64,000 nucleotides of DNA, from NCBI GenBank assembly GCA_965215565.1, contig CBDCDZ010000004.1, positions 1,056,001 through 1,120,000 on the forward strand, written 5' to 3'. Within the stretch, counting starts at the first letter, position 1; the number at the start of each line of letters is the position of its first letter. The position numbers and the translations under genes are program-made. Shown here piece after piece: positions 1 to 64,000 of the stretch. Source of the DNA: Trueperaceae bacterium. GTDB lineage: Bacteria > Deinococcota > Deinococci > Deinococcales > Trueperaceae. The notes under the pieces are model-generated. The model saw nothing but the letters and a program-made list of their open reading frames with translations, ran no database searches and had not been told where the DNA came from.

Positions 1-2
1 GC

Positions 3-329
3 ACGGGCAAGAAAGCGACGAAGAAGAAAACGACGAAGAAAGCGTCTGCCAAGTCTAAGAGCAAGAAGAAAGCCGCGCCCAAAAAGCCGAAAGCGACGCC
101 TAAGCAGTTGGAGCCCTTCCTAAACGAGCTAGACGGAGAGGTTGCGAAAGTGGTGATTCGTTTAGAGGGCATGAACGGCGACAGCGCTCAAGACATCGCC
201 ACGGTTGCCGACACGCTTGGCATGAGCGAAGAAGAGGTCAAAGCGGCGTATAAGCGCGGGATGTTCAAGCTGCGCATGGCGTATGGTAAAGCGCGAAAAG
301 AGCAGGACGAGACGCCCGCCGCCGCATGA
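3..329 (+). CDS. topA: 3' end of a gene running in from the window edge; probably DNA topoisomerase I C-terminus (Lys/Ala-rich tail plus sigma-region-4-like HTH)
   Basis: Frame open from nt 3: TGKKATKKKTTKKASAKSKSKKKAAPKKPK then IATVADTLGMSEEEVKAAYKRGMFKLR. The architecture resembles Deinococcota TopA tails; the catalytic part is outside the window. Confidence 0.55.
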   Translation, partial: TGKKATKKKTTKKASAKSKSKKKAAPKKPKATPKQLEPFLNELDGEVAKVVIRLEGMNGDSAQDIATVADTLGMSEEEVKAAYKRGMFKLRMAYGKARKEQDETPAAA

Positions 330-336
330 TTTTAAT

Positions 337-624
337 TTGAGTACAGATGTAAATGAACCTTTGAACCTCATCAGTCTTGCAAAGTCCGGGGCAGGTGAGG
401 TTCAAACTGTGCCGCAAACGGATTTTAAGGTGCAAGTGCTTACCGAGTCTCAACCTCTTATTTTAGAGACTGGCGTGTGGCTCTTGGTACTACAAGGAAA
501 TCTCATTATCGACCTCCCTCACGGCGACTTTAGAACGCTCAAAAAAGGGGACAGTTTGCGGCTTACGGCTCCTTTAGAAGTGACATTGACGCCGTTAGAA
601 GAAACGGTGATTTTGCAGCGATAA
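337..624 (+). CDS. Small cupin-like hypothetical protein
   Basis: WLLVLQGNLIIDLPHGDFRTLKKGDSL resembles cupin beta-strand motifs; start uncertain (TTG 337 chosen inside ORF 283..624). Confidence 0.55.
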   Translation: MSTDVNEPLNLISLAKSGAGEVQTVPQTDFKVQVLTESQPLILETGVWLLVLQGNLIIDLPHGDFRTLKKGDSLRLTAPLEVTLTPLEETVILQR

Positions 625-673
625 AAATTATTAGCACTTGAAAAGTCTACATACCCCATTGTAGACTTATAGT

Positions 674-1009
674 ATGGAGAGAAACCAACTTACCCCTGCT
701 GATGGACCACGACTCTCTCAGCAAACTCTGAAAGTGCTCGATGTCATGATGGCTAATCCTAGCAGCGACCATTACGGTCTAGAAGTTGCTCGCATTGCTC
801 AGTTAAAGTCAGGAACGCTTTATCCAATCTTAGTTAGATTAGAAAAGTATGGCTGGATAGAAGGAATTTGGGAGAATATAGACCCTAAAGTGGCGGGTAG
901 ACGCCCCCGACGTTTATACAAATTGACAACTGGAGGAATAGAAGCTTCGCGTAAAGTGGTCTCCAGAGCTGAAAACTTGCCCACACTTCAACCAGGATTA
1001 GCTCTATGA
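674..1009 (+). CDS. PadR-family transcriptional regulator
   Basis: HYGLEV..LKSGTLYPILVRLEKYGWI..W..GRRPRRLYKLT..G winged-helix signature. Confidence 0.9.
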   Translation: MERNQLTPADGPRLSQQTLKVLDVMMANPSSDHYGLEVARIAQLKSGTLYPILVRLEKYGWIEGIWENIDPKVAGRRPRRLYKLTTGGIEASRKVVSRAENLPTLQPGLAL

Positions 1010-1473
1010 AAAGTCTTCTAATTGGGTTTATGGGTATGGTGTTAGCAAGAATCTTTACAAATGAAATATTAGGGCTTATCTCAAAACTGTCGAGGTCTAT
1101 TGTCCGCCAAGCAGTGCGGCGATTATCTGAAGAGGTAAGAGAGCAGTATAGAGAAGAATGGCTAGCAACCTTGGAGTATGAAGGACAAGACGGTAAGAAA
1201 TTTAGTGAACTTAAAGCCGCCTTGGAAGCATGGTGGGGAGTTAGAGGTATCAAAAGAGAGTTTGAACCAGAAGTAGATACTACAGCGAGAAAAACAATAG
1301 AGCGTATCTTTGATAGAGCTGTTCTACTTTTCTCTCCAATACTTGTGATGAATTTTTTCTTTTTTTGGAACGGCTTACTTACGGTGCTTTATTTTCTTTT
1401 GGTTGTATCGTACACGGGCTACGTTGCCTTCAAAGAGTTTCACCGCGCCGAAACGGTAGCCCGCTCAGAATAA
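1006..1473 (+). CDS. Membrane protein coupled to PadR
   Basis: ATGA overlap with PadR stop; REQYREEWLA motif; hydrophobic N-terminus and two C-terminal TM segments. Confidence 0.7.
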   Translation: MKSLLIGFMGMVLARIFTNEILGLISKLSRSIVRQAVRRLSEEVREQYREEWLATLEYEGQDGKKFSELKAALEAWWGVRGIKREFEPEVDTTARKTIERIFDRAVLLFSPILVMNFFFFWNGLLTVLYFLLVVSYTGYVAFKEFHRAETVARSE

Positions 1474-1810
1474 CGGATTTGGTAAAGCTCTATAGATAGC
1501 CTACGCAGCAAAAACGGCTCAAGCTTTCCTCTACCTCTACTTCTCTGATTACATCGCAGCCTTTCTCATGAATAGCGCTTCGCGTGGCGAAGCTACCCTG
1601 GATTCAGAACCTCTTCGCAACTCATCCAAAGCAGAATAACAAAGTAAGACTTCCGTAAGACCTCTTCCTCTACCCTGATACCTACACGGGGTTCACGCCT
1701 TCTGTGCGAGGACAAACTCGGGGCAGTGCGGGAGAGGTCAGGATGTGTAACACTCAAATACGGTTGAACAAAAAGAACAGGGACTACGCTATTTCTCTAG
1801 AGGCTGGACG

Positions 1811-4540
1811 GTGACACTCCGCCTCAGAATCGCGCTCACCGTCGCGGTGGTGCTCGTCGGTTTGGTCATCACTTTGTCGGTCACGATTTGGGCGCTCTCG
1901 CTGCGCAACTTCTCCAAGCTCGAGGCGCAAGCCGCTCACAAAGACGTGGCGCGGGTGCTGCACGCTTTGGATGCGTCGCTCGAGTCGATGGACACGGTGC
2001 TCATCGACTGGGCGCAGTGGGATGACACGTACGAGTTCGCGCTGGACCGCAGCGAAATATACGTAGAAGACAACTTAGGTGCCTATTTTTTCGAAACGTT
2101 TAGTACGGACGCACTTGCGATTTTTAGCGTTGGAGGAGAACTTCTCTACGGCGAACGCGAGGACGAAGAAACCGGCGAGGTCACCGCTCTCCGCGGTGAA
2201 AGTGCCGCGTTCTTACAAGATGTGCTTTTAGATAAGGCAGTGCGCGAGAAGCAGGTAGGTCTCACGCACTTACCTGAGGGTCACGCGCTCGTTGCAGCGG
2301 GTCCTATTCTCGACAACGAAGGCGAAGGTCCGTCACGGGGCGCGATGATCATGGTGCGCTATCTAAACGAGGCGAGAGCGGCGGCGTTTGAGGAGGCTGC
2401 GCTCGTCTCGGTAGCGTTCACGCCTTTTGAAGCGTCCACGCTGACAGAAGGGCTCGAGGCAGTTCCTTTTCGCGTCCATAACCACGAGCACGCCATCTAC
2501 AGCCAGCCCTCGGGCGACACCATCCGAGGTTTCACCGTCCTCACCGGTCTCGAGGAGCAGCCCACGCTCGTCCTGAACGTCGAGAGCCCGCGCGTGCTCT
2601 ACCAGCAGAGCCTCCTTAGCGTGCGCTTTCTCATCGTTACGGTGATCATCGCGAGCCTGACCTTTAGCGTCCTGGCGCTCGGCTTAGTCGAGCGGCTGAT
2701 GCTCTCGCGCCTCGCCTTTTTGAGCCGTAGGGTGAGCCATATCGCGAAAAGCGGCAACGTCGCGGAGCGCATCACGCTTATTGGACGAGATGAACTCGCG
2801 CGTTTAGCAGGCGACATCAACGGAATGCTCGCCTCGTTAGAGGAGACCTTTAGGGCGCTGCGCGCCTCGGAGGAGCGCTACGCCCTCGCCACTGAAGGCG
2901 TCAACGACGGGATGTGGGATTGGAACGTCGCAAGAGGTAAGTTCATCCTTTCCCAACGCTGCGCGGACATGCTCGGGTTAGAGACGCAAGAAGCGAGCTT
3001 TGACTTTTGGAGCGCACTTGCGCACCCCGACGACTTAGAGCGCGTCAAGGCGCAACTCGTCGCCCACTACAAGGGTGAAACTGAGCACTTCGAAGCCGAA
3101 CTGCGCATGAGGCATCAAGCGGGGCACTACCGCTGGATGTTGGCGCGGGGCGTCGCGGTGCAAAACGCGGACGGCAAGGCGGTGCGCATGGCGGGTTCGC
3201 TGACCGACATCACCCAGCGCGGCGTGTTCGACGCGCTTACCGGGCTACCCAACCGCCTCCTCTTGACCGAGCGCCTAGAGCACGCGCTGAGCAAGAGCCG
3301 CCATAAAAGTTGCCGTAAAAGTCATGGTGAAGAGGAGCGCAGCGCCGTGCTCTTCATGGACCTAAACCGCTTCAAGGTCATCAACGACTCGTTTGGACAC
3401 CGCATCGGTGATTTGCTCCTCGTCGAAATCGCTAAGCGCCTGCAAGCTTGCGTGCGTAGCGGTGACCTCGTGGCGCGTTTAGGCGGCGATGAGTTCGTGA
3501 TTTTGCTCGAGGACGTGAGCAGCCCCGGTGTAGACGCTACACTCAGGCGTATCGAAGCCGAGTTGAGCCGCGCCTTTGCGTTAGATGGTCACACCGTTTA
3601 TACGGGCGCAAGCATCGGCGTTGTGACGACTTTGCAAGATTACGAAGATACCGAGGACATCTTGGAAGACGCCGACATCGCTATGTACCGCGCGAAAGAG
3701 TTGGGGCAGCCTCACCTCTACTTTAACCATGAGATTTACGAGCAAGCCACCGCGCGGCAGCGCACCGAAACGGAGCTGCGCGAGGCGCTCAGGCGCGGTG
3801 AATTCGCCCTGGTCTATCAGCCGATTCTCGCCCTAAAGACGAACGAACTAGTCTCGGTTGAGGCGCTCGTTCGCTGGCAGCATCCGACGCGCGGTTTCGT
3901 CTCGCCCGCCGAGTTTATTCCGGTGGCGGAGGAGTCTGGGCTCATCGCGCCGCTAGGCGGCTGGGTGCTCCGTGAGGCGTGCCGTGAACTCGCCGCCGCG
4001 CAGTTACCTGAAAGCGTGAGCGTCAGCGTCAACTTGTCGAGCAAACAGCTCATTCTGCCCTCTATCGTCGATGAGGTCAGCGCGGTGCTGAGCGAGACGG
4101 GTCTACTAGCGCAGCAACTCAAGCTCGAGGTCACTGAAAGCGCCATCATCGAAAACCAAGACCTCGCTAGGGCGCACCTCACCGCGTTGCAGCGTCTAGG
4201 CGTGCAGATCGTCATGGACGACTTCGGCACGGGCTACTCGTCGCTCAGCCACATCCACAGCTTGCCGATTCAACTCCTTAAAATCGACCGGAGCTTCGTG
4301 AGCCAGATGGGAGAGGACGAGACCAACTTGGAAATTATCCGCGCGATTCTCTCGCTCGCGCAGAGCTTGGATTTGGCAGTCGTCGCGGAAGGCGTCGAGA
4401 CTGAAGCGCAACGCGCCGCGCTCCGAGACCTCCAGTGTACCTACGCTCAGGGCTACCTCTTCGCCAGGCCACTACCCTTCAAAGAAGTCTTGAATCTCTA
4501 TCCGGCGCACCCCTACGCTTTAGCTCAGAAGGTCGCTTAG
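1811..4540 (+). CDS. Membrane CHASE4-HAMP-PAS-GGDEF-EAL diguanylate cyclase/phosphodiesterase
   Basis: DWAQWDDTYEF (CHASE4), DELARLAGDINGML (HAMP), PAS/PAC, RSGD I-site plus RLGGDEF, VEALVRW, DDFGTGYSSL. Confidence 0.93.
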   Translation: MTLRLRIALTVAVVLVGLVITLSVTIWALSLRNFSKLEAQAAHKDVARVLHALDASLESMDTVLIDWAQWDDTYEFALDRSEIYVEDNLGAYFFETFSTDALAIFSVGGELLYGEREDEETGEVTALRGESAAFLQDVLLDKAVREKQVGLTHLPEGHALVAAGPILDNEGEGPSRGAMIMVRYLNEARAAAFEEAALVSVAFTPFEASTLTEGLEAVPFRVHNHEHAIYSQPSGDTIRGFTVLTGLEEQPTLVLNVESPRVLYQQSLLSVRFLIVTVIIASLTFSVLALGLVERLMLSRLAFLSRRVSHIAKSGNVAERITLIGRDELARLAGDINGMLASLEETFRALRASEERYALATEGVNDGMWDWNVARGKFILSQRCADMLGLETQEASFDFWSALAHPDDLERVKAQLVAHYKGETEHFEAELRMRHQAGHYRWMLARGVAVQNADGKAVRMAGSLTDITQRGVFDALTGLPNRLLLTERLEHALSKSRHKSCRKSHGEEERSAVLFMDLNRFKVINDSFGHRIGDLLLVEIAKRLQACVRSGDLVARLGGDEFVILLEDVSSPGVDATLRRIEAELSRAFALDGHTVYTGASIGVVTTLQDYEDTEDILEDADIAMYRAKELGQPHLYFNHEIYEQATARQRTETELREALRRGEFALVYQPILALKTNELVSVEALVRWQHPTRGFVSPAEFIPVAEESGLIAPLGGWVLREACRELAAAQLPESVSVSVNLSSKQLILPSIVDEVSAVLSETGLLAQQLKLEVTESAIIENQDLARAHLTALQRLGVQIVMDDFGTGYSSLSHIHSLPIQLLKIDRSFVSQMGEDETNLEIIRAILSLAQSLDLAVVAEGVETEAQRAALRDLQCTYAQGYLFARPLPFKEVLNLYPAHPYALAQKVA

Positions 4541-4568
4541 CTGCACCCTAGCTTTAGAAAGGTCGATC

Positions 4569-5333
4569 ATGATTCTTGCTTATATCACCGTTTTTCTCAT
4601 CGCAAAGCTCGCGCTCATAGGTGTCGCTTCGCCGCTCATCAACGAGTTGAGTTTCACCTTTCTTTTAGGCGTCACCGCGCTTAGGCTCTACGTGCTCGCC
4701 AAGAAGAGTCAAGCTCTGCCCTGGCAGCGCGGCATCATGGCGATGGCGCTCGCCGCGCTGATTATTACCCTGCATAACCTCGCTTGGGTTTACGGCAGTC
4801 TTACAGGCGAAGTGCCGCTCCCTTTAGAGTTCTTCGGCGCAACCCTCTACACTTTGCAGGTTATTCCCTGGGCCTACGCCCTCTCCGTCGCGCTCTTTAT
4901 CGTGTATGACCGGATGCGCGGAGCGCTCTACTTAGAGGTGCTGACCTATATCGTCGGACTCGTCGCCGCTGTTATCTTCATGGTCTCGGTCATTTTGGGG
5001 TCCATTTTTAGCCTCGAGCTAGGCGTCACCATCGCCGACAGCGCTGGTCTCTACTTGAGCGCTGCGCTGCTCGTGCCCGCCCTAGCGTTCTGGTTCTCCA
5101 AAAACGCCAACCTCACGCGCCCCTTTCTCTATATTAGCGCCGCCACCGCCGCCTGGTTTTTAGCGGACGCCTCTTACATCTATCTGCCCGAATCATCCGC
5201 AGGTTTGGTCTTCAACTGCTTCGCGCTCATCCAGTGGTTCTTGTTCTACCGCGCCGCGCGGGTTTACGTAGCGCAGTACTCGCAAGAAGAGGGCGTGGTG
5301 CCGGAGCGTGGAGGGCTCGAGGGTGTCGCCTAA
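4569..5333 (+). CDS. Multi-pass membrane protein of unknown function
   Basis: 254 aa with about 7-8 hydrophobic segments; 28 nt after the GGDEF-EAL stop with AAGG RBS. Confidence 0.75.
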   Translation: MILAYITVFLIAKLALIGVASPLINELSFTFLLGVTALRLYVLAKKSQALPWQRGIMAMALAALIITLHNLAWVYGSLTGEVPLPLEFFGATLYTLQVIPWAYALSVALFIVYDRMRGALYLEVLTYIVGLVAAVIFMVSVILGSIFSLELGVTIADSAGLYLSAALLVPALAFWFSKNANLTRPFLYISAATAAWFLADASYIYLPESSAGLVFNCFALIQWFLFYRAARVYVAQYSQEEGVVPERGGLEGVA

Positions 5334-5550
5334 AAGAGGCTGCTAAAAGAGGTGACGGACATCCCGTCTAATACGGATTCTGGTTGAATCTCCGGGGGTT
5401 GCGTTGCTCCGCCTAGCGGGAGCGTATGCGACAGTAACTTCGTACACCTTTTCTTCTCGACCTCTTGCCGAACCCTCGTTCGTCGGGTGCCGCCTCGAGC
5501 CACTCGAACCCGCCGATTAGCGTTCAGCTCTGTGTTAGCCTTATACCACC

Positions 5551-6219
5551 ATGACTGACGCAAACGAACCCGCTGATACCCGCACCCATGCGAACTCCGT
5601 CACCGTCATCGACCACCCCCTTATTCAACATAAGCTTTCACTCCTCCGCGACAAAACCACCAACGTGCGCGACTTCCGCGACCTCTGCACCGAAATCAGT
5701 ATGCTCATGGCGTTCGAGGCGATGCGCGAGTTACCTTTAGAGGCTTCAAAGGTGGAAACCCCCGTCGCCCCCGCCGAAGTGCACAAGCTGAGCGGCAAAA
5801 AGCTCGCGCTGGTGTGCATCTTGCGGGCGGGTTTGGTCATGGTGGACGGCATCTTGAACCTCGTCCCGAACGCCCGCGTCGGTCACATCGGGCTCTACCG
5901 CGACCCCGAGACCTTGAATCCCGTCGAGTATTACAAGAAACTCCCCCCCGACATCGCCGAGCGCGACGTGTTCTTGCTCGATCCGATGTTGGCGACGGGG
6001 GGCAGCGCCGCCGCGTCCGTCCAAATTTTGAAAGCGTCGGGCGCGAAACACATTCGCCTGCTCTGCATCATCGCCGCGCCCGAAGGGGTTAAGGCGGTTC
6101 ATGATGACCACCCTGAAGTCGAGATCATCCTCGCGGCGAGGGACGAAAAGCTCAACAACCACGGCTACATCGTGCCGGGGCTGGGCGACGCGGGCGACCG
6201 CATCTACGGAACGCGCTGA
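5551..6219 (+). CDS. upp: Uracil phosphoribosyltransferase
   Basis: [46 protein letters not shown]. Confidence 0.97.
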
Positions 6220-6294
6220 GCAAGAAGGCTTGTATTACATGCTTTACACAACTTGCTCATCACTCTCGCGTTCATTTCGCGTTAAGATAGCTCT

Positions 6295-7395
6295 GTGCGT
6301 GAAACTCTCCTAAGCTACTTTCCCCTCGTCAGCGTTGCGTTCGCAGTTGCGCTCGTCGTCGTCGCGACGTTCGTACCTAAAGTCCAGGACTTTGCGCGGC
6401 AGATCGGCGCGATGCAGCAGGGCGGCGGACGGCGTATTCATCTGGGCGCGGTGCCGAACATTGGCGGCATTGCGATTTTCGCTGGCTTCTTGGTGGCGCT
6501 CCTCGTGGGCAGCATGGTCAGACCGGAACTGCTAGACGCCTTCCGAGTGGAGCTTTTGGCGATTCTTTTGGGCGGTGCGCTCATGACTCTAGTGGGCTTT
6601 ATCGACGATATCTGGGAGGTGCCGCCCACTATGCGCCTGAGCGTGCAGTTCGTCGCGGCGGGCATCCTGGTGGTGAACGGCGTGACGATTGACTTTATCA
6701 CCAACTACTTCGGGAATTATTTCGGCGAGAGCGCTTACCTTTTCTTCGGGCAGACGCTCTCTATCGCCTTGACGCTTCTATGGGTGGTGGGCTTCACGAA
6801 CGCCTTTAACTTCATCGACGGGCTCGACGGGCTCTCCTCGGGGATTGCAGCGATCTCGAGCCTCTCGCTGTTAGCCGTCGCTGTGCAGCTCCCGGATAGA
6901 GGCGCGGCCGTGCTCCTACTCGCCGCGCTAGCAGGCTCAGCGCTCGGCTTTCTGCGCCACAACTTCAACCCTGCCAAGATCATTATGGGCGACTCGGGCG
7001 CGTACCTCTTAGGCTACGTGCTCGCCGCCGTGAGCGTACTGGGCGCGCTCAAAGTCACCGCCGCCTTGACCGTCGTCGCGCCCATCATGATTCTCGGTGT
7101 ACCCGTTTTGAACATGACGCAGGTGACGGTGCGGCGGCTCTCGCGCGGCAAGAACCCTACCCTCGCCGACAACGACCACCTCCACGACATGATTCGCGTG
7201 CGGAGCGGCTCGAAGCGCTTTACCGTGCTCGTTTTGTGGCTCGCCACGCTCATTCTGGGAACCTGCGGGATGATGCTCTCGCGCACGCCGCCTGAACTTA
7301 TCTACCTCACAGTCATCGGCACGGTGGTGCTCATCGCGGGCGTCTGCTGGCTGCGGCTGCGCGAAGCGTCGCGAGAGCAGACCCTGACGCGCTGA
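6295..7395 (+). CDS. MraY/WecA/TagO-family undecaprenyl-phosphate sugar-1-phosphate transferase
   Basis: GFIDD, NAFNFIDGLDGL, NFNPAKIIMGDSG, DNDHLH motifs. Confidence 0.92.
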   Translation: MRETLLSYFPLVSVAFAVALVVVATFVPKVQDFARQIGAMQQGGGRRIHLGAVPNIGGIAIFAGFLVALLVGSMVRPELLDAFRVELLAILLGGALMTLVGFIDDIWEVPPTMRLSVQFVAAGILVVNGVTIDFITNYFGNYFGESAYLFFGQTLSIALTLLWVVGFTNAFNFIDGLDGLSSGIAAISSLSLLAVAVQLPDRGAAVLLLAALAGSALGFLRHNFNPAKIIMGDSGAYLLGYVLAAVSVLGALKVTAALTVVAPIMILGVPVLNMTQVTVRRLSRGKNPTLADNDHLHDMIRVRSGSKRFTVLVLWLATLILGTCGMMLSRTPPELIYLTVIGTVVLIAGVCWLRLREASREQTLTR

Positions 7396-8528
7396 TGTCC
7401 CATAATTTGGCGGCGGGGCGTGTTTGCGTCGCGTTCGGCACACGCCCCGAAGCCTCGAAGATGGCTCCTGTGATTTACGCACTCCGAGAGCAGGCGGGCT
7501 TAGCACCGCTTTTACTCGTCACCGGGCAGCACCGCGAGCAGTTGGATCAGATGCTCGAGCTTTTCGAGCTTGCGCCCGACGCTGACCTAGACCTCATGCG
7601 CGAGTCGCAGACGTTGCCCGACTTGATGGGACGCATCGTTCCAGCCGCTGCTCGCACCTTGCGCGAGTTGGTCCCCGATTACGTCCTCGTCCACGGCGAC
7701 ACCTTGACGACGTTCGCCGTCTCCTTGGCCGCTTTTTTCGAAGGCGTCCCCGTCGCCCACGTCGAAGCGGGGCTGCGCTCGTTCGACATGGCGCAGCCCT
7801 TTCCCGAGGAGGCGAACCGCCGTTTGACCGACGTGCTGACCGATATAGACTTGCCGCCGACACCGTGGGCGAAAGGAAACCTGCTCGCTGAAGGCAAGCG
7901 CGAAGACAGGGTGGTGGTGACGGGCAACACGGCGGTGGACGCGGTGAGGTATCTGGAGGCCAGGGCTAAACTCCCGCCCCACCTGCCGAGCGAGAACCTC
8001 GTCTACATCACCATGCACCGCCGCGAGAACTTGCCTGTCATGCGGCCTCTCGCTGAAGCGATTGCGGAGGTAGCGAGGGCGTTCCCAAACTACACCTTCG
8101 CCTACCCCGTCCACCTCAACCCGGCTGTGCGGAGCGCGGTCTATCCTGCGATGGAGGGCGTCCCCAACATCATTTTAGATGAACCCTACGACTTTTTGAC
8201 CTCACTCGCCGCGCAGAAGCACGCCGAACTCGTCATCACAGACTCGGGCGGCATCCAGGAAGAGGGAACGGCTTTAGGCGTACCCGTCGTCGTGCTGCGC
8301 AACGTGACCGAGCGCCCCGAAGGGGTGGAGGTGGGAGCGCTCAAGCTCGCGGGCAACGAGCCGGAAGAGGTCAGGGCGGTGCTGATGGATTTGTTAGGGC
8401 ATAGAGAGAAGAGAGACGCCATGCGCCAAAAAGAGAACCCATACGGCGATGGTCATGCGGGAAAGAGAGTCGCGCAAGCCGTCGCGTGGCGTTTAGGGCT
8501 GGCGGAACGTCCACGGGATTGGCGCTAA
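7395..8528 (+). CDS. wecB: UDP-N-acetylglucosamine 2-epimerase (non-hydrolysing)
   Basis: FGTRPEA, TGQH, VHGDT, HVEAGLRS, PFPEEANR, TDSGGIQEE, NPYGDG. Confidence 0.95.
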   Translation: MSHNLAAGRVCVAFGTRPEASKMAPVIYALREQAGLAPLLLVTGQHREQLDQMLELFELAPDADLDLMRESQTLPDLMGRIVPAAARTLRELVPDYVLVHGDTLTTFAVSLAAFFEGVPVAHVEAGLRSFDMAQPFPEEANRRLTDVLTDIDLPPTPWAKGNLLAEGKREDRVVVTGNTAVDAVRYLEARAKLPPHLPSENLVYITMHRRENLPVMRPLAEAIAEVARAFPNYTFAYPVHLNPAVRSAVYPAMEGVPNIILDEPYDFLTSLAAQKHAELVITDSGGIQEEGTALGVPVVVLRNVTERPEGVEVGALKLAGNEPEEVRAVLMDLLGHREKRDAMRQKENPYGDGHAGKRVAQAVAWRLGLAERPRDWR

Positions 8529-8531
8529 AGT

Positions 8532-9143
8532 CTAAAAGATAGGCTCATCGCCTCTAAGCGAGGGAGCGTGCTTGACGCCCACCGCCAGCGCGATAAGTGC
8601 GGCGCTCAGCGTGGTGAGCCAGAGAAACCCAGGCGCTGCCCCGCCGAGTCCCACGGCGAGATGAACAGCGAACGGGTAGAGCAGCGCCAACACCACCCCG
8701 GCGCGCGCCACCCGCCGCAGGAGCAACACGAGCACGATGAGGAGCGCGAACCCGCTCAGCCCGCCGAGCGGATAGATAGGCAGCGCCACCCCGAGCGTCG
8801 TGGCGAGCCCTTTGCCTCCGCGAAAGCCGATATAAGGCGACCAGATATGTCCCCACACCGCGCCGACGCCAGCCACGAGCCCGGATATTAAAGCTGTTTC
8901 CGCTACTGAGCCGACGAGAAGCCCTACGTACGCCGCGAGCACCCCCTTCCCCACATCGAGCGCGAAGACGAGGAAACCCCACACCCAGCCCAAATTCCGC
9001 GCCGTGTTCATCGCGCCGACATTGCCCGAGCCAACCTCTTGAATGCGCGCGCCGCGCAGCCGCGCGACAACATCGGCGCTCGGGAACGCGCCGATAAAGT
9101 AACCGAGTACGAGCGTGAGAAGCGAGGTGGAGAGTCCCGTCAT
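8532..9143 (-). CDS. plsY: Glycerol-3-phosphate acyltransferase
   Basis: GSGNVGAMN, DVGKG, GH..SPY..FRGGKGLAT; ATG 9143 overlaps the recO stop. Confidence 0.88.
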   Translation of the reverse strand: MTGLSTSLLTLVLGYFIGAFPSADVVARLRGARIQEVGSGNVGAMNTARNLGWVWGFLVFALDVGKGVLAAYVGLLVGSVAETALISGLVAGVGAVWGHIWSPYIGFRGGKGLATTLGVALPIYPLGGLSGFALLIVLVLLLRRVARAGVVLALLYPFAVHLAVGLGGAAPGFLWLTTLSAALIALAVGVKHAPSLRGDEPIF

Positions 9144-9871
9144 GACGCGAGCACCGCGTAGCGCCGCAGGTTCGTCAAGCTCTCGACTTCGCCTACGTGG
9201 TAGGCGAGGTAGCGCGACAAGAGGTTCCAGTGCGCGGCGCGCTCCTCCAAAGGTTCCTCTAAAACCTCTCGTACCGGGCGCTGGTGCAGCCTCCAGAGTT
9301 CGTCTGCTGCTTGCGCTGAGAGCTTCAGGCCGACGCCGCACGTTTCACAAGTTAGACCGCCCGAGGCGATATCGAAGGTGGAGCCGACCTCTCGCTCGCC
9401 GCAACGCACGCACCTCGTCAGGCGCGGCGCTAAGCCCGCTTGCGCTAGAAGCCGCCAACTCATGACGAGCGCCACCGCTTCGGGATCACCGTGCTGCACC
9501 AGCCCGCGCAGCCCGCTCGCTAAGTAGCTGTAGATGCGTTCGCCTAGGTGCACGTCCACGGTAAGCTTGTCGGTGAGTTCGGCTAGCACGTGGGCGTAAG
9601 GGTAGATATCAGGGTCACTCAGCTTGGGGAGTGCGCCGTTGAGTTGCACCTGCGTGATGAGCGCCAAGTCCTCATCTTGGCGGCGGTAGTGCTGCACGGT
9701 CACGTCAAAGAACAAACTCAACTTACCCAAGTTACCACCGACAAGCTTGCCCTTACGCGCCACGCCGCGCCACTTGCCGTCTTCGCTGAGGAGCGTGACG
9801 ATCACATCGCCGCTAGGGAGTTCCAAGCGGCGCAGCACGATACCTTCGCGGACGTTATAGCGTTTGCTCAC
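9140..9871 (-). CDS. recO: DNA repair protein RecO
   Basis: N-terminal OB fold (EGIVLRR...D.IVTLLS..GK..GVAR) and Zn finger CVRC...CETC. Confidence 0.92.
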   Translation of the reverse strand: MSKRYNVREGIVLRRLELPSGDVIVTLLSEDGKWRGVARKGKLVGGNLGKLSLFFDVTVQHYRRQDEDLALITQVQLNGALPKLSDPDIYPYAHVLAELTDKLTVDVHLGERIYSYLASGLRGLVQHGDPEAVALVMSWRLLAQAGLAPRLTRCVRCGEREVGSTFDIASGGLTCETCGVGLKLSAQAADELWRLHQRPVREVLEEPLEERAAHWNLLSRYLAYHVGEVESLTNLRRYAVLAS

Positions 9872-9950
9872 CTCTCCATTTTACGCGCTGCAAGGGGAGG
9901 GGAACGTCGTAAGCGAAAGGTCCTCACGCCGCACCTTCACGCACGCAACG

Positions 9951-10769
9951 TTAAAGCTCCTGCTCTTTTAACCGCGCTTGCGCCCCCAACCCTTGCTTGC
10001 GAAAAGTAGGGTGCAGCCTGCGCACGAGCCCCGGCGCGAGCCCCAGCAGTTTGAACTGAAGTCCGCGCGAGGCGGGCACCAAGACCTCCACCGGGCGGCG
10101 CTCCAAGGCGCGAAAAAGCGCCGCGCTCACCTCTTCAACCTCTAGCGCCCGCCCCGTAAAGGTCAGCGCGGCTTCGGGGCGGGTCTTCTGCAAGTCCAAC
10201 ATCGGCGTTTTGACTGCGTCGGGGCAGATGACGCTCACATACACGCCGTGCTCGCGCAACTCAGCCGCCGCCGCCACCGAAAAGCCGCGCACGGCGAACT
10301 TCGAGGCGCAGTACAGCGCGTTGCCCGGCGTGGGGATGACGCCTGCGAGCGAGGCGATATTGACGATGTGCCCCGCGCCCTGCTGCGTCATCACGCGAGC
10401 GGCGTGGAGCGTGCCGTAAATCGTCCCTTTGGCGTTGATGTCCAGGTGAAAGTCCACCTCTGACGGCGAGACTTCGTGTAGAAAACCGGGGCGCAAGACG
10501 CCCGCGATGTTGAGGAGCACGTCGAAGCGTCCGAACGCCTCCGTGACCTCTCGCACGACCTCTTCCCAGGCGTCTGCGTCAGTGACCTCGAGCCCCCGAA
10601 TCTTCAAGCGCTCCGCGTCCCAGCCTTCTTGCCACGCCACCTCTCGCAGCACGTCAATATTTTTGTCCGTCAGATACGCCCGCGCACCGCGCTTAGCGAG
10701 TTGCGCCGCCACGTGCCGCCCGATGCCGCTGGCGCAGCCCGTGACGAGGTAGACGCGCGCGTCCGTCAC
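9951..10769 (-). CDS. Short-chain dehydrogenase/reductase
   Basis: TGCASGIG, NIAG, NIAS, YCASK. Confidence 0.9.
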   Translation of the reverse strand: MTDARVYLVTGCASGIGRHVAAQLAKRGARAYLTDKNIDVLREVAWQEGWDAERLKIRGLEVTDADAWEEVVREVTEAFGRFDVLLNIAGVLRPGFLHEVSPSEVDFHLDINAKGTIYGTLHAARVMTQQGAGHIVNIASLAGVIPTPGNALYCASKFAVRGFSVAAAAELREHGVYVSVICPDAVKTPMLDLQKTRPEAALTFTGRALEVEEVSAALFRALERRPVEVLVPASRGLQFKLLGLAPGLVRRLHPTFRKQGLGAQARLKEQEL

Positions 10770-12130
10770 GTCGTGACCTGAGTTTGAAGCGGTGCGGATG
10801 CAGGGGGTGCGGGGACAAAGGCGGGGATGGTCTCGAGGAGACGCCGTAACGTCTTCGCGTAGACGAAGTGGTCCACTTCCAGAGCGTGCCGCTCGCTCTC
10901 TACAAAGCGCCGCTTGCCCCGCACATCTTCGGGGGTGACGTGCGCCAGCGTGTGCGCCGCCAAGCCCACCGCGCCCCCGCGCTGCGCCCGCAGGTGTTTG
11001 GCGATGAGCTGCGCTTGCAAGTCGCAGAGCCAGAACATGCCGCTGTCGGGCTGGATGAGCCCAACGAAAAAGAGGTTGTCGTCATTGGGGTGAAAGACGT
11101 TGAGGTCCAAAGCGGGTGTGCCCCCTTGCCAGGGCAAAAGCGCCTCGTCCAAAAAGGGAAACGAAACCCGGTAGCCCGTCGCGTAGATGATGAGGTCGAT
11201 GACCTCTTCGGAGCCGTCCGCAAACGTTACCGTTCGCCCCTCTAAAGAGGTGACGTCGGGCTTCGCGCTGAGGTCGCCGTGACCGAGATAGTACATGAGC
11301 TGCGAGTTGATCGTCGGGTGGCTCTCGAAGAGCTTGTGGTCGGGCTTGGGTAGCCCCAACGTGGTCGGGTCGCCGCGCACGATGCTCATGAGCACGTTGC
11401 TGAGCGCCCGCCGGACGCGCAGCGGCACGCCCAGGCGGATGAGGTCTTCGGCGGCTTGGTCGGCGGGCTTGCCCAAGAGGTACTTGGGGATGAAGTGGTA
11501 GCCGCGCCGCAGGCTGTGAAAAGCGGCGTCGGCGTGCTGCGCCGCCTCCACCGCGATGTCGCAGCCGGAGTTGCCGCCGCCAACGACTAAAACGCGCTTG
11601 CCGCGCAAGAGGTCAGGGTGTTTGTAGGCTTTGGCGTGCATGGTCTCACCCGTGAACGTGCCGGGATACGTGGGGCATTTCGGATGCCACAGATGCCCGT
11701 TAGCGACGATGAGCCCGGCGTAGTGACGGACCTCTTGCTCGTCCGTCTCGAGCTGCCGCACCGTCACCGCCCAACCCCCATTCACCTTGTCAGCGCTCAC
11801 CACTTCAGTCTTGAAGTCGGCATGGTCATAGATACCAAAATGCCGTGCGTAGTCGCGCAGGTAGGCTAAAACCTGGGTGTGCTTAGGGTAATCAGGGTAA
11901 GGCGCGGGCATCGGGTAGTCGGGGTATTCGGTCAGCGGTTTGCTGGAAATGAGGTGCGTGGAGCTGTAGACGCTCGAGCCCTCCGTCCCGTAATACCAGT
12001 TGCCGCCCACGTCATCCTCGCGCTCTATGAGGTCGAAGGGAATCCCAGCCGCCCGTAAGTGCCGCGCCGCCGTCACACCGCTCGCGCCCCCGCCGATAAT
12101 CAAGAGACGTTCTGAACCGGCTTCCGTCAT
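10766..12130 (-). CDS. Flavin-containing monooxygenase (FMO-like)
   Basis: GGGASG, FTGETMHAKAY (FxGxxxHxxxY), GGGNSG, YATGY. Confidence 0.92.
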   Translation of the reverse strand: MTEAGSERLLIIGGGASGVTAARHLRAAGIPFDLIEREDDVGGNWYYGTEGSSVYSSTHLISSKPLTEYPDYPMPAPYPDYPKHTQVLAYLRDYARHFGIYDHADFKTEVVSADKVNGGWAVTVRQLETDEQEVRHYAGLIVANGHLWHPKCPTYPGTFTGETMHAKAYKHPDLLRGKRVLVVGGGNSGCDIAVEAAQHADAAFHSLRRGYHFIPKYLLGKPADQAAEDLIRLGVPLRVRRALSNVLMSIVRGDPTTLGLPKPDHKLFESHPTINSQLMYYLGHGDLSAKPDVTSLEGRTVTFADGSEEVIDLIIYATGYRVSFPFLDEALLPWQGGTPALDLNVFHPNDDNLFFVGLIQPDSGMFWLCDLQAQLIAKHLRAQRGGAVGLAAHTLAHVTPEDVRGKRRFVESERHALEVDHFVYAKTLRRLLETIPAFVPAPPASAPLQTQVTT

Positions 12131-12215
12131 GGTTCCTCCTGAATCTCACCCTAAAAGGGGGTGTCTAGGCGTGAGGTGGTTTAGCGAGTTCCAACAACTT
12201 GCTCTAACAGGGTGA

Positions 12216-12292
12216 TTGACAAGTGGCTCACCAGACTTTAACCTTATCTGATACTGTTATTAGATAATAAAGGAGTACGAGAGGTCTGTCAA
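12216..12292. promoter_or_regulatory. Two face-to-face sigma70 promoters with a palindromic operator
   Basis: Plus strand TTGACA(12216)-17nt-TAACCT; minus strand TTGACA(12292-12287)-17nt-TATTAT; palindrome TTATCTGATA-CTGT-TATTAGATAA at 12244-12267. Confidence 0.65.
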
Positions 12293-12531
12293 TCGTTCGC
12301 CCAGGGTTGATTTGTCAGCGCGTCAATGGGTAAGGGGGCTCGAGGTAAATTTATGTTTCTTAAAACCGGGCTTTACAACGCCGTCCAGCGAGACGTGAGG
12401 TCTGACTCGATTTTTGAACGCAGGTGGAGAGGTGAGGGGCTCGAGGCTCTCCTATTCGTCCTGATGCTCGCTTTCACGAGCCGAAACTACCTCTTGAAAT
12501 CTTCTGAGATTGACTCGACTGGAAATATACC

Positions 12532-13938
12532 GTGAGCACGACGGTGAGCACCCAAGCGGCTACGCTTCAGCCTGCACGCTTAAAGCGCCGCACCAAACTC
12601 GCCTACGGCGCAGGCGATATGGCGGGCGCGGTCGTGATCACCTTGACGGGCTTTTTCCTGCAAGCCTTTCTGCTCGACGTGGCGGGGTTGAGACCGGCGG
12701 CTATCGGCGTCATCTTCCTAGTCTCTAACGTTTGGGACGCCGTCACCGACCCCGTGGTGGGCGTGCTGAGCGACCGCACCCGCACGCGCTGGGGCTCGAA
12801 GCGTCCGTGGTTGCTCTTCGGGGCGGTGCCCTTTGGCGTCGCGTACTTTTTGCATTGGCTCGTGCCGGACTTGGGTTCTGCGGGGCTCTTCGCGTACTAC
12901 CTCACCGTGGCGCTCCTCTTAAAAACCGCTTTTACCGTGGTCGGCGTGCCCTACAGCGCCCTCACGCCCGCCTTGACTCAGGACTACGACGAGCGCACCC
13001 AGCTCAACACCTACCGTTTCAGCCTCAACCTCTTCGGCAGCCTCCTCGCCGTGACGCTGCACCCCGTTTTAGTGGGCTTGGCGGGCGACGATGTGGTGCG
13101 CGGCTACCTCTTCAGCGCGGGGGTGTGGGGCGTCTTCATCGCGGCGGTGGTGCTGATCGCCTTTCGCGGCACGTATGAGCGCACCACGCCCAGCGTCCCA
13201 GCAGGCTTTAACGTATTTCGCGAACTCGCCTCCGCCCTGCAAAACCGCGCGTTTTTGCTCGTCACGGGTATCTACCTCTGTTCCTGGCTCACGCTGCTCC
13301 TGGTGCAGGCGAACCTCTTGCTGTTCTTCCGCTACTGGGGCGGTATCGAGGCGCACTTCACAGGCATCATCCTGAGCTTTCAGGTGAGCGCGATCCTCTC
13401 GCTGAGCCTGTGGGCGTTTTTGAGCAAGCGCATCGGCAAGCGGGCGGTGTACGCGCTCGGTGTGCTCCTCTGGGCTGTTGGACTCACGCTCTTTTTCTTC
13501 TTGCCACGCGGGGCGGTGCTGCCCTCGTACGCGCTGGCGCTCCTCATCGGGGTGGGCGCGGCGGTGGCGTACCTCATCCCCTGGAGCATGGTGCCCGACG
13601 TGGTGGACGATGACGAGGTCAGGACGGGCGAGCGGCGCGAGGGGATTTTCTACGGGATGTTCGTCTTTTTGCAAAAGCTGGGGCTGTCGTTAGGGTTGGC
13701 GGTCTCGAGCTTCGCGTTAGACGCCACCGGGTATCTCAACCCCACAGTGGCGGGGGAATTCGTGGCGCAGCCGGACGCAGTGCTCCTCACCTTGCGCCTT
13801 TTAGTGAGCTTCGTGCCCGCCGTTCTACTTCTCATCAGCTTGCCGCTCGTTTACCTCTACCCGATAACCCGTGAACGCTACGCCGAGATTCGGGCGCGGC
13901 TGGACGCCCTAAATACTGCTGGAGGTAGGGATGACTGA
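12532..13938 (+). CDS. GPH/MelB-family MFS glycoside:cation symporter
   Basis: KLAYGAGD, WDAVTDPVVGVLSDRTRTRWG..RPW, PWSMVPDVVD..E..TGERREG. Confidence 0.92.
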   Translation: MSTTVSTQAATLQPARLKRRTKLAYGAGDMAGAVVITLTGFFLQAFLLDVAGLRPAAIGVIFLVSNVWDAVTDPVVGVLSDRTRTRWGSKRPWLLFGAVPFGVAYFLHWLVPDLGSAGLFAYYLTVALLLKTAFTVVGVPYSALTPALTQDYDERTQLNTYRFSLNLFGSLLAVTLHPVLVGLAGDDVVRGYLFSAGVWGVFIAAVVLIAFRGTYERTTPSVPAGFNVFRELASALQNRAFLLVTGIYLCSWLTLLLVQANLLLFFRYWGGIEAHFTGIILSFQVSAILSLSLWAFLSKRIGKRAVYALGVLLWAVGLTLFFFLPRGAVLPSYALALLIGVGAAVAYLIPWSMVPDVVDDDEVRTGERREGIFYGMFVFLQKLGLSLGLAVSSFALDATGYLNPTVAGEFVAQPDAVLLTLRLLVSFVPAVLLLISLPLVYLYPITRERYAEIRARLDALNTAGGRDD

Positions 13939-13992
13939 CTTTCTAACAGAAGCTCGCTGTCGCGGCGCAGTCCGTTTCAGAAGAGCCCACCT

Positions 13993-15084
13993 GTGAGCGG
14001 ACGCTGGAGCAAAGAGCGGGCAAACGCTTGGTACGCGCAGCAACCGTGGCTGGTGGGCTGTAACTTCATTCCCTCGACGGCGGTGAACCAACTCGAGCTG
14101 TGGCAAGCTGAGACCTTCGACCCCGAGACAATCAAACGCGAACTCGGCTGGGCGGCGGATTTGGGTATGAACACCGTGCGCGTCTACCTGCACGACCTCG
14201 TGTGGGAGGCGGACGCGGCAGGGTTCAAGTCGCATATCGACACCTTTTTGTCCCTGGCAGCGGAGCGCAACATCCGCACGCTCTTCGTGCTCTTCGACGA
14301 CTGCTGGAACGGCAGTCCGCAACTCGGAACGCAGAGCGCGCCCGTCCCCGGCGTCCACAACTCCGGCTGGGTTACGTCGCCGGCACGGGATGTCGTCAAC
14401 GACCCCTCGCAGTGGGAACGCTTGAAGCGCTACGTGCAAGACATCTTGAACACCTTTGGACAAGACGAGCGCGTCCTCCTCTGGGACCTGTACAACGAAG
14501 TCGGCAACCGCTACCTGCGCAGCTTATCGCTGCCGCAACCGCGCAAAGCGGCGCAGCTTCTCCTCCTGAGTTTGCAACATCGCTACGGACCCAACCCTTC
14601 TTTAGACCTCTTGAAAGAGACGTTTGGGTGGGCAAGAGAGGTTAGCCCATCACAGCCGCTGACCTCTTGTATCTGGATCAACGACCCCCGGCTCAACCCT
14701 TACCTCTTGGAGACGGTCGACGTCGTCACCTTTCATAATTACGAGGACGCGGCGCGGTTAGGGAAACAAATTTCAGACCTCCAAACGCACGACCGACCTC
14801 TTCTATGTACGGAGTATCTAGCGAGGGACAAGGGCAGCCTCTTCGAGACGCACCTGCCAATATTCAAAGCGGCGCGGGTTGGCTGCTACAGTTGGGGCCT
14901 CGTGAGCGGCAAGACGCAGACTGTATACTCCTGGAAAGATAGAGCGAAGGGTAACGGAGGTGTAGCGGAGCCCGACCCCTGGTACCACGATATGCTGCGC
15001 GTGGACGGTACGCCCTACCGCGCCACCGAGGTTGCATTGATGAAACGTCTTACTCGAGGGTCATCAGTTAGGGAGCAGACATGA
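13993..15084 (+). CDS. Clan GH-A (GH5-like) glycoside hydrolase
   Basis: LGMNTVRVYLH, WDLYNE (acid/base), LLCTEYLAR (nucleophile), no signal peptide. Confidence 0.85.
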   Translation: MSGRWSKERANAWYAQQPWLVGCNFIPSTAVNQLELWQAETFDPETIKRELGWAADLGMNTVRVYLHDLVWEADAAGFKSHIDTFLSLAAERNIRTLFVLFDDCWNGSPQLGTQSAPVPGVHNSGWVTSPARDVVNDPSQWERLKRYVQDILNTFGQDERVLLWDLYNEVGNRYLRSLSLPQPRKAAQLLLLSLQHRYGPNPSLDLLKETFGWAREVSPSQPLTSCIWINDPRLNPYLLETVDVVTFHNYEDAARLGKQISDLQTHDRPLLCTEYLARDKGSLFETHLPIFKAARVGCYSWGLVSGKTQTVYSWKDRAKGNGGVAEPDPWYHDMLRVDGTPYRATEVALMKRLTRGSSVREQT

Positions 15085-15986
15085 ACGTCTTACGCACGCC
15101 CGAAGAACGCTTCAACAACCTGCCCGACTACCCGTTTGCGCCCCACTACCTCACCGTCTCCGACTTCGAAGGCGGCGAACTGCGCCTACACTATCTGAAT
15201 GAGGGAGGAGGTCCCACCGTGCTCCTCCTACACGGCGAGCCGACCTGGTCTTACCTCTACCGCCATATGATTCCGCCGCTCGTCGGGGCGGGCTTTCGCG
15301 TGGTCGTGCCCGACCTCGTAGGTTTTGGCAAGTCCGATAAGCCTTCTCGAAAAAAGGATCACACCTACGCGCGGCACGTGGGCTGGCTGAGAGAGGCGCT
15401 CTTTGAGAGGCTAAACTTGGAGGACGTAACGCTCTTCTGTCAGGACTGGGGCTCGCTTATAGGCTTGCGGCTGGTGGCGGAACACCCCGAGCGCTTCGCG
15501 CGGGTGGTGCTCGCCAATGGTGGACTCCCGACGGGGGACGAAAAGATGCCCCTACCCTTCAGAATTTGGTTGCTGTTCTCAAAGCTGACGCCTGTGTTGC
15601 CTGTCGGCAGGATCGTTCAGCTCGGCACGACTACAAAGCTAACCAAGGATGTGATCAAAGCGTACGCTGCGCCTTTCCCGAGCGAAGCCTATAAAGCGGG
15701 AGCACATATCTTTCCTTCGCTCGTGCCGAACCGTCCCGATGACCCAGCTAGGGACGCCAACTACCAAGCGTGGGCTTCTTTAGAGAGGTTCGACAAGCCC
15801 TTTCTCACCGCCTTTAGCGACGGCGACCCGATCACCAAAGGGGGCGAGCACCCCTTCCAAAGCCGCGTGCCGGGAGCGCAAGGTCAGCCGCACGTCACGA
15901 CCAGAGGCGCTGGACACTTCCTGCAAGAGGACCGCCCGGACTACTTGGCGAAGCGCGTCACGCAGTTTATTCGCAGAGGTAGCTAG
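15081..15986 (+). CDS. Haloalkane dehalogenase (alpha/beta hydrolase)
   Basis: LRTPEERF, HGEPTWSYLY, GFGKSDKP, QDWG, DPIT, GHFLQED. Confidence 0.9.
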   Translation: MNVLRTPEERFNNLPDYPFAPHYLTVSDFEGGELRLHYLNEGGGPTVLLLHGEPTWSYLYRHMIPPLVGAGFRVVVPDLVGFGKSDKPSRKKDHTYARHVGWLREALFERLNLEDVTLFCQDWGSLIGLRLVAEHPERFARVVLANGGLPTGDEKMPLPFRIWLLFSKLTPVLPVGRIVQLGTTTKLTKDVIKAYAAPFPSEAYKAGAHIFPSLVPNRPDDPARDANYQAWASLERFDKPFLTAFSDGDPITKGGEHPFQSRVPGAQGQPHVTTRGAGHFLQEDRPDYLAKRVTQFIRRGS

Positions 15987-16020
15987 GCTGAGCGCGTACA
16001 CTAACCTGTATGAACCTTTT

Positions 16021-16704
16021 TTGCATTTTGGAGCCCTCTTGAGCGCCCGTAAACGCAGCAACGGTCTCGCCACCCATCAGAAGATCGTCAACGCCGCCGT
16101 GACGATTATGCGCGAGGAGGGACCGACGGGCGTCACCACGGCGCGACTTGCCGAAGCGTCGGGTATCGTCCAGTCGGGCTTTTATACGCACTTCAAAAAC
16201 GTGGACGAGGCGATCGTCGCCGCCGCCGAGCATACGGGGCGGCGTCTCCGTGACATCATCAGACGGTGGCGCATGGAGATCGTGGCGCTAGGGGACGTCA
16301 CTGTGCAGCAACTCGCTGAACACTATGCGTCGCTCATCCACCTGCTCTTAGAAGAGCGCCACTTCACCGAACTCTACTTGCAGTATCGGCGCACCCCGAC
16401 CTCGTTGGGTGCGGTGTTGCGGCAGTTTGAGGTGAATGTGATAGCCGATGTCGGTGTACATTTGGAGCAGATGATCCCAGCCGAATTTAGAGGTTCGGAG
16501 GATAAAGACCGTCAACAAGCTGAGCAGATCGTCGGAATGTTTTGGGTTGCCCTCGACAGAGCGCTCTACGCAGAAGGTGACATCGGAAGTCTAGCCCTAC
16601 AACTCGCTGTACTGACCAAAGCGAGCGTGGAGCTAGGCTACGGCGAGCCGAACGCGCAGTTTTTGTCGCGGGTGTCGCTGAGCTTGCTGAGACCGGTGAA
16701 GTGA
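16021..16704 (+). CDS. TetR/AcrR-family transcriptional regulator
   Basis: KIVNAA..GVTTARLAEASGIVQSGFYTHFKN HTH; start uncertain. Confidence 0.85.
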   Translation: MHFGALLSARKRSNGLATHQKIVNAAVTIMREEGPTGVTTARLAEASGIVQSGFYTHFKNVDEAIVAAAEHTGRRLRDIIRRWRMEIVALGDVTVQQLAEHYASLIHLLLEERHFTELYLQYRRTPTSLGAVLRQFEVNVIADVGVHLEQMIPAEFRGSEDKDRQQAEQIVGMFWVALDRALYAEGDIGSLALQLAVLTKASVELGYGEPNAQFLSRVSLSLLRPVK

Positions 16705-16728
16705 TACCAGATTGAATGAAGGATATCG

Positions 16729-16933
16729 TAGCAGTTCTACAACATATCGAGACAGTTGAGCGCAGATCTCTGTCCGCAAGGACTAGCGTTACGGGCAGGC
16801 CGCCCTGCCGTTGCGGGATTTCATCCCTTGAAGTGCGTGCTAGTTACGCAGTTTTCCGCAGGAAACATTGTTTTGTAAAGTGAGAGTGTTGCTTCGCAAA
16901 ACTTCGTACACTCTGACCAGATGATACCTGCTA
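16729..16933 (-). repeat. 111-nt dispersed element, copy with four inserts (21+21+25+27 nt)
   Basis: Reverse complement reads TAGCAGGTATCATCTGGT...GAACTGCTA; 205 = 111 + 94. Confidence 0.9.
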
Positions 16934-17378
16934 TGAAAACCGAATTCGAACTCATTGAAACTCTTCTGCGAAGCGGTGCTTGAGGTTGGGCATAGTGAAG
17001 GCGATGAGATGAGCGCCCGGGAAAGGGGGTGAACTGATACGGATTTCGGTGGATTGTCGCGTGTAGCGCCTCGTCAACAAAGACGTGCGGGAGCAAGAGA
17101 CGGGTTCAACCGTTTGAACGCGAGCCTCGACACAAGGAAATAAAGAGACAACCTATGTGTAGCGCGAAAGAGGTCACGAAATATATATTGGCGGCGTACC
17201 ACGTTTTGTGTGTAGAGCTGCGCGAAGACCGTAAGAGACATTGGCATTTCACATATACGCAGAGCGGGACACCTTCTACATCTCAACCCTAGCGCACTGA
17301 GAGGCTGAGCTAGTCGGTATAGCAGCGAAGGGGTATACTTCATAGTAATTAGACTTACATTTCGTCTACGCTTGACCT

Positions 17379-19187
17379 ATGCGACACCTCATCGTCATCT
17401 CATGCTTGCTCGCTCTGTTCTTGGTGGGGTGCTCTACCTCGACTCCGCCCACGATAACGCCCACTGACCCTACTCCCGAAAGCCCCGCCAACCCTGCACC
17501 TACTGACCCTGCGCCCACTGAACCAACCCTGCCTGAGCCGCTACCCACCACCCTTACGCCTGAAGAGGCTGACCGCGTGGCGTTGGCGCTCTGGCGCAAC
17601 GATGACCTCAGCAAGCACCCCAAAGGGTCCTGCTCGGGCTGCCACGGCGCGGACTATTTCGACCTCGCTCGCATCGGCTCGGCGGACGAGGATATTGCGC
17701 GGCGAGCGGTGATCGACGGGGCGAGTCAACGAGAGGCTGACGCGCTCGTGCAAGCGGTAAGGCAGATGCGCGAAACATATGGGCTGGGCGCAACCGACGC
17801 CCGTGCCTTTCGCCCCTTTCAACCGAGCGGCGCGGTCCTGCTACCCGACCTGGGCGACGCCGAGCACATCGCGGCGGTGAAGCGCGATATCGCGTTCGGC
17901 GAACAACTCGAGACCCTTTTACCCACCCTGTTTGGCGAACGCATCGACACACTGTACGGTGCCGAGCGAGCCAGGGACGAAATGCTGGACTTAGCGCAGG
18001 GGACAAATGAGGCGGGCGCGAACCCGCGGCGCATCCAGCTACGCGACTTACCTACAGGCATCACCTACCCGCGCTGGTCAGCGGACCTGCACCACGGCGC
18101 GGACGAGGGGACGCTGAACGACTGGCTTGCCGACGTCGCCCACGACGCCAAACCGGAGCACCGCGAGGCGTGGTTGGAGCTGCAAGACGCCTACCTTGCA
18201 ACCCCTAGCGATGAGAACTTCTGGCGCATGTACCTCGCCGCCGAGGAGATGACCGTCACGCCCCTCTTCGGTGAGTGCACTATGACGGGGGGAAGGGCGC
18301 ACATCGCCTGCGCAGACGTCAAACGCTTCGCCCGCGAGAAATTTTTAAGTGCGCTCACGGGCCAACACATGATGCGCTTAGAGGCGTCCGGGCGTGAGGG
18401 GTTTACAGACGGCGCGTTGGCCTTTTCGTACCTTGACACCGACCCCCGCTTCGACTTCATGAAGGAGCGCAAAAGCCGCACGCTTCTACCTGCGAACCTC
18501 TGGGAAGTGGGCGATAAGGGGCGAAGCACTTTAGAAAATTCCCAAGCTGAGGGGAGTTTTCGCGAGAACCTAGCGAAGCTCGGCTACCCCGAGTTCGTGC
18601 AAGACAGCATCGATCCCAACCGCAGTGCGAGCCAAGAACAACACGAGCTGCGCCTCGCTTGGTTCTGGTTGGGCTTTACCTTCGACCCCTCCTTTGCACG
18701 TATCCACTCCTCTAACGCCACCAAAGTCGGTGAGTACATGGTGGCGAGTTTGCTCAGCGAACGCATGTTTATCCACAACACCTTTCACACCAATATGCGC
18801 CTCGTCACCAAAGGCACGCTCCCTGAAGCGAACGTCAAGCAGACCGGACGTGAACGCGCTCTGGAACAGTTGCCAACCACTTTTCGCATGAACTACGGCT
18901 ACTTCTGGGCTTATGGGCGCACGGTGCTCAACTGGCAGGAGAGCAAGAAGTTCGGCGTCCTCATCCCTGAAGACCTCAAGGCGGAGCAAGCCGACCTCTG
19001 GCACCGCTTTACGGCAAACGGGTTTCGGATGAGCATGTTTCTTTACTCAGCAGCATTGGACGAGAGTGCGCCTAGAGACAGCGTTGTCTTTGATGCGATG
19101 AAAACGCACTTCGAGACTTATGAGCCCGAGCACCAGGAGGCGGACGCGGCGCTGATGGCGCAGCTTAGGCGCAAACTGGAGGAGTAG
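17379..19187 (+). CDS. Lipoprotein with Pro/Thr linker and a single CxxCH heme-c motif
   Basis: Lipobox LVGC, PTDP/PTEP repeats, SCSGCHG. Confidence 0.8.
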   Translation: MRHLIVISCLLALFLVGCSTSTPPTITPTDPTPESPANPAPTDPAPTEPTLPEPLPTTLTPEEADRVALALWRNDDLSKHPKGSCSGCHGADYFDLARIGSADEDIARRAVIDGASQREADALVQAVRQMRETYGLGATDARAFRPFQPSGAVLLPDLGDAEHIAAVKRDIAFGEQLETLLPTLFGERIDTLYGAERARDEMLDLAQGTNEAGANPRRIQLRDLPTGITYPRWSADLHHGADEGTLNDWLADVAHDAKPEHREAWLELQDAYLATPSDENFWRMYLAAEEMTVTPLFGECTMTGGRAHIACADVKRFAREKFLSALTGQHMMRLEASGREGFTDGALAFSYLDTDPRFDFMKERKSRTLLPANLWEVGDKGRSTLENSQAEGSFRENLAKLGYPEFVQDSIDPNRSASQEQHELRLAWFWLGFTFDPSFARIHSSNATKVGEYMVASLLSERMFIHNTFHTNMRLVTKGTLPEANVKQTGRERALEQLPTTFRMNYGYFWAYGRTVLNWQESKKFGVLIPEDLKAEQADLWHRFTANGFRMSMFLYSAALDESAPRDSVVFDAMKTHFETYEPEHQEADAALMAQLRRKLEE

Positions 19188-19370
19188 CTACGGTAGCTGT
19201 TTTATTCAGCCTTCTAGCCTGACTTTTGCGCAGCCAACCGGGCCTTCACGTACATAAAAATTTTCTCCTCAAGCTTCGAATCTAACTCAGGTTAGCGCAG
19301 CGTGCCGAGCGAGGCTCTAGCTTAGTTTGACCCAAGGATGGCGAAAACAAGGGTTTAAGGGGTCTTGATT

Positions 19371-19481
19371 TAGCAGGTATCATCTGGTCTGAGACGCCCT
19401 CACTGTAGAAAACATTGTTTAGCACGCGCTTTGTAAGATGATACCTGCGTCATTCTGTCTCAATATGTTTTGAAAGTGCTA
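19371..19481 (+). repeat. 111-nt dispersed element, core only
   Basis: TAGCAGGTATCATCT...AGATGATACCTGC...AAGTGCTA; exactly 111 nt. Confidence 0.9.
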
Positions 19482-19512
19482 ATTGTATTGGAACATGACT
19501 TGGGACAAAGAG

Positions 19513-19541
19513 AAACGGTAGAGATTGAACCTCTACCGTTT
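19513..19541. terminator. Intrinsic terminator of the tRNA operon
   Basis: AAACGGTAGAG-7nt-CTCTACCGTTT. Confidence 0.75.
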
Positions 19542-19558
19542 TAACGTCTTTTCTTTAA

Positions 19559-19632
<74 letters not shown>

Positions 19633-19715
19633 AAGTTGTAGAGGTATCATCTACAATTCACTGGATGAACCTTTTTACAAAATACCATCTCTAAGGGGAG
19701 ACGATACCTCCAGCG

Positions 19716-19807
<92 letters not shown>

Positions 19808-19931
19808 AAGTTTTTATAGGTAACATCTACACTCTACAGATGTACCTAGCTAACGCTGACCTTCCAAAAGCGGAGGAAATGTACTTACACACTAGCAGGA
19901 GAGCGTTGACTTAAGGACAACACCTCCACCT

Positions 19932-20021
19932 TGGCGGAGGGCGAGGGATTCGAACCCCCGATAGAGTCGCCCCTATAACGGTTTTCAAGACCGTCGCATT
20001 CAACCGCTCTGCCAGCCCTCC
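19932..20021 (-). tRNA. tRNA-Ser(TGA)
   Basis: GGAGGGCTGGCAGAGCGG..ACGGT-CTTGAAA-ACCGT, long variable arm, ends GCCA. Confidence 0.96.
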
Positions 20022-20040
20022 ACTTATGCCAGCGTTGACG

Positions 20041-20070
20041 AGTATACAAGGCTGGGGCACGCCATGTCAA
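20041..20070 (-). promoter_or_regulatory. sigma70 promoter of the tRNA operon
   Basis: TTGACA-18nt-TATACT, 19 nt upstream of tRNA-Ser(TGA). Confidence 0.8.
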
Positions 20071-20192
20071 TGCGTGAAGAGCAAAAACAGCAATTCCAAA
20101 TGAAGCGTCGAAATTTCGTCAACAAGGCAATATGGCACAGGTTTGCTGAGAATCACATAGAGAACATTGCCTCTCAGGCGCTTTTGGGAATA

Positions 20193-20302
20193 TAGCAAGT
20201 ATCATTTGGTTTAAGCTAACCTCACTATGAAGAACACCGTTGAGCCCACACTTTCTTGAATGAGACTTGCGCTGTCCCAATCAGTACTTGTGGTAATTGC
20301 TC
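20193..20302 (+). repeat. 111-nt dispersed element, diverged copy
   Basis: TAGCAAGTATCATTTGGT...GAATGAGACTTGC...AATTGCT; stem kept by compensatory changes. Confidence 0.75.
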
Positions 20303-20455
20303 TATCTGAAATGACGCCGGTGTCAGCGCAAGGAGTTAAGCCCCCTCATTCACTACATTTCAACCTCTTGTTCATTCTATAAGCAGTGGAAGGAGCACGC
20401 GGCAGTATCCAGTTTGGAAAGTAAGGAGGAAGCTTGACGCTTCTTGTAGCAGCCT

Positions 20456-21169
20456 TTATAACTTATCTTTGGGCAAGTTCTTCGCCGCCCACGTCACCTG
20501 TCGCCACAGACCTCTCAAGGCTAAAACTTCGCGCTCGCTCAGCTCAGCCCGGTCAAAAATGCCTCGGAAGAGTTCGCGGGCGCTCGCTTCACGCTGAGCG
20601 TCGGTGTAGCCGATGAGGTGGAGCATTTGGATGAGCTGAGCGTACATGGGCTCGAGCGTCTCCCTCGGCGCGAGGTTTGAGAGGTCTCTCGTCTCCCCCA
20701 CTTCCACCTGATGCGCCACGAACCACTCATACGCGACGAGTTGCACCGCCTGGGCGAGGTTGAGTGAGGCGTAGTCCGAAGTTGGGATTTGGATATAACC
20801 CTGGCAGTGCTCCAGGTCTTCGTTGCTGAGCCCGAAGTCTTCGGGACCGAACACGGCGGCGACCTCTTCAGGGGGGAGCGACTGCGCAGCTTCCCTGGCG
20901 CTGTAGACGCGCTGGTTGTTCGTTCTGGGACGCGCCGTCGTACCGAGGACGAGCTTGCAGCCCGCCACGGCTTGGGCTAGCGTGTCGCACCGAACAGCCC
21001 GGTCTAAGACATCGCCCGCGTGAGACGCTAAGGCGAACGCCCGTTTGCCGAGAGGTCGTTGCGGCGAGACGAGGTAGAGCGCACCCAGACCAAAGTTCTT
21101 CATCGCTCTGGCGGCTGCGCCCACGTTCGCGGGCTCTTTGGGGCGGACGAGAATGATTCTTAGGGGCAC
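20456..21169 (-). CDS. TrmJ/LasT-family SPOUT RNA methyltransferase
   Basis: IILVRPKEPANVGAAARAMKNFG, FGPEDFGLSN, SLNLAQAV; GTG 21169. Confidence 0.9.
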   Translation of the reverse strand: MPLRIILVRPKEPANVGAAARAMKNFGLGALYLVSPQRPLGKRAFALASHAGDVLDRAVRCDTLAQAVAGCKLVLGTTARPRTNNQRVYSAREAAQSLPPEEVAAVFGPEDFGLSNEDLEHCQGYIQIPTSDYASLNLAQAVQLVAYEWFVAHQVEVGETRDLSNLAPRETLEPMYAQLIQMLHLIGYTDAQREASARELFRGIFDRAELSEREVLALRGLWRQVTWAAKNLPKDKL

Positions 21170-21238
21170 ATAAGAGTATATTTGACACCTGCTATTTAGC
21201 GCAACGTTCGCAGAACAAAGCCGTGCTACCTTATTCAT

Positions 21239-21823
21239 ATGTTAGGCAAAATCTTTCGCAAAGAGCCAGACAACCCCAAAGTTCCCGCCGGGCAGAGCGT
21301 CACCGAACGCTTTCCCGTGTTGACGTACGGACCGACGCCGCGCGTGAGCGAAGAGGAGTTCGAGCTGCGCGTGTTCGGGCGCGTCAAAGAGCAGGCTTTT
21401 AGCTGGCAAGACCTCATGGCGCTGCCGCAGACAACCCTCACTAAAGATTTTCACTGCGTGACGCACTGGTCCAAACTTGATGTCGGCTGGACGGGCATTC
21501 TGACGACGGACCTGATGGAGGTCTTGGAGCCCCAGAGTAACGCAACCCACGTCATGTTCCACTGCTACGGCGGCTACACGACGAACCTCGAGATGGACGA
21601 CTTCTTAGCCGACGGGTGCATGTTGGCGCACAAGTTAGAGGGCGGACCCATCCCCGTAGAGCACGGCGGACCGATGCGCACGCTCATCCCGCACCTCTAC
21701 GCTTGGAAGAGCGCGAAGTGGCTCTCGGGCATCGAGTTTATGGACGGCGATAAGCCCGGCTTCTGGGAGCGTAACGGCTACCACATGAGGGGCGACCCCT
21801 TCAAAGAAGAGCGCTACAGCTAA
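21239..21823 (+). CDS. Sulfite-oxidase-like molybdopterin oxidoreductase (YuiH-like)
   Basis: PAGQ..T..FPVL, DFHCVTHWS, HGGPMR, YAWKSAKW, GFWERNGYH. Confidence 0.9.
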   Translation: MLGKIFRKEPDNPKVPAGQSVTERFPVLTYGPTPRVSEEEFELRVFGRVKEQAFSWQDLMALPQTTLTKDFHCVTHWSKLDVGWTGILTTDLMEVLEPQSNATHVMFHCYGGYTTNLEMDDFLADGCMLAHKLEGGPIPVEHGGPMRTLIPHLYAWKSAKWLSGIEFMDGDKPGFWERNGYHMRGDPFKEERYS

Positions 21824-21826
21824 AAA

Positions 21827-21860
21827 AGCGGGAGGGGAAGCTCAGGCTTCCCCTCCCGCT
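21827..21860. terminator. Bidirectional terminator between the oxidoreductase and rpsT
   Basis: 15-bp stem AGCGGGAGGGGAAGC/GCTTCCCCTCCCGCT. Confidence 0.85.
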
Positions 21861-21876
21861 AAACCTCTGAACTAAT

Positions 21877-22140
21877 TTACGCTTGCGCCGCTAAGCGCTT
21901 CGCCAAACGCGACTTTTTGCGAGCAGCGGTATTCTTATGGAGCGTCGAGCCCTTCGCGGCTTTGTCGATGAGGCTTACGGCAACTTTATGATACTTTTCA
22001 GCGTTCGCCTCGTCGCCAGATTCGGCGGCGGCGACGGCTTTTTTACTAAACGTGCGAATCGTGCTTTTAAGTGCCCGGTTTTTCGCCCGCGCTTCTTGCG
22101 ATTGGCGGTGGTACTTCATTGCCGATGGGTTTCTTGCCAT
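21877..22140 (-). CDS. rpsT: 30S ribosomal protein S20
   Basis: [42 protein letters not shown]. Confidence 0.96.
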
Positions 22141-22347
22141 GCTCTTCCTCTTTCTTCGCTCATACGTCGATATCTCAGTAGGGATTGTGGACCTAAATAT
22201 GGCGCGTGAACGCGCCTCAACCTTGAAAGTGTAGCATAGCAGCGCCCGGAGAGGCAACGCCGTGAAACGAAAGTAGAGCGCAATATTACCCTAAATGCGT
22301 ACGGTCTCTGGGCAAAAGCCTCGAGGCACTCACCCTTATACACTCAC

Positions 22348-23019
22348 CTAGTCTTCAGACAACCCCACGTGCTCCATGAGCCTCGCCACTTGCGCGCGGA
22401 GTTCGGCAACCTCTCGGCGCAACACGCTCACGTCGTCTTGAGGTGGCGTGTGAGAGGATGCTGACGCACTCGCAGAGATAACCCTCGAGTCTCCCTCACC
22501 CCCCCGTACCCTCGGCTTGAGCTTTTCGGGGTCCACGCCTAGCGTGTGGTTCCAACGGTCCTGGCTCTGCCCCGGTCCACGCCCATAGTTTTTGACCAGA
22601 GGTGGGCGGTGTTCTTGGAGCCGCGCCAAGCTCTCCTCGACGGCCGCCACATCGGGGAAGTGCGTGTAGCGCTCCGTGCGCGTGCGCAGCTCGCCGGGCG
22701 TCTGGAGTCCACGCAGCATCAGCACGGCGAGCACGGCGAGGTCTCTGCCGCGAACGTCTAACGCCTCGACCAGTTTATGGTGGTGTTTGACGGCGCGTTC
22801 GCTCACCCCTCTCGAGGACTGCATCAGCCCCTTGTCGCTCAGGAGACGCAAGGTGGCTTCTACCTCGAGCGAATCGTAAGCAGTCACTGGGTCACGGTTG
22901 GTCCTCTGGTTGCACGCTAAAACGAGCGCGTTCGTCGAAAGCGGATACGCTTCGGGCGTCGTGCGCTCCTTCTCGACGAGCGAGCCGAGCACGCGCAGTT
23001 CGATATCACTTAAACTCAC
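22348..23019 (-). CDS. YceH/DUF480 family protein
   Basis: E.RVLGSLVEKERTTPEAYPLS.NAL..ACNQ.TNRDPV, LRG.QTPGELR.RTER. Confidence 0.9.
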   Translation of the reverse strand: MSLSDIELRVLGSLVEKERTTPEAYPLSTNALVLACNQRTNRDPVTAYDSLEVEATLRLLSDKGLMQSSRGVSERAVKHHHKLVEALDVRGRDLAVLAVLMLRGLQTPGELRTRTERYTHFPDVAAVEESLARLQEHRPPLVKNYGRGPGQSQDRWNHTLGVDPEKLKPRVRGGEGDSRVISASASASSHTPPQDDVSVLRREVAELRAQVARLMEHVGLSED

Positions 23020-23082
23020 GACACAGAGTCTAGCAAATTGCGGCTTTTCGTGCCCTATCTCGAGCCGCAGATATGAAACCTC

Positions 23083-23241
23083 TAGCAGATATCATCTGGT
23101 TTGAGACACTCTCACTTTTGAGAACATTGTTTCGCTCTGCGAAAACTGCGTAAGCAGCACGCACGTTCTGGGATGAAATCCCGCTAGTCCTTGCGGACAG
23201 AGACCTGCGCCCATCCGTCTCAATATGTTTTGGAACTGCTA
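23083..23241 (+). repeat. 111-nt dispersed element with two inserts (23+25 nt)
   Basis: 159 = 111 + 48; TAGCAG...CTGCTA ends. Confidence 0.9.
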
Positions 23242-23401
23242 CTCTTACAGTAGACACAAGAATAAGGAGTAGGAACTGAGACCTAAGGCGCAGAAGTATC
23301 AGGTCTTTTTATTCTTGCTTCTTGCTCCTTGCTTCTCCCCTTGTACTCCCCCCACCTGACCTGTATAGTGTGGCAAATCAACAAGATAGGTGGGTGGTTT
23401 T

Positions 23402-24121
23402 GTGGCGGCGACACTCGGTTTAGAGGACAAGGTCATTTTGGTGACGGGTGGCAACAAGGGAATCGGCTCGGCAATTGTCGACCTCCTAGAGGATTCAGGC
23501 GCGAAGGTGGCATACACGTACCGCACGAGCGAGGGCGAGCACGGCTCGCTCGCCATCCAAGCGGACGTGCGCAATGAAGAGGCGATGAAAGAGGCTGCCG
23601 AGCGCACGGAGCAGGAACTCGGACCGATCTACGGCGTAGTGGCGAACGCGGGCATCACCAAAGACGGGCTTTTCGTCAAGTCGGACTTGGAGGGGTGGAA
23701 CGCGGTCATCGAGACGAACCTAACAGGCGTCTACAACACGGTGCGCCCGGTTATGTCAAAGATGAACGAGCACGGCGAGGGCTCGATCGTGCTCATTTCG
23801 TCCATCGTCGGCGAGCGGGGCAACATGGGGCAAGCGAACTACGCCGCCGCCAAAGCCGCCCTGATGGGCTTCGGCAAATCGCTCGCGAGGGAGGGCGCGC
23901 GGAACAAGGTGCGCACCAACGTCGTCGCGCCGGGCTTTATCGAGACGAGCATGTTAGAGGACGTGCCCGACAAGGTCAAGGACAAGATCACCTCCGAAAT
24001 CCCCTTTAAGCGCTTCGGCAAGCCCGACGAAATCGCCTGGGGCGTGGCGTATCTGCTCTCGCCGAGGGCGAGTTACGTGACGGGCACGGTCCTGAGCATC
24101 AACGGCGGGCATCATATGTAA
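23402..24121 (+). CDS. FabG/PhaB-like beta-ketoacyl reductase (SDR)
   Basis: TGGNKGIG, NAGITKD, GNMGQANYAAAK, VAPGFIET; start 23390 or 23402. Confidence 0.9.
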   Translation: MAATLGLEDKVILVTGGNKGIGSAIVDLLEDSGAKVAYTYRTSEGEHGSLAIQADVRNEEAMKEAAERTEQELGPIYGVVANAGITKDGLFVKSDLEGWNAVIETNLTGVYNTVRPVMSKMNEHGEGSIVLISSIVGERGNMGQANYAAAKAALMGFGKSLAREGARNKVRTNVVAPGFIETSMLEDVPDKVKDKITSEIPFKRFGKPDEIAWGVAYLLSPRASYVTGTVLSINGGHHM

Positions 24122-24353
24122 GGAGATAAATAGAGAGGGCAGCGGCAAGCGGAAGCGGCAAACGCGCTTCCAATTGCCGGGGGGTAGTCAACGAAAGATT
24201 CGCCGCCCCCACTACCGCTGCCCTTGGACCTACCCTAAAGGGTGGAGCGGTCTACCAATAGTAACTAGGTCTACGTTTTTTGAGTTTGATCGAAGTCTGA
24301 ACGTGCGAAAGATTTCGGTGCGCCTCTTAACGCATAGCGTGTCCGAGGGCGTC

Positions 24354-24407
24354 AAAAAAATCCGCGAGGAGAACTCTAAACGTTACGCAGCACGTTTCTC
24401 CTCGCGG
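24354..24407 (-). terminator. Intrinsic terminator on the minus strand
   Basis: 12-bp stem CCGCGAGGAGAA/TTCTCCTCGCGG followed by U7 on the minus strand. Confidence 0.65.
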
Positions 24408-24530
24408 TGTTCCGCTGGCTGTCCCCCGGCGGTGGACGGACGCTCGGTCCCGTCGTGTCTTTACCTTACCGGGGGCGTGCGAAGGGGGGAAGAGGTGGCT
24501 GTACTAGTGCAACCCGTTCATGCATACTAG

Positions 24531-24641
24531 TAGCAGGCATCATCTGGTTTGGGACGCTCCCACTGTTCGAAGCGGCGTCTAGCACACACATTCGGAGATG
24601 ATATCTGCGCTCATCCATCTCAGTATGTCTTGGAACTGCTA
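24531..24641 (+). repeat. 111-nt dispersed element, core only
   Basis: Exactly 111 nt, TAGCAGGCATCATCT...GGAACTGCTA. Confidence 0.9.
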
Positions 24642-24659
24642 TAGACCCGTACCGGGCTA

Positions 24660-25787
24660 CTAGAACTTGGCGAGCCCGCGCTCGCGCGCCCACACGACGG
24701 CTTCGGCCCTCGAGTGCACCCCGATCTTCTCATAAATTTGCGTGATGTAGTTGCGCACCGTCTGCTTGGCGATGCCCAGGTCTTGCGCGATGGTGGTGTT
24801 GTCTAGGCCCTGCGCCAAGCGCTCCAAGACCTCTCTCTCCCGTTTGGTGAGCCCCGAGACCGCCGCCGTGTCCACCCCTTCGGAGCGGAGCAGGGCGAGC
24901 TTTTCCATGACCGAGCGCGAGAGCCACGCGGTATCCGACATGACCTCTTCAATCGCTTGAACGAGTTGACGCTCGGTGCGTTGGCGTTCGGTTACGTCAT
25001 AGAACATCAGCAGCACGTCGGCGACGGGTTTGGTGTCGTCTAAAATCTCGGCGGAGGCTAAGACGTCGCGCACGTCGCCCGCTTTCGTGCGAATCTGCAG
25101 CTCTAGTTCACGAAAACCCTGGGCGCTCGCTAAGTGCGCGGCGAACCTCGCGCGGTCCGCTTCGCTCGCCCATAGCCCGAGTTCTGCGCCCGTGCGCTTC
25201 GTGACCTCTTCTTCGCGAAACCCTGTCAGCGTCAAAAAGCTGCCGTTGACCTCTAAGATGCGCCTGTCTCGCATCATGCAAGCGGGCACGGGCGCGGCGT
25301 GAAACATCTTGCTGAGGTGCACCTCGACCTCTTTTTGCGGCGTGATGTCCGCGAAGGTCAAGATGCCGCAGGTGTCGCCGTCAAGTTCCAAGGGCTTTGC
25401 GGAGACTAAGACCACCTTCTGGACCCCCGACTTCGTAGTGAGCTCCACCTCCACCTTCGAGACCTGCTGCCAGGTGCGCGGCGCGTTGAGGAGCGCTTCG
25501 CGCTGGCGCGGGTCCGTGAAGAGGTCTAGTTGCGGCAGCGCCTCGCCGCGCACCTCGCGCTGCATATAGTCCGTAAGCTCGGCGAAGCCGCTATTAACCA
25601 TGACGACGCGCTCGTCCATGAGCCGCACGATAATAGCGGGCGCGGGGTTCACATCGAACACGGCGTAGAAGCGCTCCTCCGCCTCTTGGCGCTCGCGCTC
25701 GGCTTTGCGCCGCTTGCTCTCGGCTCGCTCCTTGTCGCTTCTCAGTTCATCTTTCGGCTTTTCGCTCACGTTTTCAATATCGCTCAT
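24660..25787 (-). CDS. PAS-PAS-LuxR transcriptional regulator
   Basis: Two PAS/PAC repeats (DITPQK, DVTERQR); C-terminal LTKREREVL..G..N..IA..L.IA..TVRNY..IY.KIGV.SR. Confidence 0.92.
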   Translation of the reverse strand: MSDIENVSEKPKDELRSDKERAESKRRKAERERQEAEERFYAVFDVNPAPAIIVRLMDERVVMVNSGFAELTDYMQREVRGEALPQLDLFTDPRQREALLNAPRTWQQVSKVEVELTTKSGVQKVVLVSAKPLELDGDTCGILTFADITPQKEVEVHLSKMFHAAPVPACMMRDRRILEVNGSFLTLTGFREEEVTKRTGAELGLWASEADRARFAAHLASAQGFRELELQIRTKAGDVRDVLASAEILDDTKPVADVLLMFYDVTERQRTERQLVQAIEEVMSDTAWLSRSVMEKLALLRSEGVDTAAVSGLTKREREVLERLAQGLDNTTIAQDLGIAKQTVRNYITQIYEKIGVHSRAEAVVWARERGLAKF

Positions 25788-26353
25788 GTCGTCCCAACTG
25801 CTGTCTCTGACCGCGATGTTCGGCGGACTTGCCCCTGATAGCTCGGCGTGTAACGCCCATTCTATATCATTCGCTCTGAGTGACGTGGCGTATGGGGATG
25901 AGGAAGTAGTGCGTCAAGGGTAATGAGGGGAAAAATCACTCCCCTCACCTCTCGAGCTACCCAGAAAAGCCTTGTACGGATTCCGAAGCGATTACTCCAT
26001 AAACTCTTGCAGAGTTTCTTCCGTACTCACCGGAATCCGTATTTTTTCTACTCGCTGAAGAGTCCTCAACTGGGCGTATCATGCCGTTATGAAAGCTCAT
26101 TGCTTCCATTTGAAGATGCTACCTCCATTCGAGGACTCCTTGCTCGGGATTGAATAGGCTACTTTGTAGCGTATTCAACCGGAAAGGGTGTAACCTCTTT
26201 GATTTTGAACGGCTGACTTCTCAAAAGGCTTGAAATTCTCGACGGGTACGACACCTCGAGGATGCTCCTGAAGCGCCGCACAAGACACTCGTACAACTTT
26301 TACGACGCCCCTTCTCTTTATCTCCTTGACCGCGAACGCGCTATACTTACCCT

Positions 26354-27922
26354 ATGCCTCCTACCGCCGTCTCCATGCAAGCGATCGTCAAGCGCTTTCC
26401 GCTCGTGCTCGCCAACGATCACGTCACGTTGGAGGTTGCGTGGGGCGAGGTGCACGCGCTCATCGGCGAGAACGGCGCGGGCAAGTCCACCCTGATGAAG
26501 ATTTTGTACGGTTTGCAGCAGCCGGACGAAGGCGTCATCGTCGTGGACGGCGAAGAGGTCCACATCTCGAGCGCGAAGGACGCCATCGCTCTAGGTATCG
26601 GCATGGTGCACCAGCACTTTATGCTCGTTGAGCCGCTCACCGTCGCTGAGAACTTGGTGCTGGGCTCCGAGCCTACCAGTGGACCCTCGCTGAACTACCG
26701 CGCCGCGAGAAAGCGCACGGCGGAACTCATCGAGCGCTTCGGCTTCGACATCAGCCCGGACACGAAGATACAGGACCTGGCGGTGGGCTTTCAGCAGCAG
26801 GTCGAGATTCTTAAAACGCTCTACCGCGACGCCCGCATCCTCATTATGGACGAGCCTACGGCTGTGCTGACCCCGCAAGAGACGAGAGGTCTATTCAAGT
26901 TCGTGCGCGAATTCGCTGAGGGCGGCAACGCGGTTATCTTCATCTCGCATAAGCTTGATGAGGTCATGGAAATCTGCGACCGGATGAGCGTGATGCGCGA
27001 CGGCAAGATGATAGGCACAGTCGAGCGAGAAGGCACGAACCAGCGGCAGCTCGCCAACATGATGGTGGGGCGTGAGGTCATCATGAGCGTGGAGAAGAGA
27101 CCGGCGGAGCCTCAAGGGGTCAAGCTCGAGCTGCAAAGCGTCACCCTGCGCCACCCCGACAAGCACAAGCCGCTCGTGGACGACGTGTCATTCAAGCTCC
27201 GCGCAGGCGAGATTTTGGGCATTGCGGGCATCGAGGGCAACGGTCAGTCCGAACTCGTGGAGTGCATCGCCGGCTTGCGCGAGGTGGATCACGGGCGCAT
27301 CCTCTTAGCGGACCAAGATGTCTCGACTAAAAGCGCCAAAGAGGTGCGCCAAGCCGGGCTCTCGCACATCCCCGAAGACCGCCTCGAGCGCGGGCTCGTG
27401 GGCGAATTCAGCACCGCCATGAACAGCATCTTGGGCGACTACTACCACAAACCTTACAGCAATCCGCTGGGGCTCATCGACGAGCGCAGAGTCGAGGCGC
27501 ACGCTGCGAAGCTCGTTCAGGCGTACGACGTGCGCCCCGCCTCGACCCGCGTGATGGCGGCGAGCTATTCAGGCGGGAACGCACAAAAGCTCATCGTCGC
27601 GCGCGAGTTGGAGCGCGGCCCCGAAGTGCTCATCGCCTCGCAGCCGACGCGCGGCGTGGACATCGGCGCGATCGAGTTTATTCATAAGCAGATCGTCGGC
27701 GCGCGCGACAAGGGGCTAGCCGTCCTGCTCGTCTCCGCCGACCTCAACGAAGTGATGAGCCTCTCAGACCGAATTTTAGTACTCTTCGAGGGCAAGGTGA
27801 TGGGTGAGTTGACCGCGGAGGAGGCGAACGCGGAGCGCTTGGGGCTCCTCATGTCGGGGTCTAAGGTGCAAGGTGATGACGAGGTGGAGAAGAATTACGA
27901 GGCGGCGTCGGAGCGGGTTTAG
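26354..27922 (+). CDS. Sugar/nucleoside ABC transporter ATP-binding protein (two NBDs)
   Basis: [46 protein letters not shown]. Confidence 0.93.
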
Positions 27923-28404
27923 GCTAGCCGCAACCGCTCCAACGACGCCCTGGCCTCTCCCCCGCTGATGTCTGGGGTGATGACTAGCTCGAGCACCTCT
28001 ATTCCCTCGAGGTTGACCTGGTAGTCCTCCACCTCTTGCGTCGCTCCGTCCGCGCTGAAGTTGAACTGCTGCCGCGCGACCTCTTGAAATTGTCCTGACA
28101 CTGCCAAGTAGCGCAGCACGAACTCCTGGGTGCGCGTTTCTCGGGCTTCGAAGACGAGCAGGATGCGCCCCAACGTCTGCGGCTCGTCGAACATGAGGCG
28201 GAGGAGTTGCTCACCGGGCTCCGCCGCCCGCCAGCCACCCTCTTGGTTGTGTTGTAGGGAGTCGAGCAGCAGCGCCGCCTCAACTGGGTACGCTTCCTCT
28301 TCAGAGGTGACTTCGACCTGGGCGAGTTGCGCTAAATCCAGCCAAGTGTGCTCCTCGGACAAGGACGCTTCCGCGGGTTTTTTGATGACCTTTTTGCGCA
28401 TCAT
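27919..28404 (-). CDS. Conserved hypothetical protein, probable galactose-binding-like beta-sandwich
   Basis: [44 protein letters not shown]. Confidence 0.7.
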
Positions 28405-28419
28405 CTCATCTCCTTATTT

Positions 28420-28549
28420 TAGCAGGTATCATCTGGTCAGCTGCACCTTCACTAAAGATAACCTCGTTTAGCACGCACTTGATTGTGATGATATCTGCGA
28501 AGAAGTGCTTCGCATAACTATGTTCAAGCAACGATAAGTGGAACTGCTG
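28420..28549 (+). repeat. 111-nt dispersed element, subtype B, with an 18-nt insert
   Basis: TAGCAGGTATCATCTGGTCAGCT...AAGCAACGATAAGTGGAACTGCTG. Confidence 0.88.
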
Positions 28550-28554
28550 TTTGA

Positions 28555-28665
28555 TAGCAGGTATCATCTGGTTTGAAACACTCGTACTTTTGAGAATGTT
28601 GTGCAGCACGCACATACTGAGATGATGTCTGCGCTCATCCGTCTCGGTATGTTTTGGAACTGCTG
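28555..28665 (+). repeat. 111-nt dispersed element, core only, tandem to the previous copy
   Basis: Exactly 111 nt, 5 nt after the previous copy. Confidence 0.9.
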
Positions 28666-28692
28666 TGAGCAGGCAGTTTTAAGTGGACCGGG

Positions 28693-29352
28693 CTAGCTCG
28701 AGACCGCCTTTTCGAAATGCCGCTCCATCTGCTCCTGAAAGCTCCCTGCGTCGTTGAGGTGCGGGAAGGGCTCACTAGGAACGTCTACGCCGAGAAACGC
28801 GCAGAGCGGCTCCCAGCCCTCTTTGACGCTGTAGACGAGCAGCCGCTCGGCGGGCACGGTGCGCTTGACCTCTTCGATGTGGGCGCTAAATACTTGTACC
28901 GCGTGCGCCTTGTCGTCCGTTTTGCCGCCGAAGGTGCCTTTGAAGAGAATACGCCATACAACAAGCATGGAGCGCAACTGCTCGGGTCTACGAAAAAGCC
29001 GCAGCAAACCTTTCCAGCCTTCCGGCGGACTAAAGATCGTTTTACTCGCGCTTTCGAACCACTTTTCGGGATCGCGTACGGTGAGCAACACCTTGGCGTC
29101 GGGGTAGCGCTGCATCAAGTCTTGGTAGTAGCTGCAGCCGGGCCAGTCCAGCGTGGACTGGTAGCCCTCAAAGAGCGCGTCCCAGTGGACGGGCTCGCCC
29201 TTACTCGCGGCGTCCCAGTGCTTGGCGTGCTCGGGGTGCTCCATGAATTCGAACATGTGGTAGCACTTTCCGAACCCGAGCCGCTCCAACGCGGCTTTGA
29301 GTGAGGTCGTGCCCGTTCTGCCGAACCCTGCACCGATAACTTTAAGTGACAT
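28693..29352 (-). CDS. Sulfotransferase-family P-loop protein
   Basis: LKVIGAGFGRTGTTSL..AL..LGFG.CYHM, YPDAKVLLTVRD, GWEPLCAFLG..FPHLN. Confidence 0.88.
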   Translation of the reverse strand: MSLKVIGAGFGRTGTTSLKAALERLGFGKCYHMFEFMEHPEHAKHWDAASKGEPVHWDALFEGYQSTLDWPGCSYYQDLMQRYPDAKVLLTVRDPEKWFESASKTIFSPPEGWKGLLRLFRRPEQLRSMLVVWRILFKGTFGGKTDDKAHAVQVFSAHIEEVKRTVPAERLLVYSVKEGWEPLCAFLGVDVPSEPFPHLNDAGSFQEQMERHFEKAVSS

Positions 29353-29403
29353 AACTGCCCTCCCAGTAAATGTTTTCGTCAACAACTGCTTGTCAACACC
29401 TGT

Positions 29404-31002
29404 TTAAGACTCGAGCGCGTCGTGGACGCACGACGATGGAGCCTTCGCCTACCGCCGAAGCGACGCGCTTGACCGAGCCGCTGCGCACGTCGCCCACCGC
29501 GAAAACGTCGGGGAGCGAGGTCTCGAACAGCGCGTGACGTCGTTCACTTGCTCACCTGTTAAAATGAACCCTCTCTCGTCCAGCTTCAAGGTCCCTTGCA
29601 ACCACTCCGTATAGGGGAGCGCACCGATAAAGGTAAAGACGCCAGACACGTCCATTTGTGACCTCTCGAGCGTCTGGTTATGCTCTACGGTGACGCCCGT
29701 CAACCTCGCGTCGCCGCGCAATTCAGCGACTTCGGCGTGGTGGTGCACCTCGATGTCGGCTGACGCTTCGATGCGGCTGAGCAAATAGCGCGACATGCTC
29801 TTGCCCAGGTCATCGCCGCGAATCATCACGTGGACCTTGCGGGCGTGCCGCGACAGAAAGACCGCCGCCTGCCCCGCCGAGTTGCCGCCGCCCACAACGA
29901 TGACCTCGTCACCTCTGCAGAGCCGCGCCTCGATGTCGGTGGCGGCGTAGTAGACGCCCGCGCCCTCGAAGTCCTCCAAGCGCGGCACGTCCAGCTTGCG
30001 GTAGCGCGCGCCCGTCGCGATGACGACGCTACGCCCCGTGAGCGTGCTCTCATCGTCCAGCGTCACGGTGTAGCAGTCGCCTTCGCGCCGGAGCCTCTGC
30101 GCTTTGCGCGGCACGGTGATGCGCGCGCCGAACTTGAGGGCTTGCACCTCGGCGCGGCTCGCGAGTTCTGCGCCGGAGAGCCCGGCGGGGAAGCCCAGAT
30201 AGTTCTCTATCTTTGACGAGGTGCCCGCTTGACCGCCCGTCGCGATGGACTCTACCGTAACGGTGGAAAGCCCCTCGGACGCACCGTATACCGACGCGGC
30301 TAACCCCGCTGGACCCGCGCCCACGACGATGAGGTCAAAGGTCTGTCCGTTCGTCACCTGAAGGTCTAAGCCGATGGTCCGGGCGAGTTCGCTCAGGCTG
30401 GGGTTTCTCAACACGTCGCGGTCTTGCCAGATGATAACGGGCGCGTCCTCAGCCGAGACGCCGAAGCGGTCTAAGAGGTCTTGCGCGGCGTCTTCTTCGG
30501 GCTCGAGCCACCGGTGCGAGAGCCGGTTGCGCACCATGAACTCGCGCAGTTGCAAGGTGTCGCCCGAGTAGCGCGGACCGATCAGGCGCAAAAACGCCGA
30601 CGAACGCGCCACGATAAGCTCACGACGGGCGATGAACGCGCCTAAAATCAGATCGCTCAGCTCCGGCTCCGAGGCGATGATGTCGCGCAGCGAGGCGGGC
30701 GGAATCGCGATGACCTCGCCCGCCTCGCGCACCACCGCCGTGAGGTAGACCGCTTGATTGGTGAGCATGTTGAGTTCGCCCAGAAAGCTCCCCACCTCGC
30801 TCTCCGCGACAAGGTTCTCCTCATCCCCTAAGCGCTCGACCACCGCCACTTTGCCCGACAAGATGACGATAAAACGGTAGGTAGGATCGCCTACCTCGAA
30901 GAGCGTCTGCCCGACTTCAGTTCGCCACACCTCGCCGTAGGCTTTAAGCGTCCCTAGTTGCGCTTCACTCAAGGTGGGAAAGGCTGTTTTCTCGGAACCC
31001 AT
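29404..31002 (-). pseudogene. cNMP-binding domain plus thioredoxin-reductase-like flavoprotein with two C-terminal frameshifts
   Basis: GSFLGELNML (cNMP), GAGPAGL, IENYLGFP, GGGNSAGQ. The motif ETSLPDVFAVGDVRSGSVKRVASAVGEG is in a second frame and VHDALES* in a third. Confidence 0.8.
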
Positions 31003-31238
31003 ACCTCATTTATAAACCGGACGGGATGACAAAAAGCGAGCGCCCATTACAGGTGGAGCGTGTGCACGGAGGGGAAAGGAACGCGGATTCACTTGCGGTG
31101 CTCAAAGAACACGGAACCCAGGAGGGAGAATGCGAAGGCTCAACTTCCTTCCCTGCTAAGTTTCTCGCTCGAGATGTCGTCACCTTTAGCCCGAACATGC
31201 TCCGATATGCTATACTCATACCTGCAAAGTTATCTCCT

Positions 31239-31607
31239 GGGGGCGACCTGGTCTCGACGGGGCTCACGGAGGATAGGGTAGCGTGTAGAGGACGCCGTTG
31301 GCCTCTCTAAAAAACGGCACAGCCATTAACTGGCAATAACAACAGCTCACAGAGCTTTGCACTAGCTGCGTAAAAACAGCTAACCGTCCGCTAGAAGCCC
31401 CGCTTGTGGCTCGCTAGAGGGACGTCCTAAAACAAGCTAGCTGCGTCTTCTAACGTCGGGGCGCAGCGAAACTAAAATGATGTTTAAGCTGGGGGCGCGG
31501 GTCTGTCACCGAGCCCGCCTCCAGCCGACACTCACTCGGTGACTACACACGTAGAAGCCCGTCTGAAGGAGTTTCGGACGCGGGTTCGACTCCCGCCGCC
31601 TCCACCA
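31239..31607 (+). ncRNA. ssrA: tmRNA; tag ORF 31332-31373 encodes (A)GNNNSSQSFALAA
   Basis: GGGGGCG/CGCCTCC-ACCA acceptor stem with G3.U pair, T-arm GGGTTCGACTCCC, tag ending ALAA-stop; TGnTATACT upstream at 31208. Confidence 0.96.
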
Positions 31608-31610
31608 GCA

Positions 31611-31634
31611 GCCCGACCTTGAAAGAGGTCGGGT
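31611..31634 (+). terminator. tmRNA terminator
   Basis: GCCCGACCT-TGAAAG-AGGTCGGGT followed by CTTTCT. Confidence 0.75.
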
Positions 31635-31666
31635 CTTTCTATATACTCGCGCAGCTCTGATAAAGT

Positions 31667-31840
31667 TAGCAGGTATCATCTGGTCAGCTTGGGCGAAGCC
31701 ATGCGAAGCAACGCTCTCACCAAAGGGAACATCGTTTCCTTCGGAAAACTTCGTAATTAGCACGCACTTTAGATGATGATATCTGCGAAGAAGTGTTGCT
31801 TCGCATAGTTGCACTCAAGCAACGATAAGTGGAACTGCTA
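31667..31840 (+). repeat. 111-nt dispersed element, subtype B, with three 21-nt inserts
   Basis: 174 = 111 + 63. Confidence 0.9.
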
Positions 31841-31867
31841 AGTGAACTCAAAGGACGAGTGAACGCT

Positions 31868-32791
31868 ATGAATATCATCTGTCTGGGCGACGCCCTCATA
31901 GACTTCAAGGAAATCGACACGCTGACCTTTAAGGGTTTTGTGGGCGGCTCGCCCCTCAACGTGGCGGTGGCAGCGGCTCGGCTCGGCGAAACGGCGGGGT
32001 TTGCGTCGCAGGTCTCTTCGGACCAGTTCGGTGGGGCGATTCGCGCACATCTGCGAGAGAACGGGGTGAGCACCGAGTTTTTGTTGGAGAGCGACGCCCC
32101 CTCGACGCTGGCTTTTGTCGGTGAAGTCGAAGGCGAGGCTGTTTTTGACTTTGTTGCGAACCGCTCCGCCGACGTCCTCTACGATCCGCAGCCGCGCCAG
32201 GATTTCGGCGACGTCAAGATGGTGCAGTTCGGCTCGATCAGCCTGCTGCAAGAACCCGCCGCGACGACGCTCACCGAGACCGCCGCGAAACACAGGGAGC
32301 GCGCAACCGTCGTGTTCGATCCTAACGTGCGCCCCGCGCTCATCCCCGACAGAGAGGCGTTCGAGGCGCGGCTCAGGCGCGACTGGTTGCCGATCAGCCA
32401 CCTCGTCAAGGTGAGTTCGCAGGATTTGCGCTGGCTCTATCCCGGTGACGCTTACGAGGCGGTAGCGCGGCGGTGGTTAGAAAGTGGTCCCCACGCGGTT
32501 ATCGTGACGGACGGCGGCGAAGGGGTGGCGCTTTACCGCGCTCAACACGACGAACTGCGCGTGCCCTCTTACGACGTCGAGGTAGTCGATACGGTGGGCG
32601 CAGGAGACACCTTTACGGGCGCGCTGATGGTGTCGCTTTTGGGGTGGGGCGAAGCGCACGCACTCGCTGACGAGGCGTGGCGCGGGGTCCTCCGCGCCGC
32701 CGCCGCCGCCGCCGCGCTCAACTGTACCCGCGCCGGGGCTGATCCGCCGACTCGAGAGGAACTCGAGGCATTTTTACGGGAGCATTCCTAA
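31868..32791 (+). CDS. PfkB-family carbohydrate kinase (fructokinase-like)
   Basis: GDALID, GGSPLNVAVAAARLG, FDPNVRP, VVDTVGAGDTF. Confidence 0.92.
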   Translation: MNIICLGDALIDFKEIDTLTFKGFVGGSPLNVAVAAARLGETAGFASQVSSDQFGGAIRAHLRENGVSTEFLLESDAPSTLAFVGEVEGEAVFDFVANRSADVLYDPQPRQDFGDVKMVQFGSISLLQEPAATTLTETAAKHRERATVVFDPNVRPALIPDREAFEARLRRDWLPISHLVKVSSQDLRWLYPGDAYEAVARRWLESGPHAVIVTDGGEGVALYRAQHDELRVPSYDVEVVDTVGAGDTFTGALMVSLLGWGEAHALADEAWRGVLRAAAAAAALNCTRAGADPPTREELEAFLREHS

Positions 32792-32872
32792 ACAAGCCGC
32801 AGTGAGAAGAGGTCTGAGAGAAGCTCTTCTCACTGCATATGCAAACCGTATACGAACCTCGAGCGTACAGCC

Positions 32873-33925
32873 TTAAAGTTGCTCGCGGCGTTTGACATAA
32901 CGCCGCTGCCCAAGGATGTTTTTGACGGATACTGCCCACCAGAGTATCAGGAGTGCTGCGACGGCGAGCGCCACGAGCGGAAGTAGGAGCGTCGGCTGCA
33001 ACGTGCCGATGACCGTAATCACGCTGAGCATCACGCCGATAAGTAAGATTACCGTCGTGACCCGCCTGTGGCTGAGCCCTGCTTGCACGGCCTTTTGGTA
33101 TGCGTGCGTATTGTGCGCTTCGTACCAGCGCTCGCCGCGCAGCGTGCGCAAGATAAGCGTGGCAGTCGCGTCGACGAAGAAAACGGCGAAGAGGGCGAAC
33201 CAGCTCAGCAGCGGCAGTGCGCCCGTATTCTCCGAGTAAATTGCTAAAAGCGCAAAGACGAAGCCCAAAAATCCGCTACCCACATCGCCCATAAAGATTT
33301 TTGCGGGCGGCCAATTCCACACGAGAAAGCCTAGAATAGCGCTGCCTAAAATAAGCGCGACGAACGCCAGCTCGGGATGCTGCGCGAGCAGGAGCAAGCC
33401 CACTGTGACCGTCACGAGGACCCCTTGCCCCGAGGTGAGCCCGTCGATGCCGTCCATGAAGTTGTACAGATTGAGCATCCATACCACACCGAGCCACGCG
33501 AGCGGATAGCCGAACCAGCCCAGCGTCAAAGACGCGCTTCCCAGGGACAGCTCTGGCAGTCCGCCCAGCCAGTAGAGCGCCCACGCCGCCGCGAGCCCTT
33601 GAAAGAGGAAACGCACACCCGAAGAGAGGTCGTAGCGGTCGTCGAGCCAGCCTAGCAGCGCTACCACGCCGCCCCCACCGACGAGCGCCAGCCAGAGCGC
33701 TTCGCGCTCCGGAAAGAGGAGGAAAAAGGCGAGCCCCGCGCCCAAAAACGAAAGGACGAAGGAAAGACCGCCGCCCCTCGGGGTCGGGGTGACGTGAGAG
33801 GAGCGCACGTTAGGTATGTCTAAAATGTCGCGGCGCAGCGCGTAGCGCCTGTACCACCCCGCGAGCATATAGCTGAGCGTAAACACAGCGAAGAGGAAGA
33901 ATGCCGCGATGGGGACACCTAGCAT
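32873..33925 (-). CDS. WbpL-like MraY-family initiating glycosyl-1-phosphate transferase
   Basis: DIPNVRSSHVTPTPRGGG, GWLDD, NLYNFMDGIDG, WNWPPAKIFMGDVGS, HNTHAYQ. Confidence 0.92.
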   Translation of the reverse strand: MLGVPIAAFFLFAVFTLSYMLAGWYRRYALRRDILDIPNVRSSHVTPTPRGGGLSFVLSFLGAGLAFFLLFPEREALWLALVGGGGVVALLGWLDDRYDLSSGVRFLFQGLAAAWALYWLGGLPELSLGSASLTLGWFGYPLAWLGVVWMLNLYNFMDGIDGLTSGQGVLVTVTVGLLLLAQHPELAFVALILGSAILGFLVWNWPPAKIFMGDVGSGFLGFVFALLAIYSENTGALPLLSWFALFAVFFVDATATLILRTLRGERWYEAHNTHAYQKAVQAGLSHRRVTTVILLIGVMLSVITVIGTLQPTLLLPLVALAVAALLILWWAVSVKNILGQRRYVKRREQL

Positions 33926-34066
33926 GGCGTGCCCTGCCAACCTTTAGTGGCTGCGCTGCACTGTAAAGTAGCGCGCGCCAAAGCAGCCCTTCGTAAAGAG
34001 GTGGTTTGCAAAGCAAGTCGCTTAGCGGCTCGCCGAGTGGCGGTTGGTTGCCCCCTCATCCTCACG

Positions 34067-34939
34067 TCAACCCCGTCCTTTCATCAACGCGATTTCGCGT
34101 TTTACGCCCTCGTCAAAAGGTCTCGGGCGATAGCCGAAGTCCGCTTGCGCCGCCCCCAGGCTATACGCTTTATCTTCAGCCAGACGTAAAATCTGCTCCT
34201 CACTGACGGGTGAGGGGAGCCCCGTTCGTTTCGCGACCTTCGCGGCTAGAGCCGCAAGCGCACTCGGGATGTGGACGAGCCGCTGCGTTTTACCGAGCGA
34301 GCGCCGCGCGGTCTTGACCAGTTCATTATAGCTTAGCGTCTGCCCACCGCCGATATTGTAGCTCTGGTTGTACGTTTCGGGCTTGGCGAGCACTTCAGCA
34401 ACTGCCCAGGCGACGTCCTCGACGTGGACGGGCTGCTGCAAAGCGCGCCCCGAGCCCACCACCGGAACGACGGGGAGCCGCTCGCATAGACGCAGCAGCT
34501 TGATAATGTTCTCGTCCTTGGGCGTGCCGTAGATCATCGTGGGCCTCAAAATCGTGTAGGTCAGGCGGCTCTCGCGGATGCTCTTTTCGGCGGCGAGTCG
34601 CAGCGGCTTGGTGCGCGCGTCCAGCTTCGTAAAGATACCCGTCGAACTTACGAACACCGCCCGCTCGACGCCCGCCTCCTCGTACACTCTGACGAGTGCG
34701 GCGGCGGGCAAGTTAGCGAGGTTTGGAACGTTGAGCACTGTGTCGTAAGGTTTCAGCACGTCTTGAAGCGTTTCGGGTTCGCTCAAGTCGCCTTGGACGA
34801 GCGACGCGCCTAGCGCGCGCAAGGTTGTAGTGTCGGAGGAGGGTCTGACGAGACAATCGAATTTCAGCCCTCGCGAGAGCAGTTCTTTGCAGACATGTTC
34901 GCCTAAAAATTTGGTTGCCCCGGTTAGTAGAATGTTCAT
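34067..34939 (-). CDS. NAD-dependent epimerase/dehydratase (extended SDR)
   Basis: ILLTGAT.FLG, TILRPTMIYG, QQPVHVEDVA. Confidence 0.88.
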   Translation of the reverse strand: MNILLTGATKFLGEHVCKELLSRGLKFDCLVRPSSDTTTLRALGASLVQGDLSEPETLQDVLKPYDTVLNVPNLANLPAAALVRVYEEAGVERAVFVSSTGIFTKLDARTKPLRLAAEKSIRESRLTYTILRPTMIYGTPKDENIIKLLRLCERLPVVPVVGSGRALQQPVHVEDVAWAVAEVLAKPETYNQSYNIGGGQTLSYNELVKTARRSLGKTQRLVHIPSALAALAAKVAKRTGLPSPVSEEQILRLAEDKAYSLGAAQADFGYRPRPFDEGVKREIALMKGRG

Positions 34940-35119
34940 AATCGCTCGATTCTTGGCTCTTTCTCGCTTTCAGTCTACGAAACGAGAAGCGTAGAAGTAT
35001 GAATCTCGTCACACTAGGTTGCACGTCCTAAATGATGGGCGTCGTGCGGGCTGCGCGCGCTAGGAACTGAAGCGCGCAGCCAAGAGGTAGTTCGTTTCAC
35101 TAGTGAAGATACGCTTTAA

Positions 35120-35339
35120 TGGCAGTTTCAAAACATACTGAGACGGATGAGCGCAGATTTCAACTCGCAAACCGATCCCGCTCTCAGGCGAAGCCTAGCG
35201 GGACGGCTTCGCCTAAGAACGGAACCTCATCTCTTGAAGTGCGTGCTAGTTACGCAGTTTTCCGCAAGAAACATCATTTTACAAAGTGAGAGTGTTGCTT
35301 CGCACCGCTTCGCGCACTCTGACCAGATGGTACCTGCTG
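35120..35339 (-). repeat. 111-nt dispersed element with inserts of 21+21+67 nt
   Basis: 220 = 111 + 109. Confidence 0.9.
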
Positions 35340-35442
35340 TGAGATTTCTTCACAGCCACCGAAGCGAGACTCGAGGCTTAGCAGCTACGTTCAAAGCTCG
35401 CTACAAACTACGCTCCGAGCGTTGCGGCACCCGCCGGGCTCG

Positions 35443-35465
35443 TAGCAGTTTCGAACACATACACC
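35443..35465 (-). repeat. Relic right end of the 111-nt element
   Basis: Reverse complement GTATGTGTTCGAAACTGCTA versus element end (A/G)TATGTTTTGGAACTGCTA. Confidence 0.5.
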
Positions 35466-35494
35466 TTGTGAAGAGGACTCGAGCCCGCCCCAAC

Positions 35495-36757
35495 TTAGCG
35501 CTGCGCTTGCGCGGCGAGCACGCGCTCCAAGTCCCGCGTGAGCTTCTCCCTGGCGAACATCTCCTCGGCTAACTTGCGCGAGTTCTGCCCCATAACGTCC
35601 AGACGCTCTGGCTGCGCCGCCAAAATCGCGACTTTGTCCGCGAAATCCTGCGCGTTATCCGGCTCGACGAAAACGCCCGCATTGTGCTCTTCCACGAGCC
35701 CCTGCAACCAGCCCGGCATGTTGGTCAGGACGGGCTTGCCCGCCGCAAATGAGTCGAACATTTTGTTGGGCGAACAGGTGTAGAGAATGGGCACATTTTT
35801 GTAGATCGTCATGGCGACGTCGGACGAGGCGACGAGCCGCGCGACGTCCTTCTTAGAGAGGTTTTGCTCCGAGAAAACGACGTTGTCTAGGCCTTCGGCC
35901 TCTTTGCGCGCCTCCAACATGGGGCGCTCTTTGCCGTCACCGTGGAGCACGAAAACGACGTCGTCATGCGCGCGCCGCTTCAACTCCGCCGCGCAGTCCA
36001 GCACGAAACCCAGGCCGTTCGCCTCGCCCATCGCGCCGAAATAGAGCAGCGCGAATTTACCACTCGTGCCTAAGCGCGTCCTAAAGTCTCCCCCGTCCAC
36101 CTCCGGGCTGAAGATGTCTAAGTCCGAGGAGTTGGGGATGACGCTGACTTTTGCGTCCGGGACGCCCTTAGCGAGGATACCCTCTTTCATGCCGGGCGAG
36201 AGCGCGACGATGTGAGAAGCCTGATTGTAGGCGAGCCGCTCGAGCGCCAACGCACTCCACACGAACGGCTTAGACTTTAGGGCCCCCATCTGGATGGGCG
36301 CTTCAGGCCAGAGGTCGCGGACCTCGAAAACGAAGGGTGTGCGCGAACGCTTAGCGGCGTACATCGCGGGGAGCGAGATGGTCAGGGCGGGGCTAGTGGC
36401 AAAGATCACGTCGCCTTCAAGCGACGCGGCTTTGCGCGCCGCGCCCGTCGCGAAGCGGACGTACGACTTGATCCGCTCCGCGTAACCCATGTAGTTCGAA
36501 TAGGGTACGGGCAAGAGGTGCACCTTGATGCCCGCCTCGTCCGCTTCAAACCAGCGCCCCGCCGCCTTCGCGTTAGGGTAAGCGTCTAAGACGTCTACGT
36601 TGCGGTAGTCAGGGCTGTTGAGCGTGTTGCCAAAGCTCGAGGTGACCATATGCACCTCGTGACCCCAAGAGGTGAGCCTGCGGGCGATCTCATACGCTCT
36701 AGTGTGTCCGATCATGGCAGTTGTGCGGAAAAATTGCTCGAGATAAACGATTCGCAT
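35495..36757 (-). CDS. GT4 glycosyltransferase (WbuB-like)
   Basis: GHEVHMVTS, FEVRDLWPE, VIPNSSD, SPNKMFD..AAGKPV. Confidence 0.9.
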   Translation of the reverse strand: MRIVYLEQFFRTTAMIGHTRAYEIARRLTSWGHEVHMVTSSFGNTLNSPDYRNVDVLDAYPNAKAAGRWFEADEAGIKVHLLPVPYSNYMGYAERIKSYVRFATGAARKAASLEGDVIFATSPALTISLPAMYAAKRSRTPFVFEVRDLWPEAPIQMGALKSKPFVWSALALERLAYNQASHIVALSPGMKEGILAKGVPDAKVSVIPNSSDLDIFSPEVDGGDFRTRLGTSGKFALLYFGAMGEANGLGFVLDCAAELKRRAHDDVVFVLHGDGKERPMLEARKEAEGLDNVVFSEQNLSKKDVARLVASSDVAMTIYKNVPILYTCSPNKMFDSFAAGKPVLTNMPGWLQGLVEEHNAGVFVEPDNAQDFADKVAILAAQPERLDVMGQNSRKLAEEMFAREKLTRDLERVLAAQAQR

Positions 36758-36776
36758 TAGGCTAAGCTAACATATG

Positions 36777-36880
36777 TAACGGATATCACCTGGTCAAAAG
36801 CACGCCCCTGTGAGGTGCTGCTTGGCACGTGTTATAAGACGACGCTCGAACAGTCCAAGCTCAGGGAGGTTGGAAAGGCG
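36777..36880 (+). repeat. Highly degenerate relic of the 111-nt element
   Basis: TAACGGATATCACCTGGTCA...TTGGCACG...TAAGACGA...TTGGAA collinear with the consensus. Confidence 0.45.
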
Positions 36881-37223
36881 TTCGCAGGGCTCTTTACCCA
36901 CTGTAGGGCTCTTCGCCCACGCAACAGCCGTGCGTTGAGGAGCAGGATACGCTGACGCTTCACGTTCACTTCATAGTCGGCGCTACACCTGTACAGACTG
37001 CGCAGCTTATGGTCAAATGTACGCTGAGCGCGGAGGTAGGGTGAGCGATCTCAAAGGTGAGGCGGCTCAAAAGCGTTACAGTTGTCGGGGCTAAAGTGTC
37101 GGGGCTAAAGGACTAAGACGGAGGCGTCGGGATAGTAACGCCGGGACTAGAACACTCGAACAGAAACACCCAGACAGAAGCACCGAGACGCAGAAACTTG
37201 GGCGTTGTACATTAAGATAACGA

Positions 37224-38483
37224 ATGGGCTGCGCGGACGAAGGGATCACGAACAGAGGTCATGAGGCTCGAGCGATGAGAATTCTGTATGTCACAACCAA
37301 GCTCCCCTTCGGGCATACTGAGGCGTTCGCCATCTCCGAGATCAACGCGTTGCGGCGCGCAGGGCACGAGGTGCGGCTCGCGCCCTGCACCACTCCGGGT
37401 GACATCGTTCACGGCGACGCGGCGCAGCTCCTCCCCTTGACCTACGTGGAGCCCCTCATCTCGAGCCGCATCATCAGCGGGCTGGGCGCTGAGCTTCGCC
37501 GCGCACCCCGTCATAGCCTGCGCACAGTAGCGAAGATGCTCAGGGGACGCAGACGCATCCCTCTCAAAAATGCCGCAGTCGCGCCCAAAGGGATTTGGCT
37601 GGCGAGCGTCGCGCGAGCGTGGGGCGCGGACCACATCCACGCTTACTGGGCCTCGACGCCGGCAACGATAGCGCTTATCGCGAGCGAAATCGCAGGCGTC
37701 CCCTGGAGTTTCACCGCGCACCGCTGGGACATCGAAGAGAACAACCTCTTGAACGAGAAGGTCTCGAGCAGCAGCTTCACCCGCTTCATCTCGCAAGACG
37801 GGCTCGACGACGCTCACGCGCTCGGTATCACGCAGTTAGCCGAAAAAGGTACCGTCATCCGCATGGGCGTCGAGTTAGAAGAGGCCGAGACGGCACGCGA
37901 AGACGGCGCACAAAATAGCGCTCGAGGTGACGCGCGCTCCACGATCATCTGCCCGGCGAGCCTCATCCCGCGCAAAGGTCTGATTTACCTCATCGGCGCT
38001 GCGTCGCGCCTTAAAGCAAAGGGCTTGGGCTTCAAAATCATGCTCGCCGGGCAGGGCGAGCAGCGCGCTGAGCTAGAGCACCTCGTCGCCGCGCAAGGGC
38101 TGGGCGGGCACATCGAATTTCTGGGTCAAGTCTCGCACGAAAAGCTCATCGAGACCTACCGCTCGGGTCAGGTGGACATCGTCGTGATGCCCAGCTTGCA
38201 CGAGGGCATCTCGGTTGCGATCATCGAAGCGATGTCGTACGGTGTGCCCGCCGTGACTACAGCCGTCGGGGGGATGCCGGAGCTGCTCGCCGAGGGTAGG
38301 GGGCTACTCGTGCCGTCGGAGGACGCGGCGCGCTTAGCGGACGCTCTAGAAAGGCTGCTCACCAAACCCGAACTGAGAGAGCGTATGGGGCAACAAGGCA
38401 AAGCGCACGTCTTCGCGGAGTACGCCATCGAGACAACTGTCGCGCGGATGATCGCGCAATTCGAAGCAGCGAAGCGCGCCTAG
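37224..38483 (+). CDS. GT4 glycosyltransferase (WcaL-like)
   Basis: HIHAYW, WSFTAH..DI, EGISVAIIEAMSYGVP, GGMPEL; start 37224 or 37275. Confidence 0.9.
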   Translation: MGCADEGITNRGHEARAMRILYVTTKLPFGHTEAFAISEINALRRAGHEVRLAPCTTPGDIVHGDAAQLLPLTYVEPLISSRIISGLGAELRRAPRHSLRTVAKMLRGRRRIPLKNAAVAPKGIWLASVARAWGADHIHAYWASTPATIALIASEIAGVPWSFTAHRWDIEENNLLNEKVSSSSFTRFISQDGLDDAHALGITQLAEKGTVIRMGVELEEAETAREDGAQNSARGDARSTIICPASLIPRKGLIYLIGAASRLKAKGLGFKIMLAGQGEQRAELEHLVAAQGLGGHIEFLGQVSHEKLIETYRSGQVDIVVMPSLHEGISVAIIEAMSYGVPAVTTAVGGMPELLAEGRGLLVPSEDAARLADALERLLTKPELRERMGQQGKAHVFAEYAIETTVARMIAQFEAAKRA

Positions 38484-38495
38484 AGGTTATACCTT

Positions 38496-39122
38496 GTGTC
38501 CTTGACCCTACGCACGCTCACCGGCTCACAAATCCGCGACTATCTGAGCGCACTTGCCGACCTGCGCATTCAGGTCTTTCGAGAGTGGCCTTACCTCTAC
38601 GCGGGCGATCACGACTACGAGACGCGCTATTTGCGCACCTTCGCCGAGTCCGAGGGCGCACTGCTCGTCGCGGCGTTCACAGATGAACCCACCCGTGCAG
38701 ACGAACACGCTGACGCGCGTTTAGTCGGTGCGTCCACCGCGCTGCCCCTACAACACGAGCACGCCGAGCTTCGCGAGCCTTTTGAACGTAATGAAGCGGC
38801 GCCGCCGCCGTCCGAACTGTACTACCTCGCCGAATCGGTGCTGCTCCCCGCTTACCGGGGACAGGGCGCAGGGCGGCGCTTTTTCGAGGCGCGCGAGGCG
38901 CACGCTAAAACGCTGGGGTTTACACGCACTTGTTTCGCAGCGGTGCAGCGTGACGATACTGATCCCCGCCGCCCCGAGGACTACCGCGAACTCGCCCCCT
39001 TCTGGCGTCGCCTTGACTACGTCCCCCATGATGACCTCGTCGCCCACCTCGCCTGGCAAGAGGTAGGCGACGATGAGGAGAGCGCCAAGCCGCTCAAGTT
39101 TTGGCTCAAAAACTTGTCTTGA
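38496..39122 (+). CDS. GNAT-family acetyltransferase
   Basis: LRIQVFREWPYLY.G, YLAESVLLPAYRGQGAG. Confidence 0.88.
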   Translation: MSLTLRTLTGSQIRDYLSALADLRIQVFREWPYLYAGDHDYETRYLRTFAESEGALLVAAFTDEPTRADEHADARLVGASTALPLQHEHAELREPFERNEAAPPPSELYYLAESVLLPAYRGQGAGRRFFEAREAHAKTLGFTRTCFAAVQRDDTDPRRPEDYRELAPFWRRLDYVPHDDLVAHLAWQEVGDDEESAKPLKFWLKNLS

Positions 39123-39227
39123 GTATTTGAGCGATTTTGCACTTCCGAGCATAAAGATAAATTTTCTGTAAGCAACGTGTAAACGATTTACGGCGGTGAA
39201 GCTCATCTATGCTGCTTACTGTAGAGT

Positions 39228-39434
39228 ATGACCCAGCTCGAGGACTTCACTCCACTTAAACATTATGCGCAAACCGTCTCTCGCATGAGCGGTTCCGAAC
39301 GCGCCGTCGGCAAAAGGCGACTTAAAGGGCACATGCTCAATTTTATTCGCAAGCACGGCCTCCTCGAGGTCGACGAAACTTGGAGAACGCTCGCGGACGC
39401 GCTTTTTGACATCTACCCGAAACAACTCAACTGA
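39228..39434 (+). CDS. Small hypothetical protein (68 aa)
   Basis: Isolated ORF with a -10-like TACTGT 5 nt before the ATG. Confidence 0.5.
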   Translation: MTQLEDFTPLKHYAQTVSRMSGSERAVGKRRLKGHMLNFIRKHGLLEVDETWRTLADALFDIYPKQLN

Positions 39435-39658
39435 TACGACTGCTACAGCTTCACCAGCCAAAATTCTGCCAGCCCTGCTGCTTCTCCTCCCGAAAGCGCT
39501 GAACCCAACGTTCAGAAAGGTCATCAGCTAAGGGCTCGAGCTTGGGCGGCGCGAAGGTGTGGCGCTCAGGAAATTATAAGAGCGTGCTACCCGTGCGCTG
39601 GGAAAACCAGACCGTATACGAACGGCTCGGTCTCATATATCAACCATTCATTCCCACC

Positions 39659-41179
39659 TCAAGACTGAATCAGCGACTCGCCCGTCATCTCTTCAGGCTT
39701 GTTCAGCCCCATCAGCGCCAGAATCGTCGGCGCGACGTCGCCTAGCACCCCGCCCGAACGCAGCGCATGTTCGCTGCCGATGAGCACACAGGGCACTGGG
39801 TTCGTCGTGTGGGCGGTGTGCGGGCTGCCGTCTTCGGTGAGCATCTTTTCGGCGTTGCCGTGGTCCGCGATGACGATGACCGCACCGCCCTTTTCGGTAA
39901 AGGCGTCTACAATCTTACCCAACCCTTTGTCAGACGCCTCGCACGCTTCTATCGCGGCGTCGATGACGCCCGTGTGACCCACCATGTCGGGGTTCGCGTA
40001 GTTGATGAGGATGAAGTCGTCGTCAAACTCCTGGATGCGCTTGACGGTGTCCTCGGTGAGTTTCGGGGCGCTCATCTCAGGCTGGAGGTCGTACGTAGCG
40101 ACGTCGGGGGAGTCGATGATGTCTCTCGTCTCGCCTTCGAAGGGGGTCTCGACTCTCGCGTCGAAGAAATAGGTCACGTGCGGATACTTCTCGGTTTCAG
40201 CCGTATGGTACTGGGTTTTTCCGGCGAGGCTCAAGACTTCGGCGAGCGGGAGCGTGAGTTCAGGCAGCGCCAAGGCGAAGGGTACGCTCAACTCCTGGTC
40301 GTATTCCATCAGCGAAGCGTAGTGGATATCCACAACCTTGCAGCGCTCAAACTTGTCCCAACCTGCGTCACCCAAAAGCGCGTAGGTCATCTGCCGAGCG
40401 CGGTCCGCACGGAAGTTGAAGAAGACCACGGCGTCGCCCTCGTTAAGGCGTGCGACGGGCTCGCCTTTACTTGTGATGACGGTCGGTTTGATGAATTCGT
40501 CCGTCTCGTCACGGTCATAGGCGTTTCGCACCGCGTCTTCGGCGCTTTCAGCAGTGAATTCCGCCTCGCCGCACACGACCGCGTCGTACGCCTTTTTGAC
40601 CCTGTCCCAGCGGTTGTCGCGGTCCATCGCGAAATAGCGCCCGGAGACGGTGGCAATGGTAATGTCGTGCTCCAACTCGTCAATTTTCTCCTGCAACTGC
40701 GCCACGAAGCCCCGCCCCGAGTCCGGCGCGGTGTCGCGCCCATCCGTGAAAACGTGGACGTAGACAGGCGCAGTTCCCTCGCGCTTGGCGAGTTCTAGGA
40801 GCCCGTAGAGGTGCCCCATGTCGCTATGCACGCCGCCGTCACTCACCAAACCCATGAGGTGGAGGGCGTTACCCGCGTCGTAGGCACCGTTCAAAACCTT
40901 GTTCTCGAAGAATTCGCCGCTGTCGATGAGCTTCTGAATGTACGTAAGGCTCTGCATCACCACGCGCCCCGCGCCTAAGTTCATATGCCCGACTTCGCTG
41001 TTGCCCATCTGTCCGTCAGGTAAGCCCACCGCCTCACCCGAGGCCTCGAGTTCGGTGCGGGGACACTCGTTCCAGTAGCGCTCGAAGTTGGGGGTATTCG
41101 CCCTAGCGACAGCGTTGCCTTCACCCTCCGGGGCGAGACCGAAACCGTCGAGAATGACGAGCATGACTTTTTGACTCAT
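39659..41179 (-). CDS. gpmI: 2,3-bisphosphoglycerate-independent phosphoglycerate mutase
   Basis: ILDGFG, GQMGNSEVGH, SDGGVHS, NFRADRAR, AETEKYPHVT, NPDMVGHTG, ADHGN. Confidence 0.97.
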   Translation of the reverse strand: MSQKVMLVILDGFGLAPEGEGNAVARANTPNFERYWNECPRTELEASGEAVGLPDGQMGNSEVGHMNLGAGRVVMQSLTYIQKLIDSGEFFENKVLNGAYDAGNALHLMGLVSDGGVHSDMGHLYGLLELAKREGTAPVYVHVFTDGRDTAPDSGRGFVAQLQEKIDELEHDITIATVSGRYFAMDRDNRWDRVKKAYDAVVCGEAEFTAESAEDAVRNAYDRDETDEFIKPTVITSKGEPVARLNEGDAVVFFNFRADRARQMTYALLGDAGWDKFERCKVVDIHYASLMEYDQELSVPFALALPELTLPLAEVLSLAGKTQYHTAETEKYPHVTYFFDARVETPFEGETRDIIDSPDVATYDLQPEMSAPKLTEDTVKRIQEFDDDFILINYANPDMVGHTGVIDAAIEACEASDKGLGKIVDAFTEKGGAVIVIADHGNAEKMLTEDGSPHTAHTTNPVPCVLIGSEHALRSGGVLGDVAPTILALMGLNKPEEMTGESLIQS

Positions 41180-41390
41180 AAAAACTCCAAACGAAGGTGA
41201 AAGGCGAGGCGTGCCGAGTATAGCGGCTGAAGCGTCACGCTCGCACTCTACCTCTACAGACCGGTTAGGGGAAAGAGGTCTGCTTCGCTTTTAAGTGGGT
41301 GCTGGAAATAACCTAAATTAACGAGGTTGACAAAACGCATTTGGGAAATCTTTCCAGAAAGTTTAGATTGCTTTAGGCTGGAGTACTTAA

Positions 41391-41525
41391 CAGCAGGTAT
41401 CATCTGGTCAGAAACACTCTCACCTTAGAAAACACTGCTCAGCGCGCACATCTATGAGATAAGGTTCCATTACAGCAAGCTGTGAAATTTGTGCCCGTTT
41501 AGCTCAATATGTCACGGAAATGCTA
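41391..41525 (+). repeat. 111-nt dispersed element with a 23-nt insert
   Basis: CAGCAGGTATCATCTGGTCAG...GGAAATGCTA. Confidence 0.85.
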
Positions 41526-41565
41526 CGTCTCTGCAACGTCATTAAGAACGCGCCAGACAAGAAGT

Positions 41566-41598
41566 GGGAGGGGCTCGAGTCGGACTCGGGCCCCTCCC
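41566..41598. terminator. Stem-loop terminator after the G8-domain gene
   Basis: GGGAGGGGCTCGAGT/ACTCGGGCCCCTCCC. Confidence 0.65.
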
Positions 41599-41613
41599 CT
41601 GACTTTATCTTCT

Positions 41614-44600
41614 TTATTCGACGCTCAACCGCTCAAACTCGCTCTCAGCCACGAGCTTGAGGTGGAGCGTGCTGCCGCTATAGGCGTAGCCCGAAGCAGC
41701 GCTGCTACTAAGCGCACCGACACTGCTATACGCCTCCATCTCTTGACCGAAGCGCGTCACATTCGGCTGACCGGCGTAAGGTACGCGCACCGTGACCGAG
41801 CGCCCTGACCCCTCTTGCAACGTGACGGAGAAGCGCCTAGGCGTGCCGCCTGCCAGCTCTAAATCGTATGTTCTCTCTGGCAAGACGTTCGTCACGAACG
41901 AGTCTGCGGGTGAGCCGCCGACGCCGTACATCACGTGCGCCGCACCGCCGCGCCGCAACGTTACGGTCCTCCCCCGCTCGCCCTCCGTCCTAATGCTCAG
42001 CCTCGCGTACGCTTCGTCACAGACCCACATGTTCCAGTCGCTTCGTTCTTGGCAGTTGTCGGTCACCAAAAAGCGGTTGTCGTAGGTTACAAAGCGTTCC
42101 CGCGTGCCTGTGACCGAGCCGTCTATGTCCCGAAAGACCGTCGAGCGGTAGCCGTCCGCTGGGTTTTCGCTAGAGTCGTCCGGTACGGGTGCCATGTAGA
42201 CACGCTTGGTGTTTTCTGCGAAAGAGAGCCCTTGGGCGTAGCTCTCCGGGCTCATCGGGAAGGCGGTGAACTCGAGGGTGCTCAGCGCGCTCGCCTCGCG
42301 CCGAGCGTTCGGCTCGAAGCGGGTGAAAAAGCTGCTCTCTGCGCCCACTTTGCCGTCGTAGTACTCGAAGCCGCGGATGGGAAAGTCGGGCGCGAAGGGT
42401 CTGGGCAGGCTCCTGCCGTCCTCGCCAATTCTGTTCTCGTTGACCTCGTAATTGCGCGGCGTCCCTAAGTTTGCGCTCTCGCCGACCAAAACGCTCTCTC
42501 TCAGCACCGTTTCGTCCGCCGCGAAGGTCGCGCCGATGGCGTTGTCGGCGAGCATGGCCTCCTCCAGCGCGAGGTTGTAGCCGCGCAGCCAGACGCCCCG
42601 GTTGCGGTTTTTGTAAACCGTGAAGTCGGCAAAGACCGCTTCGACGGCGCTTGACTCGTCGTCACCCGGCGTCTCGCGAGGACGGTACGAGGCGACTTCG
42701 GTCTCGAGGTTCTCGTCAGGTCCGTTGTCCACGTGAAGTCCGTTAGTGCGGTTGGAATGAGCGACGTTACCTGAGAAACTACCGAGCGGGGTCTGGCGCG
42801 GCCATACATCGTCCGTTGCCGAGGGACCCGTAGGGTGCTCGGGCAGCGCAACCCAGAAGCCCGTACCCGCCGAGCCCGCCGCGATGTTATCTTCGTACGT
42901 GTTGTCTGGATTCGTAATCCAGTAGACCGCAGGACCGAGAAAGCTGTCGTCGGACGGGAGCAAGGTGTCGCCCTCTTCAGGTTCGTAGATGCTCAGACCG
43001 AGATTGCCTCTAAAGACGTTGCCCGTTTCGATACCGTCCTCTAAAAAGTAGCAGTGACCGGGCGCGTCGTACGCAACGTTGTCCACTACCTCGACGCCGT
43101 TCGAGCCGTGGATGGTCACACAGCGGTTGAAGCTGGTGTGGACGCTCGAGCCCCGCAGATATGAGCCCCTCGAGGTGTCGCCGTTGAGGTGAAAGTGAAG
43201 AGGGTAACGCCCCTGCTCGCTGCGCTGACCCATGCGCCGCAGCTCGATATGGGCGAGTTCCGCCCTGCCGCCCTCCATGACCATCACGTGTCCGCCGAAG
43301 CCGCCTTCTTCCGAGGCTTCATCGCCTTGCACCGTGATGCTGCGGCTCAGCAGTCCTACTTCAGCGCGTTCGTCGAGCGTTTTGCCGCCGAAGCTCTGCG
43401 TCTCGCCGTAGTGCATGAACTCGAGGGGTTCATCCAGTTCGACGCGGTCGCCGGAGACAGCGGTGATCATGCGCGTCTCAGCCTGCTCGTAGTCGAAATC
43501 GGTGGAGGCGATGACGATCTCGTCGCCCACACGCCAACCGCTTGCGTCGGCGACGCTCAGGGCGCTGTCGTCCGCTTGCGCCGTACTGCTGAGGCGGCTC
43601 CAGCTAGGACGCGGCTGCGCGTGCAAGCTGAGCACGCCCCCCGCCATGACGCCCAACACCTTCGCGCCCATCATCATCGTCGTCTGACCTTCGTCACCCG
43701 TCAGCGTAAGGGTCAGCGACTCCCTAAAGGGCTCCTCTGCAGTGCCGCACTCGAAGCGCCCCGTCACCATGATGAGGTCAGCCTTCACGTCCAGGTCGCG
43801 CTCGGCGCAGCGAAGCGTCCCTGCCACGCTGACGCGCCCCAGCGTCACGTCCGCGTCGAGGAGCACCGCTTGATCCTCGGTGATAGTCACGTCTGCGCCC
43901 TCGCTCGGCACCTGCCCGCCCCACGTCGCGGCGTCGGACCAGCGCTGAAAGTTTGCAGGCGCGGGTGACGGGCTCACACCATCGTCCACGCTCTCACCCA
44001 CGACGAACTGAGCTTTAACCGAGGTCACGTCCCCGGACGCTGAGGTGATGTCCGCCGTAACGGTGTGCTCCCCTGCGCTCAGGGCGCTCACGCCAAAGCC
44101 CGCCGCGAGACCGTCCGGGCGCGTCCGGGCGAAGTCGTAGAAGGGGACGCGCTCAACCGAAGGCGTGCCCGCCACCTCGAGCACGTCCCCGTCCAGGCTG
44201 AAGGTGATCTGCTCGGGTTCCGCCTCGGGCACGAGGAAGATGTAGACCTCGTCCGAGAGGGTTTGACCCGCTAAGGGTTCCGCCTCGGTACGTTCGGGCA
44301 CGAAGCTCACCAAGAGCTGGTCGCGCCACGCGCCACTGTTATCGACCAAGAACGTCGCCGTGACGACGCGCGTCTCGCCGCCCTGCGCTAGCGCCGCCGT
44401 GAGCGTGTGCATCCCGTCCTCTAGCTTCGTGCTGTCGAAGAGCGCATAGCCGGGCTCGAGGTCTAGTGCCCCGCCATCCTCCACATTGTAGGGCTCCCCC
44501 GTTCGCTCTGGGTTGTCGAGGTAGAAAGACGCCTCGTCTACCCCCTCCTCGTTGACGTAGATATAGACGTCGCCGCTGACGAGCGCGGCGTCTAAAAGCT

Positions 44601-44751
44601 GAGCGTCAGTGCGCTCAATGCTCGAGCTGACCGACAACATGCGCGCGCTGTCATCTCGGGCAGCCTCCAAGGTGTCCTGACTCTGATTTGCGCAGGCGCT
44701 CAGCAGCGCGAGACCCATCACGAGGACGAACTTCCAATAACCTATCTTCAC
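41614..44751 (-). CDS. Large lipoprotein with G8 domain and beta-helix region (TMEM2/CEMIP-like)
   Basis: Lipobox LSAC after GTG 44751 (RBS GAAGGAG); RWSDAATWGGQVP (G8), AEVGLLSRSI, GRYPLHFH, SFNRCVTIHG, GHCYFLEDG. Confidence 0.85.
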   Translation of the reverse strand: MKIGYWKFVLVMGLALLSACANQSQDTLEAARDDSARMLSVSSSIERTDAQLLDAALVSGDVYIYVNEEGVDEASFYLDNPERTGEPYNVEDGGALDLEPGYALFDSTKLEDGMHTLTAALAQGGETRVVTATFLVDNSGAWRDQLLVSFVPERTEAEPLAGQTLSDEVYIFLVPEAEPEQITFSLDGDVLEVAGTPSVERVPFYDFARTRPDGLAAGFGVSALSAGEHTVTADITSASGDVTSVKAQFVVGESVDDGVSPSPAPANFQRWSDAATWGGQVPSEGADVTITEDQAVLLDADVTLGRVSVAGTLRCAERDLDVKADLIMVTGRFECGTAEEPFRESLTLTLTGDEGQTTMMMGAKVLGVMAGGVLSLHAQPRPSWSRLSSTAQADDSALSVADASGWRVGDEIVIASTDFDYEQAETRMITAVSGDRVELDEPLEFMHYGETQSFGGKTLDERAEVGLLSRSITVQGDEASEEGGFGGHVMVMEGGRAELAHIELRRMGQRSEQGRYPLHFHLNGDTSRGSYLRGSSVHTSFNRCVTIHGSNGVEVVDNVAYDAPGHCYFLEDGIETGNVFRGNLGLSIYEPEEGDTLLPSDDSFLGPAVYWITNPDNTYEDNIAAGSAGTGFWVALPEHPTGPSATDDVWPRQTPLGSFSGNVAHSNRTNGLHVDNGPDENLETEVASYRPRETPGDDESSAVEAVFADFTVYKNRNRGVWLRGYNLALEEAMLADNAIGATFAADETVLRESVLVGESANLGTPRNYEVNENRIGEDGRSLPRPFAPDFPIRGFEYYDGKVGAESSFFTRFEPNARREASALSTLEFTAFPMSPESYAQGLSFAENTKRVYMAPVPDDSSENPADGYRSTVFRDIDGSVTGTRERFVTYDNRFLVTDNCQERSDWNMWVCDEAYARLSIRTEGERGRTVTLRRGGAAHVMYGVGGSPADSFVTNVLPERTYDLELAGGTPRRFSVTLQEGSGRSVTVRVPYAGQPNVTRFGQEMEAYSSVGALSSSAASGYAYSGSTLHLKLVAESEFERLSVE

Positions 44752-45025
44752 ATTCACTCCTTCAGAAAAGACTTTCGTACATTGAGACGGTCTGTTCTCA
44801 TTCCCTCCTCGTTTGCGGCGCAAAGCGCCCTGACCCCTTAGTAGCGTGCAAAAGTCAACGTCACGCGGTGGAGCGAGAAGGTGCAGAAAGGAAGAGCGTG
44901 AAAGGAGCGCCCAGTGGTTACGTTTTGCCGGGCCGTCATGAAGCCATAAGGCATCTGCCGCCACCCTAAACCAGGACGCAAGTCTCTGCGTGGTTAAAGA
45001 TAGTAGGTAGAATGCTAAATATATC

Positions 45026-45045
45026 AGTGTGATTAGTCTCACACT
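45026..45045. promoter_or_regulatory. CRP-family binding site
   Basis: AG-TGTGA-TTAGTC-TCACA-CT, a perfect TGTGA-N6-TCACA between divergent lipoprotein genes. Confidence 0.65.
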
Positions 45046-45308
45046 TTGCTTCACAGACATTCGCAGTTTACGAAGGGCTCATGATAGGTAGAGGAGAAGA
45101 TGGCGAGCTTTGTGAGTTGACCTTTGGGGTCGCCCTAATACAGTTGGGGCGACTAAGAACGATCTGCAATCACGGAGACGAGAGGGTACTCGGTCAAATG
45201 CGCGGCGAACCCACTGAAAGCTACCTCGATATGAAATTTCACCGTTGCGTACCTGCTCGAGCTTGGTTAGATAAGAAAGAGGTCAAACCTCACTGAGAGA
45301 GGAGAAAG

Positions 45309-45930
45309 ATGAAGAAATTCGTGATATTGGTGGCGGCTTTCGGCGTCGCTCTAGTTCTGACTGCGTGCGGAACGTCCGGTGAAAGCGGCGCGTCGGCGCG
45401 GACGATTGCAGGTCAGGTAGAGGATTACGATGGGTTGGCGGGGATACTCGAGGCCGAAAATAGCTTCGACGATCTAGTTGACGTGGGTGAAGGCTCAATA
45501 AGATGCGAATGGAAATTTCACGCTTGAGCTGGACAGCACGGTTCCCGAGTCTGCTTTAGCTCCGCTGGAGTACCCCTGTGACGGGATCACGATGTCGAAT
45601 CCCGACGCGAAAGGTCTCACCATCGCTGAGCTAAGGGTAGTGTCGGAAGGTGCTACCGCAGGTAATCTGGCGCTGTCTAACGTAAACCCTAGTTCAGACT
45701 CAGCTTCTAGCAGCGTCACAGCGCGCTTATATGTCGATGGAGACGCAACTATCCGAGGTACGTGCGAATTCTCTAACGAGTTCGGTTCCTCAAAGCAAAC
45801 GCTCGACCTGAACTTAAAAAACGGCTGGAACATTATCTCTGCGGATACGAGCTTCAACGAAGCGAACAACAGCTACGAGGTCAAGGCGTATAACGGTGCA
45901 GCATCAGGCGTGAAGTGGTTCTACTACTGA
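45309..45930 (+). pseudogene. Lipoprotein split by a +1 frameshift near 45501
   Basis: Lipobox LTAC; GEGSI continues as DANGNFTLEL..MSNPDAK..LNLKNGWN in the next frame. Confidence 0.75.
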
Positions 45931-45969
45931 GGTTTTACTACTCACCGAGTCGAGATGAATATTAGAGCG

Positions 45970-46000
45970 AAGCCCCGTCACCATGCGGGGCTTTTCTTTT
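45970..46000 (+). terminator. Intrinsic terminator
   Basis: AAGCCCCG/CGGGGCTT followed by TTCTTTT. Confidence 0.75.
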
Positions 46001-46117
46001 CATATGTCATAGTAAAAACGTGAAATTCTCGAGAAACCTTTTTAGAGATGTCGATAAGGTGATAAGTAGCGCCGGGTCCTACCTCGACGCGACTCAGTAT
46101 CATAGCGAGGTCTCAGC

Positions 46118-47422
46118 GTGATTGAGCGCTACACCACCCCTGAGATGAAACACCTGTGGGGCGAGACGAGGAAGTATCAGGTCTGGCTAGACGTCGAACT
46201 CGCCGCGACGCAAGCGTGGGAGGACTTGGGCGAAGTCCCGGCGGGCACGGCGGCGCGCATTCGCGAGACGCTGCAACGTCAACCTCTCGACGACGCTTTT
46301 GCGGCGCGCGTCGCGGAGATAGAGGCGCAGACGAGACACGACATCGTCGCGTTCACCCGCGCCTTGACCGAGCGCGTCGGCGACGAGGCGAAGTATATCC
46401 ACAAGGGTTTGACGAGCACGGACGTGGTGGACTCAGCGCAAAACTTGGTGCTGCGCGAGGCGTTGGATATTATCATTCAGGACGTTCGCACGTTGCAAGA
46501 GGTCGTTAAAGACAAAGCGGTAGAATATAAGCACACGCCCTGCATTGGGCGCACGCACGGCGTCCACGCGGAGCCGATGACCTTCGGGCTCAAATTTCTC
46601 AATTTTTACGCGGCGCTCTCACGTGACGCCGAACGTTTGGAGCGCGCGAAGGACGCTGTGAGCGTCGTGATGCTCTCGGGCTCGGTAGGAACGTACGCGC
46701 ACGTGCCGCCCGAGATCGAAGAGAAGGTCGCGAAGCGGTTGGGGCTCCACGCGGACCCGGTCACGAATCAGACGGTGGCAAGGGACCGACACGCCGAGTT
46801 GATGAGCGCCCTGGCGATTTTCGGCACGACTTTGGAGCGCGTCGCCGTAGAGATTCGTCACCTCCAGCGCACCGAAGTGCGCGAGGCGCAAGAGGGGTTT
46901 AGGCAAGGGCAGACGGGCTCGTCGTCCATGCCGCACAAAAAGAACCCCATCGCCACCGAGAACATCTCCGGTACCGCCCGGCTCATGCGCTCGAACTTGC
47001 AAGCGGCGTTGGAGAACGTCGCCCTGTGGCACGAGCGCGACATCTCACACTCGTCGGTGGAGCGCGTCATCCTGCCCGACACAACGACGCTAGCGAGCTA
47101 CGCGGCGCGGCGCTTAACGGAGGTGGTACGCAACCTCGTCGTCTACCCTGAGAACATGCGCGAGAACTTGGATGCCCTGCACGGGCTCATCTATTCGCAG
47201 CGCGTCTTACATCTGCTGATCGACAAGGGGATGACGCGCGAAGACGCCTATGAGGTGGTGCAGCGTGGCAGCTTGACCTCTTGGGAGAGCGGCGCACCGC
47301 TTCAAAGCCTCATCCACGCAGACGCCGCGAGCCCCTTGACCGAGGACGAGCTAGCCGAGGCCTTTGACCCGGCTTGGTATCTGCGGCACGTCGATGAAGT
47401 TTACGCACGTTTTGGGCTGTGA
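46118..47422 (+). CDS. purB: Adenylosuccinate lyase
   Basis: [52 protein letters not shown]. Confidence 0.97.
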
Positions 47423-47449
47423 ACGCTGTGGTGTGAATATTGTAAATAA

Positions 47450-47498
47450 AGAGGCGTCCTGACCCGAGCCTATATTAGGCTTACGTCAGGACGCCTCT
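47450..47498. terminator. Stem-loop between convergent purB and sulfurtransferase genes
   Basis: 14-bp AGAGGCGTCCTGAC/GTCAGGACGCCTCT. Confidence 0.7.
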
Positions 47499-47572
47499 CC
47501 CTATTCTCACTCCTGAGATTTGCTTTCGTCTACCCAACCATCTCTTCCGGGCACCTCGAGCAGTGCGAGCGC

Positions 47573-48427
47573 CTAGCTCCCCTTCTCGATAGGTACGCCG
47601 ACGCTGTTGCCCCACTCCGTCCAGGAGCCGTCGTAGTTTTTAACGTTCTCGTAACCTAAGAGGTACTTGAGGACGAACCACGAGTGAGAGGAACGCTCCG
47701 CGATGCGGCAGTAGGCGATGATGTCCTTGTCGTCCGTGACGCCCTCTGCGTCGTAAATCTCCTTGAGTTCGTCGGCGCTCTTAAAGGTACCATCCTCGTT
47801 GGCGGCTTTCGCCCAGGGGATGTTGCTCGCGCCGGGGATGTGACCACCCCTTAGCACGCCCTCTTGCGGGTAGTTGGGCATGTGCGTCACCTCGCCGCTG
47901 AATTCGCCGGGGGAGCGCACGTCCACCATCGCGCCCTGACCGGCTTTGACCTTGTCGAGATGCGCCAAGACTTCGTCTTTGAACGCTCTGAAGTCGGGGT
48001 TGCGCTGACCGGGTGTGTAGGAGCCTCTTTCAAAGCTCGGCACGTCAGTGGTCATGGGTTTGTCCTCGAGCGCCCACTTCACCCGCCCGCCGTTCATGAG
48101 CCGCACGTCCTCATGACCACTGTACTTAAAGAACCAGAAGGCGTAGGCAGCCCACCAGTTGTTCTTATCGCCGTAGAGGATGATCGTCGTGTCGTTCGAG
48201 ATGCCTAAACGTTCAAAAAGCTGTGCCAGCTCGTCCGGCTGGACGAATTCGCGCATGGTGTCGTCCCACAAGTCGATGAGCCAGTCGATCTTCTGGCTAC
48301 CGGGGATGTGACCGGTATCGTACAAGAGCACGTCTTCATCCACCTCTAAGAGGCGCACGTTGTCGTCTTGGTGATGCTCCAGGACCCAGGCGGTTGAAAC
48401 GAGTACATCGGGGTTGGCGTAATCCAT
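47573..48427 (-). CDS. Tandem-domain rhodanese thiosulfate sulfurtransferase
   Basis: LVSTAW, GHIPG twice, YCRIAERSS active loop, [10 protein letters not shown]. Confidence 0.93.
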
Positions 48428-48680
48428 ATTTCCTCCAAATTGGTTTAATGTTGACATAAAAGCTCAATCATTGTTGAAGGCTGGCGGACATCACAATACC
48501 TGAGTGCGAGGACGATATATGAGTATGGGTGCCGTGCGCAGGACGTACGCATGTAAATTCGTGAGGTTTTATTCACATTCTATTTGTAACTCTTGAAGGG
48601 ACGGATTTCGGTTCTGTACCCTTTAGCAGCGAGCTTCGTGCCCATTCCAAAAGGTTTGTCGCAGCCACCTTGTGCCGAGC

Positions 48681-49684
48681 CTAAGCGCTTCCTTGTGGTT
48701 TACCCAAGAAGCGCGCGATAGGGCGTAAGCTGTCGAACTCCTCGAATATAAGAACGACAGCGGTGGTGAGCGGCACGGCGATGAACGCACCCCCAATGCC
48801 CCAAAGCCAGCCCCAAAAGACGATAGAGAGCAGCACGACGGTCTCAGACAATTGGAGGGCGCTGCCTTGAAGTTCAGGGTCGACCACGTTGCCCATGAGA
48901 ATCTGGATAAGCCCTAGACCGAGCAGAACGAGGAGCGCAAGCAAAGGACCACTAAAGGCGAGTGCGAAGAGTGTAGGCGGGACCACCGAAATGATTGAGC
49001 CGATCGTCGGCACGAAGTTGAGCACCAACGCCAACAGCCCCCACACGTAGGCGAACTCGAGCCCTAAAAGCCAGCAGAAGAGCCCCGTGAGGAGACCCGT
49101 AATCACGCTCGAGACCGCCTGCACCAAGAAAAAGCGCTCAAACTTGCCCGTCATCTTCGAAAGAGCGTCCAAAACCTTGCGGTTGCCGGGCGTCTGGAGG
49201 TTGCGGCCTAACTTGTCGCGGAATTCTTTTACCTCGAGCAGCAAAAACACGAGGACGGCGAGCGTTAGGAGCGCGACGCTCAGCGAGCCCAAAAAGGAGC
49301 CGAGCGGACCTAGAAACTGACTTGACCCGGCGCTGCCCTGCGGCGAGGAAAGTGGCACGCCGAGCCGCTCGCGGAGGGCCTGCACTTGTGCCTGCAACTG
49401 CTCGGCGTACTGCGGAACCTGCGGCGCGACGACCGACACGGCGTAGGCGACAGCCGCAAAGAAAAACCCCAAAAGTGCGAACACGAGAAGCAAGATGAGG
49501 AGCATACCCACCCAGCGGGGTACGTGTACGCTCAGCCGCTTCTGGAGCGGTCTAAAGACGAGCAGCAGCACCGCTGCGTTGCGAGCGGCAGCGCGACGGG
49601 CTGCGTCGCTCGCAACGCGGCGAAAACTAAAATAGTGAGGATAAGGGCGGCGAACGTCCTGATCTCTGCGGTTTGGTCTGTCAT
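48681..49684 (-). pseudogene. AI-2E family transporter with a 1-nt frameshift near 49578
   Basis: MTDQTAEIRTFAALILTILVFAALRATQPVALPLA is out of frame by one base with VLLLVFRPLQ..LNFVPTIGS..WGWLWGIGG. Confidence 0.75.
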
Positions 49685-49891
49685 AGCGTCCCCCTAGCGT
49701 AAAACCTACGCCGCACCCGACCGACTGAACTGTAAGGCGTCTCTACATTCAGCCTCGCGTCTACTGATGCCAATCTAAGCAGAGGCTTTAGGACCACTTT
49801 AAGGTATGCGCCAGGCGAATCTAAAGGGAATACACCGCTTACGTTTTTGCCATTCCGACTACCTGCACGCTAGAGAGCGGCCCGGGCGCTC

Positions 49892-50986
49892 TCACTTCTC
49901 TGCAGCTTTTTGAACCTTCTGGCTCGAGGCTACAGGCTGCGCCAACTGCGCCTGCTCGATTACGGTCACGTCGTCTGCTCTAGGTTGGCTGAGCAGCACC
50001 GCGATGTTGCGCAGTGAGTCGAACTCCTGGCAGACCAGCACGATCGCCATCGTCAGGGGTACGCCGATGATTGCCCCGCCGATGCCCCAGAGCCAGCCCC
50101 AGAAGACGACGGCTAGAAGCACCACGAGCGGGGAGAGCTGTAGCGCCTCACCGATGAACTTGGGCGCGACGAAGTTGCCTGTCGTGAACTGCATCGTGCC
50201 GAGCCCTAAGAGCGCCGCGAGCCCTAGACCCACGCCACCAAACGCGAACGCGAAGAGCGTAGGCGGCACCACGGCGATGATCGAGCCGATCGTCGGCACG
50301 AAGTTTAATAAAAAGCTGATGACACCCCACACGAAGGCGAACTCGATGCCTAAAAGCATGCACCAAAGCGTCGTCAGAAGTCCGGTGACGAGGCTGATGA
50401 GCACCGTGACCCAGGCGTAGCGCGAGAGCTTCCAGGTCATTTGGCGGAGCGCGTGGGCGAACTTTTGGCGCTCCACCTTGCCCATGACTTGCTCCAACTT
50501 GAAACGCAAAGGACCCAGCTCGAGGAGCAAAAAGAGCAGGACCGTCACCACCAAAACCGTACTGCTAAACGATGTCGCCACGCTGCCTAGCGCGCTCAGC
50601 GCCCCCTGCGCAAGTTGCGCCGACGAACCTTCGTCGCCCGCTCCGGGCAGCGAGACGCCCAAGCGGGACAGTTGCGCCTGCCACGTCTGCAGTCTCGTTT
50701 CGAAACGCTCGGAATAGTCGGGCACTTCGACGGCAACCACCGACACGCTGTACGAGAGGATAGCCCAGAAGAGCGCCAACAGCGTCAAGACGATGAAGGT
50801 GACGAGAAAGGGACTCAACCAAGTCGGCATACCCCTGTTGAGCAGGCGCTGGAACGGCTGGAAGAGGATGACGAGCACGCCTGCAAAGGCGAGCGGCATG
50901 AGGACGGCTTGCGCTAGACTGAGCGCCGCCACACCTAGAATGACGGCGATGATGACGAGCAGCGTACGGCTTAAAGAATCGGACAC
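49892..50986 (-). CDS. AI-2E family transporter (tandem paralog)
   Basis: LNFVPTIGS, GNFVAP, LSPLVVLL..FWGWLWGIGG..GVPLT; start approximate. Confidence 0.88.
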   Translation of the reverse strand: MSDSLSRTLLVIIAVILGVAALSLAQAVLMPLAFAGVLVILFQPFQRLLNRGMPTWLSPFLVTFIVLTLLALFWAILSYSVSVVAVEVPDYSERFETRLQTWQAQLSRLGVSLPGAGDEGSSAQLAQGALSALGSVATSFSSTVLVVTVLLFLLLELGPLRFKLEQVMGKVERQKFAHALRQMTWKLSRYAWVTVLISLVTGLLTTLWCMLLGIEFAFVWGVISFLLNFVPTIGSIIAVVPPTLFAFAFGGVGLGLAALLGLGTMQFTTGNFVAPKFIGEALQLSPLVVLLAVVFWGWLWGIGGAIIGVPLTMAIVLVCQEFDSLRNIAVLLSQPRADDVTVIEQAQLAQPVASSQKVQKAAEK

Positions 50987-51150
50987 AGGGACCCCCACGT
51001 CAGCGTAGCACGCGAAGGTCAGGTTGAGGTGACAAGCAGACGTCAAGCCGGGCTCATTTTGTCCTCGAGCCTGCACTCCTAGAGCGCTGCACTGCGCTAT
51101 GCTGGCGGCGATGTAAGGCTGAACGCAATACAGACAATTGGGGGCACGAC

Positions 51151-51942
51151 GTGAGCGAACAGATGAGTGAACAAGGCGGCCAAGAGGTGGGTCAAGGAAA
51201 CAGCAACGAACGAATGAGCCGAGATGAGAGGCGTTCAGGCGAGGGTCACGAACAGAGCAAGCTGACCTGGCTCGTTCCGCTGGGGCTCCTCGTCTTTTTC
51301 ACGCTGCTCTACTTTATCTGGCCCGGCTTTCAGAACTTCGTCGATACCGCCGTCAGCATCTCGCTGAGCGGCGACAGGCAGCGGCTCGAGAGCTGGGTGG
51401 ACGGCTTCGGCGCGTGGGGACCCGTCGTGATCTTGCTGCTAATGATCATGCAGACCGTGATCGCCTTTATTCCCTCGGTCATCATCATGGTGGTGACGGT
51501 ACTCGCGTTCGGTCCCTTTTGGGGCGGCGTGCTCACCTGGACGGGGCTACTCGTCTCGGCGACAGTGGCGTTCGCGATAGGGCGGGCGCTGGGTCCGGTC
51601 ACCGTCGATAAACTCATCGGTCAGAGTACTGAGCAAAAGATGGAGGGGTTCGTCCACGAGTACGGCGTGTGGGCAGTGATCGCCGCCAGGGTCTCCCCGG
51701 CTCTGTCCACCGACGCGGTCAGCCTCGTCGCGGGTCTCGCCGAGATGGGCTACTTGCGCTTTATCGCGGCGACGGCAATAGGCACGCTGCCCCTAACGGT
51801 GCTCATCGCTTGGCTCGGCGCGGACATTAGCAGGCTCGAGGTCGGTCTTTTGTGGGTTTCTGTAGTAAGCCTGGCGATCTTCGTGGCGTATGTGATTTGG
51901 GACAGGCGGCGGAGCGACGATTCGATTGAGGAAAGTGCGTAG
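51151..51942 (+). CDS. TVP38/TMEM64 (DedA superfamily) membrane protein
   Basis: GAWGP..QTVIAFIPS, FGPFWG, FAIGRALG, RVSP..DAVS..AGL. Confidence 0.88.
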   Translation: MSEQMSEQGGQEVGQGNSNERMSRDERRSGEGHEQSKLTWLVPLGLLVFFTLLYFIWPGFQNFVDTAVSISLSGDRQRLESWVDGFGAWGPVVILLLMIMQTVIAFIPSVIIMVVTVLAFGPFWGGVLTWTGLLVSATVAFAIGRALGPVTVDKLIGQSTEQKMEGFVHEYGVWAVIAARVSPALSTDAVSLVAGLAEMGYLRFIAATAIGTLPLTVLIAWLGADISRLEVGLLWVSVVSLAIFVAYVIWDRRRSDDSIEESA

Positions 51943-52116
51943 GCAGGGGCGGACGCTCCGCTCGACGCCTATTCTGACAGCTTTAATTAGCTCCTTCAAG
52001 TAAGGGGTAATATGACGCAGAACTTTAAGGACGTGCCAACGTTCCTTCTTAAAGAGATAGGTGCTAGAGAGACGGGTGCCGATTCTAACTCGAATACGAG
52101 TGAAACTAGCAGGCGT

Positions 52117-52542
52117 TTATGGACGTTTTAGGGTAAAGGTGCCCGTAACATACGTGTCGCAGCCCGAAGAGATGTACGTTCCGCTAATCACGCCGTTCTG
52201 TAAAATACCTTCGATATCGTAGTCGCAAATGTCGGAGCGCTCGGAGTAGAGCGTGACATCAAATCCTCTATCAAGTGCGTAGCCGCGCATGACGCCCTTA
52301 TTCTCGCCGTCTGCAAACATTGCGCTCCACGCGCCGCCCAACCTCTCGCCGTTATAGTAAAATTCTCCGTCTTTATACTGCGTGAGAACATTGATAGTCA
52401 CGTTCGCTTCGCCACCTACGCTGTCTTGTAAGGTGCCGGACCAAGCGCCGACGTAGTCAAAAGGTTCGTTGCCCGTATACACGTCGCGCTGACATGCGCT
52501 CAACAAAATAGTGAGAAATAAGATCAAGAGGTATCGCGGCAT
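52117..52542 (-). CDS. Small lipoprotein, paralog of the neighbour
   Basis: Lipobox LSAC; RBS GAAGGAG before ATG 52542. Confidence 0.75.
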   Translation of the reverse strand: MPRYLLILFLTILLSACQRDVYTGNEPFDYVGAWSGTLQDSVGGEANVTINVLTQYKDGEFYYNGERLGGAWSAMFADGENKGVMRGYALDRGFDVTLYSERSDICDYDIEGILQNGVISGTYISSGCDTYVTGTFTLKRP

Positions 52543-52639
52543 GAAAAACTCCTTCGGTATTTTCAATACTTTATTTTCGTCTATGTACTGCGGTGTAGTA
52601 AGTTCATACGTCACGGTCTACCCCACACTGTTCGGGAGA

Positions 52640-53071
52640 TCAGGGCTGTTTTTGTAGCTCGAGCGTGCCCAAAGCGTAACGGGTGCACGAACGGGTGAGA
52701 TACGTTCCTCTAATAAGGTTGCTCGTCGCACTCGCCTCGAGGTCATACGTGCACCGCGAATCTAGCGCGAGTTGCAGCGTTACGCCGCTTTCTGCACCCC
52801 AAGCGTAGATGACGTCACCCTCTTGAGTCACCCGCCCGAAGCTCATGCGCCAAGAGCCGCCCATACCCGCAGGTTCTCCGCTTTCGTCTTCGAGGTTGTA
52901 CAGGTCTAAGGTAAGTACTCCACCCCCGCTGACGCTGTCTTCAACTGCGCCGCGCCACTGCCCGGTGAGGTCAGGTAGCGGCGCAACTTCAGGCGTGCCT
53001 CGATATAAACAAGCGCTTAGACCGAGACATAAAATAAGCGCAGCTACGTGGACTCTTTTTAACCTCGTCAT
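52640..53071 (-). CDS. Small lipoprotein
   Basis: Lipobox LSAC; shares G.W.G...DSV.G, C.YD.E, GTY....C..Y..GT with the neighbour. Confidence 0.75.
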   Translation of the reverse strand: MTRLKRVHVAALILCLGLSACLYRGTPEVAPLPDLTGQWRGAVEDSVSGGGVLTLDLYNLEDESGEPAGMGGSWRMSFGRVTQEGDVIYAWGAESGVTLQLALDSRCTYDLEASATSNLIRGTYLTRSCTRYALGTLELQKQP

Positions 53072-53122
53072 TACGAACGATTCTATAGTGTTGAGGGTCT
53101 TTCACAGCGTAAGATAATTCCT

Positions 53123-55045
53123 ATGCTACTCGCCGCCTTGCACAAGATCGAAAAGTTCTACGGCGAACAGGTTGTGCTCAGCGGCGCGACTTTAGAAATT
53201 CGTAGTGCCTCGAGGCTCGCTCTCATCGGACGCAACGGCGCGGGCAAGTCCACACTCTTGCGCCTCTTGATGAGTGCCGAAGAGCCGGACAGCGGCGCGG
53301 TCTATAAGCGCGACGGCGTGACCTTGGCGATGTTGGAGCAAGACCCCTTGATCGACGCGGGGCGGAGCGTGCTGGAGGTCTCGGAGGGGGCGTTTACGGA
53401 CCTGGACAGGTTGGAGGGGGAACTCTCGCGGCTCGAGGCGCAAGGCTTGGACCAGCACGAGGTGTACGAGCAGTGGGAGCATCTCCATGAGGTCTTCGAG
53501 CGGCGCGGCGGGTACGAGAGACGGGCGCGGCGCGACTCGGTTCTCTACGCGCTGGGCTTTCGTGGGCGCGAACACGAGGTTGCTTCGCACCTCTCCGGCG
53601 GTGAAAAGACGCGCTTAGGGCTGGCGCGGCTCCTGATGGCGCAGCCCGACGTGCTCCTCTTAGACGAGCCCACCAACCACCTCGACATGGAGATGCGCGA
53701 GTGGTTGGAGGGCTACCTGGGGCGCTACCCCGGCGGCGTGCTCCTCGTCTCACACGACAGGGCGTTTTTGGACTCGGCGAGCAACGCGACAGCGGAGATC
53801 GCCCTTGGTACGCTGCGGACCTTTGACGGCACGCCGAGCCGCTACCGTGAGGCGCGCGCGGAGCAACTTGCCATTGAAGCGGCGACGCGCAAGAATCAGC
53901 AGCAGGAGTTGGCGCGTCTGGACGCCGCCGCGACGCGCATGAAGCGCTGGGCGGGGCAGAACGAGAAGCTCCACCGCCGCGCCAAAGCGATGGAGAAGCG
54001 CGTGGACCGCTACCAGGGCGGGATGATTGGCGAAGCCGAGCGTACGGAGCGCACCACCCGCTTCCGCTTCGACTCGGAGCCCTCGGGCGAGATCGTCTTA
54101 CAGGCGGCGCACCTCAGCAAACGCTTCGGCGACAAGTCCCTCTTCGAAGACGTGCGCTTCACCGTGCGCGCGGGCGAGCGCATTGCATTAGTCGGACCCA
54201 ACGGCGCGGGCAAGTCCACCTTTCTCAACGTCGCTTTAGGCAACCTCGCCAGCGACAATCCCAGAGCCACGCTGGATTACGGCGCGCGGGTGCGCGTCGG
54301 CTACTACGATCAGGAGTTGCGCGGCGTGAACCCGGAGAACACCCTCATCGAAGAGATGATTCGGCTCGTGGGCGACACCGAGGCGCACAACCTCTTGGGG
54401 CGCTTTCTCTTCCCCTACGACGCGCAGTTCAAGCGCGTCGCGGACCTCTCGGGCGGCGAACGCGCGCGCTTGGCGCTCCTCAAGCTGACCTTGGGCGAGT
54501 ACAACTTCTTGGTCTTAGACGAGCCCACCAACCACCTCGACCTGGAGATGATCGAGGCGTTGGAGGACGCCCTGGCGGAGTACGCGGGCACGCTCCTCAT
54601 CGTCTCGCACGATAGGCGTTTTGTGCAAGCGACGACGAACCTCGTGTGTGAGGTGCGCGGCGGGCGTTTCGAAACCTTCGAGGGCGACTGGAGCTTCTAT
54701 CAGCGCAAGCGGCAAGCGCGCGCGGCGCAGATGCAGGAGGCAGCTCGAGCCGAGGTTTCTAACTCGTCTAAAGAGGTTTCCAACTCACCTAAAGTTCCTA
54801 AGATATCCACGAAGAAGACCCCCTCTAAGTGGCAACTGGACCGCGACTCGCAAGCTTTAGAAGATGACATCGAGAGGCTCGAGACCACTCTCACATCTAT
54901 CACCGAACAACTTGCCCAACCCGGACAACTCAAAGGCGAAGAGATCGCCGCGTTGGGGGAGGAGCACGCGCGGCTCGAGGCAGAACTGCTGGAAAGAATG
55001 GCGCGGTGGGAAGAGGTGACGGAGATGTTGAGTGAGAAGGTGTAG
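53123..55045 (+). CDS. ABC-F family ATPase (Uup-like)
   Basis: Two NBDs ([32 protein letters not shown] twice), no TM segments, C-terminal coiled coil. Confidence 0.93.
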   Translation: MLLAALHKIEKFYGEQVVLSGATLEIRSASRLALIGRNGAGKSTLLRLLMSAEEPDSGAVYKRDGVTLAMLEQDPLIDAGRSVLEVSEGAFTDLDRLEGELSRLEAQGLDQHEVYEQWEHLHEVFERRGGYERRARRDSVLYALGFRGREHEVASHLSGGEKTRLGLARLLMAQPDVLLLDEPTNHLDMEMREWLEGYLGRYPGGVLLVSHDRAFLDSASNATAEIALGTLRTFDGTPSRYREARAEQLAIEAATRKNQQQELARLDAAATRMKRWAGQNEKLHRRAKAMEKRVDRYQGGMIGEAERTERTTRFRFDSEPSGEIVLQAAHLSKRFGDKSLFEDVRFTVRAGERIALVGPNGAGKSTFLNVALGNLASDNPRATLDYGARVRVGYYDQELRGVNPENTLIEEMIRLVGDTEAHNLLGRFLFPYDAQFKRVADLSGGERARLALLKLTLGEYNFLVLDEPTNHLDLEMIEALEDALAEYAGTLLIVSHDRRFVQATTNLVCEVRGGRFETFEGDWSFYQRKRQARAAQMQEAARAEVSNSSKEVSNSPKVPKISTKKTPSKWQLDRDSQALEDDIERLETTLTSITEQLAQPGQLKGEEIAALGEEHARLEAELLERMARWEEVTEMLSEKV

Positions 55046-55095
55046 CAGGTATTATCTGGTTATAGACGCCCCTAGCTGAGGAAGTGACGACTTAG
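55043..55095 (+). repeat. Truncated left part of the 111-nt element overlapping the ABC-F stop codon
   Basis: TAGCAGGTATTATCTGGTTATAGACGCCC. Confidence 0.7.
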
Positions 55096-55229
55096 ATTCT
55101 TCTATACCTTCCTAATTCTTGCTTCCTACTTCTCCTCCAAGCCACCACGGGATTGTAGGTCACGCCGCAAAATGGTACGTTGATACCCAGCTTAAATCCG
55201 CAGCAAAGAACGACACCCGGAGGTTTTTT

Positions 55230-56792
55230 ATGCCTGCATTAAGATGGTTTCTCGTCGCCCTCTTGTTCTTCTCCTGTGCTGGCGCACAAGGTACGCTCAA
55301 CTACCCCATCGACGCTGACCCCGAAAGCTTGGACGCTTGGCGCACGACGACGGTGGCCTCGAGGCGCATCCTCGACAACGTCTACGAGGGCTTGACCACA
55401 TTAGACCCGGAGACGGCGGAGATCGTCCCCGGTCTCGCCGAGTCGTGGGAGGTCTCAGACGACGGGCTCACTTACACCTTCAAGCTGCGCGAGGGCGTCT
55501 TATTTCAAGAGGTCGAAGGCGTCGAGTACGAGAACCGGGAGCTGACCGCCGAGGACGTGGTCTGGTCCTGGACGCGCTACCTGACAGAAGACACCAGCAT
55601 CTCGGAGCACCCGGAGTACCTGAGCGCCGTGGCGGGCGCGGAGGAGTATCTGGCGGGAGACGCCGAGAGCGTGTCGGGACTTAACGTGGTGGACGACACT
55701 ACGCTCGAGGTCACCCTAGCCCAACCCAACCACCGCTTCTTGGCGGACCTCATCAACGCTTACGTCGTGCCCGAAGAGGCGTTGGAAGGTTTAGGCGAAG
55801 AACTCTCGAACCGTCCGGTGGGCACGGGGCCCTTCATGCTCGAGAGGTGGAACCGCGACGATCAACTCATCTTGGTTAAAAACCCCGACTATTGGGAGGA
55901 GGACCTGCCGTACCTGGACAGCGTACGCTTCTTGAACGTGCCCGAAGCGAGCACGGGTTTGTTGCAGTACCGCGAGGGCGAGTTAGACCTCTTGCTCGAC
56001 ATCCCCTCCGCGCAGATGGAAGCTGTACGTCAAGAATTTTCCGACGAGTTCTACGAAGCGCCGGGGCTCAACGTGCGCTACTGGGGCTTCAAGATGACGG
56101 GCGAGCCCTTCGGCAGCAACCCCAAACTCCGCCAGGCACTCAATTACGCGGTGGACCGCGAGCTTATCTGGAACGTCTTGATGGAGGGCGCGCGTCGCCC
56201 CGGCACAGCGGGCGTGCTGCCCCCGGAGATGCCAGCGGCGGACGTGCCGGGTTACGAATACGACGTGGAACGCGCAAGGGAGCTGCTCGCCGAGGCAGGC
56301 TACCCCGAAGGTGAGGGCTTAGAGCCCGTAACGCTCTACTACTTCGCCTCCGCCGAGGACGCGCCGCAACTCGCCTTCCAGGACATGATGCGGCAGATCG
56401 GCGTGACGGTCAACCTCCAAAAAGAGGACAACTCGACGTACTGGAGTCACATCGGTGAGGACGACGTGCAACTCTTCTTGTCGGGCTGGAGCGCTGACTT
56501 CGCCGACCCGAGCGAGGTCTTCGACTTCTTGTTCCGCGACGGACGCGACGACACCCAGTACGACAACCCGGAGGTAAACGAACTCCTAGCCGAAGCGAAC
56601 GCCCTGACCGACGACGAGGCGCGCAACGCGCTCTACCGCGAGGTTCACGAGATCATCGTGGCGGACGCGCCCTGGATCGTCTCGGCGTACTCGACTATCA
56701 CCTTTTTGCAGAAACCTTATGTCGAGGGGCTTGCCGTTTCCCCCGCAGGTCTCTACCGCGCGCCGCTCAAGTACGTCCAGATCGAGCGCTGA
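55230..56792 (+). CDS. Peptide/nickel ABC transporter substrate-binding protein (family 5)
   Basis: PGLAESWEVSDDGLTYTFKLREGV, PVGTGPF, NPDYW, LRQALNYAVDR; RBS GGAGG. Confidence 0.93.
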   Translation: MPALRWFLVALLFFSCAGAQGTLNYPIDADPESLDAWRTTTVASRRILDNVYEGLTTLDPETAEIVPGLAESWEVSDDGLTYTFKLREGVLFQEVEGVEYENRELTAEDVVWSWTRYLTEDTSISEHPEYLSAVAGAEEYLAGDAESVSGLNVVDDTTLEVTLAQPNHRFLADLINAYVVPEEALEGLGEELSNRPVGTGPFMLERWNRDDQLILVKNPDYWEEDLPYLDSVRFLNVPEASTGLLQYREGELDLLLDIPSAQMEAVRQEFSDEFYEAPGLNVRYWGFKMTGEPFGSNPKLRQALNYAVDRELIWNVLMEGARRPGTAGVLPPEMPAADVPGYEYDVERARELLAEAGYPEGEGLEPVTLYYFASAEDAPQLAFQDMMRQIGVTVNLQKEDNSTYWSHIGEDDVQLFLSGWSADFADPSEVFDFLFRDGRDDTQYDNPEVNELLAEANALTDDEARNALYREVHEIIVADAPWIVSAYSTITFLQKPYVEGLAVSPAGLYRAPLKYVQIER

Positions 56793-57023
56793 TGTTCTTG
56801 AGAGCATCTGCTAAAGCATCTTGAGGACTCACTTAGCAAAATGTCGGACAGAAGGGTGAAGCGTATTATTCCGAGCCAGACCAGAGTGGAGCTTCGCAAC
56901 GAAGCTCTGCTCACCTATTCTAGTGGCTACGCAGCTCGAGACCTCTTTCCCCGCACCTTCCCCCACATCTTTTTTCGGGGTGACACTCATCTTTCGGACC
57001 TCGGCAAACGGACTCCTCAATAG

Positions 57024-57968
57024 ATGTTCCAGTACATCTTGCAACGCCTTCTGCTCGCCGTCCCCACCCTACTCGGCGTCTTCACCATCATCTTCGCGCT
57101 GACCTACCTCATGCCGGGCGACCCGGTGCGCGCGGCGATGGGCGAGAACTACCGCCGCGCCGACCCCGAGACCATCGAGCGAGTGCGCGAGCGCTTGGGT
57201 CTGAACGACCCTTGGTACGTGCAGTACACGCGCTTTTTGGGACGTACGGTGCGCGGCGACTTGGGCGAGAGTTTCGTGTTGGACGAGCCCGTGCTAGGGA
57301 TTATCAGCTACCGCTTCCCGCGCACGGTGCAGCTCATGGTGGCGGCGCTCTTCGTCGCGATCCTCATCGGGATTCCGGCGGGCTTGCTCGCGGCACGCTA
57401 CCAGTACACCTGGATTGACCACACCCTGATGCTCGTCGCGCTCGTCGGGGTTGCGATGCCGGTTTTCTGGCAGGCGATTTTGGCTAAGATTTTTTTGACT
57501 CAAGACACGTACGGTATCGCGCTCTTTCCCGTCGCGGGCTACGGGGGCGGCAACCCGCTCTACATGGTGCTGCCCTCGCTCGTGTTGGGCACGCACCTGA
57601 GCGCCACCATCGCCCGCGTGATGCGCTCGTCGCTCCTAGAGGAGCGCAGCAAGGACTACTCGAGGACCGCCCGCTCGAAAGGGCTCAGCGGCGCGCAGAT
57701 CATCACTCGCCATCAGCTCCGCAACGCGCTCATCCCTGTATTGACCGTGATCGGGTTGGATGTCGGCTACCTCTTGGGCGGCTCGGTGGTCACAGAGACG
57801 GTCTTTAACTGGCCCGGTTTGGGGCGTGCGGTGGTCAACGCCATCTTCCGTCAGGACAGTCCGGTCATCATCGGCACGCTCGTCTTCGGCGCGGTGCTCT
57901 TCATCTTGGTGAACCTCGTCATCGACCTCTTGTACGTGGCGCTCAACCCGCAGATTCAGTACACGTGA
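57024..57968 (+). CDS. Peptide ABC transporter permease (DppB/OppB-like)
   Basis: MPGDP, GDLGES, TARSKGL..H.LRNALIPV, ETVFNWPGLG. Confidence 0.93.
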   Translation: MFQYILQRLLLAVPTLLGVFTIIFALTYLMPGDPVRAAMGENYRRADPETIERVRERLGLNDPWYVQYTRFLGRTVRGDLGESFVLDEPVLGIISYRFPRTVQLMVAALFVAILIGIPAGLLAARYQYTWIDHTLMLVALVGVAMPVFWQAILAKIFLTQDTYGIALFPVAGYGGGNPLYMVLPSLVLGTHLSATIARVMRSSLLEERSKDYSRTARSKGLSGAQIITRHQLRNALIPVLTVIGLDVGYLLGGSVVTETVFNWPGLGRAVVNAIFRQDSPVIIGTLVFGAVLFILVNLVIDLLYVALNPQIQYT

Positions 57969-58819
57969 CGGGCTTTCAGCGCTTTACGCGCAGCAGGATC
58001 GTCAGGACCTTTTTGCGCCACCGGGTGGGGCTTATCGGGTTGGGCATCGTTGCGGTCTTCAGCCTCGCGGCGATTTTCGCGCCGCTGCTCGCGCCGCACG
58101 ACCCCTTGGAGCAGCGCATTGCGACGGCGCGGCTCGAGCCTCCCTCCGCCGAGTACCCGCTCGGCACGGACGAACTCGGGCGCGACCTCTTGAGCCGCCT
58201 CATCTACGGCGCGCGCATCTCCATGCGCATCGGGCTCATCGCCGAGGGCATCGCGCTGGGCATCGGTATCACGCTAGGAAGCTTGGCGGGCTACCTGGGC
58301 GGCTGGGTGGACAACCTCATCATGCGCCTCACGGATGTGTTCTTCGCCATCCCTTCGCTGCTCTTTCTGATCGTCGTCGTGTTTATCTTCGACGCGAGCG
58401 CCACGACTATCTTCGTGGCGCTCGGGCTCATCAGTTGGCCCAGCGAGGCGCGGCTCATGCGCTCCGAGGTGCTGAGGCTGCGCGGTCGCGAGTTCGTCAC
58501 CGCCGCCGAAGCGTTGGGCTCGCCCAAACGCCGCGTCATCGTCCGCCACATCCTCCCGAACGCGCTCGCCTCGATGGTGGTTATCGGCTCGCTGGGCGTG
58601 GCGGGCGCAATTTTAAGCGAAGCGACGCTCTCCTTTCTCGGACTGGGCATCCAGCAACCCGTGCCGAGTTGGGGCACGATGATCAACCAGGGGCAGGAGT
58701 ACATCTTCACCGCGTGGTGGTACAGTGTCTTTCCGGGGCTCACGATTATGTTGGTTGTGCTTGGGTTTAACTTCGTCGGCGACGCGCTGCGCGACGCGCT
58801 GGCGGTCGAGGAGCGCTAA
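57965..58819 (+). CDS. Peptide ABC transporter permease (DppC/OppC-like)
   Basis: LGTDELGRDLLSRLIYGARIS, EFVTAAEALG, RHILPN, LSFLGLG, GDALRDAL. Confidence 0.93.
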   Translation: MTGFQRFTRSRIVRTFLRHRVGLIGLGIVAVFSLAAIFAPLLAPHDPLEQRIATARLEPPSAEYPLGTDELGRDLLSRLIYGARISMRIGLIAEGIALGIGITLGSLAGYLGGWVDNLIMRLTDVFFAIPSLLFLIVVVFIFDASATTIFVALGLISWPSEARLMRSEVLRLRGREFVTAAEALGSPKRRVIVRHILPNALASMVVIGSLGVAGAILSEATLSFLGLGIQQPVPSWGTMINQGQEYIFTAWWYSVFPGLTIMLVVLGFNFVGDALRDALAVEER

Positions 58820-59151
58820 TGCGCTCTGAAGCGTTGTCTCGCAGACTTGGCAAATATGGGCTTAGTGGATGGCGAAAGGAGTCGTGATGATGTAACTCGA
58901 GACCTTCGCGAGATGATGGTGCACAAAACGTGCGGTTAAACCTGTCGCACTTCCCCACTCAAGGAGGGCACCTTCCGCGTTCATTGAGGTTGAAGTGTAC
59001 CCTTCTGCCTCGACAAAACATCCTGTGAGATTCAAACCGTGCAGATCTTGGAATCAGATCATATAGAATTTTGGAACAAATTTCTTAACGCCGAAAGAGG
59101 TTCTGACAACGTCTTGACAGTAGCCCGTAAAGCTAGGGACCGGAGGTCAAC

Positions 59152-62100
59152 ATGAGATTTATCTACGCCGCATTACTTCTACTCATTGCCGCATGTGGAG
59201 CGTCACCTAACGAGGTGAACCAGCCCGATGGCACCCTCGTAGGTGACGCCGACGTCACCTTTTCAGAAGACGCCACCGCTTACTCGCTCCAGGTGCTGCA
59301 CGCCGGCGACCAGGAAGCGAGCCCGGACGTCATCACCAATGCGCCGAACTTCTCAGCCATCGTCAACGGGTTGAGAGAAGAGTCAGGTAACACTGTGACG
59401 CTCGGCTCGGGCGACCTCGTCATCCCCGGCGCGTTCTACTTCGCGACGGACGGGCGGGCGGACGTACGCATCGCGAACGCCATCGGCTTTCAGGCGATGG
59501 CTTTGGGCAACCACGAGTTCGACCTCGGCACGAACGCGCTCGCGGGGCTTATCGCGCAAGAGGTCGAGGACGACGGCGCGCTCATCTACGCCGGGACGCA
59601 GTTCCCCTACCTAAGCGCGAACTTGGACTTCAGCGCGAACGAAGACCTGAGCGGCCTCGTCGTTTCGGGCGCGCAAGCCCCGGAGCCTAACAGCGTCACG
59701 GACAGCGTGGTGATCGAGGTGGGCGGCGAGCGTATCGGTGTCGTCGGCGCAACGACGCCGCAGCTACCCAACATCTCGTCACCCGGCACGGTGCAGGTGT
59801 TGCCTATGCAGCAAAGCGACATCGAAGGTTTGACTGAGCTTATTCAAGAGGAGATCGACGCACTTACGGGCGAGGGCGTCAACAAGGTCATCCTGCTCTC
59901 CCACTTGCAACAGATTCAAAACGAGATCGACTTGGCGGGTCTCTTGCAAGGGGTGGACGTCATCATCGCAGGCGGCTCGGACACTCTCTTAGCGAACGAT
60001 GACGACCGCATCCGCGAGGAATATGGCAAGGAGCCGGGCGGCTCCTACCCGCTGCTCTACACCTCGGCGGCGGGCGAGCCCGTCGCGCTGGTCAATACAG
60101 ACCGCGAATACCGTTACGTGGGGCGTCTCCTGACCGACTTCGACGCGGACGGCGTCTTGACGGGTATCGGCGAGGCGAGCGGCCCTTACGCCGCCGACGC
60201 CGAAGGCGTGGCAGCCTTCGGCGCGGAGCCTGCGCCCGAAGTCGTGGAGGCGGTGAACGAGGTCGAGGAGACCCTAGTCGACCTCGACGGCACGCTCTAC
60301 GGCGCGACCGAGGTGTTCTTAAACGGTATCCGCGAGGCGGTGCGCACTCAGGAGACGAACCTCGGCAACCTCACGGCGGACGCGAACTTAGCTGCCGCGC
60401 TCTCTCAGAGCGACAGTGTCACCCTGTCGCTTAAAAACGGTGGTGGCATCCGCGCTTCTATTGGCGACATCTTGCCCGGCGACACCGGCGAGCGGGTCCC
60501 GCCGCAGGAGAACCCCTTAATCGAGGATGACCAAGACGGCGACGTGTCGCAACTCGACATCCAGAACTCGCTGCGCTTCAACAACACGCTCGTGACCCTT
60601 ACGGTGACGGCGGAGGAGCTGAAGCGGCTGCTCGAGCACGGCGTCGCCGCCACCGAGCCCGGCGCGACACCGGGGCAGTTCCCGCAGGTGGGCGGCTTCG
60701 CCTTCTCCTTCGATCCGAGCCGACAAGCGCTGCAGTACGATGAGGCGGGCGAACTAGTCCAGGAGGGCGAGCGCGTGCGGAGCCTCGTCGTGTTTGACGC
60801 GGAGGGCAGCGTCGCGGACACGGTGGTAGAGAACGGCGAATTGCAGGGTTCACCCATGCGCACCTTCGAACTCGTCACCTTGAACTTCTTAGCCGAGCTG
60901 CGCGAGAACGGCTTAGGCGGCGACGGCTACCCCTTCCCGGCGGGCGAACGCACCGAACTTACAGGCGAAGCGGGCGAGCCCTTGGGCGAGCAAGCGGCGC
61001 TCCAAACCTACTTAGAGGCGAACTTCCCGCGCACGGACCCCTACAGCCAAGCGGACACGCCTGCCGAAGAGGACGCGCGCATCCAGAACTTGAGTGTCCG
61101 CGAGGACACAATCGGCGAGGGCAATACGGGCGGCGGGGGCGATACGGGCAGTGGGGGCGAGCCCGAGACCGTGCCCATCTACGCCGTCCAGGGTGAAAGC
61201 CACGTCTCGCCCTTCGAGGGTGAAGACGTCGTCACGACGGGCATCGTCACGGCGGTGGGCGCGAACGGCTTCTACCTCCAAGACGCCGAAGGGGACGGAA
61301 ACGAGGCAACGTCAGACGCGCTCTTTGTCTTCACCGGAAGCGAAGCGCGGAGCGAGCAGACCGTGAGCGTCGGCGACGAAGTAGAGGTCAGGGGCTCCGT
61401 GAGCGAGTTCGCCCCCGGCGGCGCGGACACGGGCAACCTCTCGACGACGCAAATTTTTAGACCGGGCGTCGAGGTGCTGTCTCGTGACAACCCCCTGCCG
61501 AGCCCAGTCCTGCTCGTTCAAGGCGAACGGACGCCGCCCACCGAGGTCATCGACGACGACCGCTCGGAGCAGTACAGTCTCAACGCAGGCGAGGGCGACT
61601 ACCAGCCCGCCGAAGACGGGGTGGATTTCTACGAGAGCTTAGAGGCGATGCGCGTTACGGTCGAGGGCGCTCAGGTGGTAGGTCCCACCAACCGCTTCGG
61701 CGAAATCTTCACCGTGTTAGAGGCGAGTGGCGCGACCGGCTTGAGCGAGCGCGGCACCCTCAACATCAGCCCAGGCGACTTCAACCCCGAGCGCATCCAG
61801 ATCGACGAGGATGAGGACCTCTTCGACGTCGACCTTCCGCAGGTGGATGTTGGCGCACTCCTCACGGACGTGACGGGCGTCGTCGGTTACGGCTTCGGCA
61901 ACTTTGAGGTCTATCCAACGGCGGCGTTCGGGGTCTTCGAGGTGGAGGATGCGTCCCCGCTCGAGCCCGAGATAAGCACCTTGGAGGGCAGTGAAGACGA
62001 ACTCAGCGTCGCGAGCTACAACGTGCTCAACTTGGACCCGAACGACGACGACGGCGACGCGGACATCGCTGAAGGTCAGTTTGCGGACATCGCTACCGAC

Positions 62101-62982
62101 ATCGTCACGAACTTAAACGCCCCCGACATCGTCGCGCTGCAAGAGGTTCAGGACAACGACGGCTCGGTCACACCCGGCGAGTCAACCATCACGGCGGCGG
62201 ACGTGACGCTGCAAACGCTGGTGGACGCTATCGTAAACGCGGGGGGTCCCGAGTACGCCTCCATTGACAACCCCTTCATCGGCAACAACACGAGCGGCGG
62301 GCAACCCGGCGGCAACATCCGCACCGCCTTTTTATACAACCCCGAGCGCGTCAGCTTGGCAGGCGAGCCGCAGCTAGGCGACTACGACGCGGGCGCGGTG
62401 CAGACCGTCACAGACCCGCAGGACCAACAGACGAATGAGGACAATCCCTTCTTCGGCAGCCGCCTGCCCCTCGCCGCTACCTTCACCTTCAACGCTCAAG
62501 AGGTCACGGTCATCAGCAACCACTTCTCCTCCAAGGGAGGCAGCAAGCCGCTCTTAGGCTCAACCCAGCGGACCGTCGTCGCGGACGCGGAGCCGGGCGA
62601 GGGTCAAGAGGACCCCGAAATCAACGGCAGCTTAGACGAACGTCGCGACCAAGCGCGCGCGCTCAAAGCTTACGTGGACGCCCTCTTAGCAGAGGACGCG
62701 GACGCGAATATCGTCGTCGCCGGTGACTTCAACGAGTTCGAGTTCATCTCGCCCTTGCAGACGCTCGAGACGAGCCTCGTCAACCTGACCGAGACGCTGG
62801 AGCCCGACGAGCGCTACTCCTACATCTTCCAGGGCAACTCGCAGTCACTGGACCACATCTTGGTGAGCGCGTCGCTGGCGGAAGGCGCGCAGTTCGACGC
62901 GGTGCACGTCAACAGCGAGTTCGCCGAGCAAGCCTCTGACCACGACCCGCTCCTGGCGCTCCTCTCACTTTCTGAGCGCTAA
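59152..62982 (+). CDS. Lipoprotein: 5'-nucleotidase fused to an OB fold and an endonuclease/exonuclease/phosphatase domain
   Basis: Lipobox IAAC; LGNHEFD, VRTQETNLGNL.AD, NGGGIRAS; IYAVQG..H.SP..G..V...GIVTA; SYNVLNL, LQEVQD, NHF.SK, GDFN, LDHI, SDHDP. Confidence 0.92.
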   Translation: MRFIYAALLLLIAACGASPNEVNQPDGTLVGDADVTFSEDATAYSLQVLHAGDQEASPDVITNAPNFSAIVNGLREESGNTVTLGSGDLVIPGAFYFATDGRADVRIANAIGFQAMALGNHEFDLGTNALAGLIAQEVEDDGALIYAGTQFPYLSANLDFSANEDLSGLVVSGAQAPEPNSVTDSVVIEVGGERIGVVGATTPQLPNISSPGTVQVLPMQQSDIEGLTELIQEEIDALTGEGVNKVILLSHLQQIQNEIDLAGLLQGVDVIIAGGSDTLLANDDDRIREEYGKEPGGSYPLLYTSAAGEPVALVNTDREYRYVGRLLTDFDADGVLTGIGEASGPYAADAEGVAAFGAEPAPEVVEAVNEVEETLVDLDGTLYGATEVFLNGIREAVRTQETNLGNLTADANLAAALSQSDSVTLSLKNGGGIRASIGDILPGDTGERVPPQENPLIEDDQDGDVSQLDIQNSLRFNNTLVTLTVTAEELKRLLEHGVAATEPGATPGQFPQVGGFAFSFDPSRQALQYDEAGELVQEGERVRSLVVFDAEGSVADTVVENGELQGSPMRTFELVTLNFLAELRENGLGGDGYPFPAGERTELTGEAGEPLGEQAALQTYLEANFPRTDPYSQADTPAEEDARIQNLSVREDTIGEGNTGGGGDTGSGGEPETVPIYAVQGESHVSPFEGEDVVTTGIVTAVGANGFYLQDAEGDGNEATSDALFVFTGSEARSEQTVSVGDEVEVRGSVSEFAPGGADTGNLSTTQIFRPGVEVLSRDNPLPSPVLLVQGERTPPTEVIDDDRSEQYSLNAGEGDYQPAEDGVDFYESLEAMRVTVEGAQVVGPTNRFGEIFTVLEASGATGLSERGTLNISPGDFNPERIQIDEDEDLFDVDLPQVDVGALLTDVTGVVGYGFGNFEVYPTAAFGVFEVEDASPLEPEISTLEGSEDELSVASYNVLNLDPNDDDGDADIAEGQFADIATDIVTNLNAPDIVALQEVQDNDGSVTPGESTITAADVTLQTLVDAIVNAGGPEYASIDNPFIGNNTSGGQPGGNIRTAFLYNPERVSLAGEPQLGDYDAGAVQTVTDPQDQQTNEDNPFFGSRLPLAATFTFNAQEVTVISNHFSSKGGSKPLLGSTQRTVVADAEPGEGQEDPEINGSLDERRDQARALKAYVDALLAEDADANIVVAGDFNEFEFISPLQTLETSLVNLTETLEPDERYSYIFQGNSQSLDHILVSASLAEGAQFDAVHVNSEFAEQASDHDPLLALLSLSER

Positions 62983-63145
62983 GCGCCGCTTTTCAGTGCC
63001 GCCTCTCGAGTATAGAAAGACGCTCGCGGGGCGGCAACACGCCACCATCACAGGAATTCAAGGACTCGTACGGGGTTGCTTACGTAACTTAGATTTGCAA
63101 GTTAAGTCACTATCATAGTTGCTTGCAAACGCTGAAAGATACTCT

Positions 63146-63256
63146 TAGCAGGTATCATCTGGTCTGAGACACTCCCACTATGGAAAACATCGTTTAGCAC
63201 GCACATTCCGAGATGACATCTGCACTCAACTGTCTCAATATGTTTTGGAACTGCTA
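63146..63256 (+). repeat. 111-nt dispersed element, core only
   Basis: Exactly 111 nt, TAGCAGGTATCATCTGGTCTGAGAC...GTCTCAATATGTTTTGGAACTGCTA. Confidence 0.9.
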
Positions 63257-63350
63257 TCTGTAGGGGCGTTTACGTCAATCTATTTTGAGGCTCGAGCCTC
63301 CCCTCCTCCCGAATCACACTTTACGCTTCCACAAGTGCTACGCTTTTTTC

Positions 63351-64000
63351 ATGGCACGCCGCCCAACGCTACGCTTCGACAGAGGCACGCTCATCTTGCA
63401 TCCGCCCCCCAAAGGGCGGCGCTGGGTGGAGTTCGCCACGTGGGACGACCGCATCGAGAAGTTCCGGCTGCCCGCGCTAAGCTACCGCAGCTTTTTGGAG
63501 GCGATGCGCAGCGAGGGCACAGACGTCGAGGACAAGGCGCAGGTGTGGGGGACGCTCACGCTTTCCCCTACCGTTTCGATGACGCCTTACGCGCACCAGT
63601 CCGAGGCGTTAGAAGCGTGGAAGAGTGCGGGCAGACGCGGCACCGTCGTCTTGCCGACGGGCGCAGGCAAGACGTACCTTGCCCAGCTCGCGATGGAGGC
63701 CACGCCGCGCAGCACGCTCATCGTCGTGCCGACGCTCGATTTGATGCACCAGTGGTACGCGCAGCTCGTGGCAACGTTCCCCGATGTCGAGGTGGGGCTC
63801 TTGGGTGGCGGCTCCAAAGACCGCTCGCCGGTCCTCGTCGCGACGTACGACAGCGCCGCTATTTTCGCTGAAACTTTGGGCAACCGCTACGGGCTCGTCG
63901 TGTTCGACGAGTGCCACCACCTGCCCTCGGACTTCAAGCGCACCATCGCCGAGTACTCCATCGCCCCCTACCGCTTAGGGTTGAGCGCTACACCCGAACG
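63351..64000 (+). CDS. XPB/Rad25-like SF2 helicase, partial (runs off the window; absent from the ORF track)
   Basis: MARRPTLRFDRGTL..PYAHQSEAL..VLPTGAGKT..VVPTLDL..QW..FDECHH..LGLSATPE. Confidence 0.9.
   Translation, partial: MARRPTLRFDRGTLILHPPPKGRRWVEFATWDDRIEKFRLPALSYRSFLEAMRSEGTDVEDKAQVWGTLTLSPTVSMTPYAHQSEALEAWKSAGRRGTVVLPTGAGKTYLAQLAMEATPRSTLIVVPTLDLMHQWYAQLVATFPDVEVGLLGGGSKDRSPVLVATYDSAAIFAETLGNRYGLVVFDECHHLPSDFKRTIAEYSIAPYRLGLSATPE

Follow-up and report, generated by a model that had tools for sequence, protein, structure and literature searches.

Candidate mobile micro-elements of 17-27 nt within a 111-nt IS630-family MITE of a Trueperaceae genome

In a Trueperaceae genome a 111-nt IS630-family MITE (the core) appears, on balance, to host separate micro-elements of 17-27 nt (the modules), which would be gained and lost base-exactly at short motifs, likely as single-stranded twin mini-hairpins and without target duplication. 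The inserts are likely to be among the smallest mobile DNA known. They are present in 177 of the 317 full core copies counted, and the evidence comes from these copies, from modules far from any core and from empty sites in the same and in sister genomes.

The core element

The core is non-coding, 111 nt long and present in about 300 copies in the genome, and it falls into seven subtypes instead of the two of the preliminary description. Target duplications of 3 bp were found at 153 of 243 core copies against 7.8 in shuffles, a count that pools subtype S1, which is of the TA type, with the 3-bp types and thus understates the latter; TA is duplicated by S1, S2, S3 and S5, and 3 bp by S0, S4 and S6. 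The target is AT-rich and palindromic, and five presence/absence indels of 113-114 nt relative to sister genomes represent empty orthologous sites. Full IS630 elements of 991-993 bp with a 3-bp duplication occur in the sister genomes G001 and G002, and their ends are alike at 23 and 22 of 27 nt to the right ends of the S0 and S4 cores. The left end of the core resembles the partner at only 10-14 of 27 nt; it is repeated further in, and the two copies pair. The core is therefore an IS630-family MITE, which would be mobilised in trans by a transposase resembling those of the sister genomes. In the genome itself (G000) no autonomous element with the ends of the core and no intact partner transposase was found, none of three DDE_3 matches bearing core-like ends; an ISAzo13 search gave no match in the genome, and none in the controls either.

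A 13-bp inner stem of the core is kept, with compensatory change, in other genomes and in metagenomes, as is the length of 111 nt. Within this stem G.T outnumbers A.C by 147 to 33, a preference which implies that the core is single-stranded at times. Nearest-neighbour folding of the core gave no signal with energy sets that possibly lack a GNA bonus.

Copies and modules in the window

The window, i.e. the whole 64,000-nt stretch analysed, holds the following copies, parsed against the subtype consensus.

16729..16933, minus strand: core S0, 205 nt (111+21+21+52, the last being 25+27), filled at A, B and C(+D)
16890..16910, minus strand: 21-nt module A, follows core nt 23, target G^AC
16844..16864, plus strand: 21-nt module B, follows core nt 48, its twin mini-hairpin on the plus strand in this copy
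16769..16820, minus strand: 25-nt module C holding D, following core nt 71; 16768 (core nt 72) is G, not T
16786..16812, minus strand: module D, 27 nt, inside C, GC repeated at both ends
19371..19481, plus strand: empty core S0, ATT duplicated, adjoining three tRNA genes
20193..20303, plus strand: empty core of the TA-duplicating subtype S3
23083..23241, plus strand: core S0, 159 nt (111+23+25), with B (23131-23153), C (23177-23201) and CTC duplicated
24531..24641, plus strand: empty core S0, TAG duplicated
28420..28549, plus strand: S4-type core with reversed A at 28506-28526
28555..28665, plus strand: empty core S0, TGA duplicated
31667..31840, plus strand: core S4, 174 nt (111+3x21), located behind tmRNA, with AGT duplicated; A fills 31690-31710 and 31797-31817 (reversed in the latter), B fills 31736-31756
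35120..35339, minus strand: core S0, 220 nt (111+21+21+67); A at 35296-35316, B at 35250-35270
35160-35226: the 67-nt C with nested inverted pair in the preceding core
41391..41525, plus strand: older core, 135 nt, with a 23-nt C variant at 41463-41485
63146..63256, plus strand: empty core S0, TCT duplicated, which served as search query

The sums proposed earlier for the copies of 205, 174, 159 and 220 nt are exact, and the sequences of A, B, C and D are as described there. For the copy at 41391 the 23-nt module holds, and the total of 135 nt is that module plus one extra base. A separate site E after nt 78 had been described; it is in fact module A reversed after nt 88 of S4, which lies 23 nt from the right end, and the 18-nt form at 28420 is A minus 3 nt at the junction. 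The fixed sites are more than the four first listed, core nt 9 (reversed) and nt 75-76 being filled as well. The stretch is covered by contigs from public runs, and another study's run (X4, record 25) contains the D-in-C piece with one letter changed, so that an assembly artefact can be dismissed. A G8-domain neighbour is irrelevant to the inserts.

Anatomy of the modules

Module lengths are 21-22 nt for A, 21-25 for B, 20-25 for C, 27 for D and from 17 upwards for F, a new module. A, B and F share one plan, a short stem with a GNA loop followed by a second stem-loop on the same strand, i.e. twin mini-hairpins. With the loop left free in the pattern, the first loop of B was GNA or GNNA in 129 of 141 cases (control 0), and the second in just 53 of 128; some module loops are GNRA or UNCG. 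Compensatory change is seen in the stems of A and B, and the first stem of A covaries. As DNA, mini-hairpins with a GNA triloop resist nucleases and are exceptionally stable, whereas as RNA their stability is far lower (PMC13037366). Folding energies of single modules were no better than those of shuffles, again with energy sets possibly lacking a GNA bonus, and a loose genome-wide scan for twin hairpins showed no excess (750 vs 682). The strict B pattern has 128 copies in the genome and none in reversed and complemented controls. Nesting is common: D in C was found 30 times (control 0), F in B 47 times (control 4), B in a B loop 11 times and B in A 14 times, and C modules form an inverted pair in 13 copies.

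Modules move apart from the core

Some cores without a single difference across the 97 columns compared are nonetheless set apart by one whole module, and all eight combinations of A, B and C are present among 161 S0 copies. On a tree of 241 cores, which left out four chimeric parses and is blind to gain versus loss, A, B and C require 55, 52 and 56 changes for 70, 81 and 80 filled copies, compared with 1 for a control label; the earlier view that presence does not follow simple descent is thus upheld. Descent does explain part of it, as the changes for B and C are fewer than in shuffles (52 and 56 vs 67.6 and 67.3) and filling is positively associated between sites (odds ratios 3.0-6.4). Compounds such as C+D occur in distant core lineages beside empty sisters, and the bases flanking modules are those of the recipient. 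For C+D carriers the nearest empty core was closer than the nearest carrier in 15 of 21 cases, with a median of 19 differences between carriers.

The search for modules outside cores, proposed at the outset, was positive for B, D and A. Strict B lay outside the core mask in 29 of 128 copies, with clean empty alleles for 21 of the 29; three such sites lay in cores missed by the mask and were dropped. D was found at three places far from cores, and orthologous empty sites exist in G001 for B, D and one left-arm C. Module A was off the mask at two places in this genome, both core-like. Across 71 genomes counted, the A pattern was found in eight (G162 belongs to both sets), and in four other genomes ten of the 16 loci examined had hosts unrelated to the core, including repeats of other genera that share ^AC alone with the core sites. 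In other families of the order that were searched, core and module patterns did not exceed control level, one 15-mer among them missing the GCGAA variants. Six modules in long open frames were inspected by eye with no clear gene in any, and no insertion into a gene is therefore claimed.

These findings favour the site-specific micro-mobile elements parasitising a larger repeat that had been suggested at first. The other suggestion, optional peripheral helices of a structured RNA, can be taken together with stepwise loss from one long ancestor. The conserved inner stem with its compensatory change, its G.T bias and the constant length of the core would all suit such an RNA. It is scarcely credible, however, and already largely refuted: A and C occur in both orientations, C breaks the best-kept stem of the core at paired positions 9 and 72, A and B lack the junction repeats that would permit precise loss, and both the full set of combinations and the modules outside the core contradict stepwise deletion of modules confined to it.

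Target sites and junctions

Junctions were analysed after leaving out 83 of 325 copies that were not cleanly reconstructed. A, B and F lie 5' of A-C/G on the hairpin strand and nothing is duplicated on their insertion. Of the S0 copies, 48 of the 124 with G at nt 23 carry module A, as against none of the 34 with the base A there; module B is present in 52 of the 143 with T at nt 48 and in none of the 16 with another base. C represents a second family, which, on either arm of the inner stem, swaps one base of the motif GATGA(T)AYYTGC and repeats GA/TC at its two ends; it was found in cores only (right arm 83, left arm, reversed, 12, decayed cores 3). The module after nt 71 was correctly placed from the start, but it is not a pure insertion, since core nt 72 is replaced (T in 164 of 173 C-empty copies and in 0 of 69 C-filled). 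G stands at nt 72 in five empty cores, which may be footprints of C loss. D is a third family with GC at each end; its nesting in C is confirmed, whereas the duplicated CGC reported for it is not, the flanks being GC at the three places far from cores.

One core site is filled in a third of copies, and B is found at only 26 places elsewhere, though there are some 45,000 such motifs per strand. Hot spots so far beyond a motif of 2-3 nt mean that homology or structure must help target choice. As for structure, the idea of a hairpin target was rejected: 23 distinct off-core B sites showed no advantage in folding over 600 control sites (p 0.6). As for homology, a first insertion may be rare and then followed by homing, in which a filled copy, as ssDNA or transcript, templates short-patch homology-directed repair of empty sisters; no dedicated enzyme would be required and the mini-hairpins would be kept only through survival on the template. 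The hot spots speak for this, as do variants that recur at their own sites, the travel of C+D as a unit, the limitation of C to the core, the G.T bias indicating single-strandedness and the failure of reverse transcriptase (RT) and Y1/RAYT genes to track the modules. It is nevertheless rather unlikely. The hypervariable bases left of B are not co-converted (7/140 vs 59/455 in control pairs), A enters S4 ends, a reverse site and repeats of other genera with only ^AC in common, and B and D occupy single, homology-free sites with empty orthologues. Changes within 5 nt of A or B showed no excess, and for C only the +1 base stands out.

Candidate mobilisers

Among the RT and Y1/RAYT candidates in the carrier genomes examined no gene tracks the modules, contrary to the co-occurrence envisaged earlier. 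In G000 the sole Y1 domain is part of a restriction-modification gene and no module lies closer to it than about 6 kb, and no Y1 gene was found in G001 or G002. One TnpB remnant is present on contig C1.

An RNA intermediate copied by RT is a route known from discussion of small dispersed repeats (SDRs). Group II-intron-like RTs are present in G001 and G122, and the GNRA and UNCG loops would fit RNA. The route is very improbable here, as four of six carriers tested (G000, G002, G170 and G018) have no RT, G000 among them with the most modules, and most of the loops are GNA triloops, which is a motif of DNA type. One-sided co-conversion, as from target-primed copying, is likewise absent, an apparent signal having been an alignment artefact that vanished once exact boundaries were used.

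An IS110 element with bridge-RNA-like guides is inserted in the core left end at a repeated TC in all seven of its copies here. An IS110 bridge recombinase might carry the modules, at least C and D, as passengers and insert them at a 2-nt core. C repeats GA/TC at the same TC, D repeats GC, and IS110 genes were found in all six module-bearing genomes tested. Such genes are common, however (6 of 14 control genomes); in G122 the element's relative targets a TC displaced by 3 nt; and the donor-like guides, compared by eye for two IS110 types of G000, fit the element's own ends and not the C junction. A, B and F repeat nothing, and a 25-bp duplex circle is implausible. Although non-autonomous IS110 modules are described in PMC12288879, this origin is improbable.

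Proposed mechanism and significance

Under the preferred reading of separate micro-elements, the MITE would offer hundreds of similar landing sites, and modules would enter and leave base-exactly at short motifs in the MITE, in each other and in unrelated repeats. The intermediate would be nuclease-resistant ssDNA, most module differences would represent gains and not losses, and filled MITEs would transpose too, taking their modules with them. More tentatively, and with some doubt, A, B and F may belong to a class of mobile DNA made up entirely of two GNA mini-hairpins (17-25 nt) and nuclease-proof as ssDNA; a putative, possibly host-encoded enzyme would insert them 5' of A-C/G with neither scar nor duplication. 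Such units could take along nested cargo, which at site A reaches at least 67 nt, and might be a general solution behind SDR-type repeats across phyla.

To our knowledge the movement of 20-base repeats has been an open question since SDRs were described. The genome provides a testable case: its landing pads number in the hundreds and are nearly identical, so that exact junctions can be read by comparing filled with empty sisters. Variation at nt 23 and nt 48 amounts to natural mutagenesis of the target, and the retention of GNA in first B loops is the natural counterpart of a selection experiment. The enzymes found not to follow the modules can be listed as well. A scarless, target-specific ssDNA insertion activity, if true, would be a new reaction. 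The three layers of parasitism (an IS630 MITE, an IS110 aimed at it and micro-modules inside) may serve as a model for the building of mosaic repeats such as the small non-coding repeats (SNRs) of Deinococcus.

Comparison with known systems

RUP, ERIC and Correia types are IS630-derived MITEs. The core shares with this class, members of which are listed in PMC3733652, its non-coding nature, its length of 111 nt, target duplication, an AT-rich palindromic target and a partner IS630 with similar ends; unlike them, S0, S4 and S6 duplicate 3 bp instead of TA, and the left end departs from the partner and pairs with its own inner copy. REP/REPIN-RAYT and IS200/IS605 (HUH Y1) systems (PMC3116915, PMC3733652) likewise combine ssDNA hairpins with a lack of duplication (A, B, F), and the inverted C pair recalls the REPIN doublet. 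They differ in their Y1 genes, which are missing or remote from modules here, and no GTAG/CGTC tag is present. ISPpu9/MITEPpu9, IS110 bridge-RNA elements that target repeats according to PMC12288879, resemble the IS110 aimed at the core and the 2-nt repeats of C and D; in contrast the modules of 25-27 nt have no match to donor ends, and A, B and F have no repeats. The SNRs of Deinococcus radiodurans, as described in PMC1978522, are intergenic, mosaic and modular in build, and are likened here by description; the host presumably belongs to the same order.

The closest known system appears to be the SDRs of Nostoc and its relatives, which are reportedly 21-27 nt long, with covarying hairpins and precise insertion, found in minitransposons and in themselves, and of narrow lineage; the modules share all of these features. 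SDR5 is inserted in HIP1 (PMC4390886). The module matches, unlike SDRs, are in records titled Trueperaceae, another phylum: the B pattern gave 17 matches with no cyanobacterial record, and no SDR for comparison came to light in 50 kb of a Nostoc plasmid. Among the papers searched, none links Truepera, MITE and repeat. The modules are further set apart as twin GNA mini-hairpins with an ^A[CG] target read from empty alleles and with RT absent in most carriers, and this anatomy and these target rules are new.

Core elements

A genome-wide search with the left end of the 111-nt non-coding core gave 484 matches in the genome under study (G000), from which 317 full copies in seven subtypes were obtained. 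Inserts are carried by 177 of these and pile up at nt 23, 48-50, 68-76 and 88. The left-end pattern was also found in 17 of 71 family genomes and in 18 metagenome stretches.

The core belongs to the MITEs: 153 of 243 copies lie between duplicated 3-bp sequences (shuffles: mean 7.8, maximum 17), with WWC-NNN-GWW as the target, and in subtypes S1, S2, S3 and S5 TA is duplicated rather than 3 bp. In 1.05 Mb of alignment, from 1.6 Mb of two sister genomes, whole cores of 113-114 nt made up 5 of the 65 clean indels. The sister genomes G001 and G002 contain IS630 elements of 991-993 bp with 3-bp duplications, whose ends are identical to the right ends of S0 and S4 at 23/27 and 22/27 nt, but to the core left end at just 10-14/27 nt; a search of G000 gave no intact IS630 element of this kind. 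A 13-bp inner stem is retained (nt 3-15 paired with 66-78), in which G.T is favoured over A.C (147 vs 33), which IS630 biology does not readily explain. A longer metagenome element, L156, is bounded at both ends by the core left-end motif, which suggests a relic terminal repeat as the origin of the inner stem. Other loci related to the core were:

L007:771-881 (G000:C4:1933083): dead IS630 transposase gene interrupted by a core, CTA duplicated
G000:C4:1994337-1994450: iteron-like tandem array of the left-end motif, 23-32-nt period; likewise L204 and L205 in G170, another module carrier
G000:C4:2679043, 2701657, 2586923 and L036:3440: decayed old cores immediately upstream of start codons, left motif and inner stem retained, some common to G001; possibly a domesticated promoter or leader
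window 19559-20021: three tRNA genes, a core copy close to them
window 31239-31607: tmRNA gene, a core copy close to it

Mobility of the modules

The module sequences and length sums of the preliminary description are all present in the window sequence, which spans G000:C4:1056001-1120000. Its separate site E, after nt 78, is in fact an S4 site after nt 88 that holds module A in reverse orientation; the repeat around D is GC and not CGC; and the 41391 copy has one base more than had been read.

The same description held that module presence does not follow simple descent, and this was confirmed on a tree of 241 cores built with the module-site columns excluded. Modules A, B and C required 55, 52 and 56 changes respectively (60.5, 67.6 and 67.3 when shuffled) and the subtype label one. 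All eight combinations of A, B and C were seen among 161 S0 copies, and cores identical across all 97 compared columns were found to differ by one module. Compound C+D occurs in 21 cores, with a median distance between carriers of 19 differences, and for 15 of the 21 the nearest empty core was closer than the nearest carrier. The modules move separately from the core. Filled MITEs also transpose, since some filled copies are near-identical, and this, together with the positive association of fillings (odds ratios 3.0-6.4), speaks against full independence.

Elements parasitising the larger repeat had been proposed, and B, D and A do occur beyond it. C was seen in cores only, on both stem arms (83 copies in the right arm, 12 in the left arm in reverse orientation). 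A strict B pattern gave 128 copies in G000 and none in controls; 29 lie outside the annotated cores, three of them in cores that the annotation had missed, and a clean empty allele was found for 21 of the 29, in G000 or fetched relatives. G001 is empty at one B site, one D site and one left-arm C site. D is distant from cores at three places, two being copies of one repeat. Across all species genomes a B pattern had 17 matches, 16 of which were in two records titled Trueperaceae. The A pattern was found in 8 of 71 family genomes (the unpublished G162 among them); at 10 of the 16 A loci read the host repeat has no relation to the core, and for that of G170 the empty form G^AC was seen. Modules are carried by G000, G001, G002, G170, G018 and G122; G157, G125 and G164 are rich in cores and lack the A pattern. 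The observation is real and well beyond chance, and the modules are mobile. Further small repeats were noted:

G000:C4:3038274, 3038425 and 651708: ~40-nt elements ending in AGGT..ACCT, found in one genome while the orthologous site is empty; a very small MITE-like family that also hosts B
G000:C4:104779, 1932590 region (L009:1345-1385): further module family of 24-27 nt ending CCCGCTAG; empty site in G001, one copy within a dead IS630 gene
genome-wide: other abundant non-coding repeats, namely AGCAATGAGCAACG-type short tandem units, CAAGGGGTTGAAACCCCTTG hairpins and ATACGGATTCCG-ended elements, the last targeted in G002 by an IS110 family

Anatomy, targets and mechanism

Modules A, B and F (the last of 17 nt and up, nested in B) consist of two small hairpins in series on one strand. 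With the loop unconstrained in the search, the first loop of B was GNA or GNNA in 129/141. The second loop of B is of this type in 53/128; in A such loops were found in 37 of 46 hairpins on the element strand (32 distinct contexts), against a background of 13% on either strand of other non-coding DNA. For GNA triloops only, PMC13037366 describes a very stable, exonuclease-resistant DNA mini-hairpin, an RNA counterpart of which has a far lower melting temperature. Some results count against this picture: computed folding of the modules gave no signal, a loose twin-hairpin scan no surplus and B target sites off the core no enrichment of hairpins. Nesting was seen as D in C (30), F in B (47, control 4), B inside the B loop (11) and B in A (14), with 13 inverted pairs in C and 18 tandem B.

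The bases 3' of B are A (109/128), then C/G (107/128), then G/A (125/128). Among S0 copies A fills 48/124 where nt 23 is G and 0/34 where it is A, and B fills 52/143 where nt 48 is T and 0/16 at other bases, although base conversion during insertion could also contribute to these counts. In the 242 of 325 copies that were rebuilt, A and B insertions showed no duplication and no surplus of flank changes; C, taken earlier for a plain insertion, replaces core nt 72 and alters that base alone (32/32 sister pairs). Junctions are exact, landing is target-dependent and orientation-free, homology-free sites occur and no conversion tracts were seen. The main alternative, homing of the modules by host repair, is considered rather unlikely. 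Precise insertion of a single-stranded DNA twin mini-hairpin is, by a modest degree, the favoured account; module changes would be gains rather than losses, the twin mini-hairpin the presumed intermediate and an enzyme the probable agent.

Candidate mobilisers

Of the partner genes suggested earlier, reverse transcriptase (RT) and RAYT/HUH were not upheld. Among the carriers searched, G001 and G122 have an RT and G000, G002, G170 and G018 have none; the G001 RT element has no trace in G000. G001 and G002 lack Y1, and the single Y1 domain of G000 is part of a restriction-modification gene that has no modules in its vicinity. IS110 was present in 6/6 carriers tested. C and the IS110 of G000 share one TC; by eye, the C junction did not match the ends of this IS110, and in a G122 relative the TC lies 3 nt away from that of the G000 element. 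The loci concerned are:

L209, L211 and L213 (G001): group II-intron-like RT elements, at four places; the RT domain carries an insertion, and two domain V/VI-like tails that overlap form the end; none of this kind in G000
L010 (G000:C4:3786234-3786551): Y1/RAYT-like domain, containing HVH and Tyr, in frame in a 1322-aa restriction-modification type protein
G000:C4:2530155-2531385: IS110, with six further copies (L011-L016, C4:4135953) 99.6% alike; 7/7 sit in the core left end with TC repeated, and in the 5' non-coding end two short stretches correspond to the left half and the right half of the target, as would be expected of bridge-RNA guides

Comparison with known systems

Among the papers searched, none links Truepera with MITE and repeat. 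The small dispersed repeats (SDRs) of Nostoc are reportedly defined by their size, covariation, nesting, minitransposon home and narrow lineage. This host is unusually informative for elements of this kind. The modules show all five features and behave like Nostoc SDRs, a likeness of features, and are a variant of this already known kind.

Follow-up and report, generated by a model that had tools for sequence, protein, structure and literature searches.

A 111-nt intergenic repeat abundant in a Trueperaceae genome is probably a miniature transposon and carries hairpin modules at fixed sites

Correia elements of Neisseria, which make a TA duplication and contain promoters and an IHF site, and QMITE1 of Coxiella are units of 100–150 nt with terminal inverted repeats, present in hundreds of intergenic copies and lacking a transposase of their own. 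Direct repeats of 2–3 nt with variable sequence are described for QMITE1 (PMC5896051). REP/BIME sequences of enterobacteria and pseudomonads combine short palindromes into intergenic mosaics and are described as landing sites for IS110-family elements (PMC11208160; bioRxiv 10.64898/2026.03.19.712850). The closest precedent for the element reported here appears to be the "mosaic" small noncoding repeats (SNRs) of Deinococcus radiodurans. These number 295 in that species, belong to at least 9 types and are recorded as having "an unusual, mosaic structure" (Makarova et al. 1999, cited in PMC1978522). A role of these SNRs in repair is argued against in PMC1978522 because D. geothermalis lacks them.

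Like the SNRs as described in PMC1978522, our element is a short, non-coding intergenic repeat from the same phylum, with hundreds of copies and a patchy distribution across relatives. It is mosaic too, although this likeness rests solely on the word "mosaic" in that source. Size, terminal inverted repeats, intergenic abundance and the absence of its own transposase are shared with Correia elements and QMITE1; unlike Correia elements, however, it contains plug-in modules, lacks a consistent promoter consensus and duplicates three bases of variable sequence. A 3-bp duplication is also typical of IS5-family and PIF-Harbinger-type elements and their MITEs. REPs rely on a RAYT gene and do not duplicate their target; the core of our element is flanked by the 3-bp duplication, and the genome yielded no free-standing Y1 transposase.

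In the window (the whole 64,000-nt stretch analysed), the earlier note had listed 11 near-complete copies. All of them were recovered with an nhmmer profile HMM whose seed of four window copies was later replaced by 52 copies of exactly 111 nt. One relic (55043–55090) was also recovered, but two others proposed at 35443 and 36777 were not found at E ≤ 1e-3. The features are as follows.

16729..16933, minus strand: 205-nt copy with hairpin modules at about nt 23, 49 and 72, the last nested; two colinear nhmmer matches (model 1–75 and 69–111) merged
19371..19481, plus strand: module-free 111-nt copy; nhmmer model 1–111, 102 bits
20193..20301, plus strand: divergent subfamily copy with left end TAGCAAGTATCATTTGG; nhmmer 45 bits
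23083..23241, plus strand: 159-nt copy carrying two modules, beta after nt ~50 and gamma after nt ~72
24531..24641, plus strand: module-free 111-nt copy with flanks TAG/TAG
28420..28548, plus strand: 129-nt copy of a variant that differs in its 3' part, where an additional hairpin follows nt ~79; nhmmer model 1–110
28555..28665, plus strand: module-free copy, 6 nt downstream of the 28420 copy; nhmmer match 28555–28664, model 1–110, 98.6 bits
31667..31805, plus strand: copy with modules at about nt 21 and 49 and the variant 3' part; nhmmer match 31667–31792, model 1–84
35121..35338, minus strand: 218-nt copy whose modules sit at about nt 23, 49 and 72, the last of them nested; two colinear nhmmer matches merged
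41391..41525, plus strand: 135-nt copy in which a gamma-type module follows nt ~72; nhmmer match 41392–41525, model 2–111
55043..55090, plus strand: relic, left 48 nt only; nhmmer model 1–48, 21 bits
63146..63256, plus strand: module-free 111-nt copy, the window's best match to the family profile; nhmmer model 1–111, 109.7 bits

Genome-wide, 550 nhmmer matches merged into about 510 elements totalling 57.7 kb, or 1.3% of the 4.49-Mb genome. All lie on the chromosome, with none on the three plasmids against 11 expected. Of 2354 intergenic regions of at least 50 nt, 427 (18%) contain at least one element, and 508 of the 510 elements lie outside genes by our own crude gene calls, in line with the intergenic location noted in the window. 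The predominance of the plus strand (9 of 11) holds for the window, but strands are balanced across the genome (251 plus, 259 minus). The fixed length of the core proved real: 97 of 190 full-length matches span 110–111 nt, and the others fall into classes near 132, 156, 179 and 200 nt. This 111-nt core is non-coding and has no reading frame of its own. Because a 27-mer of the element matches three times at up to 3 mismatches and never in 100 shuffles, a chance origin of the repeat is excluded. Recent activity is indicated by 87 of 199 copies that have a neighbour at 96% identity or more, including two identical pairs. With the 63146 copy as query, the element was found in 8 of 61 Trueperaceae genomes, representing 4 of 36 genera, in one sample. 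In a second, BLAST-based sample of 301 Deinococcota genomes, it was present in 9 of 102 Trueperaceae genomes, against a single marginal match in 198 others, which do not necessarily include D. radiodurans.

The ends of the element read TAGCAG...CTGCTA, with the terminal TA belonging to the element itself. Directly outside these ends, identical 3-mers were present in 86 of 111 full copies (500 shuffles: mean 3.3, maximum 11). Another 4 copies have a 4-mer flank repeat, and the exact 3-bp repeat is missing in 25. The duplicated bases are variable and A/T-rich, and the 86 sites together give an A/T-rich, roughly palindromic target profile of about TTC-nnn-GAA around the duplication. Identical 3-mers also flank 13 of 20 copies from three other genomes (G035, G056 and G003), and both the duplication and the 111-nt length recur in other Trueperaceae genera (L069, L072 and L073). 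Supporting insertion, alignments showed that the site orthologous to copy 24531 is empty, with its flank preserved, in the congeners G035 and G056. A metagenome contig of a relative (X3) likewise joins 24531 to 24660 without the copy. The copy at 31667, which adjoins the tmRNA (31239–31607) on its downstream side, is absent at the orthologous site in G035. At comparable sites, no insertions were common to congeners.

Because most full copies are flanked by a 3-base duplication, the element is likely a miniature transposon, and the earlier proposal of a non-autonomous mobile element without a mobilising gene nearby is supported. We consider it highly probable that it is a MITE of 111 nt, likely moved in trans by a DDE-type transposase, with hairpin modules as a second layer. 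The enzyme would act by cut-and-paste, or by copying, with 3-bp staggered cuts; both its class and its action in trans are deduced from the sequence features. The conserved parts of the core (nt 1–26, 50–59, 64–78 and 87–111) may correspond to what the transposase needs. The inverted repeat at the termini is short and imperfect, with matches at 6 terminal and 7 subterminal bases (15 of 25 by reading of the consensus). A 13-bp stem (3–15/66–78) would represent the left end repeated internally in inverted orientation, and it would be retained either as a binding site or because the top strand folds into a hairpin. In this genome, we found no left and right ends 0.4–6 kb apart around a transposase. 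The ends of its IS5/DDE_Tnp_4-like, IS3-like, IS630-like and other insertion sequences are unrelated to those of the element. The genome's own DDE_Tnp_4/IS5-like insertion sequence (three copies) makes 3-bp duplications (AGT, AGG, ACT), but its ends are quite different, and nothing in its sequence was found to connect it with the MITE. The family is new; it is ordinary in kind but unusually clear and abundant.

The length classes, about 22 nt apart, stem from hairpin modules of 21–25 nt at fixed sites in the core, at about nt 9, 13, 23, 49, 72 and 76. Modules are nested, occur in either orientation and are inserted without duplication. At 5 scored sites in 199 cores, they form 14 presence/absence combinations. 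Module state differs in 74 of 113 copy pairs with cores at least 96% identical, and in two pairs with identical cores one module is the sole difference; modules are gained and lost faster than point changes accumulate. Of 257 beta-type tails, 142 lie directly beside a perfect hairpin of at least 4 bp (14.9 on average in shuffles), and 33 different stems are represented. The three genomes of the genus contain 42, 17 and 20 copies of the beta tail 13-mer, compared with 0–1 in 58 other genomes. A 23-nt beta module interrupts a GlcG-like gene whose G056 orthologue aligns without it; as this module frameshifts a gene, the process can affect coding sequence. Modules are probably added and removed by a process separate from core transposition, for which tiny site-specific insertions and templated copy-choice or gene conversion among copies are candidates. 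More tentatively, and in our view somewhat doubtfully, the modules may constitute a second, nested layer of mobile DNA. Such modules would insert, without duplication and in either orientation, into fixed sites of the MITE, into one another, into further repeats and even into a gene, and would turn over faster than point mutation. At least the beta type would be confined to one genus, and the layer would be driven by an unrecognised site-specific enzyme or by copy-choice peculiar to these radiation-resistant bacteria. The MITE is also a target of an IS110-family element, which inserts only at nt 9|10 and whose leader sequences match this landing site in the conserved left end.

Four interleaved inverted repeats had suggested a pseudoknotted or alternatively folding RNA or single-stranded DNA. 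The terminal repeat (1–6/106–111) and the 13-bp stem are indeed paired in 96–97% of cells and repeat 19–25/87–93 in 88%, but repeat 39–45/95–101 is paired in only 65%; only the stem and the end repeats pair well. The two compensatory changes reported for the 20193 copy are present (6:75 A-T and 14:67 T-A) and preserve its stem. G:T cells far exceed A:C cells in the stem, both in this genome (281 versus 57) and in others (47 versus 8 by hand count, with the 5' arm fixed by the choice of loci). This indicates that one particular strand pairs, which would not be expected if the stem were purely a double-stranded binding site. A structured non-coding or cis-acting RNA (a pseudoknotted stabiliser or terminator) that spread as a repeat and acts as RNA would accommodate the paired stem with G:U tolerated far more than A:C, and modules reminiscent of the expansion segments of structured RNAs. 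We nonetheless regard this reading as very unlikely. Covariation is not above shuffles (0.137 versus 0.129; 65 of 500 shuffles reach the score; 34 copies, at least 5 genomes), and the minimum free energy equals that of shuffled sequence (z = −0.05 as RNA, 0.18 as DNA). Rfam covariance models gave nothing on the element even at E ≤ 1, with only tmRNA and tRNAs reaching the gathering score, in agreement with the earlier failure to recognise the family. Copies show no consistent promoter or terminator consensus, and flanking genes have almost no bearing on their orientation: both strands are used equally over the whole genome, and between co-directional genes 164 copies run antisense and 117 sense to those genes. 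Module loops are mostly 3 nt (101 of 142), and triloops suit DNA hairpins better than RNA hairpins. A simpler explanation of the interleaving is that the element has short terminal inverted repeats and that its left end recurs internally in inverted orientation, giving the stem.

The strand bias of the stem, the many small hairpins and the insertion of modules without duplication would also suit a relic of a single-strand (HUH/tyrosine) transposon that moves as a folded DNA strand, like REP/REPIN-RAYT or IS200/IS605 "PATE" elements. Very little probability attaches to this origin: such elements make no target duplication whereas the core has one, DNA folding is ordinary, the genome's sole Y1_Tnp match sits in a 1319-aa methyltransferase ORF, and neither of the two congeners with element and modules yielded such a domain. 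The earlier lead, an IS630/Tc1-mariner-derived MITE duplicating TA, drew on the terminal TA and fits the IS630-family (DDE_3) genes present in the genome. It retains almost no credibility: the two flanking bases match no more often than by chance (9 of 111 versus a shuffle mean of 9.7), the duplication consists of three variable bases outside TA...TA, and the empty sites in the two congeners fit a duplication of 3 bp. Furthermore, one copy, flanked by CTA/CTA, splits an IS630-family transposase ORF with which it shares no ends. The flank counts refute the TA reading, and the empty-site alignments exclude a two-base error in the borders. Thus the element is neither of the IS630 type nor of the REP/RAYT type. 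A host-recruited repeat, selected as a nucleoid-protein, recombination or repair site as once proposed for Deinococcus SNRs, could account for the density of occupied intergenic regions (18%), the high conservation of parts across genera and the absence from plasmids. It is a distinctly improbable account, since insertions are not common to congeners at the compared sites and only 4 of 36 sampled genera have the element. The conserved GGTATCATC region would be a candidate protein-binding site under such a role.

For a likely MITE present in almost one of five intergenic regions, masking or modelling will be needed in the annotation and regulatory analysis of Trueperaceae. The 3-bp duplication and palindromic target provide a concrete signature for hunting the missing transposase, and the IS110-family element offers a natural example of bridge-RNA-type targeting of another mobile element. 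The modules are a tractable case of tiny hairpin insertions with rapid turnover and no duplications, and may account for the "mosaic" repeats of Deinococcus, which have long lacked an explanation. If they truly form a mobile layer, they would be the smallest mobile units described.

We searched the whole source genome (4.49 Mb, 58% G+C, one chromosome and three small plasmids) with a profile of the 111-nt element, built first from four window copies and then rebuilt with 52 exact 111-nt copies. All 550 matches were chromosomal and collapsed to 510 elements, 57.7 kb in sum, with 251 on the plus and 259 on the minus strand. The three plasmids (C1-C3; 24, 50 and 24 kb) held none of the 510, with ~11 expected from their length. 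Each of the 11 window copies listed in the earlier note was found again by the profile, as was its relic at 55043, while its relics at 35443 and 36777 gave no profile match. The 190 full-length matches fell into length classes: 97 measured 110-111 nt, and the others grouped near 132, 156, 179 and 200 nt. Subfamilies are present, and the median pairwise identity is 0.74. Near-identical copies were common, as 87 of 199 had a neighbour at 96% identity or more and two pairs were identical, which therefore indicates recent activity.

The left-end 17-mer occurs 385 times in the source genome at up to two mismatches. The left-end 17-18-mer also forms tandem arrays of two to six units, repeating every 23-27 nt, on the chromosome (C4 of genome G000) and at individual loci (L-handles), and some run on into the remainder of an element:

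G000:C4:1994337-1994448, left-end tandem array
C4:179903-180010, left-end tandem array
L010:301-438, left-end tandem array
L053:301-342, left-end tandem array
L075:101-147, left-end tandem array

Short hairpins between three tRNA genes (window positions 19633-19660 and 19808-19850) share the GGTATCATC / GGTAACATC motif with the left end, and the motif is repeated in a tRNA-flanked stretch at C4:4282815.

By our own crude gene calls (3534 ORFs that span 82% of the chromosome, chosen by codon log-odds score), 508 of the 510 elements are intergenic. At least one lies in 427 of 2354 intergenic regions of at least 50 nt, and their spread over convergent, divergent and tandem regions tracks intergenic length. 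Within tandem regions, elements lie modestly more often antisense to the genes (164) than sense (117; binomial p ~0.005).

The flanks of the element carry a target-site duplication (TSD). Taking the unit as TAGCAG...[C/G]TGCTA, we compared the three bases outside each end, and these matched in 86 of the 111 full copies, against a mean of 3.3 and a maximum of 11 in 500 partner shuffles. A four-base flank repeat was seen in 4 further copies. The 3-bp duplication was also detected in 13 of 20 copies from three other genomes, and copies in other genera, 71-77% identical, are still 111 nt long and show it too. The duplicated triplet is variable and A/T-rich, and its context is roughly palindromic (~TTC-nnn-GAA). 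Such a palindromic context with a 3-bp duplication is the expected trace of a dimeric DDE enzyme with a 3-bp stagger. In the two congeneric genomes, G035 and G056, the flank of copy 24531 is kept and precisely the element is missing (orthologous-site alignment A2), and a relative's contig from a public metagenome run likewise skips this copy. G035 also lacks the copy that follows the tmRNA gene (alignment A3), and another copy splits an IS630-family transposase ORF, with flanks CTA/CTA. The mobility claimed from sequence alone was thus borne out by 3-bp duplications and by empty sites in relatives.

Directly after the copy that splits the IS630-family ORF lies a second insert of ~43-48 nt (L058:~882-930; G000:C4:~1933194-1933242). 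It has its own inverted repeat and an inner hairpin, and was inferred by comparison with an uninterrupted plasmid paralogue (C2:~14869-15233).

Several identities were weighed for the core. The earlier note had pointed to a TA target of the IS630 type, and this lead was not upheld, as the duplication is 3 bp and two-base flank matches among the 111 full copies are at chance (9 vs 9.7). Class tests rejected the core both as an IS630-type MITE and as a REP/RAYT or IS200/IS605 relic; judged by its defining features, it is a MITE. The earlier note had also considered a mobile pseudoknotted RNA. The terminal repeat (1-6/106-111) and 13-bp stem (3-15/66-78) on which it drew proved real, overlapping at nt 3-6. 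We scored pairing in 34 copies drawn from five or more genomes. The stem was paired in 96.4% of cells; of its 13 pairs, 2 had changes on both sides and 6 on a single side. The 19-25/87-93 repeat was paired in 87.8% of cells. G:T exceeded A:C in stem cells of the source genome (281 vs 57) and in other genomes (47 vs 8, a table count in which the 5' arm is fixed by the choice of loci), an asymmetry that favours a single-strand reading. The proposed AAAACAT/ATGTTTT helix (39-45/95-101) was paired in only 64.7% of cells and was rejected, and a central helix around nt 29-50 was unpaired. In a covariation test, the 34 copies scored 0.137 vs 0.129 in shuffles, a value reached by 65 of 500 shuffles, and a mutual-information scan was dominated by subfamily structure. 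Folding z-scores of copy 63146 resembled those of shuffled sequence (0.18 as DNA, -0.05 as RNA), and a 205-nt copy gave -1.21 as DNA. Rfam gave no match on the element at gathering score or at E<=1, and no promoter or terminator consensus recurred among copies. With covariation close to shuffles, z-scores near zero and Rfam empty, the pseudoknotted-RNA idea was not supported. In effect, the 13-bp stem repeats the left end in inverted form within the MITE.

A transposase enclosed by left and right MITE ends 0.4-6 kb apart was not found in the source genome. We further examined colinear partial matches, stray ends, a scan for pairs of terminal inverted repeats (TIR) with TSD, ORFs in candidate pairs, and IS ends, and none of these routes gave an autonomous partner in the source genome. 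Left-end positions in G035 and G056 were scanned by eye, with no candidate among the matches listed. The IS inspected, found via Pfam rve, DDE_Tnp_1, DDE_Tnp_1_2, DDE_3, DDE_Tnp_4 and Y1_Tnp, comprised an IS5/DDE_Tnp_4-like element, a second IS5-like element, two IS3-family elements, IS630-family genes and others; they were rejected as partners, their ends being unrelated to those of the MITE. The partner transposase may be lost, different in look, or in another genome.

The IS5-family/DDE_Tnp_4-like IS is the sole IS shown here to make 3-bp duplications (AGT, AGG and ACT). It is ~877 bp long with 17-bp inverted repeats, its ends differ from those of the MITE, and it is present in three near-identical copies:

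G000:C4:1813835-1814711, IS5-family/DDE_Tnp_4-like IS
G000:C4:2532090-2532966, IS5-family/DDE_Tnp_4-like IS
G000:C4:3307746-3308622, IS5-family/DDE_Tnp_4-like IS

The length steps of the MITE are due to 21-25-nt inserts whose positions are fixed, following approximately nt 9, 13, 23, 49, 72 and 76. Each such module consists of a short hairpin and a constant part, without duplication; modules may be doubled or nested in one another, and the core is back to exactly 111 nt once they are removed. The beta module (sites 49 and 76) starts with TT, followed by a 3-6-bp stem with usually a 3-nt loop and a AAAACTnCGTAA-like tail. Genome-wide, 142 of 257 beta-type tails abut a perfect hairpin of at least 4 bp (shuffle mean 14.9, maximum 24), with 33 different stems and 101 triloops. 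The site-23 insert carries the reverse complement of the beta tail and then a hairpin, and is therefore the beta type turned round. The gamma module starts with ATCCCGCTA, followed by a hairpin and GAG. Its position, nt 72, belongs to the 3' arm of the 13-bp stem; the corresponding place in the 5' arm, nt 8-10, holds its reverse complement. At five scored sites, 119 of 199 near-complete cores were module-free and 80 had at least one module. Modules occurred in 14 combinations, none of which had gamma together with the site-76 module. Module state differed in 74 of 113 copy pairs with cores at least 96% identical, and for two pairs whose cores are identical one module was the sole difference.

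Modules are not confined to the MITE: 28 of the 104 strict beta tails lie elsewhere, many within other repeat families. In a GlcG-like gene, an exact 23-nt beta module breaks the coding sequence and shifts its frame; the G056 orthologue lacks the module (alignment A4):

G000:C4:~4084623-4084645 (L076:374-396), beta module in the GlcG-like coding sequence

The same beta-type hairpin module, in some cases as a tandem pair, was also seen in one or more other intergenic repeat families; modules are therefore common to more than one repeat family. Examples on the chromosome (G000:C4) are:

2311324, other repeat family with beta-type module
2311887, same
2224388, same
2616272, same
3772017, same
697229, same
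215799, same

The 13-mer of the beta tail was counted 42, 17 and 20 times in the three genomes of the source genus; each of 58 other Trueperaceae genomes, among them carriers of the MITE in other genera, had it at most once. The beta type was therefore added later to an older core, at the level of the genus. In G023, a genome of another genus, one MITE copy has a gamma-type module. Modules might move as tiny site-specific insertions, or might be exchanged by templated copy-choice or gene conversion among the ~500 MITE copies. As a module mover, Y1_Tnp was rejected, since the one copy of this domain is part of a methyltransferase and neither G035 nor G056 was found to have it.

That Pfam Y1_Tnp (IS200-like HUH) domain, the only one in the genome, is flanked by the MmeI_Mtase and N6_Mtase parts of a 1319-aa Eco57I/MmeI-type methyltransferase ORF, an unusual fusion; the ORF neighbours a 748-aa SNF2-helicase ORF and a PIN ORF:

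G000:C4:~3784707-3788666 (L105:2708-6667), minus strand, Y1_Tnp-methyltransferase ORF

The MITE is itself the target of an IS110-family element of 1126 bp, encoding a 312-aa protein with DEDD_Tnp_IS110 and Transposase_20 domains. Seven copies are 99.7-100% identical and one is at 79%:

G000:C4:638753-639878 (L110:254-1379), IS110-family element
near C4:681665, IS110-family copy
near C4:1227049, IS110-family copy
near C4:1291030, IS110-family copy
near C4:2530237, IS110-family copy
near C4:3105967, IS110-family copy
near C4:4135764, IS110-family copy
near C4:3452692-3453307, diverged IS110-family copy

All eight are inserted at MITE nt 9|10 in one relative orientation, without inverted repeats or duplication. 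The 180-nt leader contains an 11-mer equal to MITE nt 2-12 at 10 of 11 positions and a 7-mer complementary to MITE nt 10-16, as well as motifs that match the right end of the IS110-family element itself. A bridge RNA with a target loop and a donor loop is described for IS110-family elements in PMC11208160 and related papers. By sequence, the leader matches are predicted to be the content of the bridge-RNA target and donor loops.

Exact matches to the first 18 bases of the MITE came almost only from Trueperaceae/Truepera MAGs. By BLAST, 8 of the 61 Trueperaceae genomes sampled, from 4 of 36 genera, carry the unit. Across 301 genomes sampled from the whole phylum, 11 had the MITE, the source genome included: 9 of 102 other Trueperaceae, and 1 of 198 genomes from other families, with a marginal 39-nt match. 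Left-end 17-mers at up to one mismatch numbered 94 in G035, 108 in G056, 25 in G003, 20 in G038 and 150 in G049.

In D. radiodurans, PMC1978522 describes at least 9 types of small noncoding repeats with 295 copies in all, 'of an unusual, mosaic structure' and absent from D. geothermalis. Likened by that description, these repeats are the nearest precedent for the mosaic build of the MITE. In the literature searched on Truepera/Deinococcus MITEs and small noncoding repeats, we found no description of the Trueperaceae family. Overall, the element represents a new and highly abundant MITE family that leaves 3-bp duplications; its mobilising transposase was not found in the source genome, and its lineage-specific hairpin modules and dedicated IS110-family parasite lift the family above the routine.
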